Source: an uncultured bacterium | GTDB taxonomy: Bacteria; Patescibacteriota; Minisyncoccia; UBA6257; 2-01-FULL-56-20 | Assembly (NCBI GenBank): GCA_963696395.1 | Contig: CAVOJZ010000002.1 | Span: forward strand, 363,989-427,988 | DNA length: 64,000 bases | Reading direction: 5' to 3' | Shown: in pieces, positions 1 through 64,000 of the stretch | Layout: each line of letters begins with the position of its first letter | How positions within the stretch are numbered: the stretch's first letter is position 1 | Made by a program: the position numbers and the translations under genes | Notes under the pieces: model-generated | The model's input: only the letters and a program-made list of their open reading frames with translations | The model's database searches: none | Told to the model about the DNA's origin: nothing

Positions 1-539
1 TACGCCCACAACTTATTCTGGTCTGTTGCGCATTCGGCGGCCTCTGCGGCGGCGGTTGATTCAGCTCCGAGGAACGGGAAATTTCTGAACACAAGCTTCA
101 CCTTGCCGGTGTTCACATAGTTCTGGACGATTTGCGGTTCTGTCTGCGAGAAATAAAGACCGCAGTACGGACACTGATAATCGCCGTATTCAACCATGGT
201 CACCGGTGCATTCGGACTCCCCAAGATTGCATCGCGGGATCCGAGCGTCATGACTTGCGCCGGGGTGAGCGACGCGCCCGTCTGCGCCGTAGGACTATTG
301 CCGGTGCCAGCGGCATTTCCACCGGTGGCGCCAGCCCCGACTGGAGCGGCTGCCGGATGGTAGATGGTCGCAAAAAGAATCGAGCCGCCAATCACAAATG
401 CGGCGATGAGGATACTGATGGGGAGGAAGCGATCCTTTGAGGCATCATTCCCGCCGCCGCGCGCGGCGTTTTTATTTTCCGTTTCTGCTACGTATTCTTC
501 CTTGGTAAGGTTAACCTCCTCTATGTCGTTATTTTCCAT
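1..539 (-). CDS. DsbA-like thiol:disulfide oxidoreductase (thioredoxin fold, CPYC active site, N-terminal TM anchor); 3' end runs off window start
   Basis: Manual reverse-strand translation from the ATG at 539 is open to position 1: MENNDIEEVNLTKEEY...TM helix...EYGDYQCPYCGLYF...VKLVFRNFPFLG. The CxxC within a thioredoxin-like context is typical of the DsbA/BdbD family. It is absent from the supplied ORF track only because there is no stop inside the window. Confidence 0.7.
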   Translation of the reverse strand, partial: MENNDIEEVNLTKEEYVAETENKNAARGGGNDASKDRFLPISILIAAFVIGGSILFATIYHPAAAPVGAGATGGNAAGTGNSPTAQTGASLTPAQVMTLGSRDAILGSPNAPVTMVEYGDYQCPYCGLYFSQTEPQIVQNYVNTGKVKLVFRNFPFLGAESTAAAEAAECATDQNKLWA

Positions 540-563
540 AGTAGTAATAATATAGCAAAGGCA

Positions 564-1235
564 CTACGCAGGCAATGAAGGCCGCGATCCCGGCATGAGC
601 GCGTAATCTTCGGGAAAAATACGCGCGGTAATTACAAACATGCCATAGACGATAAAGGGCGCAGCGAAGACATCAATAGAGTAATGCACGTGCGCGAGGA
701 GCACGGCGGCACCGAAAAAAACGGTGAGAAACAGGAAAAAGCGGCGCCAGAGCCTGTCATCCCAAAAGATGAGAGCGATAAGAAACGGGAATGCGGTGTG
801 TCCGGAGAAGAAATAATTTCCCTGGAATGTGAACAATGAATAAAAGCCGAAACCGATATTCCCCGGCCCCGGCGACATGGCTGTGGGATAGGGCCCGATA
901 TGCGTGAGGGTTATGAAAAATGCGCGGCAGATAATATAGAGCGCGACTGCCTTCGTGCCGAATATAAGCCGTCTCGGCTCAACCAGCATCAGACACCACG
1001 CGAGCACCCAGGTTGCAATCGCCCAAAGAACGATCACAAAATCGAGATTTACAACCGGCAGGTTGTCGAGAAAAACATCGTGCACCGAACTCGCCGAAAT
1101 CGCGTGTCGCGCCGAAAACTGCCCAAGCGTAACCTGCACCGCAAGGGCAAGCACGATAAGCATAATCCCCACATACATCGACCGCTTACGCGCCGGCGGC
1201 CAAAAACCTTTGTAGCGATGGAAGGGTTTCCACAT
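564..1235 (-). CDS. PAP2_C / sphingomyelin-synthase-like integral membrane protein
   Basis: Polytopic membrane protein carrying the two hallmark PAP2_C motifs, FSGHTAFPF (SGHT) and HVHYSIDVFAAP (HY[ST]xDV). Confidence 0.5.
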   Translation of the reverse strand: MWKPFHRYKGFWPPARKRSMYVGIMLIVLALAVQVTLGQFSARHAISASSVHDVFLDNLPVVNLDFVIVLWAIATWVLAWCLMLVEPRRLIFGTKAVALYIICRAFFITLTHIGPYPTAMSPGPGNIGFGFYSLFTFQGNYFFSGHTAFPFLIALIFWDDRLWRRFFLFLTVFFGAAVLLAHVHYSIDVFAAPFIVYGMFVITARIFPEDYALMPGSRPSLPA

Positions 1236-1256
1236 GAACTGTAGTATAGCAAATCC

Positions 1257-2591
1257 TCACTCGCCCTCGCCCGCAGCAATTGGCCGATTTACATATTTGA
1301 TAATTCTACTGAGCTGAGAGACATCTTCTTGATCGTTGTGGTCGAGCGAGCGCTCTCTCTTAAAAAGAGCCGGGAGGGGCAGATGCTTTCGCTTGTCTTG
1401 CAGAATGCTTTTTGGTCTTCCCGATTTCTTTCGGAGACCCCAGTCGTTCTCTGGGGTTGGAGAAAGCCGCGCCAATTTCTGCGCCCCTGGAATTTTCAGA
1501 ATCGTGTCGAGTACTCCTCCGTAGCCGGGATTTACCGTGTCTTGAGTTGAAAAAATGCCAACCCGCTCTGGCAGCGCCACGCCCTTTTTCTTGAAATCCA
1601 CAAAAATCTGGCGCAACGCCCGAAAGTAAGTGTCGTAGGCAAATCGTTGCCGATCTTCCGTGCTGTATGGAACATTTGTCGGAAATCCACTCTCGCCGAT
1701 TTCGTACGGGATTCCGAGTGCCGACAATTTTTCAGCAACCGCCTTGAATAAAGCAAAGTTGTTCATGGTTGCATTCAGGCTCCGCGGCGTGAATGGGTCG
1801 CTTGGGCTTTCCGCGCTGTCTTTGCGACCCAATAAATTCCCCGCCGTGCTTGCTTTATCACCAACGGGTAAATGCCAAACGCCGGGATAGTAATCAATCT
1901 GCACAAGATCAAAATTCTTTTTTAACATCGGGCCGTTGCGATCGAGATATTCTTCAACCGGAGGACGATCCTCCTTTCTGCTTAAGAATGATGCTTTTTC
2001 CGGCCATCTATCGCTGATATTGCCGGCGATGATACTCGTTGCGATCTTAATATCTGGCTGGACGGCTCCAAGCGCCTTCCGGGCTATCTCCGCACAGCGA
2101 GGGATATCCTTGACGTCGATAAATTTATACAACGTTGCGTTATTGATCTCATTAAAAAGTTGGGCTGAATAAACCGTGGACGTTGATCGCTCGATTATTT
2201 TTGCCACGGAAGCCAGATACGCTTCATAGGCCTCAAAATATTTTTCCTTGTCGGTTGCGTATACCTTTTCCGCCCAGGGCGGTGGATTAGAGATAACAAT
2301 AGTCGGCGGCTTCATGCCAACTTCTTTGATAGTTTTCAAAATATTGCCGTATCGTTCTCCAGAAGCTTCATCATGCATCCCGGGTGTTGGCGCAAGCTTG
2401 TCCCATGCAACGTCGAAACGAACCGACGAAAGGCCGTACTCCTTCATGGCTGCGTATAATTCGCGGAGCTCCTCTACGGTAAATTCTTTATGGCTGGCAT
2501 TGTGATCCGACACAAAAAAATCGATGCCAAGTTCCTTCTCATTCTCGGGCGAAGGATCGGATTCAACCGCTCCAAAACTTTCAGCCTTCAT
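1257..2591 (-). CDS. glycoside hydrolase, clan GH-A TIM-barrel type (family not assignable by eye)
   Basis: 444 aa. Has an NEI motif (QLFNEINNA) consistent with the clan-A acid/base and an EIGESGFP motif consistent with the nucleophile. No obvious signal peptide. Confidence 0.4.
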   Translation of the reverse strand: MKAESFGAVESDPSPENEKELGIDFFVSDHNASHKEFTVEELRELYAAMKEYGLSSVRFDVAWDKLAPTPGMHDEASGERYGNILKTIKEVGMKPPTIVISNPPPWAEKVYATDKEKYFEAYEAYLASVAKIIERSTSTVYSAQLFNEINNATLYKFIDVKDIPRCAEIARKALGAVQPDIKIATSIIAGNISDRWPEKASFLSRKEDRPPVEEYLDRNGPMLKKNFDLVQIDYYPGVWHLPVGDKASTAGNLLGRKDSAESPSDPFTPRSLNATMNNFALFKAVAEKLSALGIPYEIGESGFPTNVPYSTEDRQRFAYDTYFRALRQIFVDFKKKGVALPERVGIFSTQDTVNPGYGGVLDTILKIPGAQKLARLSPTPENDWGLRKKSGRPKSILQDKRKHLPLPALFKRERSLDHNDQEDVSQLSRIIKYVNRPIAAGEGE

Positions 2592-2628
2592 ACCAGCATT
2601 TTAGGTAAAAGAGGTATAATAGTCCAAT

Positions 2629-3240
2629 ATGCTGCCGCAGACATCGTTTATCATCACGTGGCTGCTCACCTATCGCTACGCCATAGTTTATCCGCTTGCT
2701 ATTGCGGAAGGGCCGGTACTTATGATGGTCTCCGGGTTCCTGATTCATTTGGGATTCTTTTCGTTTTGGCCGATCTACCTCATCACAAGTGCCGGCGATC
2801 TCACCGGTGACGTCGTCTGGTATAAAATCGGCGAACATGGCGCACGGACAATCATCGAAAAATATGGCCGCTTCGTAAATCTCACCCAGGAGAACGTGGA
2901 ACGCGCGGAGGAATTTTTTAAGAGCCACCAGACAAAAATTCTTTTCATCTCGAAAATAACCATGGGGTTCGGCTTTGCGCTTGCAACACTCGTGGCCGCC
3001 GGCGCACTTAAGATCAATTTTAAAAAATATATGGCGATCAATATCCTCGGCCAGTTTATCTGGACGGGATTCTTGATGGCTATCGGCTATTTCCTTGGAA
3101 ACCTGTACACCTCTGTCGACAAAGGTTTTCGCTGGGCGTTCCTCGGCGCGGCCATAGCAATCGTCGGCTTTGCAGGCTACGGATTCAGCCGATACATGAA
3201 AAAACGTTTCGCTCGCGACGCGGGCGGCGCCGGCAGGTAA
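2629..3240 (+). CDS. DedA/SNARE-associated (TVP38/TMEM64) family membrane protein
   Basis: 203 aa, multi-TM, with the EGP...GDLTGDVVWYKIGEHG pattern typical of DedA proteins. Confidence 0.6.
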   Translation: MLPQTSFIITWLLTYRYAIVYPLAIAEGPVLMMVSGFLIHLGFFSFWPIYLITSAGDLTGDVVWYKIGEHGARTIIEKYGRFVNLTQENVERAEEFFKSHQTKILFISKITMGFGFALATLVAAGALKINFKKYMAINILGQFIWTGFLMAIGYFLGNLYTSVDKGFRWAFLGAAIAIVGFAGYGFSRYMKKRFARDAGGAGR

Positions 3241-3268
3241 TTTAATCATTTTCGGCTATAATAAGGGC

Positions 3269-3994
3269 ATGACCCTCTCCATCGTCGTTCCCGCGCGGAA
3301 CGAGGAAAAGAACATCGAATGGATGCTCAAGCAGCTGCATGATAAACTAACCGACGTTGACCACGAAATCATCCTGAGCGACGATGCAAGCACCGATAAA
3401 ACCAGGGAAATCGCGGCTCGCTACGCAACCGTGGTTCCCCACATAACCGACAAGAAAAGAACTATTGCGGCAAACCGCAACAGCGGCGCAAAGGCGGCGC
3501 ACGGTGACTACATCGCATTCGTTGACGCGGATATCTTTGTTCCCGACCCGAACCGCTTCTTTAAAAAATTACTTTCCGATTTCGCCTCGCGACCCAACGT
3601 CGTCGGCGCAACGGTAAAGATCGAAATTCTGCCGGATCAGGCGTCATTTTGGGATCGCCTCATTTTATGGATCATTAACGCGGTCCGTCGGATCGATAAC
3701 AACGTATTCCACAACGGCATGGCGTCGGGCGAATTCCAAATGATCCGGCGCGATGTTTTTGAAAAACTGCACGGCTATAACGAATTTCTGCCGATCGCGG
3801 AAGATCTGGAACTTTTCGAACGCCTTTCAAAAGTCGGGCGCACGTACTTTGACTGGGACCTGAAAGTTTATACAATCAATCGGCGTGCCAAACAACTCGG
3901 ATGGGAAAAACTCCTCTGGCTCTGGGGCGTGAACTACGTTTATATGAAATTCCTCAAGCGATCCTACAGCACGGAATGGCCGCCGCGTTCATAA
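3269..3994 (+). CDS. glycosyltransferase family 2
   Basis: The N-terminus LSIVVPARNEEKNI...ILSDDASTDKT is the GT-A DxD-containing GT2 signature. Confidence 0.7.
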   Translation: MTLSIVVPARNEEKNIEWMLKQLHDKLTDVDHEIILSDDASTDKTREIAARYATVVPHITDKKRTIAANRNSGAKAAHGDYIAFVDADIFVPDPNRFFKKLLSDFASRPNVVGATVKIEILPDQASFWDRLILWIINAVRRIDNNVFHNGMASGEFQMIRRDVFEKLHGYNEFLPIAEDLELFERLSKVGRTYFDWDLKVYTINRRAKQLGWEKLLWLWGVNYVYMKFLKRSYSTEWPPRS

Positions 3995-4001
3995 TACGAA
4001 A

Positions 4002-4877
4002 ATGAAATTAAGTTTTGTCGTTCCTGCGCACAACGAAGAGGCCATCATCGGCAAATGTCTCGAAGCCATCGTTCGCGAATCACGCGACAGGAACGATGTT
4101 GAGATTATCGTTGTCGACAACGCCTCAACCGACAATACGGCGAAGGTTGCAGCAAACTATCCCGGCGTGACCGTGGTGCATGAACCCCACAAAGGGCTCG
4201 TATGGGCGCGGCGCGCGGGGTTTATGGCGTCGCACGGCGACCTCATCGCGAACGTTGATTCCGACAACATACTCACACCGGGCTGGATCACCAAGGTGAT
4301 GGCAGAGTTCGAAAAAGATCCGGACCTCGTGACGCTTTCCGGCCCGTTCATTTATTATGACCTTCCGTTGGCCGCCCGGTTCTTCACGCGCTTCTTCTAT
4401 TACATTTCCTACATTATCTATCTGCTGAACCGGTTTGTGTTCCGGATAGGATCGGTGGTGCAAGGCGGCAATTTTGTGGTCCGCCGCACCGCGCTCGATA
4501 AAATCGGCGGATTCGATACAAGCATCTCATTCTACGGTGAAGACACCGATATCGCGCGGCGCATGAGCAAAGTGGGCGAAGTGAAATTTACATTCAAGCT
4601 GCCGATTTTTTCCTCCGGCCGCAGGCTCGCGAAGGAAGGCGCGGTAACGACAGGGATCCGATACGGTCTCAATTATTTCTGGATCACTTTTTTTAAAAAA
4701 CCGCTCACAAAAACGTATACCGACTTCCGCCCACAGGAGGAAGGGACAACCCTCGCCTATAAGCCGCAGAATCGCTTCAAAGAATGGCTCCTTGGAATCG
4801 CGGCCGTTCTCGTCGCGGTCGTCATCGTAGCCCTCATTGCATACGGCATCTATATTCTCGTACAATCAATACTATGA
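4002..4877 (+). CDS. glycosyltransferase family 2 (C-terminal TM helix)
   Basis: LSFVVPAHNEEAIIGKCLEAI...IIVVDNASTDNT, with a C-terminal hydrophobic segment. Its TGA stop overlaps the next gene's ATG (ATGA). Confidence 0.7.
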   Translation: MKLSFVVPAHNEEAIIGKCLEAIVRESRDRNDVEIIVVDNASTDNTAKVAANYPGVTVVHEPHKGLVWARRAGFMASHGDLIANVDSDNILTPGWITKVMAEFEKDPDLVTLSGPFIYYDLPLAARFFTRFFYYISYIIYLLNRFVFRIGSVVQGGNFVVRRTALDKIGGFDTSISFYGEDTDIARRMSKVGEVKFTFKLPIFSSGRRLAKEGAVTTGIRYGLNYFWITFFKKPLTKTYTDFRPQEEGTTLAYKPQNRFKEWLLGIAAVLVAVVIVALIAYGIYILVQSIL

Positions 4878-5785
4878 AAATCATTGTAACCGGAGGCGCG
4901 GGGTTCATCGGAAGCCACGTCGCAGAGGCCTATAAAAAGGCCGGGCATCGCGTTGTCGTGATAGACAACCTTTCATCCGGCAAACGAAGTAACATTCCCA
5001 AGGGCGTGAAATTCCATAAAGCCGATATCCGCGACGAAGCGGCGATGAATCGGATCTTCAAGCTCGAGAAGCCGAACATCCTGAACCACCACGCGGCCTT
5101 CATCAGCGTTACGGAGTCCGTAAAAGAGCCGCAGAAAACATTTGCAATCAACGTCACAGGGACGCTCAACGTCATCATGGCATTTGCGCAATCCGGGCCG
5201 CAGAAAAAGAAGATGCTCTTCTCCTCAACCGGCGGAGCAATCTACGGCAATCCCAAAAAACTCCCGGCGGATGAATCAACGCCTCCGAATCCGTTTTCGC
5301 CCTATGCACTTGCAAAGTTGATAGACGAACAAATGATTGATTATTACTGCAAGACGAACGATATCACCTATCTCATCTTTCGCTACGCAAACGTCTATGG
5401 GCCCCGACAACGCGAGCAAGGCGGCGCCGGAATATTCCCCATCTTCACCCGCCAGGTACGCGAAGGGAAAACGCCAACTATTTTCGGCAACGGAAAAAAG
5501 ACCCGCGACTACGTTTACGTCGAAGACATTGCCCGCGCAAGTGTCCTCGGCTTATCGCGGGGGAAAAACGTCATCGTGAACATCGCATCCGCGCGCGAGA
5601 CGTCCGATTATTCCATTTTCAAAGCGATCGCAAAGAGGTTTGGATTTACCAAAGAGCCGCATTACACGCCCAAACGGAAAGGCGAAGTTGAACGCATATC
5701 CATGACTTACGCCAAAGCCAAAAAAATCCTCGGCTGGGAACCGCGATTCAGCCTCGAGGAAGGCATACGGAAAACGCTCGCATGA
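4874..5785 (+). CDS. NAD-dependent epimerase/dehydratase (UDP-hexose 4-epimerase-like SDR)
   Basis: MKIIVTGGAGFIGSH Rossmann motif and a YxxxK motif (YALAK). The start is chosen at the ATG at 4874 rather than the longer ORF-track start. ATGA overlap at both ends implies translational coupling. Confidence 0.7.
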   Translation: MKIIVTGGAGFIGSHVAEAYKKAGHRVVVIDNLSSGKRSNIPKGVKFHKADIRDEAAMNRIFKLEKPNILNHHAAFISVTESVKEPQKTFAINVTGTLNVIMAFAQSGPQKKKMLFSSTGGAIYGNPKKLPADESTPPNPFSPYALAKLIDEQMIDYYCKTNDITYLIFRYANVYGPRQREQGGAGIFPIFTRQVREGKTPTIFGNGKKTRDYVYVEDIARASVLGLSRGKNVIVNIASARETSDYSIFKAIAKRFGFTKEPHYTPKRKGEVERISMTYAKAKKILGWEPRFSLEEGIRKTLA

Positions 5786-7119
5786 ACTCAATGAACAGGC
5801 TCAAAGTATTTTTGTTTTTTGTCGGCGACGTGATCGCACTTTACGCCTCACTTTTTATTACCCTTTACATCCGTTACGGCAACTCGTTCTACGAACAATT
5901 CCTGGACAGCCACTTCGGCCCATTCAGTATTATTTTTGCTTTTTGGATTGCGCTCTTTTATATCGCCGGATTATACGACCTCCGTCGGCTTCGGAACAAC
6001 CTGAATTTTCTGAAAACGCTATCCTTGTCCCTTGTGATCAATGCCATCATTGCAGCGCTGCTTTTTTATTCCATCCCCGCGTTCGGCATCGCGCCAAAGA
6101 CCAATTTATTGATTTTTATCGCTATCTTCGCCGTCGTAGAAATTTTTTGGCGGCGGACCGCAAACCGCTTTATGACCTTCGGCGATGCACCTAATAAAGT
6201 GCTCATGGTCGGCAGTGGCGCCGTGGCACAGGAACTCAAGGCAACCATCCGCGAAAACTCCCAGCTTGGATATGAAATCAAAACCGAGCTGACCGACGAG
6301 CAGGCTTATGCCGCACCGGATTCCATCCGGACGATTGCCGAAAAGAACGGCATCAATCTTATCGTCGTACCCCATCAACTGAAGCGCGACGCACGGCTCG
6401 TGACGATTCTCTACGAACTCTTCGGTAGCGGAATTCTCATAACCGACCTCGTCGCATTCTACGAACTGGTGATGCGGAAAATTCCGCTCGCCCAGCTTGA
6501 AGAGGCATGGTTTCTCGAAAACATTGCTGCCGAAGTGCGCTTTTACGACCAGCTGAAGCGCGCGTCGGAATTTCTTGCAGCGCTCGCAATCGGCATCATC
6601 CTGCTTCCGTTTGAACTCCTGATTGCGATCATCATAAAACTCACATCCCGCGGACCGGTCATCTATAAACAAGTGCGCGTCGGCGAGAAAGAACGCGAAT
6701 TCACGCTCTATAAATTCAGGACGATGCGCGTGAACGCGGAGAAGGACGGAGCGGTCTGGGCCGGCGAGCGCGATCCGCGCGCAACGGCTTTCGGCCAGAT
6801 TCTGCGCATCTCGCACCTCGATGAATTGCCTCAACTTTGGAATATCGTGAAAGGCGACATCTCGTTTGTCGGCCCCCGGCCCGAACGGCCGGAGTTTGTG
6901 AAAAAACTCGAATCCGAAATCCCCTATTATGAAGTCCGCCTGCTCATTAAACCGGGTGTCACCGGATGGGCGCAGATCAATTACCATAAAGACACCGCAA
7001 CGGAAGACGTCATGCAAAAATTGCAATACGATATTTATTATCTAAAAAACCGCTCGATCATTTTGGATCTGGCGATTGTGCTGAAGACGCTGAGGTCGCT
7101 TTTTATCAACCCGGACTAG
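5782..7119 (+). CDS. polyprenyl-phosphate sugar phosphotransferase (bacterial sugar transferase, WbaP/CpsE-like initiating enzyme)
   Basis: N-terminal TM helices. The C-terminal domain reads KLTSRGPVIYKQVRVGEKEREFTLYKFRTM...DELPQLWNIVKGDISFVGPRPERPEF, the Bac_transf signature. Confidence 0.8.
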   Translation: MNSMNRLKVFLFFVGDVIALYASLFITLYIRYGNSFYEQFLDSHFGPFSIIFAFWIALFYIAGLYDLRRLRNNLNFLKTLSLSLVINAIIAALLFYSIPAFGIAPKTNLLIFIAIFAVVEIFWRRTANRFMTFGDAPNKVLMVGSGAVAQELKATIRENSQLGYEIKTELTDEQAYAAPDSIRTIAEKNGINLIVVPHQLKRDARLVTILYELFGSGILITDLVAFYELVMRKIPLAQLEEAWFLENIAAEVRFYDQLKRASEFLAALAIGIILLPFELLIAIIIKLTSRGPVIYKQVRVGEKEREFTLYKFRTMRVNAEKDGAVWAGERDPRATAFGQILRISHLDELPQLWNIVKGDISFVGPRPERPEFVKKLESEIPYYEVRLLIKPGVTGWAQINYHKDTATEDVMQKLQYDIYYLKNRSIILDLAIVLKTLRSLFINPD

Positions 7120-7124
7120 CGACG

Positions 7125-7601
7125 CTATTGCTTCGGTTTATTTTTGTGGAGTTTCTCAACAAGCCACGAGCTTGATTGCACTTTCCCGCCATGCCCAAGG
7201 TTATAAACAACCTTGCAGCCGATAGCTCCGCACGTTTCGACTTCAGAGCCCGGAATCGGCACGTCTGAAGGACTCCGGTCGCCGCCTTTTCCGAAAATAT
7301 GAGGCTTCAGCTTTTTGATTTCCGCAGAGACACCCATATCCTCGGGATTCGATCCGTGTCCGGTTATCACTACGCGGTCAACTGGCCACAAAGCCTCGAT
7401 GACCTCCTTCCGTTCCTGTTCCGGCATGAAGGCGTATCCCTTCTTTTTCTTCAGCCAGTTATCGTTGTTCAGAATGACGACAAGTTCGTCGCCCAACGCC
7501 CGTGCGTGCTCGAACATTCGCACGTGGCCGATGTGAATCGGATCAAAACCACCGCTTACAGCTACAACAACCTTATGCTTGGCGGCTTTTTTCTTCTTCA
7601 T
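7125..7601 (-). CDS. cytidylyltransferase-like nucleotidyltransferase (HldE domain II / RfaE_II-like, stand-alone)
   Basis: 158 aa. VVVAVSGGFDPIHIGH is the HxGH nucleotidyltransferase motif, and KGGD resembles heptose-1-phosphate adenylyltransferase domains. Confidence 0.5.
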   Translation of the reverse strand: MKKKKAAKHKVVVAVSGGFDPIHIGHVRMFEHARALGDELVVILNNDNWLKKKKGYAFMPEQERKEVIEALWPVDRVVITGHGSNPEDMGVSAEIKKLKPHIFGKGGDRSPSDVPIPGSEVETCGAIGCKVVYNLGHGGKVQSSSWLVEKLHKNKPKQ

Positions 7602-7768
7602 AAATCGTTTGCACTATTATAGCAGGCTTCGCATTACGAGCCCAGGCTCCCCAAGTGGAACATGGATGGCACGAAGACCCGGAGAACAAATACCAGTGCG
7701 ACCAGGACAATCGCGGCGGCCACGAGCCAGGCCACAAACGGTTTTTTCATACCTATAGCATAGCAAAT

Positions 7769-10000
7769 TTAATTTTGGATAATGGCGCACGAGCGAGGAA
7801 CATGCAGCGCCGGAGTTCCATCGGGAGCATCCGGTTCGATGACGGTGCTCGTGGCGCCGCTGCCGTCCTCGTCGACCGCAAGGACGGGGGTTGATGTTGT
7901 ATTGCTCACGGTGAGCGTCGCCGTCGATGACGCCGTTGCGAGCGGGACGTTGGAGTAGGTTGTGGATGCCGTGAGATGGGCGCTTGAATCATATTTCTTC
8001 ACTTTCACCTTTGCTTTCGCTGACGATACCGACGATGACGCCTGTTTGATAACTGTCCGGTAGGTGCTTGTTGCGGGCAGAGTGATAAAAGTGTTACCGC
8101 CAATCGTGTCGTAGGAACTGCCCGGGATACCGAGATCGGCGTCGCCGGCGCTGTTTAACCCAACATGATTCCCCGCCTGATCGTACACGTCAACCGTGCC
8201 CGAAGCGGAAACACTGATCTCAACCGTTGCAGGGCGTGCTGCGCCGCGTCCAAGCAGGCAATCTTCGGTATTCATGGAAACGCCGATTGATTCGAGCGAA
8301 AGCGATGAGGTTGCCCCTTGCGTGATCGCCTGGAGCAAAGCGAGTGATTCAGGCGCACGAACAAGACCCTGATGGTCAACTCCGTTTTCGGAATACAGAA
8401 CAAAATAATTCTCATAGCTGTTTGCAAGATTCATCGCCGAATCAACCGGCACGCTGCCGTCGCCATTTGCCCTTGTGATATCGATTGATCCATCGGCATG
8501 CAAAATATATTGCGCGGGCGTGGGATCTTCACAACCAACAATGTTATAGACGCGTGTGCTGCTTGAGCCGGAAGAAGCGCCGAGAACAACTCCGTCGAGC
8601 GGTCCATGAAAAGCGTCGGCTGAGGCGAGCAGGCCGCTATTGCGCGAGTCGGCCGGATCGGCCGTCAACAATGCATTCGTATCGTCGAAGCTTAGTACCT
8701 GCGTTGTGATATTTCCGGCATCGTCGAGGACGTCCCTCGATACATAGCCTCCTTCAACATCCACATATCGCCGGGATGGCAGAAGATCATACACTCCCGG
8801 CATGTTTACCGAAATGGATTTCACCTCGGCAGGATTCAAAAGAGAAAATGGTCCGAAGGTAAAACCAAGATCGTCACCGTATTGAAGCGCTTTAAAAATA
8901 TATGGTGCGCCGAGCTGGGGTGTCCCCACAAAAATGAGTTTGTCCACGAAAGATGTGTCGGACAGGGCGGCGAGATAATCCTTCACGGCCAGACCGCCCA
9001 TGCTATGTGCAATTATGGTTATCTTGCCGCTTGTCGAATGGCCGACGGCATTCTGGATTACCGCGCCGATTGAAGCTGCAGAGCTTGCAATAGAAAGCCG
9101 CCAGTCATATGGCGCCACAAAGAGATCCCGCCCCTCGGTGTAGCCATCATCGGTGAATGTCTTGATGAGATTTCCATAAATCGACTGGCTGAACGGGATC
9201 GGAATTAAAAGCCGATTGTACGTGCCGCTTGCTTCGCGGATGATATCACCCGCGACCATTTCAGTGCCTGGCGATTGCGTGCCGTCAGGCAACAACTTTA
9301 ACGCATCGAGATAATCGTCGCTTCCCGAATTTGCCATGTCGGTCACGTCGGGCCAGAGCTCTTTTCCGGTGACCGCGCTGCCGGGTGCGCCGACCAATTG
9401 CGAACCCATCACGCCGGGCACAATCACAATCGGTTCGTTGTCAAAGCCACTTGCAGTGATGAATGGATAAAAGGCATAGTAGTTTTGGACAAGCCCCGTA
9501 CCATATTCAAAATTGTCGTACATCGCCGTACCGATTCCGGGGGTGCCCATAAGAATAACGCTGCAGTTCTGGCGACTTTCGACGGTATCGAGGCGATAGT
9601 AGTGGTTCGGATCCAGCGGAATCGTGAGATCGGAGAAGGTGCTCTTGCTCACCACACCAATCGTAAAATTGGCATTGCCCGTGATGCTGAACGTATTTAA
9701 AAGCTGAGTGTAGTTTGAATCACCAAACTCCGTGAGCGAAATAATGGACGCGCCGGCATCCGGGCAATCCACCGTGCCTTCGAGCGTGAGCGATGTGATG
9801 GTCCCTGCGAAGCCGCGGCCGAGCTGATACCAATTATCGTCATACCAACTGCCCCGCGATGCCGAAGAGTCGTCGGTCTGCTGAAAAAGCACCTGATCTG
9901 CGCCGGCTGCACGGGCAATTGGAATCGCAACCCTTGCGAGCGTCAGCACCACAATCACGACGACCATCGTCCAGCGATCGAAATAAGAATATGTTGGCAT
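7769..10000 (-). CDS. large secreted/membrane-anchored alpha/beta-hydrolase (lipase/LCAT/PGAP1-like) with Ser/Thr-rich C-terminal region
   Basis: 743 aa. N-terminal hydrophobic anchor, VIVPGVMGSQL, and a GxSxG nucleophile elbow IIAHSMGGLAV. The C-terminal ~90 aa are a low-complexity S/T/A-rich stretch. Confidence 0.5.
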   Translation of the reverse strand: MPTYSYFDRWTMVVVIVVLTLARVAIPIARAAGADQVLFQQTDDSSASRGSWYDDNWYQLGRGFAGTITSLTLEGTVDCPDAGASIISLTEFGDSNYTQLLNTFSITGNANFTIGVVSKSTFSDLTIPLDPNHYYRLDTVESRQNCSVILMGTPGIGTAMYDNFEYGTGLVQNYYAFYPFITASGFDNEPIVIVPGVMGSQLVGAPGSAVTGKELWPDVTDMANSGSDDYLDALKLLPDGTQSPGTEMVAGDIIREASGTYNRLLIPIPFSQSIYGNLIKTFTDDGYTEGRDLFVAPYDWRLSIASSAASIGAVIQNAVGHSTSGKITIIAHSMGGLAVKDYLAALSDTSFVDKLIFVGTPQLGAPYIFKALQYGDDLGFTFGPFSLLNPAEVKSISVNMPGVYDLLPSRRYVDVEGGYVSRDVLDDAGNITTQVLSFDDTNALLTADPADSRNSGLLASADAFHGPLDGVVLGASSGSSSTRVYNIVGCEDPTPAQYILHADGSIDITRANGDGSVPVDSAMNLANSYENYFVLYSENGVDHQGLVRAPESLALLQAITQGATSSLSLESIGVSMNTEDCLLGRGAARPATVEISVSASGTVDVYDQAGNHVGLNSAGDADLGIPGSSYDTIGGNTFITLPATSTYRTVIKQASSSVSSAKAKVKVKKYDSSAHLTASTTYSNVPLATASSTATLTVSNTTSTPVLAVDEDGSGATSTVIEPDAPDGTPALHVPRSCAIIQN

Positions 10001-10043
10001 CCGAAAACCATAGCAAGCTGCACATTAAGAGAATATTAAAAAC

Positions 10044-10052
10044 TGATATAAT
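10044..10052 (+). promoter_or_regulatory. extended -10 element (TGATATAAT) 9 nt upstream of the wzx-1 ATG; leaderless-type promoter candidate
   Basis: Exact TGnTATAAT. There is no room for a Shine-Dalgarno sequence before the ATG at 10062. Confidence 0.35.
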
Positions 10053-10061
10053 GCTATCGTA

Positions 10062-11543
10062 ATGCTTAATCGCCTGAAGTCTTTTCTTTTCAAGAACGAT
10101 ACGTCAAAGCAGACCGTTGCAAAAAATACAATCTGGTTGACCATCTCAAATTTTGGTGGACGCCTCATCAAAGCGGGCGTCATTGTCTATGGCGCGCGGG
10201 TTCTCGGTACCTCCAATTGGGGTGTTTTTTCGTATGCCATAACGCTCGCCGGCTTCCTCACGCTTTTTATGGATCCGGGGCTCAACAATATCATCATGCG
10301 TGAAATCGGAAAGGCCGACGACGAAAAGCGACGCACTATTTTCTCCACCACTTTCGCCATGAAAATGGTCTTGCTGGTCGCGGGCGTCTGCGTTGTCATT
10401 TTCATCGCCCCGTTTTTCTCAACGCTTCCCGGCGCAAAAGCGCTTTTGCCGATCGTTGCCATAATCCTTGGCCTCGATACAGTGCGCGAATTTCTCACGT
10501 CGTATGCACGCGGCATGGAGCGCATGGAATTTGACGCGGCAATATTCCTCCTTACCAATTTCGGCATCCTTGTCTTCGGGTTTATCTTCCTCGCCATGGC
10601 GCGGACTCCGTCCGCTCTTGCCTGGGCTTATGTCGGCGGTGATATTCTCGGCATCGCCCTCGCCGTTTTCATCGTCAGCACGTTCTTTAAGAGAATGCGG
10701 GAATATTTTTCGGCATCACTCATCGTGCCGATCCTTCAATCCGCATGGCCTTTTGCCGTGACGAGCGCGCTCGCTCTTCTTCTCACCAACACCGATATCC
10801 TGATCATCAGCTGGATAAAAACCGCCTCGGATGTCGGCATCTATGCATCCGCAATCCGTGTCTTGCAGGTGCTCTATCTCATCCCAACCGTTTTCCAATT
10901 CAGCACCCTGCCGCTCTTTGCGCGGTTCGCAAATAAAGACAATGTAAAGTTCCGCGCGGCGCTGGAGCAGACCGTCGGCCTCATATTCCTCGCTTCAATC
11001 CCCCTCGCCGTCGGCGGCGTGATCGTGGGCACAAGCCTCATGAGCTTCATTTTCGGCGCCGCCTATGCGGCAGGCGGAACATCGTTCAAGATACTCGCCA
11101 TCGGCCTCATGTTCGATTTCCCGGCGGTCGTGATAAGTTCCGCAATATTTGCCTACGACAAACAGCGCAGCCTCATTATCGCTTCCGCGATCGCCGGAGC
11201 GATGAACGTGGTGTTCGACATTATCCTTATTCCCCACTGGGGCATCAATGGATCGTCCGCGGCGACGCTCCTCGCTCAAATTGCCAGCAACTGGTATCTC
11301 TGGCACATGATGAAAAAAATAAATTACTTTGAAGTGTTGCCTTCGCTCAAAAAAATCATCGCCGCGAGCGTTGTCATGGGCGTGGCAACCTTCGCACTCG
11401 CCTATCTCCACGTTAATGTTGCTCTCACCATCATAGCCGGTGCGATCGTATACTTTGCCATGCTGCGATTGCTCCGCGAACCCTTGCTCATTGAAATCAA
11501 GCGCGTGATTACGCGAGCTGAAAGAGCCGAGGTGGTGGCATAG
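10062..11543 (+). CDS. wzx: Wzx-type polysaccharide/O-antigen flippase (MOP superfamily), copy 1
   Basis: 493 aa, about 12-14 TM segments, with the typical Wzx architecture and size. It is a paralog of 24144-25607. Confidence 0.65.
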   Translation: MLNRLKSFLFKNDTSKQTVAKNTIWLTISNFGGRLIKAGVIVYGARVLGTSNWGVFSYAITLAGFLTLFMDPGLNNIIMREIGKADDEKRRTIFSTTFAMKMVLLVAGVCVVIFIAPFFSTLPGAKALLPIVAIILGLDTVREFLTSYARGMERMEFDAAIFLLTNFGILVFGFIFLAMARTPSALAWAYVGGDILGIALAVFIVSTFFKRMREYFSASLIVPILQSAWPFAVTSALALLLTNTDILIISWIKTASDVGIYASAIRVLQVLYLIPTVFQFSTLPLFARFANKDNVKFRAALEQTVGLIFLASIPLAVGGVIVGTSLMSFIFGAAYAAGGTSFKILAIGLMFDFPAVVISSAIFAYDKQRSLIIASAIAGAMNVVFDIILIPHWGINGSSAATLLAQIASNWYLWHMMKKINYFEVLPSLKKIIAASVVMGVATFALAYLHVNVALTIIAGAIVYFAMLRLLREPLLIEIKRVITRAERAEVVA

Positions 11544-11570
11544 AAAATTGGAGCCAGACACAGGTCGCTT

Positions 11571-12413
11571 CTAGGCTCCGGAAAACAATCCACGCTTCAC
11601 TCGGGAGAGCGTCGCATGCAAAACTTTCTGTGTCCCTTGCGGCAGAAAGCTGTACACATATTGTGCGTAGTTCAACATATAGGCCGCCGTAAAATGCGGA
11701 TACTCGCGGCGATGCGTTTTAATCACCTGCAAGATATCCCGGGACTGTGATTTTTTAAAAATAAAAGTTTTGCTTTTTTCGGTCAGAAGATACCGCACGA
11801 AATATTTTTGGAAATTATAAAACTTTCCGCGGAGGCCCATCCGAAGCCACAAATCCCAATCTTCCACGTTGCCAAAATTGCCGTAGCCGCCGGCGGCAAG
11901 CGCAAAGTCGCGGCGGAACATCACCGTCGAGTGCGTAAATGGATTCGCAAAAAGCGCCTTGTCGCGGATCGCCTCGTCCGTTTCCAGTTTGAAGTAGCGG
12001 AATCGCTCGCTGTCATTTTCATCAATCACGATCGTTCCCCCGCCAACGAGAACATGCTCGGGATGCGATTCCAAGAAATTCACCTGCAGGGAAAGCTTTT
12101 CGTTGTCGCACCAATAGTCGTCATCATCAAGCCGGGCGATATAAGCGCCTCGCGCGGCGGACATGCCGTTGTTGAGATTCTTCGAGATGTCGGGATAGTT
12201 ATTTTTTTCGTTATGGATAGGGCGGATGCGGCTATCCTTGGCGGCGGCGTCATCGAGAAACGTCTTCGTGCCGTCGGTTGAAGCGTCGTTGATCACGACG
12301 AGTTCCCAATCGGTGAACGTTTGCTTCTGTACGCTCTGAATTGCCCGCGCAAGCAGATGCACACGATTCCACGTGGGCATGAGAACGGTTAGTTTAGGGG
12401 CGTTGGAAGACAT
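11571..12413 (-). CDS. glycosyltransferase family 2
   Basis: LTVLMPTWNRVHLL...LVVINDASTDGT...ARLDDDDYW. The start is set to the internal ATG at 12413, 1 nt after the upstream gene's stop. Confidence 0.7.
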   Translation of the reverse strand: MSSNAPKLTVLMPTWNRVHLLARAIQSVQKQTFTDWELVVINDASTDGTKTFLDDAAAKDSRIRPIHNEKNNYPDISKNLNNGMSAARGAYIARLDDDDYWCDNEKLSLQVNFLESHPEHVLVGGGTIVIDENDSERFRYFKLETDEAIRDKALFANPFTHSTVMFRRDFALAAGGYGNFGNVEDWDLWLRMGLRGKFYNFQKYFVRYLLTEKSKTFIFKKSQSRDILQVIKTHRREYPHFTAAYMLNYAQYVYSFLPQGTQKVLHATLSRVKRGLFSGA

Positions 12414-12414
12414 G

Positions 12415-13272
12415 TTATTTTTGAAAGCGTTTGCTTTGCAGCCACAGCCTGAATCTGTCGAATATGGGAAATTTTGAAGAGAATATGGAATACCAGAGCT
12501 TGAGCCGATGATACCAGACAATGCGATTTAAATGATACTTCCGACTGTCGGCCGCCGGCATCCGCTCGCTAAGGTCGGTAAAAATCTTGAGCATGGCGCG
12601 GCGTTCGGGCAGCAGTGCGCCTGCCGCGCGCGAAAGGCTGCTTGGCGTCATACGGTACTTGGCGAGCTGCTCCGGCAGATAACAAAACTTCGCGCCACCG
12701 TAGGAAATGCGCAGCCAAAATTCCCAGTCTTCAGCCCGCTGTCGCGAGGGGTCAAACGTTCCGAACCGGTTCACCACGGATCGCCGCAACATCACGGCGA
12801 GCGGATTGATGAAGTTGCGTTTGAGGAGATGCGGGAACACTTCGGCGCCGGAGAAATGCCACGTCTGGAGGGTAAGAAGATTATCCGGAGCGGAATCGTA
12901 AAAATGATAGAGGGAGGAATAACAGATATCGCATTCCGGATGTGCTTCGAGATACGCAACCTGTCGCTCCACTTTATTGGGAAGCAAAAGATCGTCCGCA
13001 TCGAGAAACGTTATATATTCCCCGCGGGAATGTTCGATACACATTTTCCGCGCTCCTCCTATACCAATGTTATTCTGCACCGACAAAGCGACGATACGAT
13101 TTCCATAGCTCGCTATGATTTCCGCCGTCTTGTCGTGAGAGCCGTTATTCAAAACGACGATCTCGATGTTTGGATAGGTTTGCGAAAGTGCAGAGTCGAG
13201 TGCCGCCGCCAAATACGGCTCCGCGTTGTAAGCCGATATAACGATCGAAGCGAGCGGCTTATTTTGATCCAT
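12415..13272 (-). CDS. glycosyltransferase family 2
   Basis: ASIVISAYNAEPYL...IVVLNNGSHDKT...FLDADDLL. The start is set to the internal ATG at 13272. Confidence 0.7.
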   Translation of the reverse strand: MDQNKPLASIVISAYNAEPYLAAALDSALSQTYPNIEIVVLNNGSHDKTAEIIASYGNRIVALSVQNNIGIGGARKMCIEHSRGEYITFLDADDLLLPNKVERQVAYLEAHPECDICYSSLYHFYDSAPDNLLTLQTWHFSGAEVFPHLLKRNFINPLAVMLRRSVVNRFGTFDPSRQRAEDWEFWLRISYGGAKFCYLPEQLAKYRMTPSSLSRAAGALLPERRAMLKIFTDLSERMPAADSRKYHLNRIVWYHRLKLWYSIFSSKFPIFDRFRLWLQSKRFQK

Positions 13273-14332
13273 GTTTCCAATACTCAGCCGTGAGCCAATG
13301 GACATATTCGCGAACCGAATCCTCCGGCGTATAACGCGGCTGCCAGTGGAGCAGTTTTTTGATTTTCGAAATGTCCGAAACGGCGTGGCGCGTATCGGTG
13401 CGGCGATAGCCCTTCCTCACGATCGGGGACGGCGACTTCGTAATCCGTTTTATCATTTCGGCGAGATCGCGCACGAGATATGCCTTGCCGCCGCCGACAT
13501 TGAAGGTCTCGTAGTTTGCCTTCCTGCTCGTGAGCGCCAAAACATTCGCCCGCACAACATCGTGCACGTTCACGAAGTCCCTCATTTGATTGCCGTCCTC
13601 ATAGCCGGCAATCGGTTCCCCTTTCAGAGCCTCGATCGCGAACATCCGCAGTGCGCCGGAATACATGTTGCGGGGCGAGTGCCGTGAACCTTGCACGATG
13701 GAGTACCGGAGGACGACATACGGAATGTCGTATGTTTTTCCAAAGCGATGCGCCAGGCGCTCGATGGCTTCTTTTGAAAGGCCGTAGGCGTTCGTCGGCG
13801 TGAGCTGTTGCGATTCCTTGAATGGATGGAATATCGCCGGTTTCCCGTGCGGGCACAGGATATCGAATTGCCCGGCTTTCAATTGTTTTTCGCTCCGCAG
13901 TTCCGGGAAGAACCGCTTGCCCGTGTGCGGACATTCGTATTCACCGTCGCCATAGGTGAATTGCGTGCTCGCAAAAATGATTTTCTTTATGGGAAGTTTT
14001 TTATCAACGATGAGTTCAAAAATCATCGCGGAGCTCACCGTGTTCGTCGAGAAAAATTTTCCGAAGTCGGGGCGCTGGTCCTGATACGTTGCAAAATGAT
14101 ATATGTATGACACGCCTTTTAAGGCTTTCGCGAGGTCCTCCTTCTTGCGCACATCGCCGCGCATGAGCTCAAAGCCTTTATTTTTCAGATAGCCTGGCCA
14201 TGTGCCGTCGTGCACCGGCGGCTCGAGGTTGTCCATGATGCGCACCTTATATCCTTTTTTGGCAAGCGCGTCGGCGGTGTGACTGCCAATGAAGCCGGCG
14301 CCTCCCGTGATTAATACGATTTCTTTAGGCAT
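13259..14332 (-). CDS. NAD-dependent epimerase/dehydratase with Cys-rich insertion
   Basis: IVLITGGAGFIGSH, a YxxxK motif (YGLSK), and an inserted CPHTGKRF...CPHGK segment. Confidence 0.6.
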   Translation of the reverse strand: MPKEIVLITGGAGFIGSHTADALAKKGYKVRIMDNLEPPVHDGTWPGYLKNKGFELMRGDVRKKEDLAKALKGVSYIYHFATYQDQRPDFGKFFSTNTVSSAMIFELIVDKKLPIKKIIFASTQFTYGDGEYECPHTGKRFFPELRSEKQLKAGQFDILCPHGKPAIFHPFKESQQLTPTNAYGLSKEAIERLAHRFGKTYDIPYVVLRYSIVQGSRHSPRNMYSGALRMFAIEALKGEPIAGYEDGNQMRDFVNVHDVVRANVLALTSRKANYETFNVGGGKAYLVRDLAEMIKRITKSPSPIVRKGYRRTDTRHAVSDISKIKKLLHWQPRYTPEDSVREYVHWLTAEYWKHGSK

Positions 14333-14345
14333 GGTTTGATTGGGT

Positions 14346-15251
14346 TTATTGACCCTTATCTACATAGCATACAAAATCTTCCTCCGCTTCGGTATGGAGC
14401 TCGCAAATGTACTCCGGGCAGATGGACTTGAGGATTGCCGGCAATTCGGTTTTGTCTCCCGGCGCGTGATAGGCCGACATCGCAATCACGGGCTTCCACC
14501 GCGCAATCGTTTCGCGCGCACCGTTCAGGATTTTCGCTTCATATCCTTCGGTATCCATTTTGATGAAATCAACCCGCGAAATATTATTTCGTTTCACGAG
14601 CGCATCGATGGTCGTAAGCGTCACGATCTCTTTGATAATCTCTCCAAGCTTTGGGTCGTGGGGCGTCAGACTCGAACCGTCTATGCGGGCGGTACCAAGC
14701 TGATCACGATACTTCTCCATCGCTTTCATTTCCTCCGCATCACCCAGGCCGTCATTCACACAGACCACCTGAGGATAATGTTCGACATTTTTTTTGAGAA
14801 TTGTGAATGTTTCCGCAGACGGTTCGACTGCATAAATTTTTGCCGCAGGAAAATCGTGGGCAACTTTTATGCTGAACGTTCCGATGTTTGCGCCGGCATC
14901 AATCACGACGTCGCCGTCTTTTATGAACCGCTTCGCGTCGTATTGATCGCGCACGATGACCTGTTCTATAAGAATGAGCGATTCGCCATATAGCGGGCCG
15001 TAAAATGGATGGCCGTATATCGTCATAGACCCATCGGCATTTGCAAATTTGCGCTTCACGCTTTCAGCCTGGTACTCGTTAAAAAATATCTGGAATCTCG
15101 CGCCGACCTCAGCGCTCTTCATGCCGCCCGGGAGCATGATGCCCACGAATTCGGAAAAGCTGAATTTCCCGCGCAACAGTCCGATGAATGCGACATATCG
15201 ATAAAAAAGTTTCGGGGATATTTTGAGATAGGGATGCTGCAGGATGTCCAT
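14346..15251 (-). CDS. FkbM-family SAM-dependent methyltransferase
   Basis: VIDAGANIGTFSI and FIKMDTEGYE are characteristic FkbM methyltransferase motifs. Confidence 0.7.
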   Translation of the reverse strand: MDILQHPYLKISPKLFYRYVAFIGLLRGKFSFSEFVGIMLPGGMKSAEVGARFQIFFNEYQAESVKRKFANADGSMTIYGHPFYGPLYGESLILIEQVIVRDQYDAKRFIKDGDVVIDAGANIGTFSIKVAHDFPAAKIYAVEPSAETFTILKKNVEHYPQVVCVNDGLGDAEEMKAMEKYRDQLGTARIDGSSLTPHDPKLGEIIKEIVTLTTIDALVKRNNISRVDFIKMDTEGYEAKILNGARETIARWKPVIAMSAYHAPGDKTELPAILKSICPEYICELHTEAEEDFVCYVDKGQ

Positions 15252-15275
15252 CGGTATAGTCAGGTGATAATTATG

Positions 15276-16193
15276 TTATTGAAGATATATCTTCGGATCA
15301 ATATCCGCGGCGGCTGCATTCGCTTCCAGCTGGACGATATTTTTGGAACCAACGATGACACTCGTAATGGTTGGGTTCGCAAGGCACCAGCCAAGCGCCC
15401 ACTGCGCCATATCCATTCCCGGCGGAACTTCCGTGCGCTTTATTTCCTCAACCCGCCGCAGACGCTCGTCGTTGAATCCCGGAGCCGCACCGGCACGGAT
15501 GTCCCCCGCCGCAAATGTCGTCCCCGGAGCATAGCGACCGCTCAGAAACCCCCTCGATAGCGGAATACGTGCCAACACGCCGAAGCCGTGTGCTTCGCAG
15601 AAAGGAAGAACAACGCTTTCTGCCTCACGGCTAAGACGATTATACACCACCTGCATCACATCCGCTTTTATTGCGGCTGCGGCTTCAAGCTGATGAATGT
15701 CGCCTTTCACGGTAAGGTCTCCCGAAAGCGAAATGCCGAGATGGCGGATTTTTCCGAGTGTGACCTGCCGGGCAAGCATCTCCCACAATGCATCGTTATC
15801 GAAAACCGCATTCGGTCCTGAATGGAATTGATAGATGTCGACATACTCGGTGCCGAGCGCGCGAAGCGATGCCTCGAGCTGCTGCTCAACGTCGCGGGCA
15901 CTCCATGCGTCGTCTTTTTTGAACGACTCGTGCGAAACGTGGCCGAACTTGGTGGCAATGATCCATTTGTCGCGCCTGCCTCGCGTTGCCTGGCCGATCA
16001 TCGATTCCACGCCATGGTCGCCATAGCATTCGGCCGTATCGATCACGTTTATGCCAAGTTCGCCTGCACGATGGACAATGCGTTCGACGTCGCGCGGCGA
16101 ATATGCAACGCCCCACTCACCGGAAAATTGGTGTGTGCCGAGCGCGATGACCGATGCCTCTATGCCGGTCGTGCCGAGCCGTCGGTATTTCAT
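15276..16193 (-). CDS. aldo/keto reductase
   Basis: MKYRRLGTTGIEASVIALGT...INVIDTAECYGDH is the AKR N-terminal signature. Its start overlaps the upstream stop at 16193. Confidence 0.75.
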   Translation of the reverse strand: MKYRRLGTTGIEASVIALGTHQFSGEWGVAYSPRDVERIVHRAGELGINVIDTAECYGDHGVESMIGQATRGRRDKWIIATKFGHVSHESFKKDDAWSARDVEQQLEASLRALGTEYVDIYQFHSGPNAVFDNDALWEMLARQVTLGKIRHLGISLSGDLTVKGDIHQLEAAAAIKADVMQVVYNRLSREAESVVLPFCEAHGFGVLARIPLSRGFLSGRYAPGTTFAAGDIRAGAAPGFNDERLRRVEEIKRTEVPPGMDMAQWALGWCLANPTITSVIVGSKNIVQLEANAAAADIDPKIYLQ

Positions 16194-17263
16194 TATGGGT
16201 AAGGCTTGAGCCAGCGGAGATCGTCCGAGAGATAATGCCTTGAGTAAAGATCGGCGATGGTCTTGAGGCGATAGAATTTCGGGTCTTTGAATTGCTCTTC
16301 GGAAAGATGCATCTCGCTGAACTTTTCGGTCATTTGCTCAATACCCTTCTCAATCGGCCATTGTGCGCTGTATCCCGGGAAAATCTTTTTTATCTTTTCG
16401 AACGAAACCTGATAGGTGCGGGTGTCCTTGGCATTTGCGATGGTGGGGTTCTTCAGCAACGCTTCCGCGCTCGCGTCTTCGGTGAGAAGCTTAACTTCCG
16501 ATCCCGGAATCCGCCCTGTAACCATGCGCGCGATATCGATGATCTTCATGTTGTTCTTTTCGTCCCCGGCATTCACAATGAGCAAGCCGCCCTTCCAATC
16601 CGACTCAACGGCACATCGCGCCGCCTGAGCCATATCCAGAACGTGAATGTTCGGCCTCCACGCGCTGCCGTCGGAGTTGAGCACTATTTTTTTCGTCGTG
16701 ATCGCCATCCCGACAAACATGTTAATGACGATGTCGAAACGCATCCGCGGTGACAGGCCGAATGCCGTTGCAAACCGCAACGCGACCGGCGAAAAATCCT
16801 TGTCGGCGAGCTCCCGCAGGTCCTGTTCGATCTGGAACTTGTTCATCGCGTATGCCGTCTGCGGCGCCGTAGGAGATTCTTCGCTCAATGCTTCATCGCC
16901 GCCCTTGCCGTACACGGAACAACTGGAAGCAAAGACGAATTTCACGCCAAGCTTTTTACACATCGTTGCGATGGTGCGGGCATAGGCTCGGGTTGGGTCG
17001 TATATTTTTGCGGCATCGAGATTGCTGAAGGGATCATTCGAAATGCCGGCGAGATGCACGACGGCGTAGACACCCTCCAGATCCTTTTCGGTCATGTCGC
17101 GGGCATCCCGCATGATGGTTTCAACCGCTTTCGGCGGAAAAAGAATGCTGTCGCGGAAAAATCCCGTGTCGAACCCCACGACATCGTAACCATGTTCGGC
17201 AAAATATTCCGTGAACACGGAACCGAGATATCCAAGAGAGCCGGTGATTAATATTTTTTTCAT
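16193..17263 (-). CDS. NAD-dependent epimerase/dehydratase family (possible NDP-4-keto-6-deoxy-sugar reductase), paralog A
   Basis: MKKILITGSLGYLGS and a YxxxK motif (YAMNK). It shares the C-terminal ...TEEQF...RLK motif with the 23016-24053 product. Confidence 0.6.
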   Translation of the reverse strand: MKKILITGSLGYLGSVFTEYFAEHGYDVVGFDTGFFRDSILFPPKAVETIMRDARDMTEKDLEGVYAVVHLAGISNDPFSNLDAAKIYDPTRAYARTIATMCKKLGVKFVFASSCSVYGKGGDEALSEESPTAPQTAYAMNKFQIEQDLRELADKDFSPVALRFATAFGLSPRMRFDIVINMFVGMAITTKKIVLNSDGSAWRPNIHVLDMAQAARCAVESDWKGGLLIVNAGDEKNNMKIIDIARMVTGRIPGSEVKLLTEDASAEALLKNPTIANAKDTRTYQVSFEKIKKIFPGYSAQWPIEKGIEQMTEKFSEMHLSEEQFKDPKFYRLKTIADLYSRHYLSDDLRWLKPYP

Positions 17264-18375
17264 GAATTGTTAATGAGATCCCTCATCCACGCCGTCTGGC
17301 CTTTAAGCCCCGTCGGTTGCCACGATGCGGCCGTGAAATGGGTGAACGTGCCATACATACGAGTATAAACCCCGGGCATAACTTCAGTCCACGGAGCGCT
17401 ATCATAGTCGCAGGTCCCTGGGAGCAATAATAGCTTCGGCCCATCAACGGGTTGTTTCCCGCCGTTATCGAGACCCCACGTCGGAAGAAAATTTGGCGCC
17501 TTTTTTTTGAAGCGCTCGGTACGGAAAAATGAAAATCCCGGCCAGACATAATAAATCGGCGACCAGAAATGCCAAAACGGCAAACGAGCGACAATTGCGC
17601 CCCACGCGTCGCTCGTCCCCATCATCTCGAGGATAGAGACCGGCTCGGTCGGGAACATATCGCCGTCGATGAGTCCGAAAACTTCGGGCTTAAATCGCTC
17701 TATGATGTTGTGATATCCCCAATCAAGACCGAAAGCGTGTGAGGTGCCGTCTTTCCAGCGCGCCCAGGCATCGTGCCTTTGGAGGCGTACGTAATTGATT
17801 TTTTGGCTTTCGCAATATTTCCTTACGCGCTCCGACCGACCCGTTTCGTCTGTGTTATCAAGCACGAAATATTCGAAGGGGTCTTTAATAAATTTTTTGC
17901 AGGCCTCATAGTGTAGCTCCACCGTGTCCGCGTCATAAAAAACCACGTTAATAAGAAATAGTCTTTTGGAATCCGGGTTGTAAAGAACCTCAGAAGCCGC
18001 CGGCGTGGAATAAAATTTTTTATCCATCTGAGGTCGGACAAAAATCTTTTCCCAATATTTCTTAAGTCGTTTTAAAGTGGTCGGCGGCGTGGGGAATGTA
18101 AATTTAATGCTTTCGTCATAACGAATACTCACGCCGCACTCGGAGCACTTGCCCACCGGCTGGAGGCTCCCGATGAATTCCGCATGTTTTTTACACATCG
18201 GCCGGTCAGGATGAAATTTATGGTCATCCCAAAAAAGGACCATATTGGAATATTGCCTGCTCAAAAGTTGATCGATGACAGCACGGCGTCCCGTAACGCG
18301 GCCGAAGTAAAAGAGGAACGCGATCGCTGCAACTATAAGGATGAGAATAATGTTGATGATCATATTTTGATCCAA
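17260..18375 (-). CDS. hypothetical membrane-anchored protein, possibly a divergent GT-A-like glycosyltransferase
   Basis: 371 aa with an N-terminal TM helix. VLDNTDETGRS and GLIDGDMFP resemble GT-A D-rich motifs. It is embedded in the glycan operon. Confidence 0.3.
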   Translation of the reverse strand: MDQNMIINIILILIVAAIAFLFYFGRVTGRRAVIDQLLSRQYSNMVLFWDDHKFHPDRPMCKKHAEFIGSLQPVGKCSECGVSIRYDESIKFTFPTPPTTLKRLKKYWEKIFVRPQMDKKFYSTPAASEVLYNPDSKRLFLINVVFYDADTVELHYEACKKFIKDPFEYFVLDNTDETGRSERVRKYCESQKINYVRLQRHDAWARWKDGTSHAFGLDWGYHNIIERFKPEVFGLIDGDMFPTEPVSILEMMGTSDAWGAIVARLPFWHFWSPIYYVWPGFSFFRTERFKKKAPNFLPTWGLDNGGKQPVDGPKLLLLPGTCDYDSAPWTEVMPGVYTRMYGTFTHFTAASWQPTGLKGQTAWMRDLINNS

Positions 18376-19265
18376 CTTTCAGGAGCGACGTCGCGCGTAT
18401 CGGTGAGTGGATTGACCAACCACTGCTTCGGCGCAACAACGACCTTGCCCGGATTCCGAGAGAGCCACGCGGCCCACCAAGCAAACGAACTGTTTGGGAT
18501 AATGAAATGCTTACAGAGCGTCATGAGATGAAGGGCATTCGCGCATTCCGGCCCATTATGCTCGTCTCCAACGAACACATGCTCGACATCAATTTTAAAG
18601 TTTTCACGACACCAGTCAATCTCGTCGGATGAGATATAAAATACGGGATTCGAACCCGCTTTCTCTTTCATTATCGCAATCGCACGTTCATAGTACTCCG
18701 GCGTCGCCACGTAATAAAGCTTGCGTAAGCGCTCGAGACGAACCGTTTCTTTTCGTCTGATAAAAAGCGAAACAGCATTTACCTGCGAAATTTGTTTAGC
18801 CAGATCTGCGGTCTTACCCCCAAGCGAAGGACGAAATTTAAAATCTCCCCTAATCTCGGGCTCATATTGATGGAAGTATTTTTCCGACTGGAAATATCCG
18901 TCCAGATAAATATCGCCCTTGAATTTAAAAAAGTCTGGGTTGAAGACATATGGGTTTGAATCTCCGATGTATTGCCACACACCAAGCCCCGCCATCGTAC
19001 GCGCATAAAACTTATTTATTGCTTTGGCCACGTATGGTATGCGCACCCGTGATTGAATCTTAGCGACTGCGGCATAACGCGGGTCGATGGAAAAAACCGT
19101 TGGAAGCCCGTAAGTGCGGATGGGGTTGTCTTTCCAGGGCGTCGGATCGAAAAGCGGCGACGGATCAATTCGCAAACCGTCATTATTGTGGAGCGAAAGT
19201 GCGCGGCCGGCTGCATACTGGAACATCTGATTGCCGAGGCCTCCGTGAATCCGCGCAGTAATCAT
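18360..19265 (-). CDS. glycosyltransferase family 11 (alpha-1,2-fucosyltransferase-like), copy A
   Basis: N-terminal IHGGLGNQMFQYAAG is the GT11 hallmark. Confidence 0.75.
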   Translation of the reverse strand: MITARIHGGLGNQMFQYAAGRALSLHNNDGLRIDPSPLFDPTPWKDNPIRTYGLPTVFSIDPRYAAVAKIQSRVRIPYVAKAINKFYARTMAGLGVWQYIGDSNPYVFNPDFFKFKGDIYLDGYFQSEKYFHQYEPEIRGDFKFRPSLGGKTADLAKQISQVNAVSLFIRRKETVRLERLRKLYYVATPEYYERAIAIMKEKAGSNPVFYISSDEIDWCRENFKIDVEHVFVGDEHNGPECANALHLMTLCKHFIIPNSSFAWWAAWLSRNPGKVVVAPKQWLVNPLTDTRDVAPESWIKI

Positions 19266-19495
19266 GATAGTTAGGGTAGCTTATTTGCAAGAATCTTTCA
19301 AACAATTACGGAACTCGGCGGTCTTCGCTTGAGGCAAAGAGATAATGAGCGGTCGACATGATTCTCAAAATCACCACAGCCACAACATAACGGCTGCGGT
19401 CCGGGACACAGTCTCCCGATTGTGTCCGTTTTTTATTTACAAAAAACCGCCGGGGCAAGATGCCTCGGCGATGCTGTTAAACTGTAAGTTATATT

Positions 19496-20320
19496 TCAGC
19501 TTTTGAGCGCTTCCAGAATGGTGTCTAGCTTCTCCTGGTTGATCGCGGCCACCATGTCGCCGCATCGTTCCGGTGTGCATGGTTTGCCGTTGAAGTCGGT
19601 GATAATGCCACCGGCTTCTTCAATGAGCAGCCACGCCGGCCAATTATCCCACGGCTTATTGCCGACACTCACAAACGCGTCAGCTCTTCCCATCGCAACG
19701 GTCGTGGCGGCAACGCACGTTGACATACCCGGACGCACGGTGATGCGCGACCCAAGCAACGATATCGGCGGCTTGAAGAATTTCTTGGATGACCCTTCAA
19801 GCATCACCACGAGCCGATCCTGCTTCCGTGCCTTTGCGGCATCCAGTCGATGGTACTCACCGTGCTCGCCACACCACTGCCACGCCCCCTCCCCGCGAAC
19901 CGCGTAGAAGAAGCCATTCTTTCGCAGGAAGTGGTCAACCGGTCGGAAAAGCGCCGCATAGACGATATGTTAAGCTTTACGCCGAGCGACCATGCCTCCG
20001 AAAGAGTTCGTGCCCAAGGCGTGATTGCCGGTGCCATCAAGTCCGTCGACCGACCACTGAGGAAAAATACTTTTCAGTATTTCTGTCAGTTCTTCGGCGC
20101 TACGGTTGTCTTCTTCCCCGATGATATCGTCGCCCGGGAAACAGTCACTGATAGTTTTCCTTAACTGGGCAAGCGTGAAATGGTCAAGACTGCCAACGGG
20201 AGTATCGTCCGCCTTAATCTTGGTTGCCATCTCGGCGTGAGCCGTTGCGATATAGTGCGGAGCAAGCGAGTCGAAGCATAGACCCAAAGCTGCCGTCGTT
20301 CTTGTGTATTCACTAAACAC
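19496..20320 (-). pseudogene. inositol monophosphatase/CysQ-family gene disrupted by two frame changes
   Basis: Three consecutive minus-strand ORFs in three frames (20320-19970, 20040-19804, 19810-19496). Together they carry the WSVDGLDGTGN (DPxDGT-like) and WDNWPAWLLIEEAGG (WDxAAG-like) IMPase motifs. A paralog at 31102-31923 is intact. Confidence 0.45.
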
Positions 20321-20367
20321 AAAAAACCTCCTTCTGATTGCTGGCGATATTATATCGCTTTTTACGC

Positions 20368-20928
20368 TTACGTCAATTCGATTACCGGAGGATTGTTCTT
20401 ATCAATCAGCGGCCAATTTGCGTCTTTGTCGGAAATGATTGTCGGCGTCTTGAATGGCCATTCGATAGCGAAGAACGGATCATTCCAGCGCAGGCCGCGC
20501 TCGTGCTCGGGCGAATAAGCTTCGGTTACGAAATATTGCAACTCGGAATCATTTTCAAGAACCTGAATGCCGTTCACGCACCCTTTCGGGCAGATCACCA
20601 TATTGAACTTATCCGGAGAAAGTTCAACGGTGAGCCATTGACCGTACGTCGGCGATCCTTTGCGAATATCGGCAACGGCCCAGAAAATCCTGCCGCGGAG
20701 GCATTGCAACATTTTATCCTCTGCTTTCGGAGGCACCTGGTAATGGAGACCTCGCGTCGTGCCTTTCACTTTGCTGAGTGAGCGGTTGATGTGAACAATA
20801 TTGTAGTCGATTCCCTGTTTGGCAAATTCTTCCTTCGCAAAATTCCGCGTGAAATAGCCACGCTCATCCATCCGGGGTTCGAGCTCGATAATCCAGACGC
20901 CGTTAATTTTTGTTTGCGTAAATTTCAT
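20368..20928 (-). CDS. dTDP-4-dehydrorhamnose 3,5-epimerase-like cupin (RmlC family; probably an NDP-6-deoxy-sugar/heptose 3,5-epimerase)
   Basis: MKFTQTKINGVWIIELEPRMDERGYFTRNF is the RmlC N-terminal pattern. The start is taken at the internal ATG at 20928. Confidence 0.65.
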   Translation of the reverse strand: MKFTQTKINGVWIIELEPRMDERGYFTRNFAKEEFAKQGIDYNIVHINRSLSKVKGTTRGLHYQVPPKAEDKMLQCLRGRIFWAVADIRKGSPTYGQWLTVELSPDKFNMVICPKGCVNGIQVLENDSELQYFVTEAYSPEHERGLRWNDPFFAIEWPFKTPTIISDKDANWPLIDKNNPPVIELT

Positions 20929-20992
20929 AGCTTGATCTTCTCGATGATTATACAAATATTACAAAATCGGCGCAATTATTATGCAATCCCCT

Positions 20993-21844
20993 TTATCGAT
21001 ATGACGCAAGCATGGCGCGTATCCCCTTGCGGATATCCACCGCAGGCTTCCATCCGATCTCTTTTTTCACGCGCGAAACTTCGGCATAGAATCCCGTCGC
21101 TTTCCCGCGTCCCGCGATCACTTTCCTGCCGTAGATAATCTCCGCGATCTCCCGCACGCCCGTCACCCTGCCTGATCCAAGATTGAATACCGAACTCTTG
21201 GCGTCCTTTTCGACGAGCATCCGGAGCCCGCGGGCAATGTCGCCCACGTACACAAAATCATTACCGCCGTTCGGATTTTTCACCTGCGGCATTTCACCGC
21301 GAAGCTTGCTCTCGATGAGATGCGGAATAAGCGATGCTGATTTCTGCCCGGGGCCATACACATAAAAAATTCTCCCCCAAACGAAACGCATGCCATAGGC
21401 CTGCGCTGCCGCTGCGCCGATGCGATGCAGAGCGATCTTCGAAGCCGGAAACGGTTTTTCAATTTTGACGGCGTCGTCTTCGCTCACCTTGCCAAGATCC
21501 ACGCCATACTCCCAGCAACTGCCCGTCGCGACAATCTTTTTGCATTTTGCATTGCCAAGTGCGCGGACAAGATTCATGCCGTACACAAGGTTCCGCATGC
21601 TGGCTTCGGGGCCGTAATCGGGGATGCCCTCCCATGCCATATGGAGCGCGGCGTCCGGTTTGAATTTCCTGAGTTGTTTTTCCCATGTGGCGAGTGTCGA
21701 AAGATCGCCGCGAATATAGCTTGTCTTGCGCGAAGGCGTATGCTTGCCACGCGAAAGAACAAGGAGCGTGTGTCCACGCTTCTTCAACTCTTCAACCGCG
21801 TGGCGTCCTACAAATCCAGTTCCGCCGGTTACGAAAATTTTCAT
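20993..21844 (-). CDS. NAD(P)-dependent sugar nucleotide reductase/epimerase (SDR extended family)
   Basis: MKIFVTGGTGFVGRH. Its stop overlaps the start of the upstream gene. Confidence 0.6.
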   Translation of the reverse strand: MKIFVTGGTGFVGRHAVEELKKRGHTLLVLSRGKHTPSRKTSYIRGDLSTLATWEKQLRKFKPDAALHMAWEGIPDYGPEASMRNLVYGMNLVRALGNAKCKKIVATGSCWEYGVDLGKVSEDDAVKIEKPFPASKIALHRIGAAAAQAYGMRFVWGRIFYVYGPGQKSASLIPHLIESKLRGEMPQVKNPNGGNDFVYVGDIARGLRMLVEKDAKSSVFNLGSGRVTGVREIAEIIYGRKVIAGRGKATGFYAEVSRVKKEIGWKPAVDIRKGIRAMLASYR

Positions 21845-23031
21845 GGACGTATGATTGATTTTACCACGCCGAGCAGGTCGCCATTCGATTCCATGAGGAC
21901 GGCTTCGGCGCCCGCGGCCCAGGCGGCTTCCGCATCACGGGGGTCATCGCCAATCATCATTGTTTTCGTGGCGTCAAAATAGTGTTCGTTCGCAGCGCGA
22001 AATATGAGGCCCGGCTTTGGTTTGCGGCAATCGCAATCCTCGTTGAAGCCGTGAGTACAATAATAGGTTCCGGAAAAAACAACACCGGATTTTTTGAGTT
22101 CTTCTTTCATCCGCTCGTCAATGTCATCCAAATCTTTCTGGGCCATGGTTCCCTTCGCGACGCCGGGCTGATTAGAAATGAGATAAAGCTCATATCCGTT
22201 ATCGCGCAAAAGCTTGAGGCCTTCGATTGCATGCGGCAAAAAATGAAATCCGTTCCGTTGCCTCACCTGCTCGCCTTCGGGCGGCCGCTCGTTGATCACG
22301 CCGTCGCGATCGAGAAACATAATTTTCCTCGGTTCGAAAAATTTTTCCGTGATCGGCAACCGCTCAATAGATCCGAGACTGTAATACTGGTGGCTCGTCA
22401 TATATCCGGCGAGTTTGCGCATGGCGATAAGTTTCGGGAACACTTCTTTTTCAAAATGGAAATCTCCCTCTGGAGCAAGATCAAGCACCGCTTTGTCGAG
22501 AATGAGAAAACCGATATCAACGCCGTTCAAGCCCGGCTCCGTCCTGCTCCTGTCGTACTTTGCCACATAGCCGTCTTTATCCACCAACATATTGTTCTTC
22601 GTCGTTTTGGTGTTGTTGTCGAACACAACGACCGACGCCGGCACTTTTTGCTTTTCATAAAATGCCGTCAGATTCTTAAGATCGAGCGGCCAATAGTTGT
22701 CGCAATACATCAGGAGGAAACGGTCGTCGATAAACGGCGCCGCATGCATAAGGCGCGCGCCGGTGTCGTACTCAACCGGAGTAACGTCGTAGGTGATATG
22801 GACGCCAAACTTTGACCCGTCGCCAAAATGGTCCTCGATTTTATCGGGCAGATAGCCGAGCAACATAAGGATCTCCGTAATGCCATTCGCGCGGAGAAGC
22901 TCAACCAAATATTCAAGAAACGGCCGCCCCTGGATGGGAATCATGGGCTTCGGCATGGTGTCCGTGAGCGGACGCATGCGCGTGCCGAGGCCGCCGGCGA
23001 AGATAACCGCCTGTTTTATTTTTTTGCCCAT
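21841..23031 (-). CDS. bifunctional D-glycero-alpha-D-manno-heptose 1-phosphate guanylyltransferase (HddC-like) / D,D-heptose 1,7-bisphosphate phosphatase (GmhB-like HAD) fusion
   Basis: The N-terminal half, QAVIFAGGLGTRMRPLT, is a sugar-1-P nucleotidylyltransferase. The C-terminal half, KIMFLDRDGVINE...YLISNQPGVAKG...GDDPRD, carries the HAD motifs typical of GmhB. Confidence 0.65.
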   Translation of the reverse strand: MGKKIKQAVIFAGGLGTRMRPLTDTMPKPMIPIQGRPFLEYLVELLRANGITEILMLLGYLPDKIEDHFGDGSKFGVHITYDVTPVEYDTGARLMHAAPFIDDRFLLMYCDNYWPLDLKNLTAFYEKQKVPASVVVFDNNTKTTKNNMLVDKDGYVAKYDRSRTEPGLNGVDIGFLILDKAVLDLAPEGDFHFEKEVFPKLIAMRKLAGYMTSHQYYSLGSIERLPITEKFFEPRKIMFLDRDGVINERPPEGEQVRQRNGFHFLPHAIEGLKLLRDNGYELYLISNQPGVAKGTMAQKDLDDIDERMKEELKKSGVVFSGTYYCTHGFNEDCDCRKPKPGLIFRAANEHYFDATKTMMIGDDPRDAEAAWAAGAEAVLMESNGDLLGVVKSIIRP

Positions 23032-24053
23032 TGCAATCCGTCGTCGAGTCGTTGGCCTTCCAAAAGAAAATTAATCTGTTTCAGACGATTGCATGAGCGG
23101 CCCCGGAATTGTTCTTCGGTGAGATTCACTTTCTTGAAAAATTCAACGAGTTCTTTTCCTCCGTTATCCAAATTCCATTGCGGCTTAAAGTAATCCTTGA
23201 GGACGGTAAGAATTTTATCGAAGCTCACGCGATACGTGCGCGAATCGGCTCCGTGCTCGCCGGTAAACTTGAGCTCGCTTCCGGGGACAGCGCGCTGGGC
23301 CGCCTCCGCGAGATTGCGCACGGTGAAATTACCGTTCGGAATACCGACATTGAACGATTGTCCTCCAACGAGGTTTACCGGTGCTTCGAGGCCGGCGATG
23401 TAGGCAGCCGAGACGTCGCGCACGTGCACCACTGGCCGCCACGGCGTGCCGTCGCTCTTGATTTCGATTTTGCCCGTGACGAATGCCGAGCCTACCAGGC
23501 TGTTATAAACGATGTCGGCGCGGAAATTCGGGCTTGCGCCGAAAACGGTTGAAGGGCGCATGCAGACAACCACGAAATCGTTTGAATGTAATTTCTTGAG
23601 CGCGACTTCCGCGTCCCACTTGGTGCGCGCGTAGGCGGTGACGCCATAAGGACCGGCTTCGTCTTCCGAAAGCTCATGGCTCGTATCGGCCATGCCATAC
23701 ATGCTCTGTGAAGAGGAATAGATAAACCGTTTCACGCCGGCCTTCTTGGCGAGCTCCGCAATTTTGAGCGTGCCGCCCAGGTTGATTTCTTCCGTAAGCC
23801 CCGGCTTCAATTCGCCCAGCGGATCGTTCGAAAGCGCGGCGAGGTGGATAATGGCATCGATCCCCTGCACGTCGTCAATGTTTGCGGCGCGGACATCTTT
23901 TGTGATCTGGCGGGTTGGCTTTGCGCCGGCCATTAAATAGCAATCCTCGTAATAACCCGTGTCGAAGCCAACCACTTCGTGCCCTTTGGCCAAAAGCATT
24001 TCTGTGAGTACGGATCCGATATAACCGCGATTGCCGGTAACAAGAATTTTCAT
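23016..24053 (-). CDS. NAD-dependent epimerase/dehydratase family, paralog B
   Basis: MKILVTGNRGYIGS and a YxxxK motif (YARTK). Start at the ATG at 24053. Confidence 0.6.
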   Translation of the reverse strand: MKILVTGNRGYIGSVLTEMLLAKGHEVVGFDTGYYEDCYLMAGAKPTRQITKDVRAANIDDVQGIDAIIHLAALSNDPLGELKPGLTEEINLGGTLKIAELAKKAGVKRFIYSSSQSMYGMADTSHELSEDEAGPYGVTAYARTKWDAEVALKKLHSNDFVVVCMRPSTVFGASPNFRADIVYNSLVGSAFVTGKIEIKSDGTPWRPVVHVRDVSAAYIAGLEAPVNLVGGQSFNVGIPNGNFTVRNLAEAAQRAVPGSELKFTGEHGADSRTYRVSFDKILTVLKDYFKPQWNLDNGGKELVEFFKKVNLTEEQFRGRSCNRLKQINFLLEGQRLDDGLQWAKK

Positions 24054-24143
24054 AATATGGGTACTATAGGATAAAGCGAACGGAAAATAAAGAGGCAGGC
24101 CCGGCAAACAAGCTCAATTTCGTAAATATAGTATACTCCCTTT

Positions 24144-25607
24144 ATGCTTTCGAGGATAAAAAGCTTCCTGTTCCGGAACAGCTCCACCAAGCAAACGGTC
24201 GCCAAAAACACCGTCTGGCTCACCATTTCCAACTTTGGCGGCCGCCTCATAAAAGCCGTCGTCATCATCTATGCCGCCCGCGTGATGGGCGCGGCCGACT
24301 ATGGAGTTTTCTCGTACGCGCTAACGCTTGCCGGGTTTTTCACGCTCCTAATTGATCCGGGGCTGAATGCGGTCATCATGCGCGATGCATCAAAAAGCGA
24401 CGACGAGCGCCGCATTGAAATATTTTCGACGACGGCATTCATCAAATTAGTACTCCTCGTCGTCGGCGTTTTCTTTGTTGTCTTTGTCGCGCCATTCTTC
24501 AGCACGTTGCCGGGAGCCCAAATCCTTCTTCCAATCGTCGCCTTCATTATCGTCTTCGACAATCTGCGCGATTACCTTTTCTGTTTTATCCGCATCCGCG
24601 AAAAGATGGAACTCGAAGCCGGTATCTACCTCGCGATGAATATCGCGATCGTCATCCTGGGATTCATAGCACTCCACGTCCACCCGACACCCCTCAACTT
24701 CGGCCTATCGTACGTTGCCGGCTTATCGCTCGGTTTCCTCGCGGCGCTGTGGACCGCACGCGGATATTTGCCGACCATCTTTTCAAAATTTAAAAAGAGC
24801 ATCATCCGCCCGCTTCTTGAGTCGGCGTGGCCGTTTGCCGTAACGGGCGCGCTGGGTATCCTCCTTACGAATACCGACATCCTCATCATCAGCTGGATGC
24901 GCACGGCGATTGACGTCGGCATCTATTCCGCCGGCATCCGCATCGTCCAGGTGTTCTACCTCATCCCGACCGTGGTGCAATACGCAACACTCCCCTTACT
25001 CGCACGACTTGCGAATAAAGATAATGGAAAATTCAGGACGGTATTTGAGCGGACCATCGGCACCATGTTCCTTCTTTCGATACCGCTCGCGATAGGCGGT
25101 GTCGTGGTGGGCACGCAGGTGATGAGCGCCGTCTTCGGGAGTTCGTATGCAAGCGGCGGTTTGGCTTTCAAGATACTCATGCTTACCATGCTCGTTGATT
25201 TTCCCGCGACCGTCATCGCAAATGCTGTTTTCATCTACAATCGCCAAAAAAGCCTGATCGTCACTTCGGCAATTGCAGGTGTCATGAATATCGTTTTTGA
25301 CCTTATATTGATCCCCCCGTTCGGCATGGCCGGCTCAGCAATTGCAACGCTTATCGCGCAGGGCGCGAGCAACTGGTATCTGTGGAGCACGCTGAAAAAG
25401 ATAAACTACTTTGAGGTTTTGCCGCGCCTCGGCAAGGCTGCGGCCGCCGGCGTTATCATGGGTCTTGCGACGGCGCTGCTCGTAGCTACCGGGCTCAATA
25501 TATTTGTAACCATCCTTATCGGCGCCCTTGTGTATGCGCTCCTCTTATATTTCTTACGCGAACCGTTGTTTTTGGAAATTGGCAAAATAGCGCTCGTCAC
25601 AGAATAA
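24144..25607 (+). CDS. wzx: Wzx-type polysaccharide flippase, copy 2
   Basis: 487 aa. Colinear and clearly homologous with copy 1, with a large fraction of identical positions by eye (for example MLSRIKSFLFRNSSTKQTVAKNTVWLTISNFGGRLIK). Confidence 0.65.
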   Translation: MLSRIKSFLFRNSSTKQTVAKNTVWLTISNFGGRLIKAVVIIYAARVMGAADYGVFSYALTLAGFFTLLIDPGLNAVIMRDASKSDDERRIEIFSTTAFIKLVLLVVGVFFVVFVAPFFSTLPGAQILLPIVAFIIVFDNLRDYLFCFIRIREKMELEAGIYLAMNIAIVILGFIALHVHPTPLNFGLSYVAGLSLGFLAALWTARGYLPTIFSKFKKSIIRPLLESAWPFAVTGALGILLTNTDILIISWMRTAIDVGIYSAGIRIVQVFYLIPTVVQYATLPLLARLANKDNGKFRTVFERTIGTMFLLSIPLAIGGVVVGTQVMSAVFGSSYASGGLAFKILMLTMLVDFPATVIANAVFIYNRQKSLIVTSAIAGVMNIVFDLILIPPFGMAGSAIATLIAQGASNWYLWSTLKKINYFEVLPRLGKAAAAGVIMGLATALLVATGLNIFVTILIGALVYALLLYFLREPLFLEIGKIALVTE

Positions 25608-25709
25608 ACGCGGGCTTTGACCGGGGTTAGAGTTGCCAATTTCCAACAATGGCTTATTCTTAAGAGCGTTATCAGCAGGCGCGATTAATCAATAAAAACA
25701 TTCATTATT

Positions 25710-27464
25710 ATGGAAAAAATCAGTGTCGCAAAATATTTGATTTCGCTCATTCCCGGCACTGGCGTCGATACCGTTGGAGTGCTCCAGGGTGGCGCCATCG
25801 CAAAACTTATCGATGAAGTGGGCGAACATCCCGACCTCTCCTATGTTTCGCCCAACCATGAACAGGCGCTTTCCATGATGGTCGAGGCCTATGCCCGCGT
25901 TAAAGGTTTCGGCGTCGGCATGGTTACGAGCGGACCCGGCGCACAGAATCTTGTGACCGGCATCGCCTCCGCCTATTACGATTCCATCCCCTGCCTTTTT
26001 ATAACCGGCCAGGTCGGTATGTTCCACAACAAAGCGAATCGCCGCGTCCGACAGCGTGGCTTCCAGGAAACGGACGTCGTGAGCCTCATGAAGTCGATAA
26101 CGAAATACTCCGTGCTCCTCGACAAACCGGAGGATGCCCGTTACATTTTTGAAAAAGCGGTTCACCTCGCAAAGTCCGGCAGGCCGGGGCCGGTGCTCAT
26201 CGACGTTCCTTTTAACGTTCAACGGGCGCTTGTTGACCCGTCGGAACTCCGCGCCTACAACCCGGAACCAGTCGAGACGTCATCGCCTGCAGAAATCGAC
26301 CATGGCATCACGGAAATCCTCCACGATCTTCAGACAAAAGAAAAGCCGATCATTCTCCTTGGCGGTGGTGTCGAGCTTTCGAAGACCGCAGGAGCGGTGC
26401 GAAAGCTCGTAAAGCACGCGCACGTGCCGGCCGTCGTCACCTGGTGCGCGCTCGATGTTTTTGAAGCGAACGACCCGCTCTATGGCGGCAACGTCGGCCG
26501 TGCCGGCAATAAATCGGCCAATCGGGCAATCCGCGAAGCCGATTTTGTTCTCGCGCTCGGCACCCGGTTTGCAACGAAAGCTATTATCAGCGAAAAAAAC
26601 TTTGCGACGAAAGCAAAAATCACCACCATTGATGCCGACCGTGGCGAACTGGAAGACGGCCTCATCACTTCACACGTCAAAATTCAATCGACGCTCGAAA
26701 AATTTATGCCGCCGCTTCTTGCCGCTGCAGAAAAGGTGAAATTTACGCCGAAGCAGGCATGGCTCGAGGAATTCGCGGCGCTCAAAGCTGACTATTTCCG
26801 CGAAGATAATACGCCGGCCGGAAGTGCCTATGTGAGCCCTTATGAATTCACGGCACGGCTCTCAAAGGCAATGGATCCGAACACGATTATCGTCGGCGAC
26901 ACCGGCACAAACCTTTGCTGGGTCGCACAGGCGTACGAGGCAAAAATCGGCCAACGGTTCTTTTCGTCTTGGGGCAATTCGCCCATGGGATATGCTCTGC
27001 CGGCGTCCATCGGCGCACAGATCGCAGCGAAAGACAAAACGGTTGTCTGCATCACGGGCGACGGCGGCATGCAAATGAATATCCAGGAACTGCAAACGAT
27101 CGCCCTGCATAAATTCCCGGTAAAAGTTTTCGTCTTTAATAATGATTGTTATATGAACGTGAAAGCTCCATCAATCGACGAATTTGAGGGACGGTACCAC
27201 GCGCTCGGCCGGGGCATGGGTTATGCCGCGCCAGATTTCGTAAAAATCGCGAATGCCTACGGCATCGAAGCGTTCTCCATCAAAAAGGGCGACGATTTGG
27301 ACAAGAAAATTCAGCAGGCACTTTCCACGAAGGGGCCGGTTGTGGTTGACCTGAAGCTCGATCCCGATCAGCGTGCCGTCGAGGATAATGCGCTGGTCTC
27401 GCTCCCCGCGTTTGCTGCCCAGCCAAAATCGGGCGCTCCAGCCACTCCGGAAACAAAAAAATAA
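25710..27464 (+). CDS. thiamine-diphosphate-dependent acetolactate-synthase-like enzyme (YerE-like branched-sugar carboligase candidate)
   Basis: Three-domain ALS-like layout: an N-terminal pyrimidine-binding domain, a central LLGGGV domain, and a C-terminal ITGDGGMQMNIQEL...NN ThDP-binding motif (GDG-x24-NN). Confidence 0.65.
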   Translation: MEKISVAKYLISLIPGTGVDTVGVLQGGAIAKLIDEVGEHPDLSYVSPNHEQALSMMVEAYARVKGFGVGMVTSGPGAQNLVTGIASAYYDSIPCLFITGQVGMFHNKANRRVRQRGFQETDVVSLMKSITKYSVLLDKPEDARYIFEKAVHLAKSGRPGPVLIDVPFNVQRALVDPSELRAYNPEPVETSSPAEIDHGITEILHDLQTKEKPIILLGGGVELSKTAGAVRKLVKHAHVPAVVTWCALDVFEANDPLYGGNVGRAGNKSANRAIREADFVLALGTRFATKAIISEKNFATKAKITTIDADRGELEDGLITSHVKIQSTLEKFMPPLLAAAEKVKFTPKQAWLEEFAALKADYFREDNTPAGSAYVSPYEFTARLSKAMDPNTIIVGDTGTNLCWVAQAYEAKIGQRFFSSWGNSPMGYALPASIGAQIAAKDKTVVCITGDGGMQMNIQELQTIALHKFPVKVFVFNNDCYMNVKAPSIDEFEGRYHALGRGMGYAAPDFVKIANAYGIEAFSIKKGDDLDKKIQQALSTKGPVVVDLKLDPDQRAVEDNALVSLPAFAAQPKSGAPATPETKK

Positions 27465-27470
27465 ATAACT

Positions 27471-28319
27471 ATGAAAAAAATATTCATCATCGGCAACCAG
27501 GGCTTCATTGCACGGGAACTCGCGCGGCAGTGCGAAAAGAAAGGTATTGAGTGCGCCGGCGTTGACCTCCCGGTCGACATGCGTGATAAAGATTTCGGAA
27601 AGTATTTATCCGAAGATATTGATGCCATAGTCCATCTCGCCGCCCTTTCAAGGACCCCGGATTGTTCAGGGAAAATGTATGAAACGTTTGACGTAAACGT
27701 CCAGGGCGCATTAAACGTTTTGCGCGCGTCCCGCGAAAAGAAAATCCCTCAATTTATTTTTGCCTCTTCGGAATGGGTTTATCCCGACAGCATGGAAGAA
27801 GTAAGCGAAGATGTTCCTTTGGATATTTTAAAGGCTCCGGCGGAATATGCGCTTTCAAAAATGGTGGCCGAAGCAGCGCTCAAGCAAGACTGGCAGAAAC
27901 ACGGAGGAAACGTAACTATCACGCGCTTTGCGATCGTCTACGGTCCTCGTCCGAAGGAAAAGGTGTGGGTTGCCGTTGAAAGCATCGCAAGTGCCGTGAA
28001 AAACCAGGACACGGTCACCGTTGGATCACTAAAGACAGGACGGAGATTCATCCACGTGGAAGATCTTGCCTTGGGCATCCTTGCAACGCTTGGAACGCCG
28101 AGCTACGAAGTCTTCAACCTTTCCGGACAGAAATTTGTGAGCATGGGAGATATCATCGCCGCCAGCGAGAAGATGTTCGGAAAGAAAGTGAAAATTGAAG
28201 AAAAAGGAGACGCCCCCAGCACGAGAAACCCTTCGAATAAAAAGGCTCACGACGTCCTCGGCTGGAGCCCCCGCATAAGCCTGGAAGAAGGTCTTGAAAG
28301 CGTGAAGCAGTATCTCTAG
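27471..28319 (+). CDS. NAD(P)-dependent SDR-family sugar nucleotide reductase (YerF-like candidate)
   Basis: MKKIFIIGNQGFIAREL and a YxxxK motif (YALSK). It starts 7 nt after the ThDP enzyme. Confidence 0.55.
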   Translation: MKKIFIIGNQGFIARELARQCEKKGIECAGVDLPVDMRDKDFGKYLSEDIDAIVHLAALSRTPDCSGKMYETFDVNVQGALNVLRASREKKIPQFIFASSEWVYPDSMEEVSEDVPLDILKAPAEYALSKMVAEAALKQDWQKHGGNVTITRFAIVYGPRPKEKVWVAVESIASAVKNQDTVTVGSLKTGRRFIHVEDLALGILATLGTPSYEVFNLSGQKFVSMGDIIAASEKMFGKKVKIEEKGDAPSTRNPSNKKAHDVLGWSPRISLEEGLESVKQYL

Positions 28320-28334
28320 AAATTCTTTCCGGAG

Positions 28335-29261
28335 TTGTCCCCTCTCATGCATACAAAAATATTTGCCGCGATCGTCACATTCAATCCCGACGTGGAAAAC
28401 GTACGGAAGGCCGTTGGATTTCTTAAGTCGCAAGTGGACGGCGTATTTCTGTTCGACAATTATTCAAATCCCCAAATCAGAAGCGGCCTCCAGGATGTGG
28501 AACGGGAATTTCCCGGCTTCATGTTCCTCAATTTGAGCCCAAGGCACGAGAACGTCGGCGTGGCGATCAATCAGTGCATTAAGCCGGCGCGCGAGAAGGG
28601 CGCCGAATGGGTCATCTATTTTGATCCCGATAGTTTGGCCTCAACCGATCTTGTTGCCAAGATGCACGAAGCGCACGATGCGATGCCACAGGAAGTGCAG
28701 AAACACATCGGCGCTGTCGCACCGAATCACACCACGCTCAAAGGCCTGGCCTTTCCCCCCGGGAAGCCCTTCTTGACTAATGGAGCGATCATGTCCGGAA
28801 TGCTCATCAAAGCTTCCACCTTCGACAAAATAGGATACGTGAGCGAAATCGTATCTCTCGACGGCGTTGATGGAGAATTCTGCATCCGGATGCAGCGTGC
28901 AGGACTCAAAACACTCACGGTTCCTTCCGTAATTCTCCAAACGACTATCGGCAACCCAACGCTCCGAAAGTTGTTTTGGATAAAAGCCGAGATCCTCAAC
29001 CAGAAACCATATCGTTATTACACGATGGCGCGAAACTTCACCTGGATGTTTGTGCGTAATTACAAAACATACATCATAGGCAATGAAGATTGGCCTTCCG
29101 CAATCTGGGCAGTCATCATTCCCCGCTACATGATAAAGATGCTCTTTTTTGAAGATCGGCGCTGGGAAAAGCTCAAGCTCTATTTTCTTGGCACGTTTGA
29201 CGGCTTGTTCAACCGGATGGAACACGAACGATTGGAGCGCATTCTTAATACCTACGCGTAA
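28335..29261 (+). CDS. glycosyltransferase family 2 (WbbL/rhamnosyltransferase-like)
   Basis: IFAAIVTFNPDVENVRKAVGFLKSQVDGVFLFDNYS...IYFDPDS. Confidence 0.5.
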   Translation: MSPLMHTKIFAAIVTFNPDVENVRKAVGFLKSQVDGVFLFDNYSNPQIRSGLQDVEREFPGFMFLNLSPRHENVGVAINQCIKPAREKGAEWVIYFDPDSLASTDLVAKMHEAHDAMPQEVQKHIGAVAPNHTTLKGLAFPPGKPFLTNGAIMSGMLIKASTFDKIGYVSEIVSLDGVDGEFCIRMQRAGLKTLTVPSVILQTTIGNPTLRKLFWIKAEILNQKPYRYYTMARNFTWMFVRNYKTYIIGNEDWPSAIWAVIIPRYMIKMLFFEDRRWEKLKLYFLGTFDGLFNRMEHERLERILNTYA

Positions 29262-29319
29262 TTTTCTGTCCCGCTACACCGCATCACCCGACGCTTTTTA
29301 GCCTATGCGAGTACGGAAG

Positions 29320-29940
29320 CTACTTGGACTTGTCTCTCCTGTCTTCCGCCCGTTTCGCCATGTGGTCGAAATAATCCACGAAATAGAACGTGATGAGATG
29401 GAGGATTGTGCCGTGCACGGACTCCACGACACCGTAATCCCCTTTTTCGGTCTTCACAACGATTTTTGCGTCCGCAAGCTCATTCAATTTCCCGCCGTCA
29501 AAGCCGGACAGACCGATCACCGGGACCTGATGTCGCTTTGCAAGTTCAACCGCTTTGATAACATTTGGCGAATTGCCGCCGCTCGAGATGGCAACGATGG
29601 CATCTGATTCACGGATGTAATTTTCGAGCGGACCCGCGAAAATCATATCGTAGCCGACATCGTTTGCCCATGCTGTAATCTCGGATTCCGTTGAAGGAAG
29701 GCGAATAGCCTGGAAGCGCCGCACGCCCGAGCCAAGGTTGTGGCTGAACACGGTTTTGTTGAAGTCGCTCACCCAGTGCGTGGCCATCGCAAGCGAACCT
29801 CCATTGCCGAAGATATAAATGCGGCCATCGCGCTCATATGTGGCCTGCAAAATATTGACCGCCTTCGCGATCTCCTTCTTGGGGACATCGCGCAAAGCGT
29901 CGATGACCCGGTTTAAAAATATATCGAGATAGGATTCCAT
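29320..29940 (-). CDS. gmhA: phosphoheptose isomerase (SIS domain, GmhA)
   Basis: 206 aa. IYIFGNGGSLAMATHWVSDF and VIGLSGFDGG are the GmhA SIS motifs. Confidence 0.8.
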   Translation of the reverse strand: MESYLDIFLNRVIDALRDVPKKEIAKAVNILQATYERDGRIYIFGNGGSLAMATHWVSDFNKTVFSHNLGSGVRRFQAIRLPSTESEITAWANDVGYDMIFAGPLENYIRESDAIVAISSGGNSPNVIKAVELAKRHQVPVIGLSGFDGGKLNELADAKIVVKTEKGDYGVVESVHGTILHLITFYFVDYFDHMAKRAEDRRDKSK

Positions 29941-29949
29941 ACTTCTATA

Positions 29950-30975
29950 TTACGACATTCGTATCGGCTCGCTCTGATCGTTGTTCAGGAGCACCTCAAC
30001 GCCCGCATGCATGAACCGCACCGGAACCTGCGTGAATTCGGAAAGGTTGTTTTTTGCCGCAGCCGCAGTTACCGCTGCCTTTACCGCCGCTTGTTTCTCA
30101 TACGGCGTCATGAAAAGCACGCATCCGCCGCCGCCCGCACCGAGAATCTTTCCGCCCCATGCACCGGCGTTTTTGCCCGCGTCATACAACGCGTCAATTA
30201 CGGGATTTGAGACATTCGAAGCGAGTGTCTTTTTGGTGACCCACCCTTCGTGCAGCATCTCACCCATGCCTTCAAAATCCCCTTTCTCGAGCCGGTCGCG
30301 GAATTCAAACACCGAGTCCGACATTGCCTTCAAGGATTCCATCTTTTTATCTATATTAGCTTTCTGTTCGGTGAGAACCGATGATGCAAATCGCCGGATG
30401 CCGGTGTAGAAAAGCTGAATGTGGTCCTGAAATGCGCTTTCGATTTTGTAATCGACGTGCACCGGCGTGACGTCAACGCTATGATCGGCATTAAACTGAA
30501 AAATGTTGATGCCGCCGTACGCCGCCGCATACTGATCCTGTTTGCCGATTGGTTCTTTCACCAGATCGATCTCAAGATGCGAGGCGAGCTCGGCGATATT
30601 GCCGACAGAGATCCGCTCCTTTCGCGCGGTAAGAAGCGCCTTCATAAGCGCAACCGAAAAACTCGATGACGACCCGAGCCCCGTTTTTTCCGGGAGGTCG
30701 TTAAACGTCGTTATCGTCATATTGTTCGTGATGCCAAAATGGAGCAATGCCTCCCTGATCCTGTCGTTCTCAATGTCTTTCGCATGATCCACTTCTTCCG
30801 TTTTAAAATACCGCGCGGTCACTTTTTTGAGAAGCGGTGCGCGATTCACCGACACATAGACATATTTGTCGATAGCCGTCGAAATCACACGGCCCGGGTA
30901 CTTGGTATAAAAATCGGCGAGGTCGGTTCCTCCGCCAACAAAGCTGATTCGCATAGGGGCTCGAACGATAATCAT
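29950..30975 (-). CDS. hddA: GHMP-family D-glycero-alpha-D-manno-heptose 7-phosphate kinase (HddA-like)
   Basis: MIIVRAPMRISFVGGGTD and GLGSSSS are the GHMP kinase motifs. It is adjacent to gmhA. Confidence 0.65.
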   Translation of the reverse strand: MIIVRAPMRISFVGGGTDLADFYTKYPGRVISTAIDKYVYVSVNRAPLLKKVTARYFKTEEVDHAKDIENDRIREALLHFGITNNMTITTFNDLPEKTGLGSSSSFSVALMKALLTARKERISVGNIAELASHLEIDLVKEPIGKQDQYAAAYGGINIFQFNADHSVDVTPVHVDYKIESAFQDHIQLFYTGIRRFASSVLTEQKANIDKKMESLKAMSDSVFEFRDRLEKGDFEGMGEMLHEGWVTKKTLASNVSNPVIDALYDAGKNAGAWGGKILGAGGGGCVLFMTPYEKQAAVKAAVTAAAAKNNLSEFTQVPVRFMHAGVEVLLNNDQSEPIRMS

Positions 30976-31101
30976 GGTACCTGCATATAATAGATTAATT
31001 CGTTCTAAAGTCAATAAAATTTGACAAAATTATGATGAATGATATAATCTTTTCCGCACCTTCCAATAAGAAAATAACGGAGCCATCGTTGAGGAGACAA
31101 C

Positions 31102-31923
31102 ATGAAAGAAAGCACATTCGCAACAATTTACGCTACGGGTCTGTATAGGCTTACCCGGGATGCGTTCTGCAATGCAGGAGAACGAATCCTCGAAATCCGC
31201 CGCGAAGGGCTTGCCCCTGAAAGCAAGAAATCATTCCAGGACATCCGGACCAAAGGAGACATTGAAGCCGAATCGCTGCTCACCGCCTTTATAAAACAAA
31301 ACTTTCCGAGCGACGGCATCCAGGGCGAGGAAGGAACCTCTGAGTCTTTAACGGCTGATTACCTTTGGTACTTGGATCCGATCGACGGGACAACAGTCTA
31401 CGCCGCCGGAATGGATTACTTTGGGGTTTCAGGAGGGCGTGCGCAAAGCGGACGAGGCCACTTCGGTATTGTTCGTTTTCCCGCGCTCGGCTACACCGTC
31501 TTCGGCGGAAAATCCGGGGGCGGCTGGATAGATGACGGCACTACGGTCCGACGACTTCGGGAAAAACCCTCTCCCAAAAGCCTGCGCGAATCGACAATCG
31601 TACTCGACCTCAGCATCGACGAAGAGAAGAAATTCCGCGAACCATTTCAACGGGCATGCATGATGATCCTCAAGTTCGGCTCGTGCGTGTTCGAATGCTC
31701 ACTCGTCGCCCGCGGTCTCGTCGGCGGATATCTCAATAAGACCGCAAAGCGGCACGACGCCGCGGCGATATCCGTCATCGGCGAAGCCGAAGGCTGTATC
31801 GTAAACGATCTCGACGGTAAACCGATCGACCTCCGAAACGAGAATGTGCCATTCGCCATGGCCGGCAACCAGGCCATCATGGACGATATGCTCCTTCTCT
31901 ATCATCAGCTCGCGAAGCAATAA
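31102..31923 (+). CDS. inositol monophosphatase / CysQ family phosphatase (intact copy)
   Basis: WYLDPIDGTT and HDAAAISVIGEAEG motifs. A canonical GGAGGAG Shine-Dalgarno sequence lies upstream. Confidence 0.65.
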   Translation: MKESTFATIYATGLYRLTRDAFCNAGERILEIRREGLAPESKKSFQDIRTKGDIEAESLLTAFIKQNFPSDGIQGEEGTSESLTADYLWYLDPIDGTTVYAAGMDYFGVSGGRAQSGRGHFGIVRFPALGYTVFGGKSGGGWIDDGTTVRRLREKPSPKSLRESTIVLDLSIDEEKKFREPFQRACMMILKFGSCVFECSLVARGLVGGYLNKTAKRHDAAAISVIGEAEGCIVNDLDGKPIDLRNENVPFAMAGNQAIMDDMLLLYHQLAKQ

Positions 31924-31977
31924 AACGCTTCCAAAAAATAAACACCCCGTAGACCATGTATCGGTCTACGGGGATTT

Positions 31978-32706
31978 TTATCCTTTCCGCAACGCAAGCG
32001 CGTAGAGTTCGCTTGGGTCGCCTTTGAAGTTGAGTTTCACGGCCAGTTCTTTTTCGAGCGGCAGCACGACGCTGTCGAACGTCTCACGATGCGTCATTCC
32101 GTATTTCTGACGAAATGCCTCGTTCGCCCACTCATACCGCCCTCCGGGCTTGAATTCCGGGAGAAGGTCGTCGAACCGCTGTTTGTAGCCGACGATCTTA
32201 TCACCGGAAACACAATCATCGGCGTAATGCATCAGCTTGCCGCGGAAGTCGGCTTTTCCCGCGAGGATTCGATCGAGACCGAGATCGCCGGTCGTTTTTG
32301 CAACTTCCACAACCTCCGGTGAAAATCCAAGCTCGGTCAAAAACGCGCCCGCAGCCAGTTCGGCTTCCCGATTCGCCGTGTGGCGATCCACTCTTTCACG
32401 CTTCGCCCTTTCACCAGCCTCCCACTCCCGGCGCTTGTAAGCGTCGTGCACGAGGCCGGCCTCAACGAGTATCGGGTCGCCATCGCTCAGGCAGTACGCC
32501 GTCCAGGCAACAACGACATTGTGCGCAACCACGTTTATCCAGGTTCGATTCAATTCCCCGTTAGCCCATCCCGGAGAAAGCAATCCTCCCTGTTCCCAGG
32601 CCGCGACCACTCTGTCGGGCACCATACTCACCGGCAATGCAGGCAGAAGCTCGTTGATACTCTTAATGCGGTTCTCCGACTCAACAAAATAATTGGATAC
32701 CTCCAC
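31978..32706 (-). CDS. hypothetical protein, possible HD-domain phosphohydrolase
   Basis: The VVAHNVV...LVHDAYK...HYADD pattern is suggestive of HD-domain metal ligands. The assignment is weak. Confidence 0.3.
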   Translation of the reverse strand: MEVSNYFVESENRIKSINELLPALPVSMVPDRVVAAWEQGGLLSPGWANGELNRTWINVVAHNVVVAWTAYCLSDGDPILVEAGLVHDAYKRREWEAGERAKRERVDRHTANREAELAAGAFLTELGFSPEVVEVAKTTGDLGLDRILAGKADFRGKLMHYADDCVSGDKIVGYKQRFDDLLPEFKPGGRYEWANEAFRQKYGMTHRETFDSVVLPLEKELAVKLNFKGDPSELYALALRKG

Positions 32707-32855
32707 GAACCCTCCTTCGTAAGCAGATTATCAAGATTACCACTGGCGCAATTATATCATATAAACCTTTTTAGTCAATGCTACGGCGAAAAACCCCGAC
32801 CTTGGAATGTCGGGGTTTTCTTTGTTGTGGTTACGTTCTCACTTAAGCTCTATGC

Positions 32856-34091
32856 TTATCCAAGTTTCACCACATGCGGCTCCTTGGGGAATGGCAAAAC
32901 GCAATCTCCCTTAAATTTGTAGTGATCGGTAAGATGCTTCGTGATTTCGTCTTTAAAGTTCCACGCCATGAGGAAAATACAATCCGGCTTTGTCGCCATC
33001 ACGTCGTCAGATTTCTTGATTGGAATATGCGTACCAGCCGTAAACCTTCCTTGCTTCAGCGGGTTAAGATCGATAACCACGGGCACGATGTCGGTTGTGA
33101 TCCCGCAGAAATTCAACAGCGTTGAGCTGCGTGCGGACGCGCCCCAGCCGGCAATCTTTCGGCCCTTGCTTTTCTCGTCTTTCAAAATTGCCATGAGCCT
33201 GTCGCGATGCGCGATCGAACGTGCGGCAAAATCTTTCCAGCTTGAAAACTCGTTCGTCTTGGCGGCGTTCTCGGCCTGCCGATACTTCACGACATTCATC
33301 GAGGGAGTCACCTCGCCTTTCCGCGCGTAATAGACAAGCGATCCCCCGCTGATGGGACTTTCTGTTATATCAAAGACATAGAGACCGAAATCATTCAACA
33401 GTTTTTCCATACTCTTCACTGTGAAATAACAGAGGTGCTCGTGATAGATGGAGTCGTAGTGAAGTTCATCCAAAATCACTTTCCCGTAGTGGGCTTCGAT
33501 TGCGATCGTACCGGTTTCGCTCACGGACTTCTTCAGGCCTTCGACGAAATCCCGCGTGCCGGCAACATGCGGCAAGACATTGCGGGCAAAAACGATCTCC
33601 GCCTCGCCGTTCGCGGCAACAATATCATCGGCGACCTTCGATCCGAAGAACAAGGGATCGGTCGGGATCCCCGCATCGCGCGCCATTTTGGCGACATTTT
33701 CCGCCGGGTCAATGCCAAGCACCGGAAAATTATTTTTTTGGAACGGGATGAGGAACGTACCGTCGTTGGAAGCGATTTCCAGAACGTATCCCTTTTCGCG
33801 CGCGTGCGGCGTGCGGGATACAGCGGACTCATAGAAAGTCTGCGCATGCTTGTGTGCGGTGAGCGAGGTGCCCGTAAGCCAAAGATAGTGCTTAAAAAGA
33901 ATTTCCGGTTCAATGGTTTCGTTAAGCTGTACCAGAGTGCAATTATGGCAATAACTCAGAGACAATGAGTAGGCGTCGTCTTTCAGGTCAGCCCGATCCG
34001 GCAGGGAATTCGCAAGCGGCTGCTTTCCGAGATCGAAAAATCCCTCGATTTTATTGCTTCCGCAGACACGACAAGAAGAAATTGTTTGCAT
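32856..34091 (-). CDS. NDP-hexose C-methyltransferase (TylCIII/TcaB9-like: N-terminal Zn-ribbon, SAM methyltransferase, C-terminal C-MT domain)
   Basis: N-terminal CRVCGS...CHNCTL zinc ribbon, a class-I methyltransferase core (LEIASNDG), and a total length and layout matching sugar 3-C-methyltransferases. Confidence 0.6.
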   Translation of the reverse strand: MQTISSCRVCGSNKIEGFFDLGKQPLANSLPDRADLKDDAYSLSLSYCHNCTLVQLNETIEPEILFKHYLWLTGTSLTAHKHAQTFYESAVSRTPHAREKGYVLEIASNDGTFLIPFQKNNFPVLGIDPAENVAKMARDAGIPTDPLFFGSKVADDIVAANGEAEIVFARNVLPHVAGTRDFVEGLKKSVSETGTIAIEAHYGKVILDELHYDSIYHEHLCYFTVKSMEKLLNDFGLYVFDITESPISGGSLVYYARKGEVTPSMNVVKYRQAENAAKTNEFSSWKDFAARSIAHRDRLMAILKDEKSKGRKIAGWGASARSSTLLNFCGITTDIVPVVIDLNPLKQGRFTAGTHIPIKKSDDVMATKPDCIFLMAWNFKDEITKHLTDHYKFKGDCVLPFPKEPHVVKLG

Positions 34092-34135
34092 AATTTTCAG
34101 ATTATACCATGAATCGGGGGGTAAAAATCAAGGGG

Positions 34136-35029
34136 CTACAGCCTCGTCCACCCGTCCGGAACCACATCCTCATTCCCCTGTGACGACGGGCTCCATCGCG
34201 CAGGCGCAACCACAATCTTTCCGGGATTTTCATTCAGCCAGGCACCCCACCAGGAAAAACTGCTGTTCGTAATCACGTTATGCTTGCACATCGACATAAG
34301 TTGGAGATGATAGCTTGCCTTTGGCCCTTCCGACGCCCGATCGATATACGTTGTCGGGAATGGAGGTTTTATATTTTCTCTGCACCACGCAATGTCGTCC
34401 GAAAAGATAAAAAACTTAGGATTTTTTACATGTTCATCGATGTAGGCGATTGCTTTGTCATAATAAGAGGAGTTGGTTTCTCCGTAAAGACTAGTGTTCT
34501 TGGGGATTAAATAGTCCGTACGCCGGACATGAAGCGAAACCGAATTTGACTCTCTGATATCTTTCGAGAGATTAAGTGCGTCGCCTTCGAGCGCGTGCTT
34601 AAATCGAAATTCTTTCCGCAATTCCTCTTCGATATCTGCGAAATAGCCAGGCGTCTGCCAGTATCCCCAAATAAGAATATTTCCCCTTGCATCGACGAGG
34701 TTTCGATCGAACACAAGTTCCTGCTTTTCTTTTAAAATTTTCTGGATGCCAAATGAATTTTTGATCTTGAGAAGTCCTAAATCGAGGCCAAGCCAGAGCC
34801 CAGGAACCGACATTGCGGTTGAGAGCTTCGAGAGCGTCGTAAACTTCGGCGTGATGTCAAAAATGTCGAGGTCGTATTCACGAAAGGTGAACTGCTTTCG
34901 TGGAAACCGGTCGTTCAGGTAGGTCGAGTCAATGAGTAAGGGGTCGTTATTTCTTTTTGCAATGCCCAATCCTGCAGCATATTGGAACATCTGATTTCCC
35001 AAACCGCCGCGCAAAAGTACAGTCACCAT
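34136..35029 (-). CDS. glycosyltransferase family 11 (alpha-1,2-fucosyltransferase-like), copy B
   Basis: LLRGGLGNQMFQYAAG is the GT11 hallmark. Confidence 0.75.
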   Translation of the reverse strand: MVTVLLRGGLGNQMFQYAAGLGIAKRNNDPLLIDSTYLNDRFPRKQFTFREYDLDIFDITPKFTTLSKLSTAMSVPGLWLGLDLGLLKIKNSFGIQKILKEKQELVFDRNLVDARGNILIWGYWQTPGYFADIEEELRKEFRFKHALEGDALNLSKDIRESNSVSLHVRRTDYLIPKNTSLYGETNSSYYDKAIAYIDEHVKNPKFFIFSDDIAWCRENIKPPFPTTYIDRASEGPKASYHLQLMSMCKHNVITNSSFSWWGAWLNENPGKIVVAPARWSPSSQGNEDVVPDGWTRL

Positions 35030-35039
35030 GTCGTTGCTG

Positions 35040-37012
<1,973 letters not shown>

Positions 37013-37090
37013 GGATTTATTTTACGACAAAAGAAAGTTCATGACAAGCTTGGCGTCATGAAAAAAAGTCGCACGCCTTTCTCAAAAATT

Positions 37091-37747
37091 TTACTTCTTC
37101 GCGCTGGACTTCGTGGTTGACGGTGTCTGCGTAGCCATAAACTGCTGCAAGCTCATTGCTATGCGCGTATCGCTCGGCCAGTTCATGAGAATTTTTTGTG
37201 CAACGGAAATGGTGTCGCTCACGTCGCCGGCGGCACGATAAACATCGAACAATCCATAGAGTGGCTGAGGGCGATTCGGGCCGAGCATTTGGCCTTCCTG
37301 GTACCAATGCTCCGAAGCGGCGAGATAGGTGGGATTACCGGTTCCCGCAAAAGCAATCTCATTCACTGCACCTTCAAGATACAAATCCTGCCCGAAACTC
37401 ATGCCCTTCCCACGATTAAGAATCGGATCGTAATAATTATTTAGGAATCCGACAAGCGCCGCGGTCGAAGTTGCATTGTTCCCTTGTTGCTGGACGAATG
37501 CCAAAACGCTGTTTGCAAGATTTCTTACAAGCTCTTCCTGGCCGATCGGCGCGTAATAGTCCAAGGGGCCTGAAACACGGGTCTCAAGATCTTGAAGTGA
37601 TGTTGCCGGATTCGTCTGGAGCGATTGAAGCGTGCTGATGAATCCCTCCGCCTTGCGCATCGGTCGGTAGGATCCGAGGTAGCTCACGCCCAAAACAAGG
37701 ATAACGATGATGATTGCGGTAAGTTGTTTGTAGGTTCGGTCTTCCAT
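37091..37747 (-). CDS. hypothetical protein with N-terminal TM anchor
   Basis: 218 aa with a single N-terminal hydrophobic helix and no recognisable motif. Confidence 0.3.
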   Translation of the reverse strand: MEDRTYKQLTAIIIVILVLGVSYLGSYRPMRKAEGFISTLQSLQTNPATSLQDLETRVSGPLDYYAPIGQEELVRNLANSVLAFVQQQGNNATSTAALVGFLNNYYDPILNRGKGMSFGQDLYLEGAVNEIAFAGTGNPTYLAASEHWYQEGQMLGPNRPQPLYGLFDVYRAAGDVSDTISVAQKILMNWPSDTRIAMSLQQFMATQTPSTTKSSAKK

Positions 37748-37757
37748 GTTTTTATTG

Positions 37758-39227
37758 TTACGCGGCTTTTTGGTGCGCGTGCGCGGAGAAGTAGTAGGTT
37801 GCGAACCCGAAGAATAGGAACAAGTTGATGTACATGGGGAAGACGTCGAAAATGGCGAGACCCTGGACGAGATATGCCACCGGCAATGCCAAAATCGCGC
37901 CCTTTAGAACCGTCGATGCATTTGCATGCTCGCCTCTCTTGTGAAGGTCGCGCCGGCGGAAGAATTCCCAGAAGATTACGAAGAAAATGCTTGCGTACGC
38001 AAGAAGTCCGATAAGTCCCGTCTCGGAAAGATAATCAAAGACGATGCTGTGTGCACGGTCGAACCAGGTTTCCGTATTCTGGTTCGGCACATAGAACCGC
38101 GGATCGAAATACCTGTCATACACCGCCGTGAAATTTTCCGGACCCCATCCGAAAACAGGCCGCGCAAGGAATCCCTGCCACGCTTCACCCCAAACCCAAA
38201 GGCGGGTTTGCGCCGTAGAGTCGGACAGGCTGATTTGCAACAACCGCCCTTCCGGCAAATTCTGCACGAATGTGCTGTTGCGCTCGGCGTAAGCTCCGAC
38301 GCCCAATATGATAAGTAAAATAGCAACCGCCGCAGACCACTTCCTGACCTTCACGCTGCCCGTGAAGGCAAAGTAGGCGAGGAGGGCAATCACGCCGGCA
38401 CCAAGACCAAGGAACGCGCCGCGCGTTTGCGTGAGGATGAAGAAGAATAAGAATACAACAAGAAGTGCGCTATAACCCCACGTGGCAAGTTTCGAGGATT
38501 TATTTTCAATCCTCCCGGCGAGCCAGAGATAAACCGCATAGAATGCCGCGAAAAGAAGATACGGAGCCACATAAGCCGGGTTACCAAGCGAACCTTCAAA
38601 ACGACCGTCGATCAAAATGTGCCACCAGCCTGCCGGAGCTCCCCCGCCGGCGTAAGGACCGATAAAGCCATTAACCATATAGTTTCCGAGAAGGCCGTAC
38701 CCGATCATAAGCCCCGACGCAACGAGCGACCAGCGGAAAATATTCTTCCAATCGTTCTCCTCCTGGAAGAGCGTCACGAGGAGCATGAAGAAGATGTAGT
38801 AGTGAATCATCTGGAAGCCTCCTTCGCCGCGTTCATAGTTTGACCAGAACGCCGCATGCGCATCGAGTGCAAACGCGCAGGCGAGAAGGAACGCCGCCAC
38901 AAATGCCGTCACCGCAATAACAAGCGGCTTCTTGTAATTCGCTTTTATGAGATTTTTTATTTCGTCCTTGCGAGCTTCGAATGCCCAATAAAGGATATAG
39001 GCGATAAGCGAGAGCTCAACCGTGAAGCGGAAAAAATAATCCTTTCCGCCGATGAACGGGAAAAAAATTGAGTCCATCACGACCACGACCGCCAGCACGG
39101 ATATATAGAGATACCACTTTGAGATTTGCTTGAACGAAAACTTGAGGAATTTGCCGATGATACCGACGAGGAGCAGACCTGCAATTACGGACGTTACGAG
39201 CGGATAATTAAATATGGTGTCGGACAT
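37758..39227 (-). CDS. O-antigen ligase / Wzy-like polymerase family membrane protein
   Basis: 489 aa with about 12 TM segments. TQTRGAFLGLGAG and a periplasmic loop followed by GWGPENF are typical of the Wzy_C/O-antigen ligase family. Confidence 0.5.
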   Translation of the reverse strand: MSDTIFNYPLVTSVIAGLLLVGIIGKFLKFSFKQISKWYLYISVLAVVVVMDSIFFPFIGGKDYFFRFTVELSLIAYILYWAFEARKDEIKNLIKANYKKPLVIAVTAFVAAFLLACAFALDAHAAFWSNYERGEGGFQMIHYYIFFMLLVTLFQEENDWKNIFRWSLVASGLMIGYGLLGNYMVNGFIGPYAGGGAPAGWWHILIDGRFEGSLGNPAYVAPYLLFAAFYAVYLWLAGRIENKSSKLATWGYSALLVVFLFFFILTQTRGAFLGLGAGVIALLAYFAFTGSVKVRKWSAAVAILLIILGVGAYAERNSTFVQNLPEGRLLQISLSDSTAQTRLWVWGEAWQGFLARPVFGWGPENFTAVYDRYFDPRFYVPNQNTETWFDRAHSIVFDYLSETGLIGLLAYASIFFVIFWEFFRRRDLHKRGEHANASTVLKGAILALPVAYLVQGLAIFDVFPMYINLFLFFGFATYYFSAHAHQKAA

Positions 39228-39268
39228 ATGGGTTTTAGTATATCACATACAGTAATATTGCAAGCGCC

Positions 39269-40795
39269 CTACCTGGCGTACTCAACCGCCCTCATTTCTC
39301 GGATAACATTTACCCGTATTTCGCCAGGATATTTGAGTTCCGATTGGATCTTATTCGCGATCTCCCGGGCAAGTTCCAAAGCCCTGAAATCATCGATTTT
39401 TTCGGGGATAACAAAGACCCGGAGTTCGCGGCCGGCCGCGATAGCGTAGGCGGATTTCACGCCAGGAAATTCAAGGGCGATCCTTTCGAGATCCGCAAGG
39501 CGCTTGATATAAGTTTCTATCGTACCGCGGCGGGCTCCCGGGCGGGCCGCGGACAAAACGTCAGCCGCAGTCACCACGTATGCCTCCGGCCGGGCGTACG
39601 GGAAATCTTCGTGATGGGATTGCATCGCTTCAACCACCCGCTCGTCGATGTTATATTTCTTGAGAAGCTTCATGCCGAGATCAACGTGCGTCCCCTCCAC
39701 TTCGTGGTCAATCGCTTTACCGATGTCGTGGAGCAACGCCCCTTTCTTTGCGACTTCAGCATTCAATCCGAGTTCGCGCGCCATCATTTCCGCGATATAC
39801 GCCATCTCAACAGAATGCGTGAGCACGTTCTGTCCGAAACTTGTTCGGAAATGGAGCCGTCCCAGAAGTTGGAGAATTTCTTTTGGAAGGTCGAAGACTC
39901 CCAAATCCTGAGCTGCAGCTTCGCCGATATCCTGTGCGCGTTTGTTGAGTTCCGCTTTCGCCTCTTCAACTTTCTCTTCAATTTTCGCGGGCTGGATGCG
40001 ACCATCTTTAATGAGCTTTTCGAGAGCCATTCTCGCGGTTTCGCGGCGATAGGGGTCGAACGAGGAGATAATAATCGTATCCGGTGCCTCGTCGATGATG
40101 AATTCAACGCCGGTCGCCCGCTCAAGAGCCCTTATATTCCGGCCCTCGCGGCCGATAATCTTGCCTTTTATTTCCTCGTCGGTGATCGGGAAAACAGTGG
40201 TTGTTATTTCTGCAACATGTGAACGCGCATAGCGCTGGAGGGCGGTCGTAATGATATCCGCGGCTTTCTTTTCTATCTCTTCGCGGTTTTCCCGGTCCAT
40301 CTTTTGGATCAGTTGGGCCGTATCCTGCGTGCGGTCCTCTTTGGCACGGCGAATGATTTCCAAGCGGGCCTGTTCAACGGAAAGGCCGCTCACCTTTTGG
40401 AGCCGAACCTCAACATCGCCCTCCTTCTTTCCAAGGTCATCTTCGCGAACCTTCAAACCGTCCTCCTTCACGCGAAGCTTGTTCTGCTCCGCCGTGAGAT
40501 CGTTCAATTTTTTATCGAGCGATTCTTCGCGCTGTAAAACACGCGCTTCAATCGCGTCGATTTCTTTCCTGCGCTCTTTCTCTTCGTTCTTAACTTCGGC
40601 GGAAACCGAGGCCGCTTTTTCTTTTGCCTCAAGCACAATTTCCTTGGCCCGCGTTTCCGCGTCTGCAAGGTTCTTTTTTATTTGTTCTTCGACTCCTCCG
40701 AGCTGTTTAGCTGCCCAGGATTTTCGAACGACGTATCCAACGGCTACCCCAACGAGGGCTGCAACGAGCCCTACCAAGGCTGTAGTGGCATTCAT
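39269..40795 (-). CDS. rny: ribonuclease Y
   Basis: N-terminal TM helix, a coiled-coil region, a KH domain (GKIIGREGRNIRALE) and an HD domain (HSVEMAYIA...LLHDIGK). Confidence 0.85.
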   Translation of the reverse strand: MNATTALVGLVAALVGVAVGYVVRKSWAAKQLGGVEEQIKKNLADAETRAKEIVLEAKEKAASVSAEVKNEEKERRKEIDAIEARVLQREESLDKKLNDLTAEQNKLRVKEDGLKVREDDLGKKEGDVEVRLQKVSGLSVEQARLEIIRRAKEDRTQDTAQLIQKMDRENREEIEKKAADIITTALQRYARSHVAEITTTVFPITDEEIKGKIIGREGRNIRALERATGVEFIIDEAPDTIIISSFDPYRRETARMALEKLIKDGRIQPAKIEEKVEEAKAELNKRAQDIGEAAAQDLGVFDLPKEILQLLGRLHFRTSFGQNVLTHSVEMAYIAEMMARELGLNAEVAKKGALLHDIGKAIDHEVEGTHVDLGMKLLKKYNIDERVVEAMQSHHEDFPYARPEAYVVTAADVLSAARPGARRGTIETYIKRLADLERIALEFPGVKSAYAIAAGRELRVFVIPEKIDDFRALELAREIANKIQSELKYPGEIRVNVIREMRAVEYAR

Positions 40796-40924
40796 GTGAA
40801 TAATTAATAACTACGGGTTTCATTTATTTTTAATGACTTTTGATTACTCATATGATAGCCGTTTGGGGCGTCTCGGTCAAATCACGGAGCCTCTCGAATG
40901 GTTGGGTGAGAACGCGCTGATTGC

Positions 40925-40930
40925 GATATA
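40925..40930 (+). promoter_or_regulatory. -10 hexamer TATAAT 8 nt upstream of the gpmI ATG (leaderless-type promoter candidate)
   Basis: cgaTATAATaggtgcATG. Confidence 0.3.
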
Positions 40931-40938
40931 ATAGGTGC

Positions 40939-42474
40939 ATGGCAAAGAAAACAGCGATCCTTATCGTGCTCGACGGCTGGGGCATCGGGGCGAACAACGA
41001 ATCGAACCCTATCTATATCGTTAAGCCGCCGATCTTTGACTGGCTCGCGCAGAACTATCCGGTAACCAGCGTCCAGGCTTCGGGTATCGCCGTAGGCCTC
41101 CCATGGGGTGAAGTCGGCAATAGTGAAGTGGGTCACTTAACGATCGGCGCCGGAAAGGTGCTCTACCAATATTATCCGAAAATCACGATGGCGATCCGCG
41201 ACGGCAGTTTCGCACAAAACAAAGTTTTGAACGACGCGTTCGACCACGTGGTCAAAAATAACAGCGCCATCAATTTCGCCGGCCTTCTCACGAAGGCGAA
41301 TGTTCATGCGTCAATCGAGCATCTTGGAACGCTCATCAAACTTGCCGAGGAGCACGGGATCAAAAACATCAACCTTCATTTGTTTGCCGACGGAAAGGAC
41401 AGCCCCCCGCGTTCGCTCGAAAGTTTTTTGAAGGAAATTCCGAAACAATATCTCGCCTCGCTCGTCGGCCGCTACTACGGGATGGACCGCAACGGCAACT
41501 GGCGCCTCACGGAAACCTCCTACCAATTAATGCTCGGCAAACTCGGTCCCGTCGTGACCGACCCGACGCCGCTCATCGAAGCAACCTACAAGCAGGGCTC
41601 GACGGAAGAATATTTAACGCCGATGCGATTTTCCGAAGATAAAAAATTGCAGGACGGCGACGCGCTTATCTTCTTTAATTACCGGGAAGACAGCATCCGG
41701 CAGATCGCGGCATCGTTCATTGTGAAACCGTTCGACAAATTCCCGACGGTCCCCTTCGCCAATTTATATCTCGCGACCATGACGCACTACGATGATTCGT
41801 TCCAGGTGCCGATCATCTGCGAAGCTGACACCGTCACCGTTCCTCTCGGAAAAGTTCTGAGCGATAAAGGGTTCGCCCAGCTTCGCATCGCCGAAACCTA
41901 TAAGTACGCCCACGTCACCTATTTCTTTAACGGTCTCCGAGAACCGCCTTTCCCGGGCGAATACCGCACGCTCATCCCCTCAAACTCCAATCTTCATCCG
42001 GAAGAGCATCCGGAAATGATGGCAAGCGCGATTACCGACCGCCTCATCGAAGCCATCAACAGCAAGGGGTTCCAGTTCATCCTCGTTAATTATGCGAATG
42101 CCGACGCCATCGCGCACACGTCGGACTACAACGCAGCGCTCGAAGCGGTCCGGGTGATCGACCGTGAAATCACGCGCGTCCTTAAAGTCGCCGAAGACCC
42201 CGATATTCTGCTCATGATCACAAGCGACCACGGCAACATCGAAGAGATGATCGACATCATGACCGGCCTGCCCGAGAGCCAGCACGACGCGAGCCCGGTG
42301 CCGCTCTATATTGTGGCGGAGGAATTTAAGGGAAAGAAGTTCGTGAATGCCGATACGCGGGCCGAAGAAAGCCTTGGCTCGCTTGCAGACATCACGCCAA
42401 CCCTACTCGCCATTATGGGAATCGAGAAGCCGCCGGAAATGACCGGCGAGAGCATGCTTGGAGGATTGATTTGA
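40939..42474 (+). CDS. gpmI: 2,3-bisphosphoglycerate-independent phosphoglycerate mutase
   Basis: MAKKTAILIVLDGWGIG...NSEVGHLTIGAG is the iPGM signature. Confidence 0.9.
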   Translation: MAKKTAILIVLDGWGIGANNESNPIYIVKPPIFDWLAQNYPVTSVQASGIAVGLPWGEVGNSEVGHLTIGAGKVLYQYYPKITMAIRDGSFAQNKVLNDAFDHVVKNNSAINFAGLLTKANVHASIEHLGTLIKLAEEHGIKNINLHLFADGKDSPPRSLESFLKEIPKQYLASLVGRYYGMDRNGNWRLTETSYQLMLGKLGPVVTDPTPLIEATYKQGSTEEYLTPMRFSEDKKLQDGDALIFFNYREDSIRQIAASFIVKPFDKFPTVPFANLYLATMTHYDDSFQVPIICEADTVTVPLGKVLSDKGFAQLRIAETYKYAHVTYFFNGLREPPFPGEYRTLIPSNSNLHPEEHPEMMASAITDRLIEAINSKGFQFILVNYANADAIAHTSDYNAALEAVRVIDREITRVLKVAEDPDILLMITSDHGNIEEMIDIMTGLPESQHDASPVPLYIVAEEFKGKKFVNADTRAEESLGSLADITPTLLAIMGIEKPPEMTGESMLGGLI

Positions 42475-42500
42475 AACGACTTAGGAAAAGATTAGTGTAT

Positions 42501-42690
42501 ACGCGGGACTTTGCTTGCGCGCGGACTTGTGCCGCAAACGGAAGCGAGAGGGAATGCATGAGCGAATAGAAAAAATGCGGGGTGCCCCCGCGCTTGTCGC
42601 GGATGGGCCGCATTTTTTCGTTACGAGCGAGCTGCATTTCCGGAGCTGGAGTTACTAGGCACAAGTCCGCGCGCAAGCAAAGTCCCGCGT
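42501..42690. repeat. 33-bp perfect inverted repeat pair (42501-42533 / 42658-42690) enclosing a 124-nt core that contains an A6-hairpin-T6 bidirectional-terminator-like stem-loop
   Basis: acgcgggactttgcttgcgcgcggacttgtgcc is exactly reverse-complemented at 42658-42690. The inner aaaaaatgcgg / ccgcatttttt arms sit at 42571-42581 and 42608-42618. The element fills the gpmI/holin-like intergenic space. Confidence 0.6.
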
Positions 42691-42692
42691 GG

Positions 42693-42698
42693 TATAAT
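42693..42698 (+). promoter_or_regulatory. -10 hexamer TATAAT 6 nt upstream of the ATG at 42705 (leaderless-type promoter candidate)
   Basis: ggTATAATcaatccATG, immediately after the right arm of the inverted repeat. Confidence 0.3.
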
Positions 42699-42704
42699 CA
42701 ATCC

Positions 42705-43073
42705 ATGCACTGGCTCATAAAAGCACTCATCGTCATCCTGGGCAACGCCCTCGCGCTGTGGCTCGCGTATCTTTGGGTGCCGGGATTTGTTTTGACCGCG
42801 AATTTTTTACAGCTCTTCGTGATTGGTATTATCCTTGCCGTCCTCAACTTTTTACTCAAACCACTCCTTGCGCTCGTTCTCGGTCCTATCATCCTTCTCA
42901 CGCTCGGACTCGGCATCATTATCGTGAACGCAATCATCCTTTATCTGCTTCCGATTCTCGCGGATCATCTTGACTTCCTACGTGGAAGCATTACCATTCA
43001 GAGCATTCCGGCGCTCTTCCTCGCAACCATAATCGTAAGCGTCGTCAATTTCTTAATTCATCTCATTGCATAG
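42705..43073 (+). CDS. small 4-TM membrane protein (DUF360 / phage-holin-family-4-like)
   Basis: 122 aa from the internal ATG: MHWLIKALIVILGNALALWLAYLWVPGF..., with four hydrophobic helices. Confidence 0.35.
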   Translation: MHWLIKALIVILGNALALWLAYLWVPGFVLTANFLQLFVIGIILAVLNFLLKPLLALVLGPIILLTLGLGIIIVNAIILYLLPILADHLDFLRGSITIQSIPALFLATIIVSVVNFLIHLIA

Positions 43074-43074
43074 C

Positions 43075-43287
43075 ATGCTCACCATCATCCAAATCGCTAT
43101 CGCTATCGTCATCATCGTCCTCATCCTCCTCCAGGAACGCTCCTCCGGCATGTCCGGCCTTTTTGGCGGGGACAGCGGCGGGCTGTACCAGACACGCCGG
43201 GGCATGGAGAAAACAATGTTCTATCTCACGATCATTATGTGTATCGCCTTTGTCGGCATTGCGGTGTTTCAGCTGTACCGCCCGTAA
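43075..43287 (+). CDS. secG: preprotein translocase subunit SecG
   Basis: 70 aa: MLTIIQIAIAIVIIVLILLQ...GMSGLFGGDSGG...RRGMEK plus a second TM helix, the typical SecG layout. Confidence 0.6.
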   Translation: MLTIIQIAIAIVIIVLILLQERSSGMSGLFGGDSGGLYQTRRGMEKTMFYLTIIMCIAFVGIAVFQLYRP

Positions 43288-43319
43288 GCATTCCGGGCAA
43301 TCCTCGGTTCTTTTTTTAT

Positions 43320-45011
43320 ATGACATGGTTTAAAAAAATCTTTGCGGCTCTCTCGCGCGGAGAACGCGCCGTTTTTCTTGTTGCGCTTGCCGGCGCTCTC
43401 GTGAGTTTTATTGTCGTGATGGGTATTTTGTATACGAACGTCACGAGAGCCGTGCCGGCTCAGGGCGGCGAATTTATTGAAGGCGCGATCGGCCAGCCGG
43501 AATACGTCAATCCGGTTATCGCCGAATCGCAGACGGATCTCGACCTTGTGCGGATGATGTACAGCAATATCAATGACATTGCGGATTCCATCAGCGTATC
43601 AACCGACACGCGCACGTGGACTGTCCACTTGAAGGACGGCCTCACATGGCAGGACGGGCAAAAGCTCACGAGCGATGACGTGGTTTTTACCGTGCAATCG
43701 ATCCAGGATCCGGACGCCCATTCCCCTTTCTATGCAAGCTGGCAGGGCGTTGCCGTGAGTCGTATGAGCGAGCTTGAAGTGCAATTCACCTTGGTTAACC
43801 CCTATGCATTTTTTGCCGACAACCTCGCAAATCTTTACGTCGTTCCGAAACATCTTTTTGCCGATACGCCGCCCGGCAACTGGCACCTTTCGGATTACAA
43901 CTTGAAACCGATCGGAAGCGGACCATACAAGTTTTCGTCCTATGAAAAAAATAGTGATGGGTTCATCACGGGATACAATCTCGAAGCGTGGAGCGGCAAC
44001 GGCGCGCATCCCCTCATCCAAAATTTTGATTTTCAATTCGTGACCGATGAAAATACGCTGGTCGGTGATTTTAACAGCGGCCAGATAGACGCATTCGGAA
44101 ACGCAACACCCGAAGATATTTCAGAGATCGAGCGCCCCTACGATTCATTTGCGTGGCGAACATCCGGTTACTATGCGGTTTTCCTCAATGAAAGCAAGAA
44201 TCTTGCTCTCCAGGATCCGGCGGTGCGGATTGCGCTCACATCCTCACTCGACCGCACGGATATTGCAAATCAGGTCTTCAACGGTAATGCCGCAAGCGAC
44301 GTCGGACCAATCCCACCCGATGCCGCGTATTTCACTCCGCTCACAACAACCTCTTCGCTCGATTTTGCCTCGACAACACTCACCAATGCCGGCTGGGTTT
44401 TTCCTGGTGCTTCCTCCTCAACCGACGCGGCCGACTCAAGCTCAACGGTGCCCGCAAATATTTTCCGTTCAAAAACCATCAATGGCACCCAGATTCCTTT
44501 GGTGATAAATCTCACCGTGCCGCAGATTGATTTTCTTGCAAAAACGGCAACGCTCCTCCAGTCCGCATGGCAATCCATCGGCATCCAGGTGAACATTATG
44601 CCCGATTCGGCTGACGACATTGCGAATCAGACAATCAAGAACCGGGACTATGAAGCGCTCCTTTTTGGAAATGTGCTGGGACCGAGCTCGGATCTTTATT
44701 CATTCTGGGATTCTTCGCAGCGGTTTTATCCCGGGCTGAATCTTGCGATCTACAGCAATAAGAATGTTGACGCCGCCATCGAGGATGCGCGCCAGCAAAC
44801 GAGCAGTACCCTCATCGCATCGGATATGGCGATTGCGCAAACCGATATCGCAAACGACAATCCTGCAATCTTCCTTTATTCGCCGGACTACGTATATGTG
44901 ACGAATAAAAATGTCCAGGGCATTGCAACGAGCACATTGCTCGCGGACCCATCAGACCGGTTCAACGAAGTGCCCGAATGGTATTTAAATACCGCCCGCG
45001 TCCTCAAATAA
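43320..45011 (+). CDS. ABC transporter substrate-binding protein, family 5 (peptide/nickel type), membrane-anchored
   Basis: N-terminal TM/signal anchor. TWTVHLKDGLTWQDGQKLTSDDVVFT is the SBP_bac_5 signature region. Confidence 0.55.
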   Translation: MTWFKKIFAALSRGERAVFLVALAGALVSFIVVMGILYTNVTRAVPAQGGEFIEGAIGQPEYVNPVIAESQTDLDLVRMMYSNINDIADSISVSTDTRTWTVHLKDGLTWQDGQKLTSDDVVFTVQSIQDPDAHSPFYASWQGVAVSRMSELEVQFTLVNPYAFFADNLANLYVVPKHLFADTPPGNWHLSDYNLKPIGSGPYKFSSYEKNSDGFITGYNLEAWSGNGAHPLIQNFDFQFVTDENTLVGDFNSGQIDAFGNATPEDISEIERPYDSFAWRTSGYYAVFLNESKNLALQDPAVRIALTSSLDRTDIANQVFNGNAASDVGPIPPDAAYFTPLTTTSSLDFASTTLTNAGWVFPGASSSTDAADSSSTVPANIFRSKTINGTQIPLVINLTVPQIDFLAKTATLLQSAWQSIGIQVNIMPDSADDIANQTIKNRDYEALLFGNVLGPSSDLYSFWDSSQRFYPGLNLAIYSNKNVDAAIEDARQQTSSTLIASDMAIAQTDIANDNPAIFLYSPDYVYVTNKNVQGIATSTLLADPSDRFNEVPEWYLNTARVLK

Positions 45012-45159
45012 TCCGGCCCCGGATATTTGACTTTTTTGCCTCCTCTCTGATATACTCAAGTTTCCAAGGTTAATCACTCTTTCTTTCCGAAATCCGCATG
45101 AAATACGCCCGTCGCAATATCCTGAGTCATCACGCGTGATTTTTGTACCCAATCCCCTT

Positions 45160-45243
45160 GCCGGGGTGGCGGAACTGGCAGACGCACTGGTTTCAGGTAC
45201 CAGCGGCCGCAAGGCCATAGGAGTTCGAATCTCCTCCTCGGCA
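45160..45243 (+). tRNA. tRNA-Leu (anticodon CAG), type II with 15-nt variable arm
   Basis: Manual fold: acceptor GCCGGGG/CCTCGGC (one G-U pair), D-stem GCG/CGC, anticodon stem CTGGT/ACCAG, loop TTCAGGT, variable arm cGGCCgcaaGGCCat, T-arm AGGAG-TTCGAAT-CTCCT. No CCA is encoded. Confidence 0.8.
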
Positions 45244-45293
45244 CACAGGCAGATCGCGACAAACAAACTAATTAAAAATAAATTAACCAACAA

Positions 45294-47246
45294 TTGCAGA
45301 TGAATAAAAAAACTGAAAGTCAAAAAATAGAGCCCCAGTCGGCCTCCATTACGGAACGGCCGCGTATACGGCCGCCCGAGATCCGGCCGCGCCCGGCAAC
45401 GCCCGCTGCTCCTGCGCATACCCAGCCAAAGGCTCCGTCCGAAGGACGACCGGCTCGCAAACCGGGCGGCGGACACCGCCCGCCCCGCGGCGCCCGCACA
45501 CCGGCGCCGGGCAAATCAAACAATCCAAAGCTTGGTCCTCGCCGCGAATCACAGCCGCAACAGGCTGTCGTACAGCAGGCAAACGGCGAAGCTGTCCGCT
45601 TTGTGCCGCTTGGCGGCCTCGAAGAGGTCGGCCGCAACTGTATGTTTCTTGAATATAAAAATGAAATCGTAATCATTGATGTCGGTTTGCAGTTCCCCGA
45701 AGAGGAAACGCCCGGCATTGATTACATCATTCCGAACATCCAGTATCTCGAAAAGAAAAAAGAAAATATCGCCGCGATCATCCTGACGCACGGCCATTAC
45801 GACCATATCGGTGCCTTGCCACATCTGCTCGCCAAGCTCGGCAATCCCCCGATCTACGCGACCTCGATCACAAAAGCGATAATCGAGAAGCGCCAGGAGG
45901 ATTTTCCAAATTCCCCAAAGATGAACGTGCTCACCGTGAAGAACGGCAGCGACGTAAAAGTCTCAAATAACTTCAGCGCACTGTTCTTCGGCGTGCCGCA
46001 TACGATCCCCGAAACCACGGGCGTCCTCATGCGCACACCGGCGGGCAACATCGTGCACTTTGCGGACTTCCGCGTTGACTACAACGACGAAGGCGAGCCG
46101 CAAGGCCTCGATGAATTTGAAAAAATCGGCAAGATGGGCGTCCACAGTTTTATGGTGGACAGCACGAACGCCGAAAAGCCGGGGCATTCCGTTTCCGAAA
46201 AAACCGTCGAGCGAAATCTTGAAGAAATTTTCAAGAAAGCCGAAGGCCGAATCATCGTGGCAACATTCGCGTCGCTTCTCACGCGCATCGCGGAAATCAT
46301 TAAGATCGCGGAAAAACTCGGCCGCAAAGTTGCGCTCAACGGCTATTCCATGAAGACGAATATCCAGATTGCGCAGACGCTCGGCTTCGTTAAAGCAAAA
46401 GAAGGCACCATCATCGCCGTCGAGGAGGTGAACAAGATGAAAGACGACAAAATTCTCATCCTTTCCACCGGCGCCCAGGGCGAATCGAACGCCGGCCTCA
46501 TGAAGATGATCAACGGCGAACATCGCCACATCAAGATCAAGCCGGGCGATACAATGGTGCTTTCATCGTCCATCATTCCGGGCAATGAAAAGAGCGTGCA
46601 GACCGTGAAAGACAATCTCGCCCGCCAAGGCGCAATCGTTTACCATTCATCCCTCGTGGACATCCACTCTTCCGGCCACGCGCCGAAAGACGATTTGAAG
46701 CTCGTGATGAAACTCATCAATCCGAAATTCCTCGTGCCGGTGCACGGCTACTACTTCATGCGCGCCGCGAACGGCCTCTCCGCACGCGAAGTCGGCATCC
46801 CGAAGGAAAATATCATGCTCATGGACAACGGCCAGGTTGCCGAGCTCACGCAAGATAAATTCATCGTCACCAAAGAAGAAGTGCCGGCGTTCTACGTGAT
46901 GGTTGACGGCCTCGGCGTTGGCGACGTGGAGGAAGTTGTTTTGCGTGACCGCCGCGCGCTCTCGCAGGAAGGCATGATTGTGATCATCCTCACCATGGAT
47001 CGCGACAAGGGGCGCGTCCTCAAAAATCCGGACATCATTTCCCGCGGTTTCATCTACCTCAAAGAAAACCAGGAGATGCTCGACGAAATCCGCAAACGCA
47101 TCCGCGGTCTCATGCAGCGCCTGCCGTCATATCGCGAAGTTGAACCCGATTATCTGAAGACGCTCATCCGCGACCAGGTCGGGCAATACCTCTACACGAA
47201 GACCAAGCGCCGCCCGATGATTCTGCCGGTCATCATTGAGATATAG
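45294..47246 (+). CDS. rnj: ribonuclease J (metallo-beta-lactamase/beta-CASP) with ~95-aa Pro/Arg/Ala-rich N-terminal extension
   Basis: FVPLGGLEEVGRNCMFLEY...ILTHGHYDHIGALP is the RNase J core. The N-terminus is low-complexity (RPRIRPPEIRPRPATPAAPAHTQPKAPSEGRPARKPGGGHRPPRGART). Confidence 0.85.
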   Translation: MQMNKKTESQKIEPQSASITERPRIRPPEIRPRPATPAAPAHTQPKAPSEGRPARKPGGGHRPPRGARTPAPGKSNNPKLGPRRESQPQQAVVQQANGEAVRFVPLGGLEEVGRNCMFLEYKNEIVIIDVGLQFPEEETPGIDYIIPNIQYLEKKKENIAAIILTHGHYDHIGALPHLLAKLGNPPIYATSITKAIIEKRQEDFPNSPKMNVLTVKNGSDVKVSNNFSALFFGVPHTIPETTGVLMRTPAGNIVHFADFRVDYNDEGEPQGLDEFEKIGKMGVHSFMVDSTNAEKPGHSVSEKTVERNLEEIFKKAEGRIIVATFASLLTRIAEIIKIAEKLGRKVALNGYSMKTNIQIAQTLGFVKAKEGTIIAVEEVNKMKDDKILILSTGAQGESNAGLMKMINGEHRHIKIKPGDTMVLSSSIIPGNEKSVQTVKDNLARQGAIVYHSSLVDIHSSGHAPKDDLKLVMKLINPKFLVPVHGYYFMRAANGLSAREVGIPKENIMLMDNGQVAELTQDKFIVTKEEVPAFYVMVDGLGVGDVEEVVLRDRRALSQEGMIVIILTMDRDKGRVLKNPDIISRGFIYLKENQEMLDEIRKRIRGLMQRLPSYREVEPDYLKTLIRDQVGQYLYTKTKRRPMILPVIIEI

Positions 47247-47255
47247 CTCGCAGTC

Positions 47256-47397
47256 AAACCTCCCGAATCGTATTCTCGGGGTCGGCGTCGCTCCGTTCTC
47301 GGAGCGCGCCTAACTCTCGGCGCGAGCCAGCTTCCTTACCAATGGTTGCTCTTGCTCGCACCTCCGAGATACCCCTCAAATGCGATTCGGGAGGTTT
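47256..47397. repeat. 15-bp perfect inverted repeat (47256-47270 / 47383-47397) enclosing nested hairpins in the rnj 3' region
   Basis: aaacctcccgaatcg is exactly reverse-complemented at 47383-47397. Inner pairs are ctcggag/ctccgag and gagcgcgcc/ggcgcgagc. Confidence 0.5.
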
Positions 47398-47408
47398 TCC
47401 TTGCTCGT

Positions 47409-47417
47409 GATATAATC
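47409..47417 (+). promoter_or_regulatory. extended -10 (TGATATAAT) 5 nt upstream of the trpS ATG (leaderless-type promoter candidate)
   Basis: gTGATATAATcaccttATG. Confidence 0.35.
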
Positions 47418-47422
47418 ACCTT

Positions 47423-48409
47423 ATGAAACAAGTTCTCGTATCAGGGATGCAGCCAACCGGCCGATTGCACATCGGCAATTATTTGGGCGCTCTCAAAAAT
47501 CTTGTGGACCTGCAAAACTCAGGAAAGTACGATTGTTACTTCCCCGTTGTGGACCTCCATTCGATCACTGAAAATTTCAGTCCGAAAGAAAAAACGCAGC
47601 AAATCCTTTCGCTCGCCGCCGATTACCTCGCTGCCGGGCTCGACCCGAAAAAATCCACCATTTTTCTCCAATCGCATGTTGCGGCGCATTCCGAACTCGC
47701 ATGGATTTTAAGTACCGTCGCGCCGATGGGCGAACTCGAGCGAATGACGCAATTTAAGGACAAGGCGAGCCGGCAAGCGCTGAACATCAATGTCGGCCTT
47801 TTTACGTATCCCGTGCTCATGGCTGCGGACATCGTCCTTTATAATGCGACCGCAGTCCCCGTTGGCGACGACCAACTCCAACACCTCGAACTCACGCGAA
47901 CGCTTGCCCGCAAATTTAACACCCGCTTCGGTGAAACCTTTATCGAGCCGAAAGGCGTTACCACCCAGACGTCACGGGTGATGAGCCTGAAAGACCCTTC
48001 AAAGAAAATGTCGAAGTCGCAGCCGGAAGGTTGTTTATTCCTCGACGATACGCCGAAAGAGATTGCCGAGAAGATTGCGCGGGCCGTCACAGACTCCGGA
48101 TCGGAGATTGATTATAATCCGGAGAAAAAACCCGGTCTTTCAAATCTGCTTGAGATATACGGCGCGCTCACCCACATGGAGCCGAAGATGGTTGCAAAAG
48201 AATTCGCCGGCGAAAAATATTCCGATCTCAAAAAACGCCTTGCGGAGGTTGTAGTGGACTATTTCGCGGAATACCGTGAACGAAAACTGGAATTGTTTTC
48301 GCACCCAAAGAAGCTTTTGGCAATCCTTCAGGATGGATCAAAAAAAGCGGCGAAAGTAGCCGACAAAAAGATGGAAGAGGTGCGGAAAAAAATCGGGATC
48401 GCGCTTTAG
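47423..48409 (+). CDS. trpS: tryptophanyl-tRNA synthetase
   Basis: [17 protein letters not shown] (HIGH) and KMSKS motifs, 328 aa. Confidence 0.9.
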
Positions 48410-48411
48410 CG

Positions 48412-51400
48412 TTATACCTTTCGAATTGCAACCCACGCCTCCTGCCCCTCAATCTGCGTCGCCTGCTCCGCGATAAACTTATCCGACCGCTTGTATTCAA
48501 TTGCCTTTGCACCGACTTCGGCCTTGAACAACGCCTCATTATTTTCTATCGCCGTTTTGGCGTCGCCTTGCAGTTGAAGTAAAACGGCAATTCTGTCTTT
48601 CGGCGAAAGCCCGGCCTTCTGCCGCAATTCCTGCACCATACGCACAAAATCACGCAACAACCCTTCCTGCCGCAGAGCGGGCGTTATCGTTGTATCGAGC
48701 TCACAGGCCTCCGCCATTAAGCGGGCCTTGGCTGGCGGCACCACCAAAACTTTTTTCACGTTCACTTCGTCGGCCAAAATTGCAAGCAGGGGTTTAAGGG
48801 ATTTTAATGTCTGATCTTTCACCCGAAACTCCGCGAGCGGCTGGCGCACTTTGATTCCCGCTTCCGAACGCTTCCCGAGCCCGTGCGCCGCAAGATCTCT
48901 GACCGCTTTCATTCCCGCAATCATTTTTTTATCAACCGCTTTTTTATCCGCGGACGGCCAGGCGTCCAGATGAACCGACTCGAACGCTCCGCCAAGCGGT
49001 GCATACAAGATTTCCGAAAAGAATGGCGTGAATGGTGCCATCAGTTTCACGAGCGTGAGCAACGCGTGTCCGAGCATCGCCGATGCGGCTTTGTAATCGG
49101 CTGCGTTATCGGGTTTTTGGAGTCTCCGACGAGAGCGACGGATATACCATCGGGAAAGATCGTCAACGAGCGTTTCGATTTCAAGGGCGGCTTCGCGAAT
49201 CTCATATTGGTTTACATGTTCAGTCACCGAAAGGGTCGCTTCATTCAGCCGAGCAAAAATCCATGCGTCGAGTGCGTTTTTTGTACTGATCGCTCTGGCT
49301 TTCTGGTCGGCGTAGGTTCTCCAGAAAATAAATGAGTTGTAGACAATGAGATGCACGCGCCGAAAAGCTTTTGCAACTTCGCGGTCATCGAAATTTTTCG
49401 GCTCGCCAAGCGGAACGCTCGTATAGAAATACCACCTGAGCGCATCCACGCCCTGAGCGTCGATCATCGAAAACGGTTCGACAATGTTGCCCTTTGACTT
49501 GGACATCTTCTGCCCGAATTTGTCATTGATAAGGCCGAGCGCCACAACGTTCTTGTAGGGTGCCTGATAGCCAAGCGCTGTTGCGATGGCAAGAAGTGTA
49601 TAGAACCAGCCCCTCGTCTGATCCATACCTTCGGCAATATATTCCGCCGGATAATCGAGTTTTGATAATGTTTTAGCTCCGACGTTTTTACCTTCTGCCG
49701 CCACGCTGAACGGATAATGAGACTGTGCATACGGCATTGCTCCCGAGTCGTACCAGACGTCGGCGACTTCGCGGACCCGCTTCATGATTCCTTTTTTGCA
49801 ATGAGCACATGGGAAATCGATCGTGTCCGCGAATGGCCGGTGGAGGTCAACTTCGCCCGTGTCGTTTCGGGGAACCACCTTCACGCGCAAACTGCGGATC
49901 TCTGCAAAACCGATAAAGTCGTCACCGCGCGCTTCCTTCTCGACAACCGCGCGCTTCTTGCTCCACCCTTCCGCCGCCTGCGTAAGCATCCACGTTGGAT
50001 ATTCATGCGTCACGAGCAGGATATTTTTGCCTTCATGCTTCGCCTCGCATTTTTTTATAAACTCCCACGTGCGGGTTCGAAGATCAACCAACGACTCCCC
50101 TCCCTCCGGCCGCTCCGCAAACCGCGATTCATAGGTCGGAAACATCTCGCCGTATTTCTTATCTTTATATCCCGTAAGTTTCGGCCCCAAATGAATTTCT
50201 TCGATCGCCGAATCAAGCATTGGCTTCACGCCCAAAATTTCGCCGACGATAGCCGCCGTTTCCATGGTTCGTGCAACGTCAGAATCAATAAGCACATCGA
50301 TTTTCGCGCGATGCTTGCCGAGTGACTTCTTAAATTCCTCCGCCGCCTTCGCAGCCTGTTTTTTGCCGCGTGGGGTAAGCTTTAAGTTTTTCCGTTGACC
50401 CGAATCGATAATATGAAATACGTTTGCCTCGGATTCGCCGTGCCGCATAATCCAATAGTTATTCTTTGAACCGCCCGCGAGTTCATCCAACGAATCCAGA
50501 CTCGAAACGACATCGGTGTGCCCGCACGATGCACATTCCCAGATGGGAAGCGGAGCGCCCCAATAACGCTCCCTCGAAAGATTCCAATCTTTTGCCTCCT
50601 TAATCCATTCGCCAAATCTGCCGTCTTTCACGTGTTCGGGCATCCAGTTGATGGTTTTATTTCGGGCCATGAGCTCCTTTCGCAAACCGCTCATGCCGAT
50701 AAACCACGACGTTCGGGCGTAATATAAAATTGCCGTTCCACAGCGCCAACAATATGGATATTCGTGAGTGTAAGTTTCGGTTCGCAAAAGATTTCCATTC
50801 GCCTTGAGATGGGCGAAAATCTTTTCCTCGGCGTCCTTCGACTTCACGTACAATCCCGCAAGTCCTTTCACGTCCGCTTTAAACTTTCCCTCTTCATCAA
50901 CCGTATGCTTTTCCGGAAGACCTATTCGTTTTCCGAGTGCATAGTCATCTTCGCCGTACATCACGGCAGTATGCACGACGCCGGTGCCGTCGGTCGTCGT
51001 CACAAAATCAGCAGGATACACCTTGTACGACGACGACGTTTTGAGGGCAGGGACAGCAAAAAGCGGTTCGTATTCCAATCCCACCAATTGCGAGCCTGTG
51101 ATTTTTCGCGGAGCGCTTCCGCCATCGAGACCCAAGTCTTTCAGCCGATCCTCCGCTGCGATCAAGTATTCCCCGTCTTTTTCCACGGCGTAATACGGTA
51201 TCTTCGGGCCAACCGCAAGCGCGACGTTTCCCGGCAACGTCCAAGGGGTTGTCGTCCACGACAATATATATATTTTGTCCGAAGGTTCAATTGTATGATC
51301 GCCAATCTTTTGCCCGGGTTTTAATCTAAATTTAACGTACACCGAATTATCCACGGTTTCCTTATATCCCTGAGCGAGCTCGTGCGAAGAAAGCGACGTT

Positions 51401-51981
51401 CCACACCGCGTGCACCACGGCACGACTTTATGCCCTTTATAGAGCAATTTTCGTTTTGAAATCTCGCTCAACGTCCACCATAGCGTCTCAATATATTCCG
51501 GTTCGTAGGTGATGTAGGCATTTTTTAGATCCAGCCAATACCCGATCCGGTTGGTAAGCTTTTCCCAATCATCTTTATAAAGCCACACCTGTTCTTTTGC
51601 CTTTTCGTTAAAAAGCTTGATGCCGAATTTTTCGATTTCTTTTTTCGATTTAAGTCCAAGCGCTTTTTCCGCGGCCATCTCCACCGGAAGGCCATGCGTG
51701 TCCCATCCCGCACGGCGCGGAACAAAATATCCCTGCATCGTTTTATAACGCAGGACCACATCCTTCACGACACGCGAAAGCACGTGATGAATGCCCGGCT
51801 TGCCGTTGGCGTACGGCGGACCTTCGTAGAAAATAAACTTCTTCCTTGCCGGCTTGGCCAGCGATTTTTCAAAAATATGTTCCGCATTCCAAAAATCCAA
51901 AACTTTTTCCTCGAGTTTTGGGAGGTTAAATTCGCCTTCTAAAAAATGATGTGCGGTTTTTTGTTTTGGCTTCCGTGGCAT
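48412..51981 (-). CDS. ileS: isoleucyl-tRNA synthetase carrying an inserted histidine-phosphatase (PGAM-like) domain
   Basis: PPYANGKPGIHH (HIGH variant), WDTHGLPVE, Zn-ligand pairs flanking CP1 (CTRC...CWRC), QKMSKSKGN, and an anticodon-binding region. It is 1189 aa, against roughly 900-1050 for typical IleRS. The extra ~230 aa (residues ~495-725) contain IMRHGESEAN, LTPRGKKQA, SDVARTMETA and LLVTHEYP. Confidence 0.9.
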   Translation of the reverse strand: MPRKPKQKTAHHFLEGEFNLPKLEEKVLDFWNAEHIFEKSLAKPARKKFIFYEGPPYANGKPGIHHVLSRVVKDVVLRYKTMQGYFVPRRAGWDTHGLPVEMAAEKALGLKSKKEIEKFGIKLFNEKAKEQVWLYKDDWEKLTNRIGYWLDLKNAYITYEPEYIETLWWTLSEISKRKLLYKGHKVVPWCTRCGTSLSSHELAQGYKETVDNSVYVKFRLKPGQKIGDHTIEPSDKIYILSWTTTPWTLPGNVALAVGPKIPYYAVEKDGEYLIAAEDRLKDLGLDGGSAPRKITGSQLVGLEYEPLFAVPALKTSSSYKVYPADFVTTTDGTGVVHTAVMYGEDDYALGKRIGLPEKHTVDEEGKFKADVKGLAGLYVKSKDAEEKIFAHLKANGNLLRTETYTHEYPYCWRCGTAILYYARTSWFIGMSGLRKELMARNKTINWMPEHVKDGRFGEWIKEAKDWNLSRERYWGAPLPIWECASCGHTDVVSSLDSLDELAGGSKNNYWIMRHGESEANVFHIIDSGQRKNLKLTPRGKKQAAKAAEEFKKSLGKHRAKIDVLIDSDVARTMETAAIVGEILGVKPMLDSAIEEIHLGPKLTGYKDKKYGEMFPTYESRFAERPEGGESLVDLRTRTWEFIKKCEAKHEGKNILLVTHEYPTWMLTQAAEGWSKKRAVVEKEARGDDFIGFAEIRSLRVKVVPRNDTGEVDLHRPFADTIDFPCAHCKKGIMKRVREVADVWYDSGAMPYAQSHYPFSVAAEGKNVGAKTLSKLDYPAEYIAEGMDQTRGWFYTLLAIATALGYQAPYKNVVALGLINDKFGQKMSKSKGNIVEPFSMIDAQGVDALRWYFYTSVPLGEPKNFDDREVAKAFRRVHLIVYNSFIFWRTYADQKARAISTKNALDAWIFARLNEATLSVTEHVNQYEIREAALEIETLVDDLSRWYIRRSRRRLQKPDNAADYKAASAMLGHALLTLVKLMAPFTPFFSEILYAPLGGAFESVHLDAWPSADKKAVDKKMIAGMKAVRDLAAHGLGKRSEAGIKVRQPLAEFRVKDQTLKSLKPLLAILADEVNVKKVLVVPPAKARLMAEACELDTTITPALRQEGLLRDFVRMVQELRQKAGLSPKDRIAVLLQLQGDAKTAIENNEALFKAEVGAKAIEYKRSDKFIAEQATQIEGQEAWVAIRKV

Positions 51982-52023
51982 ACCTCATAAAATACCAGAA
52001 AAAACGGCTCTCGGAAAGCGGGG

Positions 52024-53745
52024 CTAGATTTTTTCCGGCGCTTCGATGCCAAGCAGTCCGAGCCCCGAACGAAGCGTCCGGGCGGCTACAGCAACTAGCA
52101 TCAGGCGGGCGTCGCGCCGCTTTACGTCTTCATCTTTCAATATAGGCGTCGTTTCATAGAACTTGTTTGCGGCGACGGCGAGCTTGTAGAGATAGGTTGC
52201 AAGCGTACTCGTGGCGTACAATCCGGCGGCCTTCTCCACGACTTCAGGAAATTCAAAAATCTTCCGAATGAGGCCGAGTTCGACATCGGATTCCAGAAGC
52301 GACGCGTCGGCTTTCGTGATTTTCGATTCGACGAGTTCTGATTTGCGGATAATACTGCGCAAGCGCGCGTACGCGTATTGCAGATATGGTCCGCTGTCGC
52401 CGCTCCAATCGAGCATTTTCTCCCAGTCGAAAACAATGTCGGTCATGCGATTCTCCTTGAGGTCGTTGTAACGCAAGGCACCGATCCCGACGGCGCGCGC
52501 GACGCCATCTTTTTCTTTGGCGGAAAGATCTTTGTTTTTTTCTTCAACGGTTTTCCGCGCAAGCGTGACGGCTTTTTCAATAACCTGCTTCATGGAAACA
52601 CTTCTCCCTTCGCGGGTCGAAAGCTTTTTGCCGCTATCGCCAAGGACGAGACCGTATTTCAAATGCACGAGTTCGGCAGCGTTCCACTTGAGTCGCGCCG
52701 CGATCGCAAAAAGCTGCTCGAAATGCAAAGCCTGCTCGTTTGCGACGACATAAAGAATTTTGGCGGGTTTATATTTTTTCAGGCGGTATTCGAGGTTCGC
52801 TATATCGCGGGTAAGATAGAGGCTTGCGCCGTCTGATTTCTCGATAAGCGCCGGCGGAAGGTTTTCTTCGTCGAGCTTCACGACGAGCGCTCCTTCGCTT
52901 CTTTCCGCGATCTGCTTATCAACCAATTCCTGCGTGGCCGGCTTCAGTGCGTCTTCAAAAAAACTTTCGCCGACCCATACATCAAAATCAACACCAAGTA
53001 TCTTATACATCGCCTTGAATTCAGTGAGGGATTCTTTCTTAAACCATTCCCATAATTTTCTGTTTTCCCGGTCGCCGGTTTCGAGCTTCTTAAATTCCTC
53101 CTGGCCGCGCTTTTCGAGTTCAGGATCCGTTTTTGCCTCTTCGTGAAACCGCACGTACAATCTCTGCAGCTCTTCGACCGGCTGCTTCTCGACGTCTTCT
53201 TTTTTGCCCCACAATTTATATGCAGCAATCAACTTTCCAAACTGTGTTCCCCAATCGCCAAGATAATTCCAACGCACCACTTTATATCCGGAAAATTCGA
53301 GTAGGCGCGCAAGAGCGTCGCCGATGATCGTTGTACGAAAATGGCCGAGATTCATCGTCTTTGCGATGTTTACCGATGAATATTCCACGATAACTTTCTT
53401 CCCGGCGCCATGCTTATTTGCACCGAAATGCTTATCGCGCGCAACGCGGGCAAATTCAGCTTGCAGCGTTTTCTCGCTTAACCAAAAATTAATGAATCCC
53501 GGCGGTTCGGCTTGGACTTTTTCAAAAAATCCCGCGGGAGCCGCAGCGGTTATTTTCCCGGCGAGCCCATGCGCCAATTCAACAGGCTTCTTTCCTTGTG
53601 TCTTCGCGAGCCGCATCGCCAGATTCGTAGAATAGTGCCCGAATTGGCTGTCTTCCGGAACCGAAAGCGATGTCGCAATTATTTCGGGGCTAGGAATGTC
53701 GTGCCTGAGTGTTTTCTCTAAAATTTCGATTATGGCGGCTTTCAT
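52024..53745 (-). CDS. argS: arginyl-tRNA synthetase
   Basis: The N-terminal Arg-tRNA-binding domain, then VEYSSVNIAKTMNLGHFRTTIIGDALARL (HIGH-region variant), then the DALR anticodon-binding region. Start at the internal ATG at 53745. Confidence 0.85.
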   Translation of the reverse strand: MKAAIIEILEKTLRHDIPSPEIIATSLSVPEDSQFGHYSTNLAMRLAKTQGKKPVELAHGLAGKITAAAPAGFFEKVQAEPPGFINFWLSEKTLQAEFARVARDKHFGANKHGAGKKVIVEYSSVNIAKTMNLGHFRTTIIGDALARLLEFSGYKVVRWNYLGDWGTQFGKLIAAYKLWGKKEDVEKQPVEELQRLYVRFHEEAKTDPELEKRGQEEFKKLETGDRENRKLWEWFKKESLTEFKAMYKILGVDFDVWVGESFFEDALKPATQELVDKQIAERSEGALVVKLDEENLPPALIEKSDGASLYLTRDIANLEYRLKKYKPAKILYVVANEQALHFEQLFAIAARLKWNAAELVHLKYGLVLGDSGKKLSTREGRSVSMKQVIEKAVTLARKTVEEKNKDLSAKEKDGVARAVGIGALRYNDLKENRMTDIVFDWEKMLDWSGDSGPYLQYAYARLRSIIRKSELVESKITKADASLLESDVELGLIRKIFEFPEVVEKAAGLYATSTLATYLYKLAVAANKFYETTPILKDEDVKRRDARLMLVAVAARTLRSGLGLLGIEAPEKI

Positions 53746-53963
53746 AGGTGATATTTGACGTGCCCTCGGCAACAAGGATAATGATGGTGGGCGGCGGCTG
53801 ATGCTTTCTCTTCCCACTAGAGACAAGCATGGCAAGTGTTCCTTTCCGGGTCGCTGCCCATTATTTCTTACCGCTCTTTGTCCATTGCCCGGCTTACCTT
53901 AGTAAAAATACATCGAAACGAGTTCTATAACAAACCGTGGCGCACAAAGCCCGGTTTTTAGTT

Positions 53964-53969
53964 ACAATA
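53964..53969 (+). promoter_or_regulatory. -10-like hexamer TACAAT 5 nt upstream of the smpB ATG (leaderless-type promoter candidate)
   Basis: gtTACAATaatcatATG. Confidence 0.3.
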
Positions 53970-53974
53970 ATCAT

Positions 53975-54412
53975 ATGGAGCCAATCGCGGAAAATCGGCG
54001 GGCACGCTTCGATTATGAAATCTCGGACACCTTCGAGGCGGGCATTGAGTTGCGCGGACACGAAGTGAAAAGTGTGAAAGCGGGACATTTCCAAATCGCA
54101 GGAGCCAGAGTTTTGATCCGCGGCGGCGAAGCGTGGCTTGTGAATTCACACATTCCACCGTATCAACCAAAAAATATGCCCGCAGGATATGAAGAAGATC
54201 GCACACGCCGCCTCCTGCTGACGAAGGATGAGATAAATACTCTCACCGGATCATTGCAGGAGAAAGGAAATCTTTTGATACCGTTGCAGGCATATCTCAA
54301 GCATCATTTCATTAAACTGCAGCTCGGGCTCGGCCGGACGCGCAAGAAATCCGACAAACGCGAAGTCCTGAAAAAGCGCTCGCACGACCGCGAAATGCGG
54401 TCCGAAGCATAG
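53975..54412 (+). CDS. smpB: SsrA-binding protein SmpB
   Basis: ENRRARFDYEI...GIELRGHEVKSVK...LLL is the canonical SmpB sequence. Confidence 0.9.
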   Translation: MEPIAENRRARFDYEISDTFEAGIELRGHEVKSVKAGHFQIAGARVLIRGGEAWLVNSHIPPYQPKNMPAGYEEDRTRRLLLTKDEINTLTGSLQEKGNLLIPLQAYLKHHFIKLQLGLGRTRKKSDKREVLKKRSHDREMRSEA

Positions 54413-54463
54413 ATTTTACGGCTTTCCCCATAGCACTCGACAAAATAAGAAATTTGTTGTAAA

Positions 54464-54988
54464 ATGTACGACGTGGGACTTTGGAGGCCCACGAACGTGA
54501 ACAAATTGGCTGTATCGATTGCTGTCTACGGTGTAGTTATTCTGCTAGCAATGAGTTCGAGCTCACTGCCAGCGGTCGCGCAAAACACTTCAACGTTCCA
54601 GCCGATCAAGCGCTTCTCGGTTGAAGCCCTTGTGATGTCACCGAAGAACGTCGAACGGGTTGACCATGTTGACCCGATCGATCGTGCCTTTAAGGCATCG
54701 CAGTGGTATCTCCGCGGGGCGACTGTGGTCGATATGTCGACCACAGTTATTGGCATGGAATATGCTCATGGTGTTGAAACCGGTTGGGGAAGATGCTTCG
54801 GGCCTCACAACACTTCCGCGGTTGTAGCGTGGAATGTTGGGTTGAATCTCGGGACTGAATTCCTAAGCCGGAAAATATACCAGAGGGGAGGTAAATGGAA
54901 ATACGTCGCCACCGGATTGAACGTGCTGAAGGGCACGGGCAACCTGGCAGCCGGTTTCCATAACGCGAGCTACATCGAAAGACACTAG
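54464..54988 (+). CDS. hypothetical secreted protein
   Basis: 174 aa. A signal-peptide-like segment LAVSIAVYGVVILLAMSSSSLPAVAQ, with no recognisable domain. Confidence 0.3.
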   Translation: MYDVGLWRPTNVNKLAVSIAVYGVVILLAMSSSSLPAVAQNTSTFQPIKRFSVEALVMSPKNVERVDHVDPIDRAFKASQWYLRGATVVDMSTTVIGMEYAHGVETGWGRCFGPHNTSAVVAWNVGLNLGTEFLSRKIYQRGGKWKYVATGLNVLKGTGNLAAGFHNASYIERH

Positions 54989-55004
54989 CATTGCCGAAGG
55001 CTCG

Positions 55005-55043
55005 GGCTAGCGGCCAACCTTTGGCGGCCGCTAGCCATTTTTA
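55005..55043 (+). terminator. rho-independent terminator after the smpB/54464 unit
   Basis: An 11-bp GC-rich stem ggctagcggcc/ggccgctagcc with a 10-nt loop, followed by attttt. Confidence 0.6.
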
Positions 55044-55203
55044 CCCCATTTTCTGGGCATCCTAGAGGGTATTGACTTTATTGATAGCTCCTGTAAGATA
55101 AAGGAAGGACATTTAGTAGTACAGGGTGGCCAGGTGAGTGAATTCAAAGTCCAATCTCCAATTGGAATTGAAATTTGCCACCAAGTGCGCCCCATCGTAG
55201 TCC

Positions 55204-55240
55204 CAGCCTGACGCTCGAACGTCAGGCTGTTCTTTTTTTT
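55204..55240 (+). terminator. strong rho-independent terminator 17 nt upstream of the uppP start codon
   Basis: A 10-bp stem cagcctgacg/cgtcaggctg with a 6-nt loop, followed by ttcttttttttaa. Confidence 0.7.
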
Positions 55241-55257
55241 AATGTTAAAATTTTCAC

Positions 55258-56118
55258 ATGGTCTCTCTCTCGCAAGCAATCATCCTCGGACTCGTCCAGG
55301 GCATCACGGAACTTTTTCCGATCTCGAGTCTTGGCCATAGCGTCCTCGTGCCGGGACTCCTCGGTTGGAACATCAACCAAAATGCCGATGCGTTCCTAAC
55401 ATTCCTTGTCGCAACCCATTTCGCGACCGCTCTTGTTCTTCTTTTTATATATCGCAAAGATTGGTGGCGGATTATCAAAGGAATCTTCCGATCCTTGGCC
55501 GCGCGAGAAGTGAGCGATAAAGATCCGGATGCAAAATTGGGATGGCTCCTTGTTGTGAGCACCATCCCTGCCGGAATCATCGGCCTTCTTCTTAAAGACC
55601 AGATCACCGGCTTCTTCCTCTCGCCTCGCTCAGCGGCGCTTTTTCTCGTTCTGAATGGTGTGCTTCTGTGGGCTGCTGAAATTCTCCGCAAAAAAGCCAA
55701 AGAGTCCCCAGCACAAACAGCGGATACGGATCGACGCATTGCCGCCGAACTCACCTGGTGGCAGTCGGTGAAAGTGGGACTTCTCCAGGTGCTCGCCCTC
55801 ATTCCGGGATTCTCGCGGACCGGTTCAACGCTCGCGGGTAGCCTGCTCGCCGGCCTTTCGCACGAAGACGCTCTCCGCTATTCATTCCTTCTCGCCACGC
55901 CAATCATCGGAGCGGCGGCGGTGCTCGAACTTCCGCCCCTCATCGCAACCGCGGACGCTCAAACGCTGCTCATAACCCTCGCCGGCGCCCTTGCGGCAGC
56001 CGCGGCGGCATATGCATCCGTGAAGTTTCTGGTTCGTTATTTTAAGACGAAAACACTCGCGCCGTTTGCGGTTTATTGCGCCGCCGTCGGCATTATCGGG
56101 CTATTACTGATCAAATAA
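55258..56118 (+). CDS. uppP: undecaprenyl-diphosphate phosphatase (BacA/UppP)
   Basis: ILGLVQGITELFPISSLGHSVL...LSRTGSTL are the UppP signature motifs. Confidence 0.85.
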   Translation: MVSLSQAIILGLVQGITELFPISSLGHSVLVPGLLGWNINQNADAFLTFLVATHFATALVLLFIYRKDWWRIIKGIFRSLAAREVSDKDPDAKLGWLLVVSTIPAGIIGLLLKDQITGFFLSPRSAALFLVLNGVLLWAAEILRKKAKESPAQTADTDRRIAAELTWWQSVKVGLLQVLALIPGFSRTGSTLAGSLLAGLSHEDALRYSFLLATPIIGAAAVLELPPLIATADAQTLLITLAGALAAAAAAYASVKFLVRYFKTKTLAPFAVYCAAVGIIGLLLIK

Positions 56119-56121
56119 AAG

Positions 56122-56343
56122 CTAGGCTTTCTTCTTTCCGCTCTCAAACCAGGCAAAGATAAACAGCGCAATCGCAACCACGAAGGCTGCTATGCCGTGC
56201 TTCGTATGGACGCCGGCAAGCGTCGGGTCAAAACCGGGGAAAAATGACGGAAGGGCATTTGCGGGAGTCGTCCAATATACGAACGCGACGTAAAGACACA
56301 CGAGCCCGATCACTATCGCAACAATCATTAACGCTTTTTTCAT
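56122..56343 (-). CDS. small 2-TM membrane protein (hypothetical)
   Basis: 73 aa from the internal ATG (MKKALMIVAIVIGLVCLYVAF...), with two hydrophobic helices. Confidence 0.3.
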   Translation of the reverse strand: MKKALMIVAIVIGLVCLYVAFVYWTTPANALPSFFPGFDPTLAGVHTKHGIAAFVVAIALFIFAWFESGKKKA

Positions 56344-56359
56344 GGTTTCAGTATACCAT

Positions 56360-56908
56360 ATGGATATGGGGATCTGGGCACTCATCTCTGCGACATTTTT
56401 TATACAAGAGTTTGCGACAACGGCACTCGTGCTTGTTCTCGCCGAACACAGCAACATTCCCCTGTGGCCCATCCATATCATCTGGGCGGTGGCAACGATA
56501 GCCGACATGTACGTCGGCTATCTTCTTGGTTCGCTTCTCAAAAAACGGCTCAGTAAAAATAAATTTGTGGAAAAAATGGATGCGTGGGCGGAAGAATTCA
56601 CACAAGCGCTCGGCGGATATGGAGCCAATATCGCGCTTATGTTTCTCGGCATCATTAATTTCCCCTACCTCAATACATTCATCGCCGCATGGCTTGATGT
56701 CCCCTTAAACCTGGCGATTCTTTTCACGCTTATCGGAAATTTTATCTGGTACCTTTTGCTCTGGGGCACCGTGCTTGGTTTGACTTCATTTATTCATAAT
56801 CCAAGCATCATATTATTGATTATCATTGCCCTCGGCGCACTCGGGCATTTCGGATTGAAAGCAATCGAGCGGGCACGGGAAAGGAGTAAGACGACCAACG
56901 CCTCGTAA
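56360..56908 (+). CDS. hypothetical polytopic membrane protein
   Basis: About 180 aa with 4-5 hydrophobic helices and no recognisable motif. The start is uncertain (ATG at 56342, 56360 or 56366). Confidence 0.3.
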   Translation: MDMGIWALISATFFIQEFATTALVLVLAEHSNIPLWPIHIIWAVATIADMYVGYLLGSLLKKRLSKNKFVEKMDAWAEEFTQALGGYGANIALMFLGIINFPYLNTFIAAWLDVPLNLAILFTLIGNFIWYLLLWGTVLGLTSFIHNPSIILLIIIALGALGHFGLKAIERARERSKTTNAS

Positions 56909-57162
56909 CGGGCATCTTTCGGCAAACGTATTGTTTCTAGTCTAAAGGTCGCCCAAACCAACACAATTTTGGCATATGTGGCAACACTGGATTAACTTCA
57001 TACTTGGCCTTTTGGTTATCATTTTCGCCTATACCGGCGCTGGAACCACGACGTTTGTAATTCTTGGCGTGCTTGTCGTTCTCTTTGCGTTGTGGGGAGG
57101 ATTTTCCCGATCGCCGTCCACCATGACGCGAACCTGATTCGCTGATGTTCGCTAATGCGACG

Positions 57163-57870
57163 TTAGTGCGAGACGGGTGTACCCGATGCGGCGGCAACAG
57201 CCTGGTCCAATACCGTGGCGAAGTCCGAATAGCTTGCAGGGTTCTGGATCTGGGTCAGATTAACGAAGTAGGTCGGCGTATGGTCAATCTGCGCCGAGTT
57301 GCCGCCGGCCACATCGGCCTGAATTTTATTGAGCACGGCATTCGAGCTGATGTCCTGGTTGAATTTATTTACATCGAGCCCAAGCGATTGAGCGTAGCCG
57401 TCGAAAAATTTTGAAACGACTTGATCGGGGCTTGTTGAAGACCAGTCATTTTGTTTTTCATAGAGAAGATTATTCATCTGCCAATATTTTCCCTGAAGGC
57501 CGGCTGCTTCAGCTGCCTGGGCGGAAATGCCCGCATCTGGATGCACCTGATACAACGGATAGTTTCTGAAGACGAATAAAACGGTTGAGCTGTAATTCGA
57601 TATTATCTGCTGGACGATCGGGAAGTAGGCGCCGCAGGCCGGACATTCGAAATCTCCGTATTCCACGAGCGACACCTTGGCTTTTGGATTGCCTTCCTGC
57701 CAATCGGCGCCGGTTATTGCCGGAACGGTCGTCGCGGTGAACGTTCCGGACGACGAAGTCGAGGACGAACCCGATGAATAGATGCCCGCGATGACGAGCC
57801 CTCCGATGATGAGAACGACGAAGCCGACGATGAACCAGATTGTTGTTTTATTGGTTTCTGTATTGGCCAT
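57163..57870 (-). CDS. DsbA-like thiol:disulfide oxidoreductase with N-terminal TM anchor (second copy)
   Basis: EYGDFECPACGAYF...LVFRNYPL follows the same CxxC thioredoxin-fold pattern as the gene at the window start. Confidence 0.7.
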   Translation of the reverse strand: MANTETNKTTIWFIVGFVVLIIGGLVIAGIYSSGSSSTSSSGTFTATTVPAITGADWQEGNPKAKVSLVEYGDFECPACGAYFPIVQQIISNYSSTVLFVFRNYPLYQVHPDAGISAQAAEAAGLQGKYWQMNNLLYEKQNDWSSTSPDQVVSKFFDGYAQSLGLDVNKFNQDISSNAVLNKIQADVAGGNSAQIDHTPTYFVNLTQIQNPASYSDFATVLDQAVAAASGTPVSH

Positions 57871-57941
57871 TGCCTTATTATAAGGCACCCACGAAACAAA
57901 GCAAAATTTTTTCCGTATAGTATAAAACGCAACGAACATCC

Positions 57942-59192
57942 ATGCAGGAACAACAAAAAACTATATTCATTTTGGGGGGTGATGGCTATCTTGGCTGGAG
58001 CCTCGGCCTTGGTTTTGCAAACCGCACCGACCTTCGCGTCGTCCTCGTGGACAATCTCATCAAGCGGACATGGGAGAAAAATGTCGGCGCCAAACTGCTT
58101 GTCCCGCTCGCGAAGCCCTCAAAACGCATCGCCGAATACAAAAATATTTTCGGCAAAACGAACCTCACTTTTGAGAAACTTGATCTGCTCAACGCAGACG
58201 CCATCGTTTCGCTTATAAAAAAATATCGCCCGTTCGCAATCATAAATGCAGCTCAACAGCCATCTGCACCTTTTTCGATGATGAACGCAAAGGGAGCCGC
58301 AGCAACTTTCACCAATAATATTGTCGGGCACGTAAACACCATCTGGGCAATTACGGAAATCGATCGGGACATTCTTTACCTTAAACTCGGATCCGCGGGC
58401 TGCTATTCAAGTATCGACACCGAATACGTGCCGCTCTCTAAAAAAGACTTTGAATTCAATCACAACGGGGCGATCAAAAAAATCGCGAACAGCTGGCTGC
58501 CGATGCATGCCCATGATTTTTACCATCAATCAAAAATTGCGGACTTCCTCATTGACGATCTCGCAAGCGACGTTTGGAAGCTGAAGATTGTCACCGTACA
58601 ACAGGCAACCATCTATGGCGCAACAATCGCCGAAAACGAACCAGTGGAACACGAAAGCCTCGTAACCCGGTTCAATTATGATGAAACCTTCGGCACCGTC
58701 ATCAACCGGTTCGTATGCCAGATCGCAATCGACCATCCGCTCACCGTTTACGGGGACGGCGAACAGCGCACCGGAGTCATCAGCCTGTCCGATACCATCG
58801 ATAATTTTATGAAGTTTTCGACTATGGATGTCGCACGGGGGGAACATGCCGTCGTCCATAACGTCACGGATCGCCTCACCATAAAGGAAATTGTGGAGAT
58901 GCTACAAAAGGCAAGCGGATTTTCAAGGATCTCGTTTATAGATAACCCGCGCAAAGAAATGAATGGCGCCCTCAAACGTGAAGTTGAGCGGCATGTCCTC
59001 CTTGGCGCTCCTCACGTTGCCGAACGGGAACTTGCCTCACTCCTCGCTTTTGCAGAGCGCTACAAAGAAAATATCGACCCGTCGCTTATCATGCCAAAGG
59101 TCAAGTGGGAGCGCGCAGCGGTTTTGCCCACAAAGCCTCCGGCCAAGGCCGGAAAGCCGTCGACAATATTTGAAGAAGCCGTATCGCTCTAA
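57942..59192 (+). CDS. sqdB: UDP-sulfoquinovose synthase family (SQD1/SqdB/Agl3-like SDR)
   Basis: ILGGDGYLGWSLG...VDNLIKR...QQPSAPFSM...NNIVGHVN...YLKLGSAGCYS...FYHQSKI...QATIYG...FNYDETFGTVINRFVCQIAIDHPLTVYGDGEQRTG...IMPKVKWER aligns motif-for-motif with plant SQD1 ([73 protein letters not shown]). Confidence 0.75.
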   Translation: MQEQQKTIFILGGDGYLGWSLGLGFANRTDLRVVLVDNLIKRTWEKNVGAKLLVPLAKPSKRIAEYKNIFGKTNLTFEKLDLLNADAIVSLIKKYRPFAIINAAQQPSAPFSMMNAKGAAATFTNNIVGHVNTIWAITEIDRDILYLKLGSAGCYSSIDTEYVPLSKKDFEFNHNGAIKKIANSWLPMHAHDFYHQSKIADFLIDDLASDVWKLKIVTVQQATIYGATIAENEPVEHESLVTRFNYDETFGTVINRFVCQIAIDHPLTVYGDGEQRTGVISLSDTIDNFMKFSTMDVARGEHAVVHNVTDRLTIKEIVEMLQKASGFSRISFIDNPRKEMNGALKREVERHVLLGAPHVAERELASLLAFAERYKENIDPSLIMPKVKWERAAVLPTKPPAKAGKPSTIFEEAVSL

Positions 59193-59204
59193 TCCCCATC
59201 ATCC

Positions 59205-60353
59205 ATGCCTGCGCCAAGAAAAAAATCAATCCCTTTTTATTATGCGACGGTGGCTCCCCTTTCGGATGCCGCCTACGCAGCAGGACACGAATATCTTGAA
59301 ATGTACCGTGAAATTGGTTCACCGGAAATTCTTTTTGAGTACGAACACCGCCGGCGGACAGTGGAAAATGTCGCCGCGGAAGGCGCGAAGCTTCTGAACT
59401 GCGGCGTCGACGAAATAACGTTCATCCCAAACACCACCTACGGCATCAATGTCGCGAGCCATGCATTGCCGTTGAAGGAAGGTGATGAAATTATTGTCCA
59501 AACATCCGAATATAAGAGCAATTATTGGCCGTGGATCAAGAAGAAGGAGTGCGACGGTTGTGTCGTCCGTGAAATTGAAGCCCGCGATAACGCGGAAGGG
59601 TTCGAAAACCTTCTCGCCGCAATCAATCCTCGAACAAAAATAGTTGCCGTTTCGTGGATACAATATTATGACGGGTATATCACGGATCTCGAGCGGCTCT
59701 CGCGCGCATGCCGCGAGAACGGGGCGCTTCTTGTCGTTGACGCGGTACAGGGAATCGGCGTGCGAAAGCTTGACCTCAAAAAAATCCACATCGATATTCT
59801 TGCGGCCGGGGGTCAAAAATATTTATGCGCGGGCAGTGGCGGCGGCCTTCTTTATATCAACCGCACCATCCTGCCGATGCTCTGCGATACTTTCGTCGGC
59901 ATTCGAAGCATCTGTCCGTCATCGTCCGCCAATGAATATAAGCTCAAAGCGAGTGCGGAGCGATTCCAGACAGGAACCATCGACATGCAAGCGGCAGTCC
60001 AGCTTCATGCCGCCCTTAAAGAAACGAACAGGGTGGGCATAAAAGCGATCGAATCAAAAAATATCACACTCCTTACAGCGTTCAAAAAACTATTGCACGA
60101 CAACCACATTCCTTTCATCGATCATGGCAAAAAACAAGGCAACATCATCTCCCTCACATTGCCCGATCCAAAAAACCTTGTGGAATTTCTCGCCAAAGAC
60201 CGCATTTATATCAAATGCGTCAACGACGTCGCACGCATCTCGTTTAATTACACTACAAGCGTCAGCGACTTCGAGGAACTCGTCGCAAAAATCCGGGAAT
60301 ACAACATCACCCTACCGCACGCTCTCGTAGCCCCCGCGCACGCCACGCTTTGA
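59205..60353 (+). CDS. class-V aminotransferase / cysteine-desulfurase-like PLP-dependent enzyme
   Basis: AAGGQKYLCAGSGGG is a PLP-lysine region. The overall fold-type I layout and length are consistent. Confidence 0.55.
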   Translation: MPAPRKKSIPFYYATVAPLSDAAYAAGHEYLEMYREIGSPEILFEYEHRRRTVENVAAEGAKLLNCGVDEITFIPNTTYGINVASHALPLKEGDEIIVQTSEYKSNYWPWIKKKECDGCVVREIEARDNAEGFENLLAAINPRTKIVAVSWIQYYDGYITDLERLSRACRENGALLVVDAVQGIGVRKLDLKKIHIDILAAGGQKYLCAGSGGGLLYINRTILPMLCDTFVGIRSICPSSSANEYKLKASAERFQTGTIDMQAAVQLHAALKETNRVGIKAIESKNITLLTAFKKLLHDNHIPFIDHGKKQGNIISLTLPDPKNLVEFLAKDRIYIKCVNDVARISFNYTTSVSDFEELVAKIREYNITLPHALVAPAHATL

Positions 60354-61451
60354 AAGAACGATCTGCCATAGCTGGTTGGTCCTCGCACGAAATGATCCGG
60401 CGCTTGAAAGAAGATAAAATCGCCACATCCTATGGAACACCTCGCCGTAATGCCCGGCGATTTCCGGCCAGTGTTTTTCGAAGTTTGCGGCCCAGGCCAT
60501 GAGCGTCTTATCGTAATCCGCCCCAAAGTTATGCCAGTCCTCCATCACAAACACGTTCTCGATATTCTTCCCGATAAACGCCACCGACGGGAGCATACCG
60601 TTCGGAAAAATATATTTGTGCATCCAAGGTTCCGTGTGAATCAGCGAACTGTTCGTGCCGATCGTATGCAAAAGAAATAGCCCGCCATCGCACAAGTGGT
60701 CGCTTACCGTCTTAAAATAGGTCCGATAATTTTTGTGGCCGACATGCTCGAACATGCCGAGCGAAACAATATGGTCAAACACCCCTTCGATTTCCCGATA
60801 ATCCTGCAGGCGTAATTCAACAGACAGGCCCTCGCACATCTTCCTCCCGAGCGCGACCTGCTCTTTTGAAACGGTCACCCCGACGACATTCGCCTTGTAT
60901 CGCTCTGCGGCAAATTTTGCAAAGCTTCCCCATCCGCAACCAATATCGAGGACTTTCTGTCCGGGCTGTATGCGAAGTTTACGACAGACGAGGTTGAGTT
61001 TCGCCTCCTGCGCGGCATCAAGATTCTGCGGATTGTTATCCAGACCATGCCAATAGCCGCAGGTGTAAGTCATTCGGCGGTCGAGCATGCCTTTAAAAAG
61101 ATCATTTCCCGCATCGTAATGCCGCTCGCCGATTTCGAAGGCGCGCGACCTGGCTCCGAAATTCGTAAGGAGCGCCTCGAGCGCGATGAGCACATTGCCG
61201 GGCGTGAGCTTTATCCTGCCTTGGAGATTGGCCGAAAAAATTCTTTCGATAAGTTCGTCGAGAGCGGCACAGTCCCACCATCCGGCCATGTAAGCCTCCC
61301 CGAATGCAAGCGATCCGCCACGAATCACGGCTCGGTAAAAGCGCTCATCATAAACCAGAATATCCCATGCCCGCCCCGCATCGCCCGTCGGATTTACGCG
61401 GATGTCCACCTCTGCAAGCAATTTCTCTATCGCCGCCTTCGCACGATCCAT
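60312..61451 (-). CDS. cfa: cyclopropane-fatty-acyl-phospholipid synthase family SAM methyltransferase
   Basis: VLDIGCGWGSFAKFAAERYKANVVGVTVSKEQ and the length and layout of CFA/mycolic-acid cyclopropane synthases. Confidence 0.75.
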   Translation of the reverse strand: MDRAKAAIEKLLAEVDIRVNPTGDAGRAWDILVYDERFYRAVIRGGSLAFGEAYMAGWWDCAALDELIERIFSANLQGRIKLTPGNVLIALEALLTNFGARSRAFEIGERHYDAGNDLFKGMLDRRMTYTCGYWHGLDNNPQNLDAAQEAKLNLVCRKLRIQPGQKVLDIGCGWGSFAKFAAERYKANVVGVTVSKEQVALGRKMCEGLSVELRLQDYREIEGVFDHIVSLGMFEHVGHKNYRTYFKTVSDHLCDGGLFLLHTIGTNSSLIHTEPWMHKYIFPNGMLPSVAFIGKNIENVFVMEDWHNFGADYDKTLMAWAANFEKHWPEIAGHYGEVFHRMWRFYLLSSAGSFRARTNQLWQIVLSKRGVRGGYESVR

Positions 61452-61522
61452 AGAACTATGATAAGACGATATTTTTAAAGCAACAACCGATAAAAAAACG
61501 GAGCATATGTTCGGCGGCTTGC

Positions 61523-62140
61523 CTACGATATGCTCCTTAATTGCTTTACCTCCTCAATCAGTATCTCCACTTCGTGCGTAAACGTTTCGGCCGTGACCTT
61601 CATTTCTGTCAGCTGAGCTAGCATTGATTCCAGCCTGGCGCGGCTCACGACCACCCGGACTATCTGCTTGGTTTCCGGTGGTGGTGTGGCTGGTGCTTGT
61701 GCTGGTGGCGGTGGCGGTGTTTCCGGTGCCGGCTGAACCAACTCCACTTGCACTGGAACCGATTCAGTTGCCGGTCTCGGCTCCGGATCGATTTCCGCCG
61801 GTTCAATTTCTTCGGCTTTCCTGAAATCTCCTTTCAGCAATCGCAAAACTGTCGGCTCAAACTCCGGTGGACTATTAACGCAGAAGCTGACAACCTTCCA
61901 GCCGTCCGGTCCGCGCATCTTTGCGATGTCGGCTTCCAGTTTCAGCCTTGCATTTCTCTCGATGCCCTTGCGACACCAGACGACCGCGCGTATGCGACTG
62001 AGGCTGCTCAGAATCCCATGGGCCTGTTTAATGCTCAGCCATCGCAATCGCGGATCTTTGCCTATCGTTGGGTCAGTCATGTCGTCCCGGTCGGCTTCGA
62101 CGAGGACGATAGAAAGCTTTTCAAGTTCTACAATGCTCAT
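61523..62140 (-). CDS. hypothetical protein: N-terminal domain weakly reminiscent of DUF559/Vsr-like endonuclease fold, Pro-rich linker, C-terminal coiled segment
   Basis: ...RIRAVVWCRKGIERNARLKLEADIAKMRGPDGWKVVSF..., then PETPPPPPAQAPATPPPE. No confident family. Confidence 0.25.
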   Translation of the reverse strand: MSIVELEKLSIVLVEADRDDMTDPTIGKDPRLRWLSIKQAHGILSSLSRIRAVVWCRKGIERNARLKLEADIAKMRGPDGWKVVSFCVNSPPEFEPTVLRLLKGDFRKAEEIEPAEIDPEPRPATESVPVQVELVQPAPETPPPPPAQAPATPPPETKQIVRVVVSRARLESMLAQLTEMKVTAETFTHEVEILIEEVKQLRSIS

Positions 62141-62168
62141 ATCGTCCTCCTCTGGTTAGCTTCGGATG

Positions 62169-62402
62169 TTAATAGGAACAACGGAGATGAATTTTTACGG
62201 ACAACCCTTGAGTGCTCAGTGCGGCATCAACGACGTTGATGTTGATCCAAATATGTCCCGTTCGCTGCGCGTTGACTTCTGCGGCAAAGGCGTTCGCTTG
62301 ATCCTGGGTGACTTTTTCCTCGAGGAAAACGGTTTTCTGTTCCCCTTGTTTGGCGTTGGCGCACCACAGGCGAAGATCCTCCAGCTTCTTTAGGAACTGC
62401 AT
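62169..62402 (-). CDS. small hypothetical protein
   Basis: 77 aa from the ATG at 62402, with no motif. Confidence 0.25.
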   Translation of the reverse strand: MQFLKKLEDLRLWCANAKQGEQKTVFLEEKVTQDQANAFAAEVNAQRTGHIWININVVDAALSTQGLSVKIHLRCSY

Positions 62403-62501
62403 GTTCTCTCCACAATTCAAGATGTCCTGCTACCCAAAATGTGCCACAAGGCATACTTGTCTGTCAAATAAAAAATGAGGGGAACTATATACAAAACTAC
62501 C

Positions 62502-62750
62502 CTAGGGCTTAAAAATAAGGATCGCGACTAAAATGACCGCTATTATTATTAAAGCCGTTTTTATTTGTCCTAGAGTATGATTGACCTCGTCCCTCATTTC
62601 GCTCACCTCTCTGTTTAATTCTTTGGCGAGATGCACGGGATCATTGTAAGCATCGAAATTAAACTTATCTTCGATTGTTACGTGCTCACCGCGTGCTTCC
62701 TTAGCCGCTGATTCTTTAAACTTCTGACTTAAGCTCTTCTCGATTCTCAT
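62502..62750 (-). CDS. small hypothetical protein with C-terminal TM helix (tail-anchored)
   Basis: 82 aa with a C-terminal LIIIAVILVAILIF. Confidence 0.25.
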   Translation of the reverse strand: MRIEKSLSQKFKESAAKEARGEHVTIEDKFNFDAYNDPVHLAKELNREVSEMRDEVNHTLGQIKTALIIIAVILVAILIFKP

Positions 62751-62789
62751 GGCTTCAGTATATCACTTGCCGCGCCGAAACTTCGAAAT

Positions 62790-62880
62790 GCCGTGGGTAC
62801 AGGATTCGAACCTGCGTAGCCGCTAAAACGCCGCTATCTCGTCCCTAAGACGAGTGCGTTCAACCCCTCCGCCAACCCAC
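62790..62880 (-). tRNA. tRNA-Leu-like (anticodon UAG), unusually long (~91 nt) with ~22-nt variable region
   Basis: Manual fold of the reverse complement: acceptor CGTGGGT/ACCCACG perfect, TG, D-stem GCG/CGC, anticodon stem CTCGT/ACGAG with loop CTTAGGG, T-arm GCAGG-TTCGAAT-CCTGT, discriminator G. No CCA is encoded. Confidence 0.55.
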
Positions 62881-63053
62881 GGTTATTTCTGTTTCTTTCC
62901 TTTCTTGCGCTTCTTGCCTTCGGGAGAGGCGTTGAGCAATCGGTAAATGTTTAGAAAGAGTTAAACAATATTATTTCTAATCGTATAAAAAAGGCGCACG
63001 ACCGTCATATACTATGACGCGTACGCCTTTGCTAAAGTTTCCCTCTTGAGGGG

Positions 63054-63485
63054 TTAACGAAGTTCGTATGGCAGATCGCCGACTGGTTCGAAATCTGCCG
63101 GAATGTCAGCGGGCGGTTCAAATGTGTAGGGCTTGGCGCTACTTCCCAGCATGAGCGTTCCCGCCATCCCATAAGCGCGATGAGCGATTCCCGCCGGAAC
63201 AAGAAGGATCCACCCTGCCTTCATGACAAATCGCTCCTTTTCGTCGGCTTCGCGATCCCAAAGATCGAAGGTAACCTCGCCGCGAACAACAAAATACAGT
63301 TCTGCGTAGGCGTGGAAATGACCCTGCTTCCCGAGAAAATCATTTTGGTGCAGCTCGAGAAGTTTTATTTGCTCCGCCGTGTAGCCGTTCAGATCGGGAT
63401 CTCCATTGCAGATACCGAACAGGGTTCGCTGCGGGCGCTTGTTGGTTAAATTTGGATCAGATTCACGACAGACAACTCCGCGCAT
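63054..63485 (-). CDS. cupin-domain protein
   Basis: HAYAELYFVVRGEVTF...LLVPAGIAHRA is a two-motif cupin signature. Confidence 0.55.
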   Translation of the reverse strand: MRGVVCRESDPNLTNKRPQRTLFGICNGDPDLNGYTAEQIKLLELHQNDFLGKQGHFHAYAELYFVVRGEVTFDLWDREADEKERFVMKAGWILLVPAGIAHRAYGMAGTLMLGSSAKPYTFEPPADIPADFEPVGDLPYELR

Positions 63486-63643
63486 TGATTTAACCTCCTA
63501 TTGCCAAAGTTCTAAATGCTCACAAAGTATAGCGAAATTAATCAATTCTGTCAAATATGTGGACGCGAATTCAATCTTGAAATGCAACATCTCCGCGGGT
63601 GAGAATATCGGTACGTCGAATACCAAAAACCCACATAACGGAG

Positions 63644-64000
63644 ATGTCGCACTCGCATTTTACGCGCGACGACCGTGTCGCGCTAGCCCACCTGCTCTTG
63701 GTGGGCAAAACACAGTCATGGATCGCGGACCGGCTTGGCAAGAGTCCGGGTACAATCAGTCGGGAGATCAGGAGGAACCGTGATGATGACGGCGTATATC
63801 GCGGCGGCAGCGCCCATCACAAGACACAATACCGAAGGTTTGCTGCCAAAGAACCGTCGCAGAAATTGAAGCATGATCGAACGCTCCGCCGCCATGTCAT
63901 GCGAAAACTCAAGCACTATTGGTCGCCCGAACAGATCGCGGGACGTTTGCAGCGAATGACGAAACACACCGTCGTCTCCCATGAGACGATTTACCAGTTC
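63644..64000 (+). mobile_element. IS30-family transposase, N-terminal part (runs off window end); left end of the IS lies somewhere in 63486-63643
   Basis: Manual translation from the ATG at 63644 (GGAG Shine-Dalgarno upstream): MSHSHFTRDDRVALAHLLLVGKTQSWIADRLGKSPGTISREIRRNRDD...YWSPEQIAGRLQRM...SHETIYQF. This matches the IS30 transposase N-terminal HTH regions (cf. LTLSEREEI..., SPSTISREVQRNRG..., KWSPEQISG..., ETIYK). There is no stop in the window, so it is absent from the ORF track. Confidence 0.75.

Follow-up and report, generated by a model that had tools for sequence, protein, structure and literature searches.

YerE-like ThDP-dependent enzymes branch the 4-keto sugars of surface glycans, and those characterised all act on CDP-3,6-dideoxy-4-keto-hexose (PMC12247030); JanthE has been described as YerE-like (PMC12188165). 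The most distinctive enzyme of the locus presented here is a YerE-like ThDP carboligase for which, by way of contrast with all characterised members, a heptose substrate without precedent is proposed. The host is an ultrasmall, Paceibacteria/Liptonbacteria-like CPR bacterium with a genome of ~0.91 Mb, a 913,682-bp contig encoding proteins identical to those of the window (the whole 64-kb stretch of DNA analysed, to which all positions refer, with strand as + or −). The 36-kb surface-glycan locus occupies ~4% of this ~0.9 Mb genome, a share apparently devoted to one complex surface coat that would combine fucose and a modified heptose with C-branched and methylated sugars.

Gene content and integrity of the locus

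Gene families were assigned by Pfam and NCBIfam HMM searches, with further comparison against PDB entries, and these families, together with synteny, native composition, cassette conservation and the co-divergence of two proximal genes with the core genome, were computed directly. The searches established positions 3269–39227 as glycan-biosynthesis genes without interruption, and nearly every gene call in the contiguous surface-glycan region claimed by a preliminary description was confirmed in place, with E-values of 1e-14 to 1e-158, far beyond chance. Genes absent from that description were those for the ThDP enzyme, two IMPase-family proteins, an HD-like protein, a cytidylyltransferase and an LCAT-like protein, plus DedA (2629–3240) and PAP2 (564–1235) just beyond the interval.

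The possibility, also raised there, that the region is an assembly chimera of several loci is rejected: an independent short-read assembly (Logan contigs of run ERR11563597), 100% identical to the window, reproduced positions 62–21,543 with 0 mismatches and tiled the remainder. The term island, in the sense of foreign, horizontally acquired DNA, did not survive either, since composition and promoter style match the housekeeping flank. GC was flat across the window, tetranucleotide correlations were 0.90–0.94 for locus segments against 0.92–0.94 for flank segments, codon frequencies of locus and flank correlated at 0.96, and a leaderless-type arrangement, with a −10 box 12–15 nt before the ATG and no SD, was common to locus and housekeeping genes. 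The locus also sits where its counterparts do in many related genomes, with rny on one side and PAP2-DsbA on the other; the equivalent interval is ~36.7 kb in one Liptonbacteria contig (represented by both L015 and L101), and the site is empty in one relative (L009: unkE–PyrD-like–PAP2–DsbA). It is thus a native, site-conserved locus with conserved ends and a middle that differs between relatives.

The heptose and ThDP enzyme cassette

The predicted GDP-heptose genes were confirmed as a GmhA-like sedoheptulose-7-phosphate isomerase with a SIS domain (29320–29940, −; PF13580 1.5e-17; TIGR00441 1.6e-27, below cutoff), an HddA-like GHMP kinase of the D-glycero-D-manno-heptose-7-phosphate kinase type with GHMP N and C domains (29950–30975, −; top NCBIfam match NF049969 HddA 1.7e-45, below cutoff), and an HddC-like sugar-1-phosphate nucleotidyltransferase fused to a GmhB-like HAD-IIIA heptose-bisphosphate phosphatase (21841–23031, −; PF00483 and HAD domains; GmhB NF006506 7e-39, HddC NF049965 3.6e-23), the same fusion being encoded by related contigs L107, L109 and L112. 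Because GmhA, HddA, HddC and GmhB, together with the Fcl considered below, all scored under NCBIfam equivalog cutoffs, their substrates were assigned by family membership and gene context.

Two paralogous extended SDRs are candidate C4-dehydrogenases. SDR5 (23016–24053, −) best matched PDB entries 6vo6/6vo8 (4.3e-31, the next match being 1e-20), of which we take 6vo6 to be C. jejuni Cj1427; with orthologues of 73–75% identity in L107 and L109, it may act on GDP-heptose. SDR3 (16193–17263, −), 37% identical to SDR5 and also closest to 6vo6 (1.5e-20), may act on an NDP-sugar; L109 encodes a 53% identical orthologue immediately 5′ of its ThDP enzyme gene. An RmlC-like cupin of the NDP-4-keto-sugar 3,5-epimerase family (20368–20928, −; PF00908 3.6e-57; TIGR01221 166 bits, above cutoff) matched dTDP RmlC in the PDB at 3e-39 as against 1e-12 for the C. 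jejuni GDP-4-keto-heptose epimerases, with no RmlA, RmlB or RmlD present alongside it. A further extended SDR, SDR4 (20993–21844, −; PF01370 7.5e-39), with PDB matches to MoeE5 (8e-22) and the GDP-6-deoxy-D-lyxo-4-hexulose reductase 2pk3 (2e-16), is a candidate 4-ketoreductase.

The ThDP enzyme itself (25710–27464, +) is a 584-aa protein with TPP_enzyme N, M and C domains, and its best PDB match was JanthE (8rph, 6e-89). JanthE outranked acetolactate synthase (AHAS) among these matches, and the protein scored below every AHAS equivalog cutoff. Its setting in related contigs was in every case a glycan cluster, and a role as a sugar C-branching enzyme is proposed; CDP-glucose pathway genes were not present here. 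Downstream lie SDR6 (27471–28319, +; PF01370 1.6e-33), whose orthologue, 52% identical, immediately precedes the ThDP enzyme in L107 and L108 and which may serve that enzyme as a side-chain or 4-keto reductase, and a rhamnosyltransferase-like GT2-like gene, GT2e (28347–29261, +; PF00535 22.6 bits, just under cutoff; TIGR01556 3.1e-27, below cutoff), the order ThDP enzyme then GT2 recurring in L107, L108 and L109.

In both L107 and L109, nine such genes form one co-directional operon, RmlC–HddA–GmhA–SDR5–HddC/GmhB–SDR4–SDR6 (or SDR3)–TPP–GT2, at 42–75% identity to those of the window, a recurring content that points to a C-branched heptose. The sugar combination previously called unusual does stand out from textbook loci; within the clade, however, it recurs, the heptose/ThDP cassette appearing in related contigs at 56–75% identity.

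The conserved distal block

In relatives, the distal end has the conserved order Wzx–cytidylyltransferase–epimerase–PGT–GT2–GT2–DedA–PAP2–DsbA, found (with SDR1 as the epimerase) in 7 long loci. The PAP2-family membrane phosphatase that anchors it (−; PF14360 6.6e-08; 5 predicted TM segments), with orthologues of 51–80% identity adjoining DedA and DsbA in 24 metagenome loci, is a candidate undecaprenyl-pyrophosphate phosphatase. The DedA/VTT-family membrane protein (+; PF09335 1.6e-13), which adjoins PAP2 in relatives too, is a candidate undecaprenyl-phosphate recycling flippase, in line with the role of DedA/UptA; an overlapping minus-strand ORF (2581–3249) was rejected as spurious. Between the two lies a window-specific 444-aa protein (1257–2591, −) with no family match beyond a weak one to GH1 (E = 0.053), missing at this position in all related loci compared.

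Within the interval, two GT2 enzymes, GT2a (3269–3994, +; PF00535 3.3e-26; orthologues of 39–56% identity in L083, L092, L095 and L103) and GT2b (4002–4877, +; PF00535 3.9e-33; 44–68% identity in most distal loci), precede a GalE-like extended SDR, SDR1 (4874–5785, +; PF01370 2.5e-61; GalE TIGR01179 187 bits, below cutoff). SDR1 adjoins the PGT in L085, L099, L101, L104 and L105, and is probably an NDP-hexose 4-epimerase supplying the initiating sugar. The initiating polyprenyl-phosphate sugar-1-phosphate transferase (PGT; 5782–7119, +), which bore out the earlier call, is unique within the locus (PF02397 6.8e-64, 215 bits; TIGR03025 349 bits against a cutoff of 295; 6 predicted TM segments; orthologues of 48–77% identity).

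The small cytidylyltransferase-like enzyme that follows (CTPt; 7125–7601, −; PF01467 2.1e-13), one of the block's best-conserved genes (64–71% identity), best matched ethanolamine-phosphate cytidylyltransferase (1e-12) and TagD (2e-8) in the PDB, and probably makes a CDP-alcohol or other NDP donor. Beyond an LCAT-like alpha/beta-hydrolase (7769–9967, −; PF02450 1.2e-18), a surface protein that has a TM helix at its N-terminus and a C-terminus rich in Ser/Thr and may stand outside glycan synthesis, being a window-specific insertion found between cytidylyltransferase and Wzx in none of the relatives compared, lies the first of the two predicted flippases, Wzx1 (10062–11543, +; PF01943 2.3e-33, 116 bits; 11 predicted TM segments), with orthologues of 46–57% identity at the same position in relatives.

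The variable middle region

The second flippase, Wzx2 (24144–25607, +; PF01943 3.7e-29, 102 bits; 11 predicted TM segments), is an extra copy in the variable region and shares 58.7% identity with Wzx1 across 482 aa. Seven GT2 enzymes had been counted. Matches to Pfam GT2 models were limited to five ORFs, those starting at 3269, 4002, 11571 and 12415 and, weakly, 28347; one probable GT-A enzyme was additional, and no seventh was found. Of these, GT2c (11571–12413, −; PF00535 6.7e-31) has orthologues of 38–64% identity flanking Wzx in L083, L099, L101 and L105, and is followed by GT2d (12415–13305, −; PF00535 3.6e-34). The probable GT-A-fold glycosyltransferase (17260–18363, −), of a very rare family without an HMM match, has an N-terminal TM helix and GT-A-like D-x-D motifs, and its low-confidence structure model mostly matched GT-A transferases. 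Both predicted GT11 enzymes were found: GT11a of the alpha-1,2-fucosyltransferase family (18360–19265, −; PF01531 6.2e-28), 37% identical to GT11b, and GT11b (34136–35029, −; PF01531 3e-34, full length), with orthologues of 43–60% identity after gmd/fcl in 7 relatives.

The claimed NDP-sugar epimerases and reductases amounted, besides Gmd/Fcl, to six extended SDRs and the RmlC-like epimerase. SDR2 (13259–14332, −; PF01370 8e-42 in two stretches), a 4-epimerase type with an insertion, best matched NDP-sugar 4-epimerases (4zrm 2e-37, also 6zl6), and its 64% identical orthologue lies beside heptose genes in L039. GDP-fucose, GDP-heptose, C-methyl and O-methyl chemistry were all supported by gene families. 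The FkbM-family enzyme (14346–15251, −; PF05050 2.7e-19; TIGR01444 106 bits, above cutoff) is a probable sugar O-methyltransferase, and the aldo-keto reductase (15276–16193, −; PF00248 1.3e-51) is probably a sugar or side-chain ketoreductase. The TylCIII/TcaB9-type NDP-4-keto-sugar 3-C-methyltransferase (32856–34091, −; PF08421, PF13489 and PF08484, including Methyltransf_13 and Methyltransf_14) matched TcaB9 (3.3e-64), MtmC (2.5e-63) and KijD1 (1.8e-59) over its full length.

The proximal block and the Wzy_C protein

The proximal order in relatives, rny–WzyC–TPR protein–gmd–fcl, was conserved as rny–WzyC–unkE(–gmd–fcl) in 37–43 of them. RNase Y (rny; 39269–40795, −; PF12072, KH and HD domains), directly upstream of WzyC, is a housekeeping anchor that bounds the locus and stands outside the pathway; its 80 closest genome matches were without exception uncultured MAGs, and nearly all bore the label Paceibacterota, Liptonbacteria, Parcubacteria or another Patescibacteria group, the remainder being unnamed bacteria. 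The fucose genes were as predicted: Gmd (35993–37012, −; TIGR01472 525 bits, above the cutoff of 415) is 72–80% identical in 28 relatives independently of rny divergence (r = −0.04), and the Fcl-like GDP-L-fucose synthase (35040–35984, −) gave NF047922 as its top NCBIfam match (8.9e-90; 301 bits, below the cutoff of 500).

The one Wzy/ligase-like protein described earlier, WzyC (37758–39227, −), is a Wzy_C/O-antigen-ligase-like polytopic membrane protein (PF04932 2.2e-20, 73 bits; 9 predicted TM segments) with invariant R342 and H393 and profile matches to WaaL-type 7tpg (3.6e-10) and the 'Oligosaccharyltransferase' 9rmk (1.6e-7). Its conserved partner unkE (37091–37747, −) is a membrane-anchored TPR-like protein; structure models of unkC and unkE were of low to moderate confidence. 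Apart from WzyC, PAP2, PGT, Wzx1 and Wzx2, no protein in the locus has ≥4 TM segments, and neither Wzz nor a second polytopic candidate polymerase is present.

Because divergence of the only Wzy_C protein follows that of the core genome, we infer a conserved ligase or oligosaccharyltransferase of the WaaL/PglL type and not a polymerase specific to a serotype. That it is a Wzy polymerase is doubtful: WzyC is vertically inherited (identity to relatives tracks that of rny, r = 0.86; unkE, r = 0.88), is kept in L008, L009 and L011, which lack adjacent glycan genes, and has no Wzz alongside it. Sequence, however, cannot separate such a ligase from a Wzy polymerase, and co-divergence with the genome would also be expected of a conserved polymerase whose target is a conserved core linkage. 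Of the earlier label 'Wzx/Wzy-type', a lipid-carrier, Wzx-dependent surface glycan stands, but the Wzy part is doubtful, the sole Wzy_C protein being a vertically inherited core gene.

Proposed assembly pathway

The best explanation of the whole, which we consider fairly probable, is a native surface-glycan locus encoding an assembly line with its donors, export and transfer. The PGT would start an undecaprenyl-pyrophosphate-linked glycan, on which the two conserved GT2 enzymes would build a clade-shared core, to be extended with strain-specific sugars by five or six transferases (GT2c, GT2d, GT2e, the rare GT-A enzyme and the two GT11 enzymes). Gmd and Fcl would supply GDP-L-fucose. A heptose (or 6-deoxyhexose) may be oxidised at C4 by the Cj1427-like SDR, and the resultant 4-keto intermediate epimerised by the RmlC-like cupin and then reduced, 3-C-methylated by the TcaB9-like enzyme, or branched at C4 by the YerE-like ThDP enzyme with a 2-keto acid as co-substrate, the side chain being reduced by the adjacent SDR; FkbM would add O-methyl groups. 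The nucleotide carriers, the order of these steps and the branched-heptose product are those that gene families and context suggest.

Lipid-linked glycans would be flipped by Wzx1 of the conserved block and the cassette-associated Wzx2, transferred en bloc to a surface acceptor by the WaaL/PglL-like Wzy_C protein and its membrane-anchored TPR partner, and the lipid carrier recycled by DedA, PAP2 and BacA. The 64-kb window showed neither an acceptor protein nor an LCP ligase nor a chain-length regulator; the acceptor would be a surface protein such as a pilin or S-layer, or the cell wall, and the earlier product range of heteropolysaccharide or protein glycan is still right.

Operon layout and promoters

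Tight packing was as first reported, with 4-nt ATGA overlaps at 21841–21844, 17260–17263 and 18360–18363, a 1-nt overlap at 16193 and a 1-nt spacer at 12414. The intact IMPase-family sugar-phosphate phosphatase gene (31102–31923, +; PF00459 5.3e-30) has an SD and a perfect sigma-70-type promoter at 31021–31048 (TTGACA-16-TATAAT, 12/12 matches), and a 242-aa protein with HD-like motifs seen in its sequence (31978–32706, −), which had no HMM match, has its own SD and promoter at 32778–32751 (11/12 matches).

The minus-strand run previously drawn from 24053 down to 19496 holds as an operon from 24053 to 20368, but the other IMPase-family gene (20320 to 19496, −) is separate, with its own promoter (TTGACG-16-TATAAT), GGAGG ribosome-binding site and terminator-like hairpin. 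This gene, 275 codons in one frame with PF00459 matches on both halves, is interrupted by one in-frame TAA at 19972–19970. The TAA aligns with a Gln of the intact L109 orthologue, and the change is therefore CAA to TAA; the independent Logan assembly carries the same codon, and the gene is inactivated by it.

Gene Content of the Locus

Open reading frames (ORFs) were listed and ~55 of them scanned against Pfam and NCBIfam, which confirmed that positions 3269-39227 of the window comprise an unbroken run of glycan-biosynthesis genes, most of them as named in the preliminary description. The initiating phosphoglycosyltransferase (PGT; 5782-7119) scored 215 bits with PF02397 and 349 bits with TIGR03025 (cutoff 295), and the two Wzx flippases of the MOP/PST type, Wzx1 (10062-11543, plus strand) and Wzx2 (24144-25607, plus strand), scored 116 and 102 bits with PF01943 (cutoff 28) and have 11 predicted transmembrane (TM) segments each. 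The Wzy/ligase-like protein corresponds to a single Wzy_C protein, WzyC (37758-39227, minus strand), and two GT11 transferases, an FkbM methyltransferase and an aldo-keto reductase were likewise present. Gmd exceeded its equivalog cutoff, while Fcl was the top match at its position with 301 bits against a cutoff of 500; the GDP-heptose genes were recovered as GmhA, HddA and an HddC-GmhB fusion, and the NDP-sugar epimerases and reductases as an RmlC-like epimerase plus six further extended SDRs. The predicted TylCIII-like C-methyltransferase (32856-34091) proved to be a TcaB9/TylCIII-type sugar 3-C-methyltransferase, matching TcaB9 over its full length (3.3e-64) and deploying the Zn-binding N-terminal (PF08421, 66.7 bits), SAM methyltransferase (PF13489, 53 bits) and C-terminal Methyltransf_14 (PF08484, 155 bits) domains found in TylCIII, TcaB9 and KijD1.

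The gene overlaps described previously were also found, and several points called for revision. The proposed operon running from 24053 to 19496 stops at 20368, the next gene being separate; a 584-aa ThDP enzyme (25710-27464) had been overlooked; and in place of seven GT2 glycosyltransferases, GT2 models matched only five ORFs plus a sixth candidate, unkC (17260-18363, minus strand). The D-x-D motifs carried by unkC suggest that it is probably a GT-A glycosyltransferase, with fold matches as support only: an AF2 model built from only 5 sequences (pLDDT 51.6) matched mostly GT-A transferases. A word-indexed search of 5.8 billion proteins returned just 5 homologues of unkC. Relaxed Pfam scans of the hypothetical proteins gave noise-level matches only (GH1 at 0.053; TPR_14 at 0.21), and one ORF, unkB (2581-3249, minus strand), was rejected as spurious, the real gene being a plus-strand DedA/VTT protein.

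Chromosomal Site and Origin

The RNase Y gene (rny; 39269-40795, minus strand) adjoining the locus was used to place the host lineage. The best 80 relatives in a one-genome-per-species collection exhibited 57-87% identity, and all 80 were from uncultured MAGs, nearly all of them labelled Paceibacterota, Liptonbacteria, Parcubacteria or other Patescibacteria. One of the two closest was a complete 827,485-bp chromosome, and OY970126.1 was the closest complete chromosome. A 913,682-bp contig encodes exact matches to window proteins, and the locus therefore represents ~4% of a ~0.9-Mb genome. Housekeeping genes of the ordinary kind make up the right flank, comprising iPGM, RNase J, three aminoacyl-tRNA synthetases, SmpB and BacA.

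Mapping of the window proteins by tblastn onto the 80 rny loci demonstrated that relatives whose RNase Y is at least ~65% identical keep a common order, in which iPGM is followed in the opposite orientation by rny, WzyC, a 218-aa TPR-like protein (unkE; 37091-37747, minus strand) and, usually, gmd and fcl; beyond fcl, gene content varies from genome to genome. Metagenome contigs scanned with the PAP2 protein of the other end yielded 24 loci, and the long ones share a mirror-image block consisting of GT2c, Wzx, a cytidylyltransferase, SDR1 (4874-5785 in the window), the PGT, two GT2 genes (GT2a, 3269-3994, and GT2b, 4002-4877), DedA, PAP2 and DsbA, the last of which is the partial gene at the left edge of the window. 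From the conserved order on the rny side and the mirror-image block on the PAP2 side, it follows that both ends of the locus are conserved and that the stretch between them (roughly 11.5-35 kb in the window), seen in close relatives as fragments only, is variable. In one relative (neighbourhood L009) the site is empty, holding unkE, a PyrD-like gene, PAP2 and DsbA. The corresponding interval spans ~36.7 kb in one Liptonbacteria contig sampled at both ends (L015 and L101), and a related 37.5-kb contig (L113 and L107) carries >25 glycan genes after rny-WzyC-unkE, all in one direction.

This arrangement resembles the galF-gnd O-antigen and capsule loci of Enterobacteriaceae and the core-plus-variable O-glycosylation loci of Bacteroidota in its fixed site, conserved end blocks, cassette-like variable middle drawn from a shared gene pool, and Wzx-dependent export. 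It differs from them in occupying ~4% of the coding capacity of ~0.8-0.9 Mb genomes, in being anchored by rny and PAP2/DsbA, and in that the ligase-like gene and its TPR partner belong to a conserved end.

Two insertions were recorded at the PAP2-DsbA side. A 444-aa protein of unknown function (1257-2591) is specific to the window, and an LCAT-like alpha/beta-hydrolase (7769-9967, minus strand) bearing a TM helix at its N-terminus and a tail rich in Ser/Thr has been inserted into the conserved distal block in the window genome only. As de novo lipid synthesis is generally considered absent from CPR bacteria, the latter could be a surface lipase or acyltransferase that scavenges host lipids; alternatively, it could be a glycosylation target.

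The preliminary description had proposed checks for horizontal acquisition and had raised the prospect of an assembly chimera. No compositional sign of foreign origin was found in GC content, tetranucleotide or codon use: GC is flat across the locus at ~0.51, 4-kb island segments correlate with the housekeeping flank in tetranucleotide composition at 0.90-0.94 (0.92-0.94 for the flank's own segments), and the codon frequencies of island and flank correlate at 0.96. A recent horizontal-transfer island from another phylum would be in keeping with the frequent mobility of glycan loci, with the shuffling of cassettes among relatives, and with the identity of Gmd, which across 28 relatives is flat at 72-80% and does not follow that of RNase Y (r = -0.04), a pattern compatible with exchange. 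However, dozens of related genomes show synteny across both flanks and both end blocks, the nearest homologues of cassette genes lie on related contigs with the same rny-WzyC-unkE anchor (L113), and a leaderless-type promoter layout is identical within and outside the locus. As regards an assembly chimera of several loci, an independent short-read assembly (Logan, from ERR11563597) contained a 27-kb contig 100% identical to window positions 62-21,543, i.e. across 21.5 kb, and a 17.7-kb contig covering 24,872-42,530. The short-read contigs do break inside Wzx2 (24,872-24,901), where no repeat >14 nt is present, and an exact-protein look-up of Wzx2 gave no match, the contigs ending within the gene; but since the ORF is intact across the break and aligns full length with Wzx1, no mis-join is indicated, and the break may mark strain-level or population variation in the cassette joined there. 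Import from another phylum, or a chimera, has in consequence been largely refuted and is rated as highly improbable; any gene exchange appears to have been confined to the clade.

WzyC and unkE: Ligase or Polymerase

Besides PAP2, the PGT, Wzx1 and Wzx2, WzyC is the sole polytopic membrane protein of the locus, with 9 predicted TM segments and a PF04932 match of 73.4 bits (cutoff 31.7) over residues 255-411. Measured against the window copy in 37 relatives, its identity tracks that of RNase Y (r = 0.86), as does that of unkE (r = 0.88) and of iPGM (r = 0.93), and it is kept in three neighbourhoods (L008, L009 and L011) whose site is without glycan genes. A single-sequence search of the PDB with WzyC returned nothing at E<=1; a 34-sequence profile matched WaaL-type 7tpg (3.6e-10) and the 610-aa 'Oligosaccharyltransferase' 9rmk (1.6e-7), a match that cannot tell a ligase from a polymerase. 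All 34 sequences share R342 and H393, and the FDRAHS motif of the family aligns with EHAHN and THSHN of 7tpg and 9rmk; the invariant loop Arg and His are presumably catalytic. The constant neighbour of WzyC, unkE, is a membrane-anchored, all-alpha, TPR-like protein for which modelling (pLDDT 68.8) indicated a generic TPR/14-3-3 fold only; it has 457 homologues, and those with a source name are all from this clade. The WzyC orthologue in one neighbourhood (L027, 11608-12951) contains an in-frame stop, and may be a pseudogene or an assembly error.

The presence of a PGT, Wzx and a Wzy_C-family protein is what a classical Wzx/Wzy heteropolysaccharide system would require, in which WzyC would be the repeat-unit polymerase of a long capsule-like or wall polymer and the ligase (e.g. 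LCP) and chain-length regulator would be encoded elsewhere. Some members of the Wzy_C family are genuine polymerases, the best-matching structure for WzyC is annotated 'polysaccharide polymerase/ligase', and a conserved polymerase would be expected if the polymerised linkage lay within the clade-conserved core specified by the distal block. Repeat-unit polymerases are, however, normally the most variable genes of such loci, O-antigen polymerases being among the most divergent, whereas conservation and acceptance of varied glycans are typical of ligases and oligosaccharyltransferases. WzyC follows the pattern of a core gene and persists at the L009 site without PGT, Wzx or GT genes. Furthermore, no Wzz/PCP chain-length regulator or LCP wall ligase was found in the ORFs scanned in the 64-kb window, and the locus holds no second Wzy_C-like protein that might act as ligase, nor any other polytopic polymerase candidate. 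Because of this conserved core-gene behaviour, WzyC is probably, if by no means certainly, a ligase or O-oligosaccharyltransferase as judged from sequence comparison, and a polymer of the classical type is considered rather unlikely.

As a putative ligase, WzyC shares with WaaL and with O-oligosaccharyltransferases of the PglL, PilO and WsaB type the PF04932 domain, nine or more TM segments and a large external loop, in addition to the profile matches and invariant Arg and His; as is typical of glycan-promiscuous ligases, it stays conserved against a background of varying glycan genes. WaaL moves an Und-PP-linked glycan onto lipid A-core, and PglL onto Ser/Thr residues of proteins. In CPR genomes a lipid A-core acceptor would not generally be expected, which would set WzyC apart from WaaL, and it differs from both WaaL and PglL-type proteins in being always paired with a separate membrane-anchored TPR protein and in giving no match to a PglL_A or Wzy_C_2 domain.

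Fucose, Heptose and C-Methyl Chemistry

Provision for GDP-fucose consists of Gmd, Fcl and the two GT11 genes (alpha-1,2-fucosyltransferase family). All four GDP-heptose activities are represented by a SIS isomerase (29320-29940), a GHMP kinase (29950-30975) and an NTP_transferase+HAD fusion (21841-23031), for which the top NCBIfam matches were GmhA, HddA, GmhB and HddC, all below equivalog cutoffs; the set co-occurs in neighbourhoods L107 and L109. Of the accompanying extended SDRs, SDR5 (23016-24053) has 6vo6/6vo8 as its best PDB match (4.3e-31), ten orders of magnitude ahead of the next; 6vo6 we take to be C. jejuni Cj1427, a GDP-heptose C4-dehydrogenase. SDR3 (16193-17263) is a paralogue of SDR5 (37% identical), SDR4 (20993-21844) has a moderate likeness only to GDP-4-keto-6-deoxy-mannose reductases, and the RmlC-like cupin is nearer to dTDP-RmlC (3e-39) than to 8dco (1e-12) or 7m14 (4e-11).

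The same four-activity route of isomerase, kinase, phosphatase and nucleotidyltransferase occurs in GDP-heptose modification of the C. jejuni type, to which the 6vo6-related, putatively Cj1427-like SDR, the cupin epimerase and the additional SDR reductases also show a likeness. In the window the host is a monoderm-type CPR bacterium rather than a Gram-negative pathogen, the phosphatase is fused to the nucleotidyltransferase, the epimerase resembles dTDP-RmlC more than it does the Campylobacter enzymes, and glycan export is Wzx-dependent, whereas the Campylobacter capsule is exported by an ABC transporter. The window cassette also adds a ThDP carboligase and a linked C-methyltransferase, neither of which is among the heptose-modifying enzymes listed in the account of the C. 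jejuni pathway (PMC10680097).

RmlA and RmlB, which would supply dTDP-4-keto-6-deoxyhexoses, were absent from the cluster in NCBIfam scans, and the sole candidate suppliers of 4-keto sugars could be Gmd and the Cj1427-like SDRs; on these grounds the substrate of the C-methyltransferase would be GDP-linked. The enzyme could act on the product of Gmd or on a 4-keto-heptose, the latter because in L039, L109 and L112 it accompanies the heptose genes. A GDP-based pathway to a 3-C-methyl-6-deoxyhexose has reportedly been proposed for GDP-virenose in Coxiella burnetii, and the window resembles that route in combining Gmd, an Fcl-like epimerase/reductase, a TylCIII-type C-methyltransferase and glycosyltransferases in one operon; it departs from it in that the C-methyltransferase is equally close to heptose genes.

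The ThDP Enzyme and the Heptose Cassette

The best solved relative of the ThDP enzyme is the YerE-like JanthE (8rph, 302 bits), by a modest margin over the rest, which are annotated acetolactate synthases (<=268 bits), and the enzyme fell below every acetolactate synthase (AHAS) equivalog cutoff. It is always located in a glycan cluster beside a reductase and without branched-chain amino-acid genes, as recorded in the window and in L107, L108, L109, L111 and L112. In L107 and L109 a single co-directional operon comprises the RmlC-like epimerase, HddA, GmhA, SDR5, HddC/GmhB, SDR4, SDR6 (or SDR3), the ThDP enzyme and a GT2, at 42-75% identity to the window, where the same nine genes (SDR6 at 27471-28319) are divided among three transcription units lying side by side. 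Again, a C-methyltransferase, a cupin and a nucleotidyltransferase-HAD fusion accompany a more distant homologue from a marine source (L112).

Enzymes of the YerE type attach a branch derived from a 2-keto acid at the C4 keto group of nucleotide sugars that end up in surface glycans, their known substrates being CDP-3,6-dideoxy-4-keto-hexoses (PMC12247030). Within the locus, neither a CDP-glucose 4,6-dehydratase (best TIGR02622 <=74 bits, cutoff 278) nor a glucose-1-phosphate cytidylyltransferase (best TIGR02623 74 bits, cutoff 300) was found, and Pfam and NCBIfam scans gave no match to any 3-dehydrase family; the known YerE substrate is therefore unavailable here. Gene context is regarded as decisive in this instance: since the heptose-gene operons of L107 and L109 hold the enzyme, GDP-4-keto-heptose would be the sugar that it branches, and it may thus work like YerE on a different substrate. 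As in the YerE/YerF yersiniose pathway, and with ErwE, MMAR_2332 and JanthE, an AHAS-like three-domain ThDP enzyme is found in a surface-glycan cluster beside an SDR. By way of contrast, genes for CDP-glucose and 3-deoxygenation are missing from the window and the conserved neighbours are GDP-heptose genes; a check for the CDG motif of JanthE established that the window enzyme carries the canonical GDG.

Proposed Assembly and Number of Glycans

Families, synteny, conservation of the cassette, native origin and co-divergence were all established computationally; in the assembly line outlined here, nucleotide carriers, reaction order, product structures and acceptor are inferred. The PGT and the conserved GT2 pair, with SDR1 and the cytidylyltransferase, would build a clade-wide core on undecaprenyl phosphate, which cassette-encoded transferases would extend with fucose, methylated sugars and modified or branched heptose. 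The products would be flipped by Wzx1 and Wzx2, WzyC and unkE would transfer the glycans onto a surface acceptor, and DedA, PAP2 and BacA would recycle the lipid carrier.

The presence of two Wzx paralogues (58.7% identical) raises the question of whether one product is made or two. Wzx flippases usually prefer their cognate unit; Wzx1 keeps its position beside the PGT block in relatives, while Wzx2 heads the ThDP operon and L109 has an additional Wzx alongside this cassette. A clade-conserved glycan (distal block PGT, GT2a/b, SDR1, cytidylyltransferase and Wzx1) could accordingly coexist with a strain-specific, cassette-encoded one exported via Wzx2, a scheme that overlaps the main explanation and differs from it only in the number of products. 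Set against this, there is a single initiating PGT in the 64-kb window, and a shared first sugar or a second initiator elsewhere would be needed; two separate glycans are a realistic possibility, if one falling some way short of probable.

Tentatively, and as a possible rather than a probable reading, these elements may together form a general surface-glycosylation system that is lineage-wide in Liptonbacteria-like Paceibacteria. Surface proteins or the wall would be glycosylated by a WaaL/PglL-like transferase of the core genome, acting with its TPR partner, the glycan structure being set by the hypervariable cassette region at a fixed site. Within the cassette, the YerE-like ThDP enzyme would convert GDP-4-keto-heptose into an as yet undescribed higher-carbon sugar, a heptose with a branched chain. 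Attachment to hosts and escape from phages by these ultrasmall, probably episymbiotic cells would be governed by the resultant glycan 'barcode'.

Relation to Previous Work and Significance

Every component family is already known. What is new is the ultrasmall CPR host and the share of its genome that the locus takes up; the fixed-site architecture of conserved ends and variable middle, anchored by the core ligase-like/TPR pair; and the repeated co-occurrence of GDP-heptose genes with a YerE-like ThDP enzyme. The usual picture of CPR/Patescibacteria is one of host-dependent cells with minimal metabolism. This ~0.9-Mb genome commits roughly 36 genes to a costly, chemically elaborate surface glycan. 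Literature searches combining CPR or Paceibacteria with O-antigen, heptose, Wzx, fucose and glycans, incomplete in coverage and hence weak as evidence of novelty, produced no account of the locus; what they retrieved was limited to general statements on glycosyltransferases encoded by CPR genomes and to reports that phages carry gmd and rmd genes. Even in cultivated Saccharibacteria, glycosylation has been called "unexplored" (PMC11623550).

The combination of a site conserved across the clade with shuffled content is, elsewhere in bacteria, a mark of structures under diversifying selection by phages, hosts or predators. In practical terms, the rny-WzyC-TPR ... PAP2-DsbA arrangement offers a genomic marker for typing "glycotypes" in Paceibacteria metagenomes, and WzyC/unkE is a candidate transferase pair for glyco-engineering. 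The compact nine-gene cassette bears on whether ThDP-dependent branching extends from CDP-dideoxyhexoses to GDP-heptoses and, if the glycan mediates host recognition, the locus bears on partner choice and attachment among uncultivated CPR bacteria.

Expression Signals, IMPase-Family Genes and Housekeeping Flank

Where a transcription unit opens, whether in the locus or beyond it, the first gene is in most cases preceded by a TATAAT-like box that begins 12-15 nt ahead of its ATG (e.g. upstream of 3269, 10062, 24144, 34091, 39227, 40939, 47423, 53975 and 55258) and lacks a Shine-Dalgarno sequence, as do internal operon genes. Such a pattern suggests that widespread leaderless transcription and translation may be the house style of the lineage. 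Only three locus genes, two of the IMPase family (20320-19496 and 31021-31923) and one HD-like (32778-31978), have textbook TTGACA-16-TATAAT promoters (11-12 of 12 matches), each with a leader of ~25-55 nt and a GGAGG site. The convergent 31102-31923 and 31978-32706 share a strong bidirectional terminator at 31945-31973.

An IMPase-family gene is a member of the cassette, since an intact orthologue lies beside the ThDP enzyme in L109. The window copy (20320-19496), in other respects well conserved, contains a single nonsense codon (CAA to TAA at 19972-19970) where the L109 orthologue has Gln, and because the stop is reproduced in the independent assembly it looks like recent pseudogenisation and not a sequencing error. 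The second IMPase gene (31102-31923) is intact and adjoins HddA.

Several genes of the housekeeping flank merit a brief record. A 1189-aa class-I aminoacyl-tRNA synthetase (48412-51981, minus strand), IleRS-like in its tRNA-synt_1, Anticodon_1 and DUF5915 domains, contains a His_Phos_1 (histidine-phosphatase) domain at residues 510-676 within the synthetase, an unusual domain combination. Lipid-related functions comprise a cyclopropane-fatty-acyl-phospholipid synthase (60312-61451, minus strand; CMAS, 8e-87), a lipid-modifying enzyme in a reduced genome, and the undecaprenyl-pyrophosphate phosphatase BacA (55258-56118, plus strand), which serves lipid-carrier recycling. A small membrane protein of the Phage_holin_4_2 family (42582-43073, plus strand) adjoins iPGM, as does its counterpart in the relative L113 (2565-2921), and because it holds this position in both it looks like a conserved chromosomal gene and not prophage material.

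Follow-up and report, generated by a model that had tools for sequence, protein, structure and literature searches.

A 64-kb window (the whole stretch of DNA analysed) of a small-genome uncultured bacterium encodes a GmhA-type isomerase, an HddA-type kinase and a protein that fuses a nucleotidyltransferase (NTase) with a HAD phosphatase. Known nucleotide-heptose pathway logic appears in a new arrangement, in which a predicted GmhB-HddC fusion is accompanied by predicted 4-keto and C-branching tailoring genes. These neighbours suggest that the heptose is oxidised and carbon-branched, and does not follow the 6-deoxy route put forward by an earlier sequence-only reading. We consider it slightly more probable than its negation (about 55%) that an NDP-D-glycero-heptose is oxidised at C4, not deoxygenated at C6, and then probably C-methylated, epimerised and reduced. 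The genes named in the earlier reading are all intact ORFs at the coordinates it gave, but it had missed two others that change the interpretation, an SDR gene (23016-24107) and a C-methyltransferase gene (32856-34091).

A predicted core nucleotide-heptose pathway with a fused enzyme

The core features are:

29320..29940, minus strand: gmhA-type sedoheptulose-7-P isomerase (SIS_2 domain), proposed step 1
29950..31014, minus strand: hddA-type GHMP kinase, predicted heptose-7-P 1-kinase giving the alpha-1,7-bisphosphate, proposed step 2 (likely true start about 30975, about 341 aa, from gene calls and alignments)
21841..23031, minus strand: fused NTase and HAD-IIIA/GmhB protein of 396 aa, one continuous ORF
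22342..23031, minus strand: HddC-like sugar-1-phosphate nucleotidyltransferase domain of the fusion (residues 1 to about 230), proposed step 4
21841..22329, minus strand: HAD-IIIA GmhB-like phosphatase domain of the fusion (residues 235-396), proposed step 3

In the proposed route, the isomerase would convert sedoheptulose-7-P to heptose-7-P, the kinase would add the anomeric phosphate, the C-terminal GmhB-like domain of the fused protein would remove the 7-phosphate, and the N-terminal HddC-like domain would couple the product to a nucleotide. As these two domains correspond to steps 3 and 4, the predicted fusion would join two consecutive reactions, 7-phosphate removal and nucleotide coupling.

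All 13 best PDB matches of the SIS protein were phosphoheptose isomerases (top match C. jejuni 1tk9, 81 bits). It scored 96.5 bits with TIGR00441, below the cut-off of 209, and represents a subtype, common to many fusion-bearing loci, with Asp at the position of the E. coli GmhA catalytic Glu. The best NCBIfam match of the kinase was HddA (155.9 bits, below the cut-off of 600), and among PDB entries it clearly favoured heptose-7-P kinases (WcbL, 150 bits; B. thetaiotaomicron 3k85, 141; C. jejuni 4n3o, 121) over fucokinase (65 bits), galactokinase (50) and mevalonate kinase (49).

Within the fused protein, the NTP_transferase match (PF00483) covers residues 8-142 of a domain extending to about residue 226, and the HAD-IIIA/GmhB-like match covers residues 235-381. 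The ORF is continuous, recurs without a difference in an independent Logan assembly, and shares its architecture with its best 120 database relatives (full length, 52-83% identity); neither a frameshift nor misassembly therefore explains the fusion. The fusion is not a rare one: full-length relatives number in the thousands across bacteria and archaea, with hddA and gmhA nearly always adjacent, and uncultured microbes commonly carry the gene set. Natural triple fusions that include the SIS domain also occur (P0120), as do relatives of about 600 aa with an extra P-loop kinase-like domain.

The HAD domain passed the cut-offs of TIGR01656 (130.6 bits) and TIGR01662 (93.8 bits), scored 133, 111 and 86 bits with GmhB models, all below cut-off, and matched E. 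coli GmhB (2gmw) at 77 bits. It carries the full GmhB/HisB-N motif set and the Cys-x-His...Cys-x-Cys zinc loop, and the motifs DRDGVIN, SNQ, CxHG..CxCRKPKPG and GDDxRD are invariant in 12 relatives. The NTase signature GGxGTR...PKPM is likewise invariant across 12 diverse fusions. By model scores (ManC 104, MurU 104, HddC 82, RmlA 51 bits) and PDB matches (HddC 6jq8 73.5 bits, RmlA about 52), the N-terminal domain groups with HddC/MurU/ManC-type enzymes rather than with RmlA. Its top PDB score was to the UGPase 8x7s (100 bits), with MurU-like enzymes also high; as it is no closer to HddC than to MurU, ManC or UGPase, we infer the use of GTP rather than read it from this domain. A GHMP-kinase route reportedly implies the alpha-anomer and GDP, as Kneidinger is said to have described in 2001. 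The same route to the alpha-anomer and GDP is given in PMC10680097, and the nucleotide here is probably GDP.

All four core proteins fall below their NCBIfam equivalog cut-offs, which, together with the UGPase and MurU-like affinities, the Asp substitution in the SIS protein and the longer relatives with their kinase-like domain, would fit a pathway that makes no GDP-heptose and either uses another NDP or applies SIS/GHMP/HAD/NTase logic to a different ketose phosphate. We regard this as quite unlikely, given that the SIS, GHMP and HAD parts all have heptose enzymes as their best characterised relatives, far ahead of other matches, and that the closest relative of the SDR translationally coupled to the fused gene is an enzyme that binds GDP-heptose. 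The earlier proposal of a four-activity nucleotide-heptose pathway with its last two activities fused is supported by family matches, motifs and co-occurrence with hddA and gmhA.

Predicted tailoring genes beside the fused gene

On the minus strand, the fused gene overlaps the upstream SDR gene by 16 nt and the downstream SDR gene by 4 nt, and the RmlC gene follows 37 nt past the latter:

23016..24107, minus strand: Cj1427-like SDR, proposed NDP-heptose C4-dehydrogenase (likely true start 24053, 345 aa, from gene calls and alignments)
20993..21844, minus strand: atypical 283-aa extended SDR (PF01370, 134 bits), candidate C4-ketoreductase or C-methyltransferase partner
20368..20955, minus strand: RmlC-fold 3,5- (or mono-) epimerase for 4-keto sugar nucleotides (PF00908, 193 bits; likely true start 20928, 186 aa, on the same grounds)
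16193..17263, minus strand: second Cj1427-like SDR, 356 aa, paralogue of the SDR at 23016-24107

The best PDB match of the upstream SDR was 6vo6 (112 bits, 32% identity over 322 aa; next match 77 bits), a 313-aa C. jejuni protein that we take to be the GDP-heptose C4-dehydrogenase Cj1427. Its motif SSSQSMYG...YARTK lacks the Glu/Asp acid/base pair of dehydratases. We propose that it would oxidise C4 to give an NDP-4-keto-heptose that keeps its 6-OH; with Cj1427 identity at only 32%, it could alternatively act as a 4-epimerase that does not release the keto sugar. The second Cj1427-like SDR (37% identical to the first and 28% to the C. jejuni Cj1427-type protein P0244) is of a type that adjoins SDR283-type genes in three CPR loci (L003, L006, L016), and offers an alternative C4 reductase or oxidase.

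The downstream SDR has Ser-Phe-Lys in place of Ser-Tyr-Lys, as is usual in its SDR283 family, in which the catalytic Tyr position is F in 119, L in 14, I in 4, Y in 3 and C in 1 of 141 representatives. One representative, P0364, is a natural fusion of an SDR283-type protein with a C-methyltransferase. The RmlC protein has the His (RGLHYQ), Lys, Tyr and Asp (SDKD) by inspection. It exceeds the dTDP-4-dehydrorhamnose epimerase equivalog cut-off of TIGR01221 (166.2 against 155.75 bits), and scored 138 bits to dTDP-type RmlC as opposed to 42-51 bits to the Campylobacter GDP-heptose epimerases DdahB and MlghB. An epimerase and an SDR do lie downstream of the fusion, but their supposed likeness to DdahB/C and MlghB/C did not hold: the RmlC is of dTDP type, and the SDR, which has no catalytic Tyr, does not resemble GFS.

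The gmd unit, the C-methyltransferase and related loci

Further genes of the window bear on the tailoring:

35993-37012, minus strand: gmd (TIGR01472, 525 bits, cut-off 415)
35040-35984, minus strand: fcl-like gene (Fcl model best match, 301 bits)
34136-35029, minus strand: fucosyltransferase with a GT11 Pfam domain
32856..34091, minus strand: TcaB9/TylC3-type SAM-dependent sugar C-methyltransferase (Methyltransf_13, 23 and 14), predicted substrate NDP-4-keto sugars
25710-27464, plus strand: ThDP enzyme (ALS/YerE-like) with three TPP domains
27471-28319, plus strand: SDR, yerF-like partner of the ThDP enzyme (pair 25710..28319)
7125..7601, minus strand: stand-alone cytidylyltransferase-fold protein (PF01467)

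The earlier reading held that 6-deoxyheptose tailoring occurs here and that gmd supports synthesis of a GDP-6-deoxy-heptose. The gene lies 13 kb off in the same polysaccharide locus, heptose 4,6-dehydratases are GMD homologues (7us5 is among the matches), an RmlC-fold epimerase and an SDR come after the fused gene, and five sister loci (L002, L004, L014, L017, L021) have an SDR with a dehydratase-like motif beside it. However, the window Gmd passes the GMD equivalog cut-off and scored 449 and 416 bits to plant and E. coli GMD versus 130 to the C. jejuni GDP-heptose 4,6-dehydratase 7us5, and fcl and the fucosyltransferase gene follow it at spacings of 8 and 10 nt. The three genes form an ordinary GDP-L-fucose module with no heptose 4,6-dehydratase, as judged from sequence. 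With the SDR that abuts the fusion Cj1427-like and devoid of the acid/base pair, and the downstream SDR unlike GFS or DdahC, the 6-deoxy route is very doubtful for this window. Elsewhere, the position beside the fused gene is held by a Cj1427-like SDR without acid/base residue, by a GalE-like SDR, or by one whose [PG]EE motif resembles that of dehydratases; given the five loci with the dehydratase motif, 6-deoxy variants of the cassette probably exist.

We compared 21 close loci (fusion at least 40% identical, at least 4 kb of flank) and 23 distant fusions; since the fused gene served to find them all, every co-occurrence frequency is conditional on its presence. On the same strand as that gene, hddA and gmhA were found in 21/21 and 14/21 close loci and each in 18 of the 23 distant ones. 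The Cj1427-like SDR type was present in 18/21 close loci, adjoining the fused gene wherever adjacency was scored, and an RmlC-type gene in 12/21. C-methyltransferase orthologues (34-55% identity) lie inside the heptose operons of 12/21 close loci, and canonical gmd was absent within 10 kb in 13 of 14 loci with such an arrangement, which spans Saccharibacteria, Desulfobacter, Dehalococcoidales, Acidobacteria and Verrucomicrobia. The Cj1427-like SDR, the fused gene and hddA thus recur together with a TcaB9/TylC3-type C-methyltransferase and RmlC.

In the window itself, the C-methyltransferase gene (TcaB9 220, MtmC 217, KijD1 205 bits) lies outside the heptose operons, as the last gene of the gmd-fcl-GT11 unit, which terminator-like hairpins bound. 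From this position the enzyme could methylate GDP-4-keto-6-deoxymannose, a reaction proposed for Coxiella virenose. This co-transcription, judged by spacing and terminator position, and a C-methyltransferase gene likewise after gmd-fcl in L003 favour a reading in which the heptose is used as such or after no more than C4-epimerisation. RmlC, the Tyr-less SDR, the C-methyltransferase and the ThDP pair would then belong to separate dTDP- or GDP-linked 6-deoxyhexose pathways (for example to a 3-C-methyl-6-deoxyhexose from the Gmd product), gathered in one locus only as surface-glycan genes of a small genome. The dTDP affinity of RmlC and a rhamnosyltransferase-like GT2, also present in the window, would agree with this. 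Yet no RmlA, RmlB, RmlD or other sugar-1-P nucleotidyltransferase was found in the 64 kb, RmlC is part of the heptose operon in this window as well as in 12/21 related loci, C-methyltransferase orthologues stand between heptose genes in gmd-less loci, and the SDR283 family, fused to a C-methyltransferase in P0364, directly follows the fused gene here. We consider separate pathways unlikely and favour tailoring of the heptose itself.

Gene content, families, the fusion, gene order and its conservation are observed; from them we infer which nucleotide is used, each reaction, and in what order and at which positions the sugar is tailored. The 4-keto-heptose would pass to the C-methyltransferase for a methyl branch at C3, or less likely C5, and to the RmlC-fold epimerase, another enzyme that requires a 4-keto sugar; C4 reduction would follow, by the Tyr-less SDR or the second Cj1427-like SDR.

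The ThDP enzyme and its SDR may place a two-carbon branch on the same or another keto sugar, as a putative accessory module for acyl-branching. ALS models gave the ThDP enzyme at most 389 bits, all below cut-offs, and the YALSK motif of the pair is intact. The same enzyme (69% identity) occurs in L003 beside GT2 and IMPase genes, and E1 alpha/beta genes with an SDR282-type gene occur in L002 and L004. The gene at 7125-7601, described earlier as HldE-domain-II-like, exists but resembles that domain only loosely (rfaE_dom_II 76 bits, cut-off 181.5). Its best PDB match was ethanolamine-phosphate cytidylyltransferase (ECT, 51 bits), followed by 3glv (43) and TagD (38).

Comparison with known systems

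As in the known GDP-heptose pathway, the window has these four enzyme families, which follow one another in the same logical order, with the alpha-anomer implied by the GHMP kinase and the genes clustered in a surface-glycan locus. It differs in joining GmhB and HddC in one polypeptide, NTase N-terminal and phosphatase C-terminal, and in the divergence of the four proteins, including the Asp of the SIS protein. HldE, the bifunctional heptose-7-P kinase and heptose-1-P adenylyltransferase of the ADP-heptose pathway, is a precedent for fusing two nucleotide-heptose steps, but combines PfkB kinase and cytidylyltransferase folds for non-consecutive steps on the beta-anomer with ADP, whereas here a HAD phosphatase and an RmlA-fold NTase of predicted consecutive steps are fused. 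In C. jejuni, gmhB lies outside the capsule cluster (PMC10680097).

The 6-deoxyheptose systems, among them C. jejuni DdahA/B/C, Y. pseudotuberculosis DmhA/B and B. pseudomallei WcbK, probably start from the same sugar nucleotide and likewise go on to epimerase and SDR tailoring. They are defined by a GMD-like heptose 4,6-dehydratase, however, and the heptose operons here encode none. The D-glycero-L-gluco-heptose of C. jejuni HS:2 is tailored by the C4-dehydrogenase Cj1427, the 3,5-epimerase Cj1430/MlghB and the C4-reductase Cj1428/MlghC. Both HS:2 and the window combine the GDP-heptose genes with neighbouring genes for a Cj1427-type SDR, an RmlC-fold epimerase and another SDR, and neither has a dedicated heptose 4,6-dehydratase. 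In the window, however, identity to Cj1427 is only 32%, the epimerase has a dTDP-RmlC-type sequence, the third SDR is unlike GFS with Phe at the catalytic Tyr position, and a C-methyltransferase and a ThDP enzyme are added.

The C-methyltransferase has the full three-domain architecture of the TylC3/TcaB9/MtmC/KijD1 3-C-methyltransferases of dTDP-mycarose-type branching, at about 220-bit similarity. This family needs an NDP-4-keto sugar, and its characterised members act on 6-deoxyhexoses; here a heptose substrate is suggested by the embedding of the gene among heptose genes in many related loci. A literature search found no description of heptose C-methylation by this family, and we know of none. 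ThDP-dependent branching of the YerE/YerF type occurs in yersiniose, erwiniose and caryophyllose. In its paradigm, CDP-4-keto-3,6-dideoxyglucose is acetyl-branched and the side chain then reduced (PMC9306805). The window has no CDP-sugar genes, and the likeness lies in the ALS-type family and the gene order, an ALS-like ThDP enzyme followed directly by an SDR (7-nt gap) and a glycosyltransferase.

Core heptose genes and the fused enzyme

A single very large surface-polysaccharide locus takes up the first 39 kb of the window, with genes for a priming transferase, a pair of Wzx flippases and one Wzy. It further encodes eight extended SDRs, an aldo/keto reductase, several methyltransferases and no fewer than seven GT2/GT11 glycosyltransferases. 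Beyond it lie housekeeping genes for RNase Y, iPGM, RNase J and a class I (Trp/Tyr-type) tRNA synthetase. The closest named relatives of this RNase J, at 77% identity, belong to Patescibacteria/Paceibacterota, and the host is thus most likely a candidate-phyla bacterium with a small genome. Every gene named in the sequence-only reading, which had proposed a GDP-heptose pathway, was recovered as an intact ORF in its place. The genes at the centre of that proposal are:

Heptose and adjoining genes
20368-20955, minus strand: RmlC-fold epimerase (PF00908; TIGR01221 166 bits, above the 155.75 cut-off)
20993-21844, minus strand: extended SDR of 283 aa (domain search)
21841-23031, minus strand: fused protein, NTP_transferase plus HAD-IIIA domain at residues 235-381 (TIGR01656 130.6 and TIGR01662 93.8 bits, both above cut-off)
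29320-29940, minus strand: GmhA-like isomerase (SIS_2)
29950-31014, minus strand: HddA-like kinase (GHMP kinase domains)

The start of the fused gene is overlapped by a further SDR gene (23016-24107, minus strand; the upstream SDR), overlooked in the sequence-only reading. In minus-strand order, the upstream SDR, the fused gene, the 283-aa SDR and RmlC follow one another at spacings of -16, -4 and +37 nt, and thus form one tightly packed unit. Logan gene calls, alignment starts and homologue lengths place the likely true starts at 24053 (upstream SDR), 20928 (RmlC) and ~30975 (HddA).

The four core activities lie within 9.2 kb. The kinase carries GHMP N and C domains and grouped with solved heptose-7-phosphate kinases (B. 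pseudomallei WcbL, 150 bits; B. thetaiotaomicron 3k85, 141; C. jejuni 4n3o, 121), rather than with fucokinase (65), galactokinase (50) or mevalonate kinase (49; all PDB matches). Its top NCBIfam model was HddA, at 156 bits (cut-off 600). We assign it to the HddA type of the GHMP family, and not to the PfkB kinases. The 13 best PDB matches of the SIS protein were all phosphoheptose isomerases; the motifs GNGGS, SxGN and ExxH are present, and TIGR00441 scored 96.5 bits, below its cut-off of 209. An Asp occupies the position at which E. coli GmhA has the catalytic Glu. SIS isomerases linked to the fusion (in the window and in related loci L002-L085) fall into two types, a canonical HxAAE[LF] type and an Asp type, H...D[FL].K, to which that of the window belongs.

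HddC-like and GmhB-like domains are indeed joined in one ORF, and an independent Logan assembly contains the identical ORF. The closest PDB relatives of the HAD domain were E. coli GmhB (77 bits) and HisB-N (72 bits); GmhB models were its best-named NCBIfam matches, and histidinol-phosphatase-domain and HAD-IIIA models scored above their cut-offs. Motif I (DRDGVIN), motif II (SNQ), the zinc loop (CxHG...CxCRKPKPG) and motif IV (GDDxRD) were invariant in 12 aligned fusions (53-71% identity), as were residues D241/D243, S286, K337, D362/D363 and the zinc ligand set C325-H327-C333-C335. The domain therefore has the motifs of a GmhB-type HAD-IIIA phosphatase, including the Cys/His zinc loop. The beta-type GmhB model scored 133 bits and the alpha-type model 86, both below cut-off, and we know of no simple residue signature for anomer preference. 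The alpha-anomer is assigned here only because a GHMP kinase is present, the alpha-1,7-bisphosphate being the established product of the GHMP kinase HddA (PMC10680097).

The nucleotidyltransferase domain has the signature GGxGTR...PKPM of the RmlA fold. Among NCBIfam models it scored 104 bits each with ManC and MurU, 82 with HddC (cut-off 300) and 51 with RmlA, so that a grouping with RmlA is not what we found; in the PDB, Yersinia HddC scored 73.5 and UGPase 100 bits. NCBIfam equivalog cut-offs were missed by all four core proteins. A nucleotide-heptose pathway with a fused HddC-GmhB enzyme is, as predicted from sequence, well supported; we put the probability that a heptose pathway is encoded here at about 0.85. 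GDP is the likely nucleotide.

A separate HldE-domain-II-like nucleotidyltransferase had been suggested at 7125-7601 (minus strand). An assignment as HldE domain II or HldC is not supported: the 158-aa cytidylyltransferase-fold protein scored 76 bits with rfaE_dom_II, below the cut-off of 181.5, and its PDB matches were weak and mixed (ethanolamine-phosphate cytidylyltransferase (ECT), 51 bits; 3glv, 43; TagD, 38-46). Its gene lies immediately downstream of that for a 743-aa protein with an LCAT (lecithin:cholesterol acyltransferase-like) domain, in region 7125-10000 (minus strand).

Several other genes of the locus stood out. The 357-aa extended SDR at 13259-14332 (minus strand) matched the Epimerase domain in two stretches, residues ~6-131 and 170-352, which suggests an insertion of ~40 residues in mid-fold. 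No Pfam match (E-value up to 0.1) and no NCBIfam match was obtained for 31978-32706 or 17260-18375, no Pfam match (E-value up to 0.1) for 37091-37747 and no Pfam match for 1257-3249 (all minus strand). The protein of 31978-32706 shows HD-like His/Asp motifs by eye, and a 42%-identical homologue adjoins gmhA in L002.

Spread of the fusion and its neighbours

Among 8000 candidates scored in a database search with the fused protein, 4616 matched at E<=1e-10, and the best 120 of these were nearly all full-length fusions (51-83% identity). A one-genome-per-species scan gave at least 584 confirmed relatives. Carriers among the relatives listed include Saccharibacteria, other CPR bacteria and DPANN archaea; Desulfobacter, Dehalococcoidia, Acidobacteria and Verrucomicrobia; and Bradyrhizobium viridifuturi, Prosthecomicrobium, Bacteroides cellulosilyticus, Lachnospiraceae and Prevotella. 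In B. viridifuturi SEMIA 690 the locus (L025) runs gmhA, fusion, SDR, hddA, rmlC. The fusion is thus widespread and no novelty of this window, and the core chemistry is textbook. Our literature search found no paper on an HddC-GmhB fusion, and HddC combined with "bifunctional" returned only HldE-type or unrelated uses. If the fused enzyme works as we infer, many uncultured lineages would most commonly have the last two steps in this form, and it could serve as a compact tool for making GDP-heptose enzymatically.

Further domain combinations were seen among the relatives. Proteins of ~600 aa (P0029, P0031, P0045 and others) add a third, PRK/AAA_18 P-loop kinase-like domain, which in Desulfobacter is a separate gene directly after the fused gene (L005, 10181-10801). 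P0120 (606 aa) carries SIS domains and is an HddC-GmhB-GmhA triple fusion.

We assigned each ORF of the related loci to its best-matching window protein, separating loci with close fusions (at least 40% identity; 21 loci with at least 4 kb of flanks) from those with distant ones (25-39% identity; 23 loci).

Neighbours of the fused gene (close loci; distant loci)
hddA: 21/21; 18/23
gmhA: 14/21; 18/23
upstream-SDR type: 18/21; 0/23
RmlC: 12/21; 1/23
predicted sugar C-methyltransferase: 12/21; 0/23
283-aa SDR type: 6/21; 0/23
GalE-like SDR (SDR_4784 type): 2/21; 13/23

Wherever they occurred in these loci, hddA and gmhA lay on the same strand as the fused gene. This one-strand co-occurrence is strong comparative evidence for placing the fused protein in the heptose pathway.

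Proposed tailoring of the heptose and the role of gmd

The upstream SDR had as its best solved relative 6vo6 (112 bits; next, 77 in the PDB), to which it is 32% identical over 322 residues. The 6vo6 sequence falls in a cluster of 313-aa C. jejuni proteins, and we take the structure to be that of Cj1427. When the SDRs abutting the fused gene were aligned across 34 loci, three classes emerged:

SDR classes beside the fused gene
Window type: SS[QC][SI]MYG...YA.[ST]K, no acidic pair (Cj1427: NTNSGYG...YGIDK); the window and most close loci
Dehydratase-like: [ST][PG]EE[FY]G; L002, L004, L014, L017 and L021
GalE-like: STSAVYG; gut Bacteroidales and Lachnospiraceae

These classes imply that the cassette exists in 6-hydroxy and probably also in 6-deoxy versions, the latter predicted for the five loci with a dehydratase-like SDR. 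Two of these, L002 and L004, also carry CmcI- and TylF-type methyltransferases. By its nearest relative and by a Ser/Thr-Tyr-Lys triad with no dehydratase acid/base residues beside it, the upstream SDR is predicted to be of the Cj1427 type, and the window reads as the 6-hydroxy version. Cj1427 releases a 4-keto product, its tightly bound NADH being recycled by alpha-ketoglutarate (PMC10680097). We favour, at somewhat better than even odds, tailoring by a Cj1427-type 4-keto route that keeps O6.

A 6-deoxyheptose route involving gmd had been proposed instead. The SDR adjoining the fused gene lacks the Glu/Asp pair that this route calls for, and it is in the sister loci that an SDR with the [PG]EE motif stands at this position. 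Nor does gmd (35993-37012, minus strand) supply the activity. Its product scored 525 bits with the GMD equivalog (cut-off 415) and 449 bits against canonical GMD versus 130 against GDP-heptose 4,6-dehydratase, and genes for an Fcl-like SDR and a GT11 fucosyltransferase come after it at spacings of 8 and 10 nt. From these matches gmd-fcl-GT11 reads as an ordinary GDP-L-fucose module, and we rejected gmd as a heptose dehydratase; a 6-deoxyheptose route through gmd is not supported. A second GT11 gene lies at 18360-19265.

The resemblance to the Campylobacter DdahB/DdahC and MlghB/MlghC systems likewise did not hold at the level of sequence type. RmlC scored 42-51 bits against the Campylobacter GDP-heptose epimerases versus 138 against dTDP-type RmlC; by sequence it is of the dTDP type, that of S. 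enterica RmlC, and inspection found the His, Lys, Tyr and Asp positions kept. The literature ties C7 specificity to the positions of RmlC Ser65/Phe129, replaced by Ile/His (PMC7949155). The SDR at 20993-21844, proposed as a DdahC/MlghC-type (GFS-like) reductase, best matched MoeE5, GalE and Rmd, with only 32 bits to GFS. The epimerase and reducing steps can be assigned only loosely.

Directly after RmlC lies an IMPase-family gene (19496-20320, minus strand) in one frame with an in-frame TAA at 19970-19972; the same split occurs in the Logan assembly. It is therefore probably a pseudogene, and because of the stop we rejected it as a functional phosphatase. An intact paralogue stands at 31102-31923 (plus strand), preceded by a sigma-70-like promoter at 31021-31048 (plus strand; perfect 12/12 with an extended -10 TG), a consensus match only.

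Candidate steps towards branched heptoses

The predicted sugar C-methyltransferase (32856-34091, minus strand) has all three Pfam domains of the TylC3/TcaB9 type (the Methyltransf_13 Zn-ribbon, a SAM domain and a C-terminal Methyltransf_14) and matched TcaB9 (220 bits), MtmC (217) and KijD1 (205) over its full length; we therefore class it with these enzymes, which add a methyl group at C3 of NDP-4-keto sugars. Orthologues at 34-55% identity sit between heptose genes in other lineages:

Loci with C-methyltransferase orthologues (C-MT)
Saccharibacteria (L006): C-MT, RmlC, HddA, GmhA, SDR, fusion, 283-aa SDR type, 356-aa SDR type
Desulfobacter (L005/L007): fusion, PRK-like, SIS, SDR, unknown, C-MT, RmlC, SDR, HddA
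Dehalococcoidales (L009): C-MT orthologue among heptose genes
Acidobacteria (6 loci): fusion, SDR, HddA, C-MT

Canonical gmd was absent from the flanks in 13/14 of the loci with this methyltransferase. In the window itself, the gene stands last in the gmd-fcl-GT11 unit, with hddA 1.8 kb downstream of it. Its unit, the gene at 31978-32706 and the hddA-gmhA unit are set apart from one another by two strong terminator-like hairpins, both bidirectional (32790-32819 and 31945-31973; consensus matches only). This arrangement means that the methyltransferase may here act on GDP-4-keto-6-deoxymannose. C-methylation of the heptose in the window is a plausible prediction, to which we give slightly less than an even chance. 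Our literature search found no C-methyl or branched heptose.

A candidate for the finishing reduction is the SDR at 20993-21844, which reads KPFPASK at the extended-SDR YxxxK position and so lacks the catalytic Tyr. Among orthologues in heptose loci this position is F or L, with a single Y. A full-library search at E<=1e-30 gave 385 representatives of a discrete family of ~290 aa (among them P0364-P0513). Across 141 aligned members the Tyr position holds F in 119, L in 14, I in 4, Y in 3 and C in 1, while Ser/Thr is kept in 141/141, Lys in 139/141, and the Rossmann motif is retained. In the best representative, P0364 (667 aa), an SDR of this type is naturally fused to a sugar C-methyltransferase, which ties the family functionally to C-methylation. 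The SDR may be a C4-ketoreductase; an alternative is a second Cj1427-like SDR of 356 aa at 16193-17263 (minus strand), which shares 37% identity with the upstream SDR and 28% with the C. jejuni Cj1427-type representative P0244, and whose type adjoins the Tyr-less SDR gene in L003, L006 and L016. If the linked C-methyltransferase and ThDP enzymes act on the 4-keto-heptose, the Tyr-less family would also gain its first functional context. The recurrent association of the fusion with a C-methyltransferase and with this SDR family is the part that merits experiment.

A second possible branching module lies between the two heptose units:

Genes between the heptose units
24144-25607, plus strand: Wzx flippase
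25710-27464, plus strand: ALS-like ThDP enzyme (all ALS models below cut-off)
27471-28319, plus strand: SDR, YALSK intact, 7-nt gap after the ThDP gene
within the ThDP-SDR-GT2 block 25710-29261, plus strand: rhamnosyltransferase-like GT2

In the nearest related locus, L003, a ThDP enzyme 69% identical to that of the window has GT2 and IMPase genes beside it, and L002 and L004 have pyruvate-dehydrogenase E1 alpha/beta-type ThDP enzymes with the SDR type of 27471-28319.

On the most far-reaching interpretation, the fused HddC-GmhB enzyme would feed a Cj1427-type oxidase, the resulting 4-keto-heptose would be C-methylated by the TylC3-type enzyme and, in some loci, acyl-branched by ThDP enzymes, and an SDR family without the canonical catalytic tyrosine would complete the sugar. 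That a widespread cassette, of which the window has one example (others being in CPR, DPANN, Acidobacteria, Desulfobacter, Dehalococcoidia, Verrucomicrobia and some Bradyrhizobium relatives), builds carbon-branched heptoses, a class undescribed so far, is a tentative suggestion that we consider less likely than not. The result is a well-supported annotation correction with a testable prediction, and no discovery. Surface heptoses are antigenic, and heptose nucleotides act as signals to innate immunity; to our knowledge, only in a few pathogens has their biosynthesis been worked out in detail. Should the C-methyltransferase and the ThDP enzymes act on 4-keto-heptose, new branched seven-carbon sugars would be predicted on the surfaces of candidate-phyla bacteria. 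For the acyl branch, the order of ThDP enzyme and SDR in the window is that of yerE/yerF, genes for acyl-branched sugars (PMC9306805).

Follow-up and report, generated by a model that had tools for sequence, protein, structure and literature searches.

A YerE-like ThDP-dependent enzyme, its SDR neighbour and heptose-type activation genes in a surface-glycan cluster of an uncultured bacterium

The gene pair and the cluster around it

The 64,000 nucleotides of DNA analysed here, referred to below as the window, come from a Paceibacterota (CPR) bacterium, an organism with a tiny genome. Two adjoining open reading frames are the subject of this study, one for a ThDP-dependent enzyme and one for an SDR, and both are present as an earlier note on this DNA had claimed, on the plus strand with ATG starts and encoding 584 and 282 aa. 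The flippase and glycosyltransferase that it placed on either side were also found. The features to which we refer are as follows, with what supports each in brackets.

20368-20955, minus strand: RmlC-like cupin 3,5-epimerase, for 4-keto sugar nucleotide substrates (PF00908, E = 4e-57)
20993-21844, minus strand: second small SDR, 283 aa, Rmd/GalE-like (Pfam; recurrence with the ThDP gene)
21841-23031, minus strand: fusion of an HddC-like sugar-1-phosphate nucleotidyltransferase and a GmhB-like HAD phosphatase (Pfam, NCBIfam, PDB)
23016-24107, minus strand: Cj1427-like C4 oxidoreductase SDR, SDR363 (best PDB match 6vo6/6vo8 at 112 bits, others at most 77)
24144-25607, plus strand: flippase of the Wzx type (MOP), immediately before the ThDP gene (PF01943, PF13440)
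25710-27464, plus strand: ThDP-dependent carboligase, 584 aa, ATG start (Pfam domains, tree, JanthE 8rph as best solved relative)
26022-26039, plus strand: insertion of six residues (about F105-N110) between TGQV and the clade motif VRQRGFQE (alignments)
27057-27143, plus strand: GDG-x24-NN ThDP/Mg2+-binding motif, aa 450-478 (motif position)
27471-28319, plus strand: extended SDR, 282 aa, ATG start, proposed branch-carbonyl reductase (PF01370 Epimerase, E = 2e-33)
28335-29261, plus strand: GT2/rhamnosyltransferase-like protein, last of the Wzx-ThDP-SDR-GT run (TIGR01556, 95 bits; PF00535 weak)
29320-29940, minus strand: GmhA-like SIS-domain sugar-phosphate isomerase (TIGR00441, best match, 96 bits against a cut-off of 209)
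29950-31014, minus strand: HddA-like GHMP anomeric kinase (NF049969, best match, 156 bits, below cut-off)
32856-34091, minus strand: TylC3-type NDP-sugar C-methyltransferase (PF08421, PF08484, PF13489)
35993-37012, minus strand: GDP-mannose 4,6-dehydratase, Gmd (TIGR01472, 525 bits against a cut-off of 415)
57942-59192: UDP-sulfoquinovose-synthase-like (SqdB-like) gene (255 bits against a cut-off of 575)

The ThDP gene ends in a TAA stop at 27462-27464, six intergenic nucleotides (ATAACT) follow, and the ATG of the SDR gene lies at 27471; the two genes do adjoin, but the spacing of 7 nt given previously is the difference between start and stop positions. From the spacing, we infer that the ThDP gene and its neighbours are probably co-transcribed. 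A scan of the DNA for promoters and terminators returned nothing above background.

The ThDP enzyme has the three-domain PYR/central/PP layout (TPP_enzyme_N, 1e-24; TPP_enzyme_M, 2e-25; TPP_enzyme_C, 7e-44), and the Pfam matches of both this protein and the 282-aa SDR are far above chance level. The catalytic residue Glu51 and the cofactor-binding residues G450-D451-G452...N478 are invariant in 45 clade members. These residues, with GGGV at aa 218 (nt 26361), confirm the motifs that had been read from the sequence. Public pipelines annotate homologs of the enzyme as ‘acetolactate synthase large subunit’.

Family placement of the ThDP enzyme

AHAS large subunits (IlvB/IlvG/IlvI and those of plants) have in common with the query the three-domain ThDP fold, the catalytic Glu, the GDG-x24-NN motif and approximately 31% identity, and the AHAS model TIGR00118 is its top-scoring NCBIfam match. 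However, the 389 bits obtained with this model do not reach its cut-off of 538, and the enzyme stays far under every curated cut-off of the remaining AHAS, Gcl, AlsS and Xsc models; with the Xsc model NF005713, the score is 223 bits against 620, which is lower than those of the AHAS models. The acceptor site of AHAS is characterised by the Arg of RFDDR, the specificity Trp of QW, and the GMLGMHG and VGQHQMW motifs. In the alignment, all of these signatures, as well as GxDAFQE, are replaced in the query, which has RFATK, NVKAPS, GNVGRAGN and TGTNLCW where AHAS has RFDDR, the QW Trp, GMLGMHG and VGQHQMW, respectively; both acceptor-site and FAD-region motifs differ, and the central-domain motifs are likewise unlike those of AHAS. 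Genes for a regulatory subunit (ilvN/ilvH) and for ilvC and ilvD do not occur within the 64-kb window, and the search for ilvN that had been proposed as a check on an AHAS assignment was thus negative there. To our knowledge, branched-chain amino-acid synthesis is typically missing from CPR bacteria. Both AHAS and Xsc were rejected as identities for the enzyme, on the missed cut-offs, the lost AHAS active-site signatures, the YerE-type insertion and the tree.

Phylogeny, which had also been suggested as a check, groups the enzyme with YerE-like proteins: in an NJ tree (few outgroups, the root assumed outside the YerE-like group, and computed without YpYerE, ErwE, MMAR_2332 or Xsc sequences), a YerE-like superclade that includes the query is separated from AHAS, Gcl and PoxB in 100/100 bootstraps, and the query clade joins JanthE in 89-92/100. 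The YerE-proper sequences (5ahk with Pseudomonas and Yersinia members) are monophyletic in 100/100 bootstraps, with the query outside. Identity is equal, at 31%, to YerE-proper, JanthE and AHAS, and the placement of the enzyme therefore rests on tree topology and on one indel. The latter is the six-residue insertion, which, together with the RQxGFQE-type motif, is common only to JanthE, the Pseudomonas protegens protein 5ahk and Yersinia YerE orthologs, and is missing from AHAS, Gcl and PoxB in the alignments; this signature was derived in the present analysis and has no published definition. R114, Q115, G117, Q119 and E120 are invariant in the 45 clade members, and the insertion loop has a lower pLDDT (78-81) in the predicted model.

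JanthE from Janthinobacterium sp. HH01 (PDB 8rph/8rpi/8rpj) is the closest solved relative and carries the insertion at the same position after TGQV. It is the best sequence match among solved structures (E = 6e-89), and the predicted structure of the ThDP enzyme superposes on it with a TM of 0.91 and an rmsd of 2.1 Å, against TM values of 0.83-0.87 for AHAS. The two proteins differ in that JanthE has CDG where the query has GDG (PMC12188165, PMC12247030), and in a divergent loop (AGNENSKFTFPENPLRMWGVQG against TGQVGMFHNKANRRVRQRGFQE). The Yersinia YerE proteins share the insertion and RQxGFQE (the Y. aleksiciae ortholog is 33% identical, E = 8e-81), and PpYerE (5ahk), the P. protegens homolog, belongs to the same enzyme lineage; in contrast, YerE proper, the enzyme of yersiniose A, forms its own clade without the query, at 31-33% identity. 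YerE has been described as a TPP-dependent flavoprotein (PMC4753412).

By family, the ThDP enzyme belongs in the lineage of YerE-like ketone-accepting carboligases and not with anabolic AHAS, on the evidence of the tree, the common insertion, the structural superposition and the scores below the AHAS cut-offs. Judged from sequence, its subclade is uncharacterised. Of the enzymes that have been studied, JanthE is nearest to it, and JanthE has been characterised as a YerE-like enzyme that accepts ketones (PMC12188165). According to a review, the predicted gene clusters of the YerE-like kind number more than 200 (PMC12247030).

Partner genes and homologous loci

The 282-aa SDR has a GNQGFIA Rossmann motif, SSEW and YALSK. 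Orthologs with 35-52% identity adjoin the ThDP gene in the homologous loci that we number L003, L004, L006, L008 and L011, with the family motifs FASSEWVY, EYAxSK and RFGIIYGPR in common, and the PF01370 SDR beside the ThDP gene is thus a conserved orthologous pairing, as the earlier note's view of a functional pair would have it. The same note had called the pair a YerE/YerF-like module; the YerE-like half of this description holds (tree, insertion and fold), whereas a relative of YerF was not recovered. BLASTP of the 282-aa SDR against the SDR at the YerF position of the Yersinia locus L019 gave E = 0.28, i.e. unrelated, and tblastn of the L019 protein against the window and all loci recovered only itself. 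Lacking homology to YerF and carrying the conserved but atypical SSEW, the SDR can be called a branch ketoreductase only by analogy. The carbonyl-acting gene beside the ThDP gene is of this SDR type or, in L002, an aminotransferase instead; L007 and L018 also have an aminotransferase close by. Acyl branches are reduced or transaminated in other systems (PMC12247030), which such neighbours would match by analogy.

The co-occurrence of the ThDP enzyme with its own SDR family and with heptose-type activation genes is conserved in homologous loci of 40-69% identity. A GHMP kinase, a SIS isomerase, an NTP-transferase/HAD fusion, an RmlC-like gene and an SDR345 gene accompany the ThDP gene in L005, L006 and L008 (ThDP identity 69%, 69% and 53%), with the SDR282-type gene also in L006 and L008. 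In L006 the entire gene set forms a single co-directional run. The neighbour orthologs in L005 and L006 are 56-75% identical to those of the window: the Cj1427-like SDR, the most conserved neighbour, at 73-75% (54% in L010), the RmlC-like epimerase at 64-70% and the GmhA-like isomerase at 63-74%. The HddC-GmhB fusion is kept in L005, L006, L008 and L010, the heptose-type association persists in L010 and L011 at ThDP identities of 40-43%, and a GHMP kinase lies near the ThDP homolog in 8 of the 13 other loci. In L007 and L018, an SDR of the 283-aa type immediately precedes the ThDP gene, and L005 and L006 have one too; it may act as a C4 reductase or oxidase. A TylC3-type methyltransferase recurs near ThDP homologs in L002, L005, L008, L010 and L018, and may share the 4-keto intermediate or use a parallel one. 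L005, L006 and L019 likewise have a non-orthologous GT2 gene after the ThDP gene; that of the window is a candidate transferase for the modified sugar. The glycan-gene context of the ThDP homologs is kept across phyla. Some clade members have no heptose genes nearby, as in L003 (Pelagibacter; a bare SDR-ThDP-SDR cassette, accompanied by an EamA transporter but by no genes for sugar activation), L009 (a PanB-like neighbour), L012 (beside phosphonate and sulfation genes) and L017 (in a mobile-element region, apart from any sugar genes).

The Cj1427-like SDR probably starts at M19 (nt 24053) and would then have 345 aa. Its motifs are SSSQSMYG, without the dehydratase acidic pair, and YARTK, and its best structural match, 6vo6, we take to be Cj1427, with which the entry title agrees. 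We propose that it makes the NDP-4-keto-heptose acceptor; the chemistry of GDP-heptose C4 oxidation has been described (PMC10680097). The HddC-GmhB fusion matches the HddC-type structures 6jq8/5xhw and the GmhB structure 2gmw, and the next-best match of the HddA-like kinase is a fucokinase, at 84 bits. It should be noted that the heptose enzymes are identified as best family or structure matches (GmhA 96, HddA 156, GmhB 133 and 6vo6 112 bits) with profile scores below equivalog cut-offs, and that the activated sugar may be other than a heptose because the GmhA-, HddA- and HddC-like proteins fall below theirs. The GDP-heptose pathways of C. jejuni contain the same types of enzyme, namely GmhA, HddA, GmhB, HddC, the Cj1427 C4-dehydrogenase, an epimerase and a small SDR (PMC10680097). 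In contrast to the window, they have no ThDP enzyme and end in C4 reduction, and the epimerase of the window is nearer to dTDP-type RmlC (3e-39 in PDB) than to the GDP-4-keto-heptose epimerases (1e-12).

A proposed route and its alternatives

The lineage of the ThDP enzyme, the conserved SDR pairing and the presence in the cluster of enzymes that form NDP-4-keto sugars (the Cj1427-like SDR and Gmd) make a C-branched sugar, as the earlier note supposed, the best reading of the locus. We consider it an even chance that, more specifically, the ThDP enzyme attaches an acyl branch to an NDP-4-keto-heptose, followed by reduction of the branch ketone. The GmhA-like enzyme would isomerise a ketose phosphate, most likely sedoheptulose-7-P; the HddA-like kinase would put a phosphate on C1; and the HddC-GmhB fusion would dephosphorylate and nucleotidylate the product to NDP-heptose. 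The Cj1427-like SDR would oxidise C4 to give NDP-4-keto-heptose, of which the RmlC-like enzyme may epimerise C3/C5. The ThDP enzyme would decarboxylate a 2-oxo acid, by default pyruvate since the window encodes no aldolase, and the activated acyl carbanion would join the C4 carbonyl to give a tertiary alcohol with an acetyl branch. The 282-aa SDR would turn the branch ketone into a 1-hydroxyethyl group, after which the GT2-like enzyme would move the branched sugar to a lipid-linked repeat unit for Wzx to flip. The donor, acceptor, nucleotide, attacked carbon, order of steps and role of each SDR are what we infer from the genes. A modified heptose that lacks a branch would need no ThDP enzyme: two small SDRs and the RmlC-like gene would be enough to make it.

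The acceptor could instead be GDP-4-keto-6-deoxymannose from Gmd, encoded 8.5 kb downstream, with a yersiniose-like 4-C-acyl-6-deoxyhexose that keeps its 3-OH as product. Gmd is over its curated cut-off, and a 4-keto-6-deoxyhexose is the cluster's chemically nearest compound to the known substrate of YerE (PMC9306805); however, together with a neighbouring Fcl-like SDR (35040-35984) and a GT11 gene of the fucosyltransferase family (34136-35029), Gmd makes up an ordinary fucose set, and the ThDP homologs of L005, L008, L010, L011 and L018 have heptose-type genes near them but no Gmd. We regard this as improbable. A role other than C4 branching, in which the enzyme would for example extend a chain at a sugar aldehyde, attack C3 or form a non-sugar acyloin later attached to the glycan, is unlikely, if a little easier to entertain. 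It would suit an uncharacterised subclade only 31% identical to YerE proper, the L003 trio and the setting of L017, and ketone acceptance was not observed in vitro for several predicted YerE-like enzymes, namely MygE, RhopE and SpirE (PMC12247030). Repeated tight linkage to the Cj1427-like SDR, RmlC-like and TylC3-like genes points instead to an NDP-ketosugar substrate, and the nearest characterised relatives take ketones (PMC12188165, PMC12247030).

The remaining explanations are much less probable. The canonical yersiniose-type route, in which YerE and YerF act on CDP-4-keto-3,6-dideoxyhexose, draws on the insertion signature and on the order ThDP, PF01370 SDR, GT2 in a surface-glycan cluster, as in Y. 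aleksiciae (L019). Here, however, the DdhA-D-type genes of L019 (E3-like, NTP-transferase, 4,6-dehydratase and DegT/E1) have no counterpart: glucose-1-P cytidylyltransferase, CDP-glucose 4,6-dehydratase, E1 (DegT-type) and E3 (Fer2/FAD_binding_6) are all missing from the 64 kb, which effectively refutes a canonical yersiniose module at this locus. The conserved partner pathway is of the heptose type, the SDR is not recognisably similar to the protein at the YerF position and the query stands outside the YerE-proper clade, so that we give this reading very little credence. The clusters of ErwE, MMAR_2332 and MygE, which serve the long-branched sugars erwiniose, caryophyllose and gastriose, were compared by description; they follow the same logic, pairing a ThDP carboligase with an NAD(P)H reductase among glycan genes (PMC9306805), but they use an aldolase for a long 2-oxo-acid donor and a CDP-dideoxy acceptor; the PanB-like gene of L009, beside a distant clade member, could fill the aldolase role. 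The TIGR00118 match and the names given to homologs would be explained by an ordinary acetolactate synthase, anabolic or catabolic, that lies in the glycan cluster by chance, yet this is scarcely credible in view of the missed equivalog cut-offs, the replaced active-site signatures, the YerE-type insertion, the separation from AHAS in the tree, the lack of ilvN, ilvC and ilvD in the window, the glycan context and the CPR host. Least probable of all, to the point of being negligible, is the sulfoacetaldehyde acetyltransferase (Xsc) tied to sulfo-sugar metabolism that had been offered as an alternative. Its one support is the SqdB-like gene, which is below its own cut-off and 30 kb from the ThDP gene, outside the cluster and past housekeeping genes; pta or sulfite-handling genes were not found nearby, and the Xsc score is under those of AHAS. 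The first reading of the locus was, overall, partly supported.

We return to the preferred reading, acyl branching of an NDP-4-keto-heptose. As a tentative extension, which we hold to be possible but doubtful, a widespread and uncharacterised YerE-like subclade, whose members occur in CPR/Paceibacterota, SAR11 and further uncultured lineages, may build C-branched higher sugars on NDP-4-keto-heptose, with its own SDR or aminotransferase replacing YerF. If this were true, the products would form an undescribed class of sugars, namely 4-C-acyl, 4-C-(1-hydroxyethyl) or 4-C-(1-aminoethyl) heptoses with at least nine carbons.

The gene pair and the family of its ThDP-dependent enzyme

The two open reading frames lie precisely where the earlier note had placed them, at 25710-27464 (+, 584 aa) and 27471-28319 (+, 282 aa), and are separated by six bases, ATAACT. 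The product of the former, the ThDP enzyme, contains all three ThDP-enzyme Pfam domains (E = 1e-24 to 7e-44), and both motifs reported for it are present: GDG-x24-NN spans residues 450-478, and GGGV is found at residue 218. The latter product, SDR282, is an extended SDR (PF01370) with the motifs GNQGFIA, SSEW and YALSK. The flanking genes are also as described: upstream, on the strand of the pair, is a Wzx-type flippase (24144-25607), and downstream of the pair is a GT2/rhamnosyltransferase-like gene (28335-29261). A scan of the window for promoters and terminators gave nothing above shuffled background, so that the operon is not defined by the scan, and an Rfam scan of it returned two tRNAs and nothing else. 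It should be noted that a sequence matching the sigma-70 promoter type perfectly (12/12, with TG; 31021-31048) lies upstream of an IMPase-family gene (31102-31923), which is followed by a strong bidirectional hairpin terminator (31945-31973); an IMPase-family gene is also found near the ThDP gene in one related locus, L005.

The closest solved relative of the ThDP enzyme is 8rph (E = 6e-89), followed by 5ahk (2e-78) and then by true AHAS (6e-77 and weaker). The first of these is the structure of JanthE, which has been characterised as a YerE-like enzyme joining 2-oxo acids to ketones (PMC12188165, PMC12247030). The source of 5ahk is Pseudomonas protegens Pf-5; the proteins that match it exactly or at 83% identity are from Pseudomonas, 67%-identical orthologs occur in many Yersinia species, and together these form the YerE-proper group. 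The P. protegens homolog, PpYerE, is cited as a YerE homolog (PMC12247030). A six-residue insertion after TGQV is common to the ThDP enzyme, 45 sampled members of its clade, JanthE, 5ahk and a Yersinia ortholog, and is absent from the aligned E. coli IlvB, IlvI, plant AHAS, Gcl and PoxB. It is followed by an RQxGFQE-type motif in all of the proteins that carry it except JanthE, which has a divergent RMWGVQG. Neighbour-joining trees (100 bootstraps), in which the root was assumed to lie outside the YerE-like group and YpYerE, ErwE, MMAR_2332 and Xsc sequences were left out, split the clade of the ThDP enzyme, JanthE and YerE-proper from AHAS, Gcl and PoxB in 100/100 replicates; the clade joins JanthE in 89-92/100, and YerE-proper is a clade of its own in 100/100. 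An AlphaFold2 model (pLDDT 92) has JanthE chains as its top match (TM 0.89-0.91, rmsd ~2.1 A), with AHAS structures at TM <=0.87. Raw identity is equal, at 31%, to YerE-proper, JanthE and AHAS, and the placement therefore rests on topology and the insertion. On these features, the enzyme belongs to the wider YerE-like lineage.

Identity as an AHAS is ruled out by curated cut-offs, motifs, tree and context. The best-scoring NCBIfam model is TIGR00118 (biosynthetic AHAS), with 389 bits for a curated cut-off of 538, and the remaining AHAS, AlsS, Gcl and Xsc models fall much further under theirs. The AHAS acceptor site contains residues with assigned roles, and in a multiple alignment its motifs GxDAFQE, GMLGMHG, VGQHQMW and SGGLGTMGF, the arginine of RFDDR and the specificity tryptophan of QW are replaced by VRQRGFQE, GNVGRAGN, TGTNLCW, SWGNSPMGY, RFATK and NVKAPS. 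Neither ilvN nor any other ilv gene occurs in the 64-kb window. The host is a CPR bacterium, as judged from the relatives of its IleRS; the genomes of this group are usually without the pathway for branched-chain amino acids, in keeping with a role other than that of AHAS. This IleRS (1189 aa, 48412-51981 (-)) has a PF00300 histidine-phosphatase domain inserted at residues ~510-676, as have all of its best 120 homologs (57-80% identical), the named ones among which are from Candidatus Paceibacterota, Parcubacteria or Patescibacteria; the insertion is thus a lineage-wide trait.

The alternative raised earlier, an Xsc-like role linked to sulfo-sugar genes, fails on two counts. The Xsc model scores 223 bits against a cut-off of 620, and the sole sulfo-sugar candidate, a UDP-sulfoquinovose-synthase-like (SqdB-like) gene at 57942-59192, is 30 kb away, scores 255 bits against its own cut-off of 575, and is separated from the glycan cluster by RNase Y, RNase J and three aminoacyl-tRNA synthetases. 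A class-V aminotransferase follows that gene (57942-60353 (+) for the two), and both are outside the cluster. Phosphonopyruvate and sulfopyruvate decarboxylases were likewise rejected, as they lack the central domain that the ThDP enzyme has; a separate two-domain Ppd adjoins the clade member in L012. No aldolase that could supply a long-chain donor, as ErwI does, was found anywhere in the window.

Heptose-type genes in the glycan cluster

The pair lies within a glycan cluster that extends from ~3 kb to 39 kb of the window and contains a priming transferase, two Wzx genes, Wzy, GT2 and GT11 genes, methyltransferases and many SDRs. The cluster takes up ~36 kb of a genome of about 0.9 Mb. Directly surrounding the pair is a gene set for heptose-type activation and modification:

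20368-20955, RmlC-like epimerase
20993-21844, further small SDR
21841-23031, fusion of an HddC-like nucleotidyltransferase and a GmhB-like phosphatase
23016-24107 (-), SDR363, with 6vo6/6vo8 as top solved relative (112 bits, against <=77 for others)
29320-29940, GmhA-like isomerase
29950-31014, HddA-like GHMP kinase

We take 6vo6 to be Cj1427 of C. jejuni, a GDP-heptose C4-dehydrogenase, which the title of the entry fits. A 4,6-dehydratase carries an acidic pair at the position where SDR363 has SSSQSMYG with no Asp/Glu pair; it was therefore rejected as a dehydratase and looks like a C4 oxidoreductase. As called, its reading frame has a TTG start and 363 aa, and alignment with 6vo6 and with 345-aa homologs suggests Met19 (nt 24053) as the true start; the protein collection has no exact copy of the 363-aa sequence. 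All of the activation enzymes score under their equivalog cut-offs, and the heptose identity of the sugar is accordingly not proven.

Further downstream the cluster encodes a Gmd that is bona fide by score (525 bits, cut-off 415), an Fcl-like SDR, a GT11 and a TylC3-type C-methyltransferase. These genes are grouped at 32856-37012 (-) and could provide fucose and a 3-C-methyl-6-deoxyhexose (virenose- or evalose-like), so that the cluster may encode two different kinds of C-branched sugar. The two Wzx flippases (10062-11543 and 24144-25607) are ~60% identical over the half of Wzx2 that the locus L001 covers, and there are two GT11 glycosyltransferases (18360-19265 and 34136-35029); these pairs suggest that there are two pathways for repeat units, or that a module has been duplicated. 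An LCAT (lecithin:cholesterol acyltransferase) domain, unusual for bacteria, is present in a 743-aa protein encoded at the cluster's edge (7769-10000 (-)).

Related loci and the Yersinia module

The exact ThDP protein was found in one NCBI genome, on a 913-kb contig that is about the size of a whole genome, and in one read assembly. Every homolog, at identities as low as 39%, has a score well above that of JanthE, and there are at least 120 clusters (90% identity) at >=447 bits. Thirteen other loci were examined. In L005 and L006 (ThDP homologs 69% identical) the Cj1427-like SDR, isomerase, kinase, epimerase and fusion protein are 56-75% identical to those of the window, and in L006 the genes of the heptose-type set all point the same way in a single run, with SDR-SDR-ThDP-GT2 at its end. 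Some of these gene types recur in L008 (53%), L010 (40%), L011 (43%), L007 and L018 (51-52%) and the Giovannonibacteria locus L002 (53%). An ortholog of SDR282 directly adjoins the ThDP gene in L003, L004, L006, L008 and L011; at 35-52% identity, these orthologs have in common FASSEWVY, EYAxSK and RFGIIYGPR. In L002 the SDR is replaced by a class-I/II aminotransferase directly after the ThDP gene (11483-12640), and in L007 (13549-14706) and L018 (14322-15488) an aminotransferase lies one gene further downstream. Transamination is the other known fate of an acyl-branch ketone (PMC12247030), and these three loci suggest amino-branched variants. The L011 glycan cluster also encodes a second ThDP-dependent C-C enzyme, a split transketolase, as well as two enzymes of the radical-SAM type, of which one has a B12-binding domain (8056-9099, 16192-19519).

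There are exceptions. In a Candidatus Pelagibacter MAG (NZIO01000025.1; L003:9098-13498) a bare SDR-ThDP-SDR cassette, followed by an EamA-family transporter, lies between recG and cell-wall or replication housekeeping genes, with no sugar-activation or glycosyltransferase genes nearby. A PanB-like gene (ketopantoate hydroxymethyltransferase family; 11764-12603) directly follows the 41%-identical homolog of L009; by analogy with the aldolases of the erwiniose and caryophyllose clusters, its product may build a hydroxymethylated 2-oxo-acid donor. The homolog of L012 is in a phosphonate/sulfation neighbourhood, and that of L017 (52%) is isolated among IS66-transposase, Rep3 replication and AbiEi-like genes, in what looks like a mobile element or plasmid; no sugar genes were found in this locus.

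The earlier note had proposed a YerE/YerF-like module. In one Yersinia aleksiciae locus, which carries a YerE ortholog, the order is E3-like reductase, nucleotidyltransferase, 4,6-dehydratase, DegT-type E1, YerE, SDR, GtrA and GT2, the SDR in the YerF position being a 310-aa PF01370 protein. The window has in common with this locus the core order ThDP-SDR-GT2, but none of the four Yersinia supply genes. Compared with the Yersinia SDR, SDR282 shows no similarity that could be detected (E = 0.28), which rules it out as a YerF ortholog; among the SDRs of the window and of all loci fetched, none resembles that protein. Thus the ThDP enzyme is of the YerE-like lineage, through tree and insertion, whereas three features were tested for the canonical yersiniose module and all three speak against it.

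A possible heptose-linked branching pathway

The family placement and the synteny are observations, while the substrates, the regiochemistry and the role of each SDR in the following scheme are what we infer. The four activation activities would build an NDP-heptose, which the Cj1427-like SDR would oxidise at C4 and the RmlC-like enzyme would possibly epimerise. The ThDP enzyme would then decarboxylate pyruvate and add the acyl carbanion to C4, SDR282 would reduce the branch ketone, and the GT2-like enzyme and Wzx would pass the branched sugar on.

We give this heptose-linked reading an even chance of being right. The ThDP enzyme could instead have some other carboligation role, and loci such as L003 and L017 show that homologs can occur apart from sugar genes; given the heptose-type sets of L005 and L006, this is considered unlikely. 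Somewhat less likely again is that the acceptor is a 6-deoxyhexose derived from Gmd. Canonical YerE/YerF, AHAS and Xsc, taken jointly, retain very little probability.

Full-text literature searches returned no paper linking YerE-like enzymes to heptose pathways. A 2024 survey, which reportedly covers more than 200 predicted YerE-like clusters, may already catalogue such loci. Both the lineage of the enzyme and the logic have precedents; the differences lie in the subclade, in the SDR partner and, probably, in the acceptor scaffold, and the phylum is unusual.

If the heptose-linked reading is correct, a systematic mis-annotation would be mended, as the label that homologs carry, 'acetolactate synthase large subunit', could be misread as a sign of branched-chain amino-acid synthesis in reduced genomes. 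The clade would also be a large pool of predicted ketone-accepting carboligases (at least 120 clusters), of interest as a route to chiral tertiary alcohols. The Gram-negative and mycobacterial systems known from earlier work have a CDP-3,6-dideoxyhexose as their scaffold; ThDP-dependent sugar branching would be extended to a heptose-type scaffold, with a different reductase partner. The same chemistry would also take place on cell-surface glycans of marine SAR11 and of the ultra-small CPR bacteria, two groups whose envelope glycans are essentially unknown and probably mediate host attachment and phage interactions.
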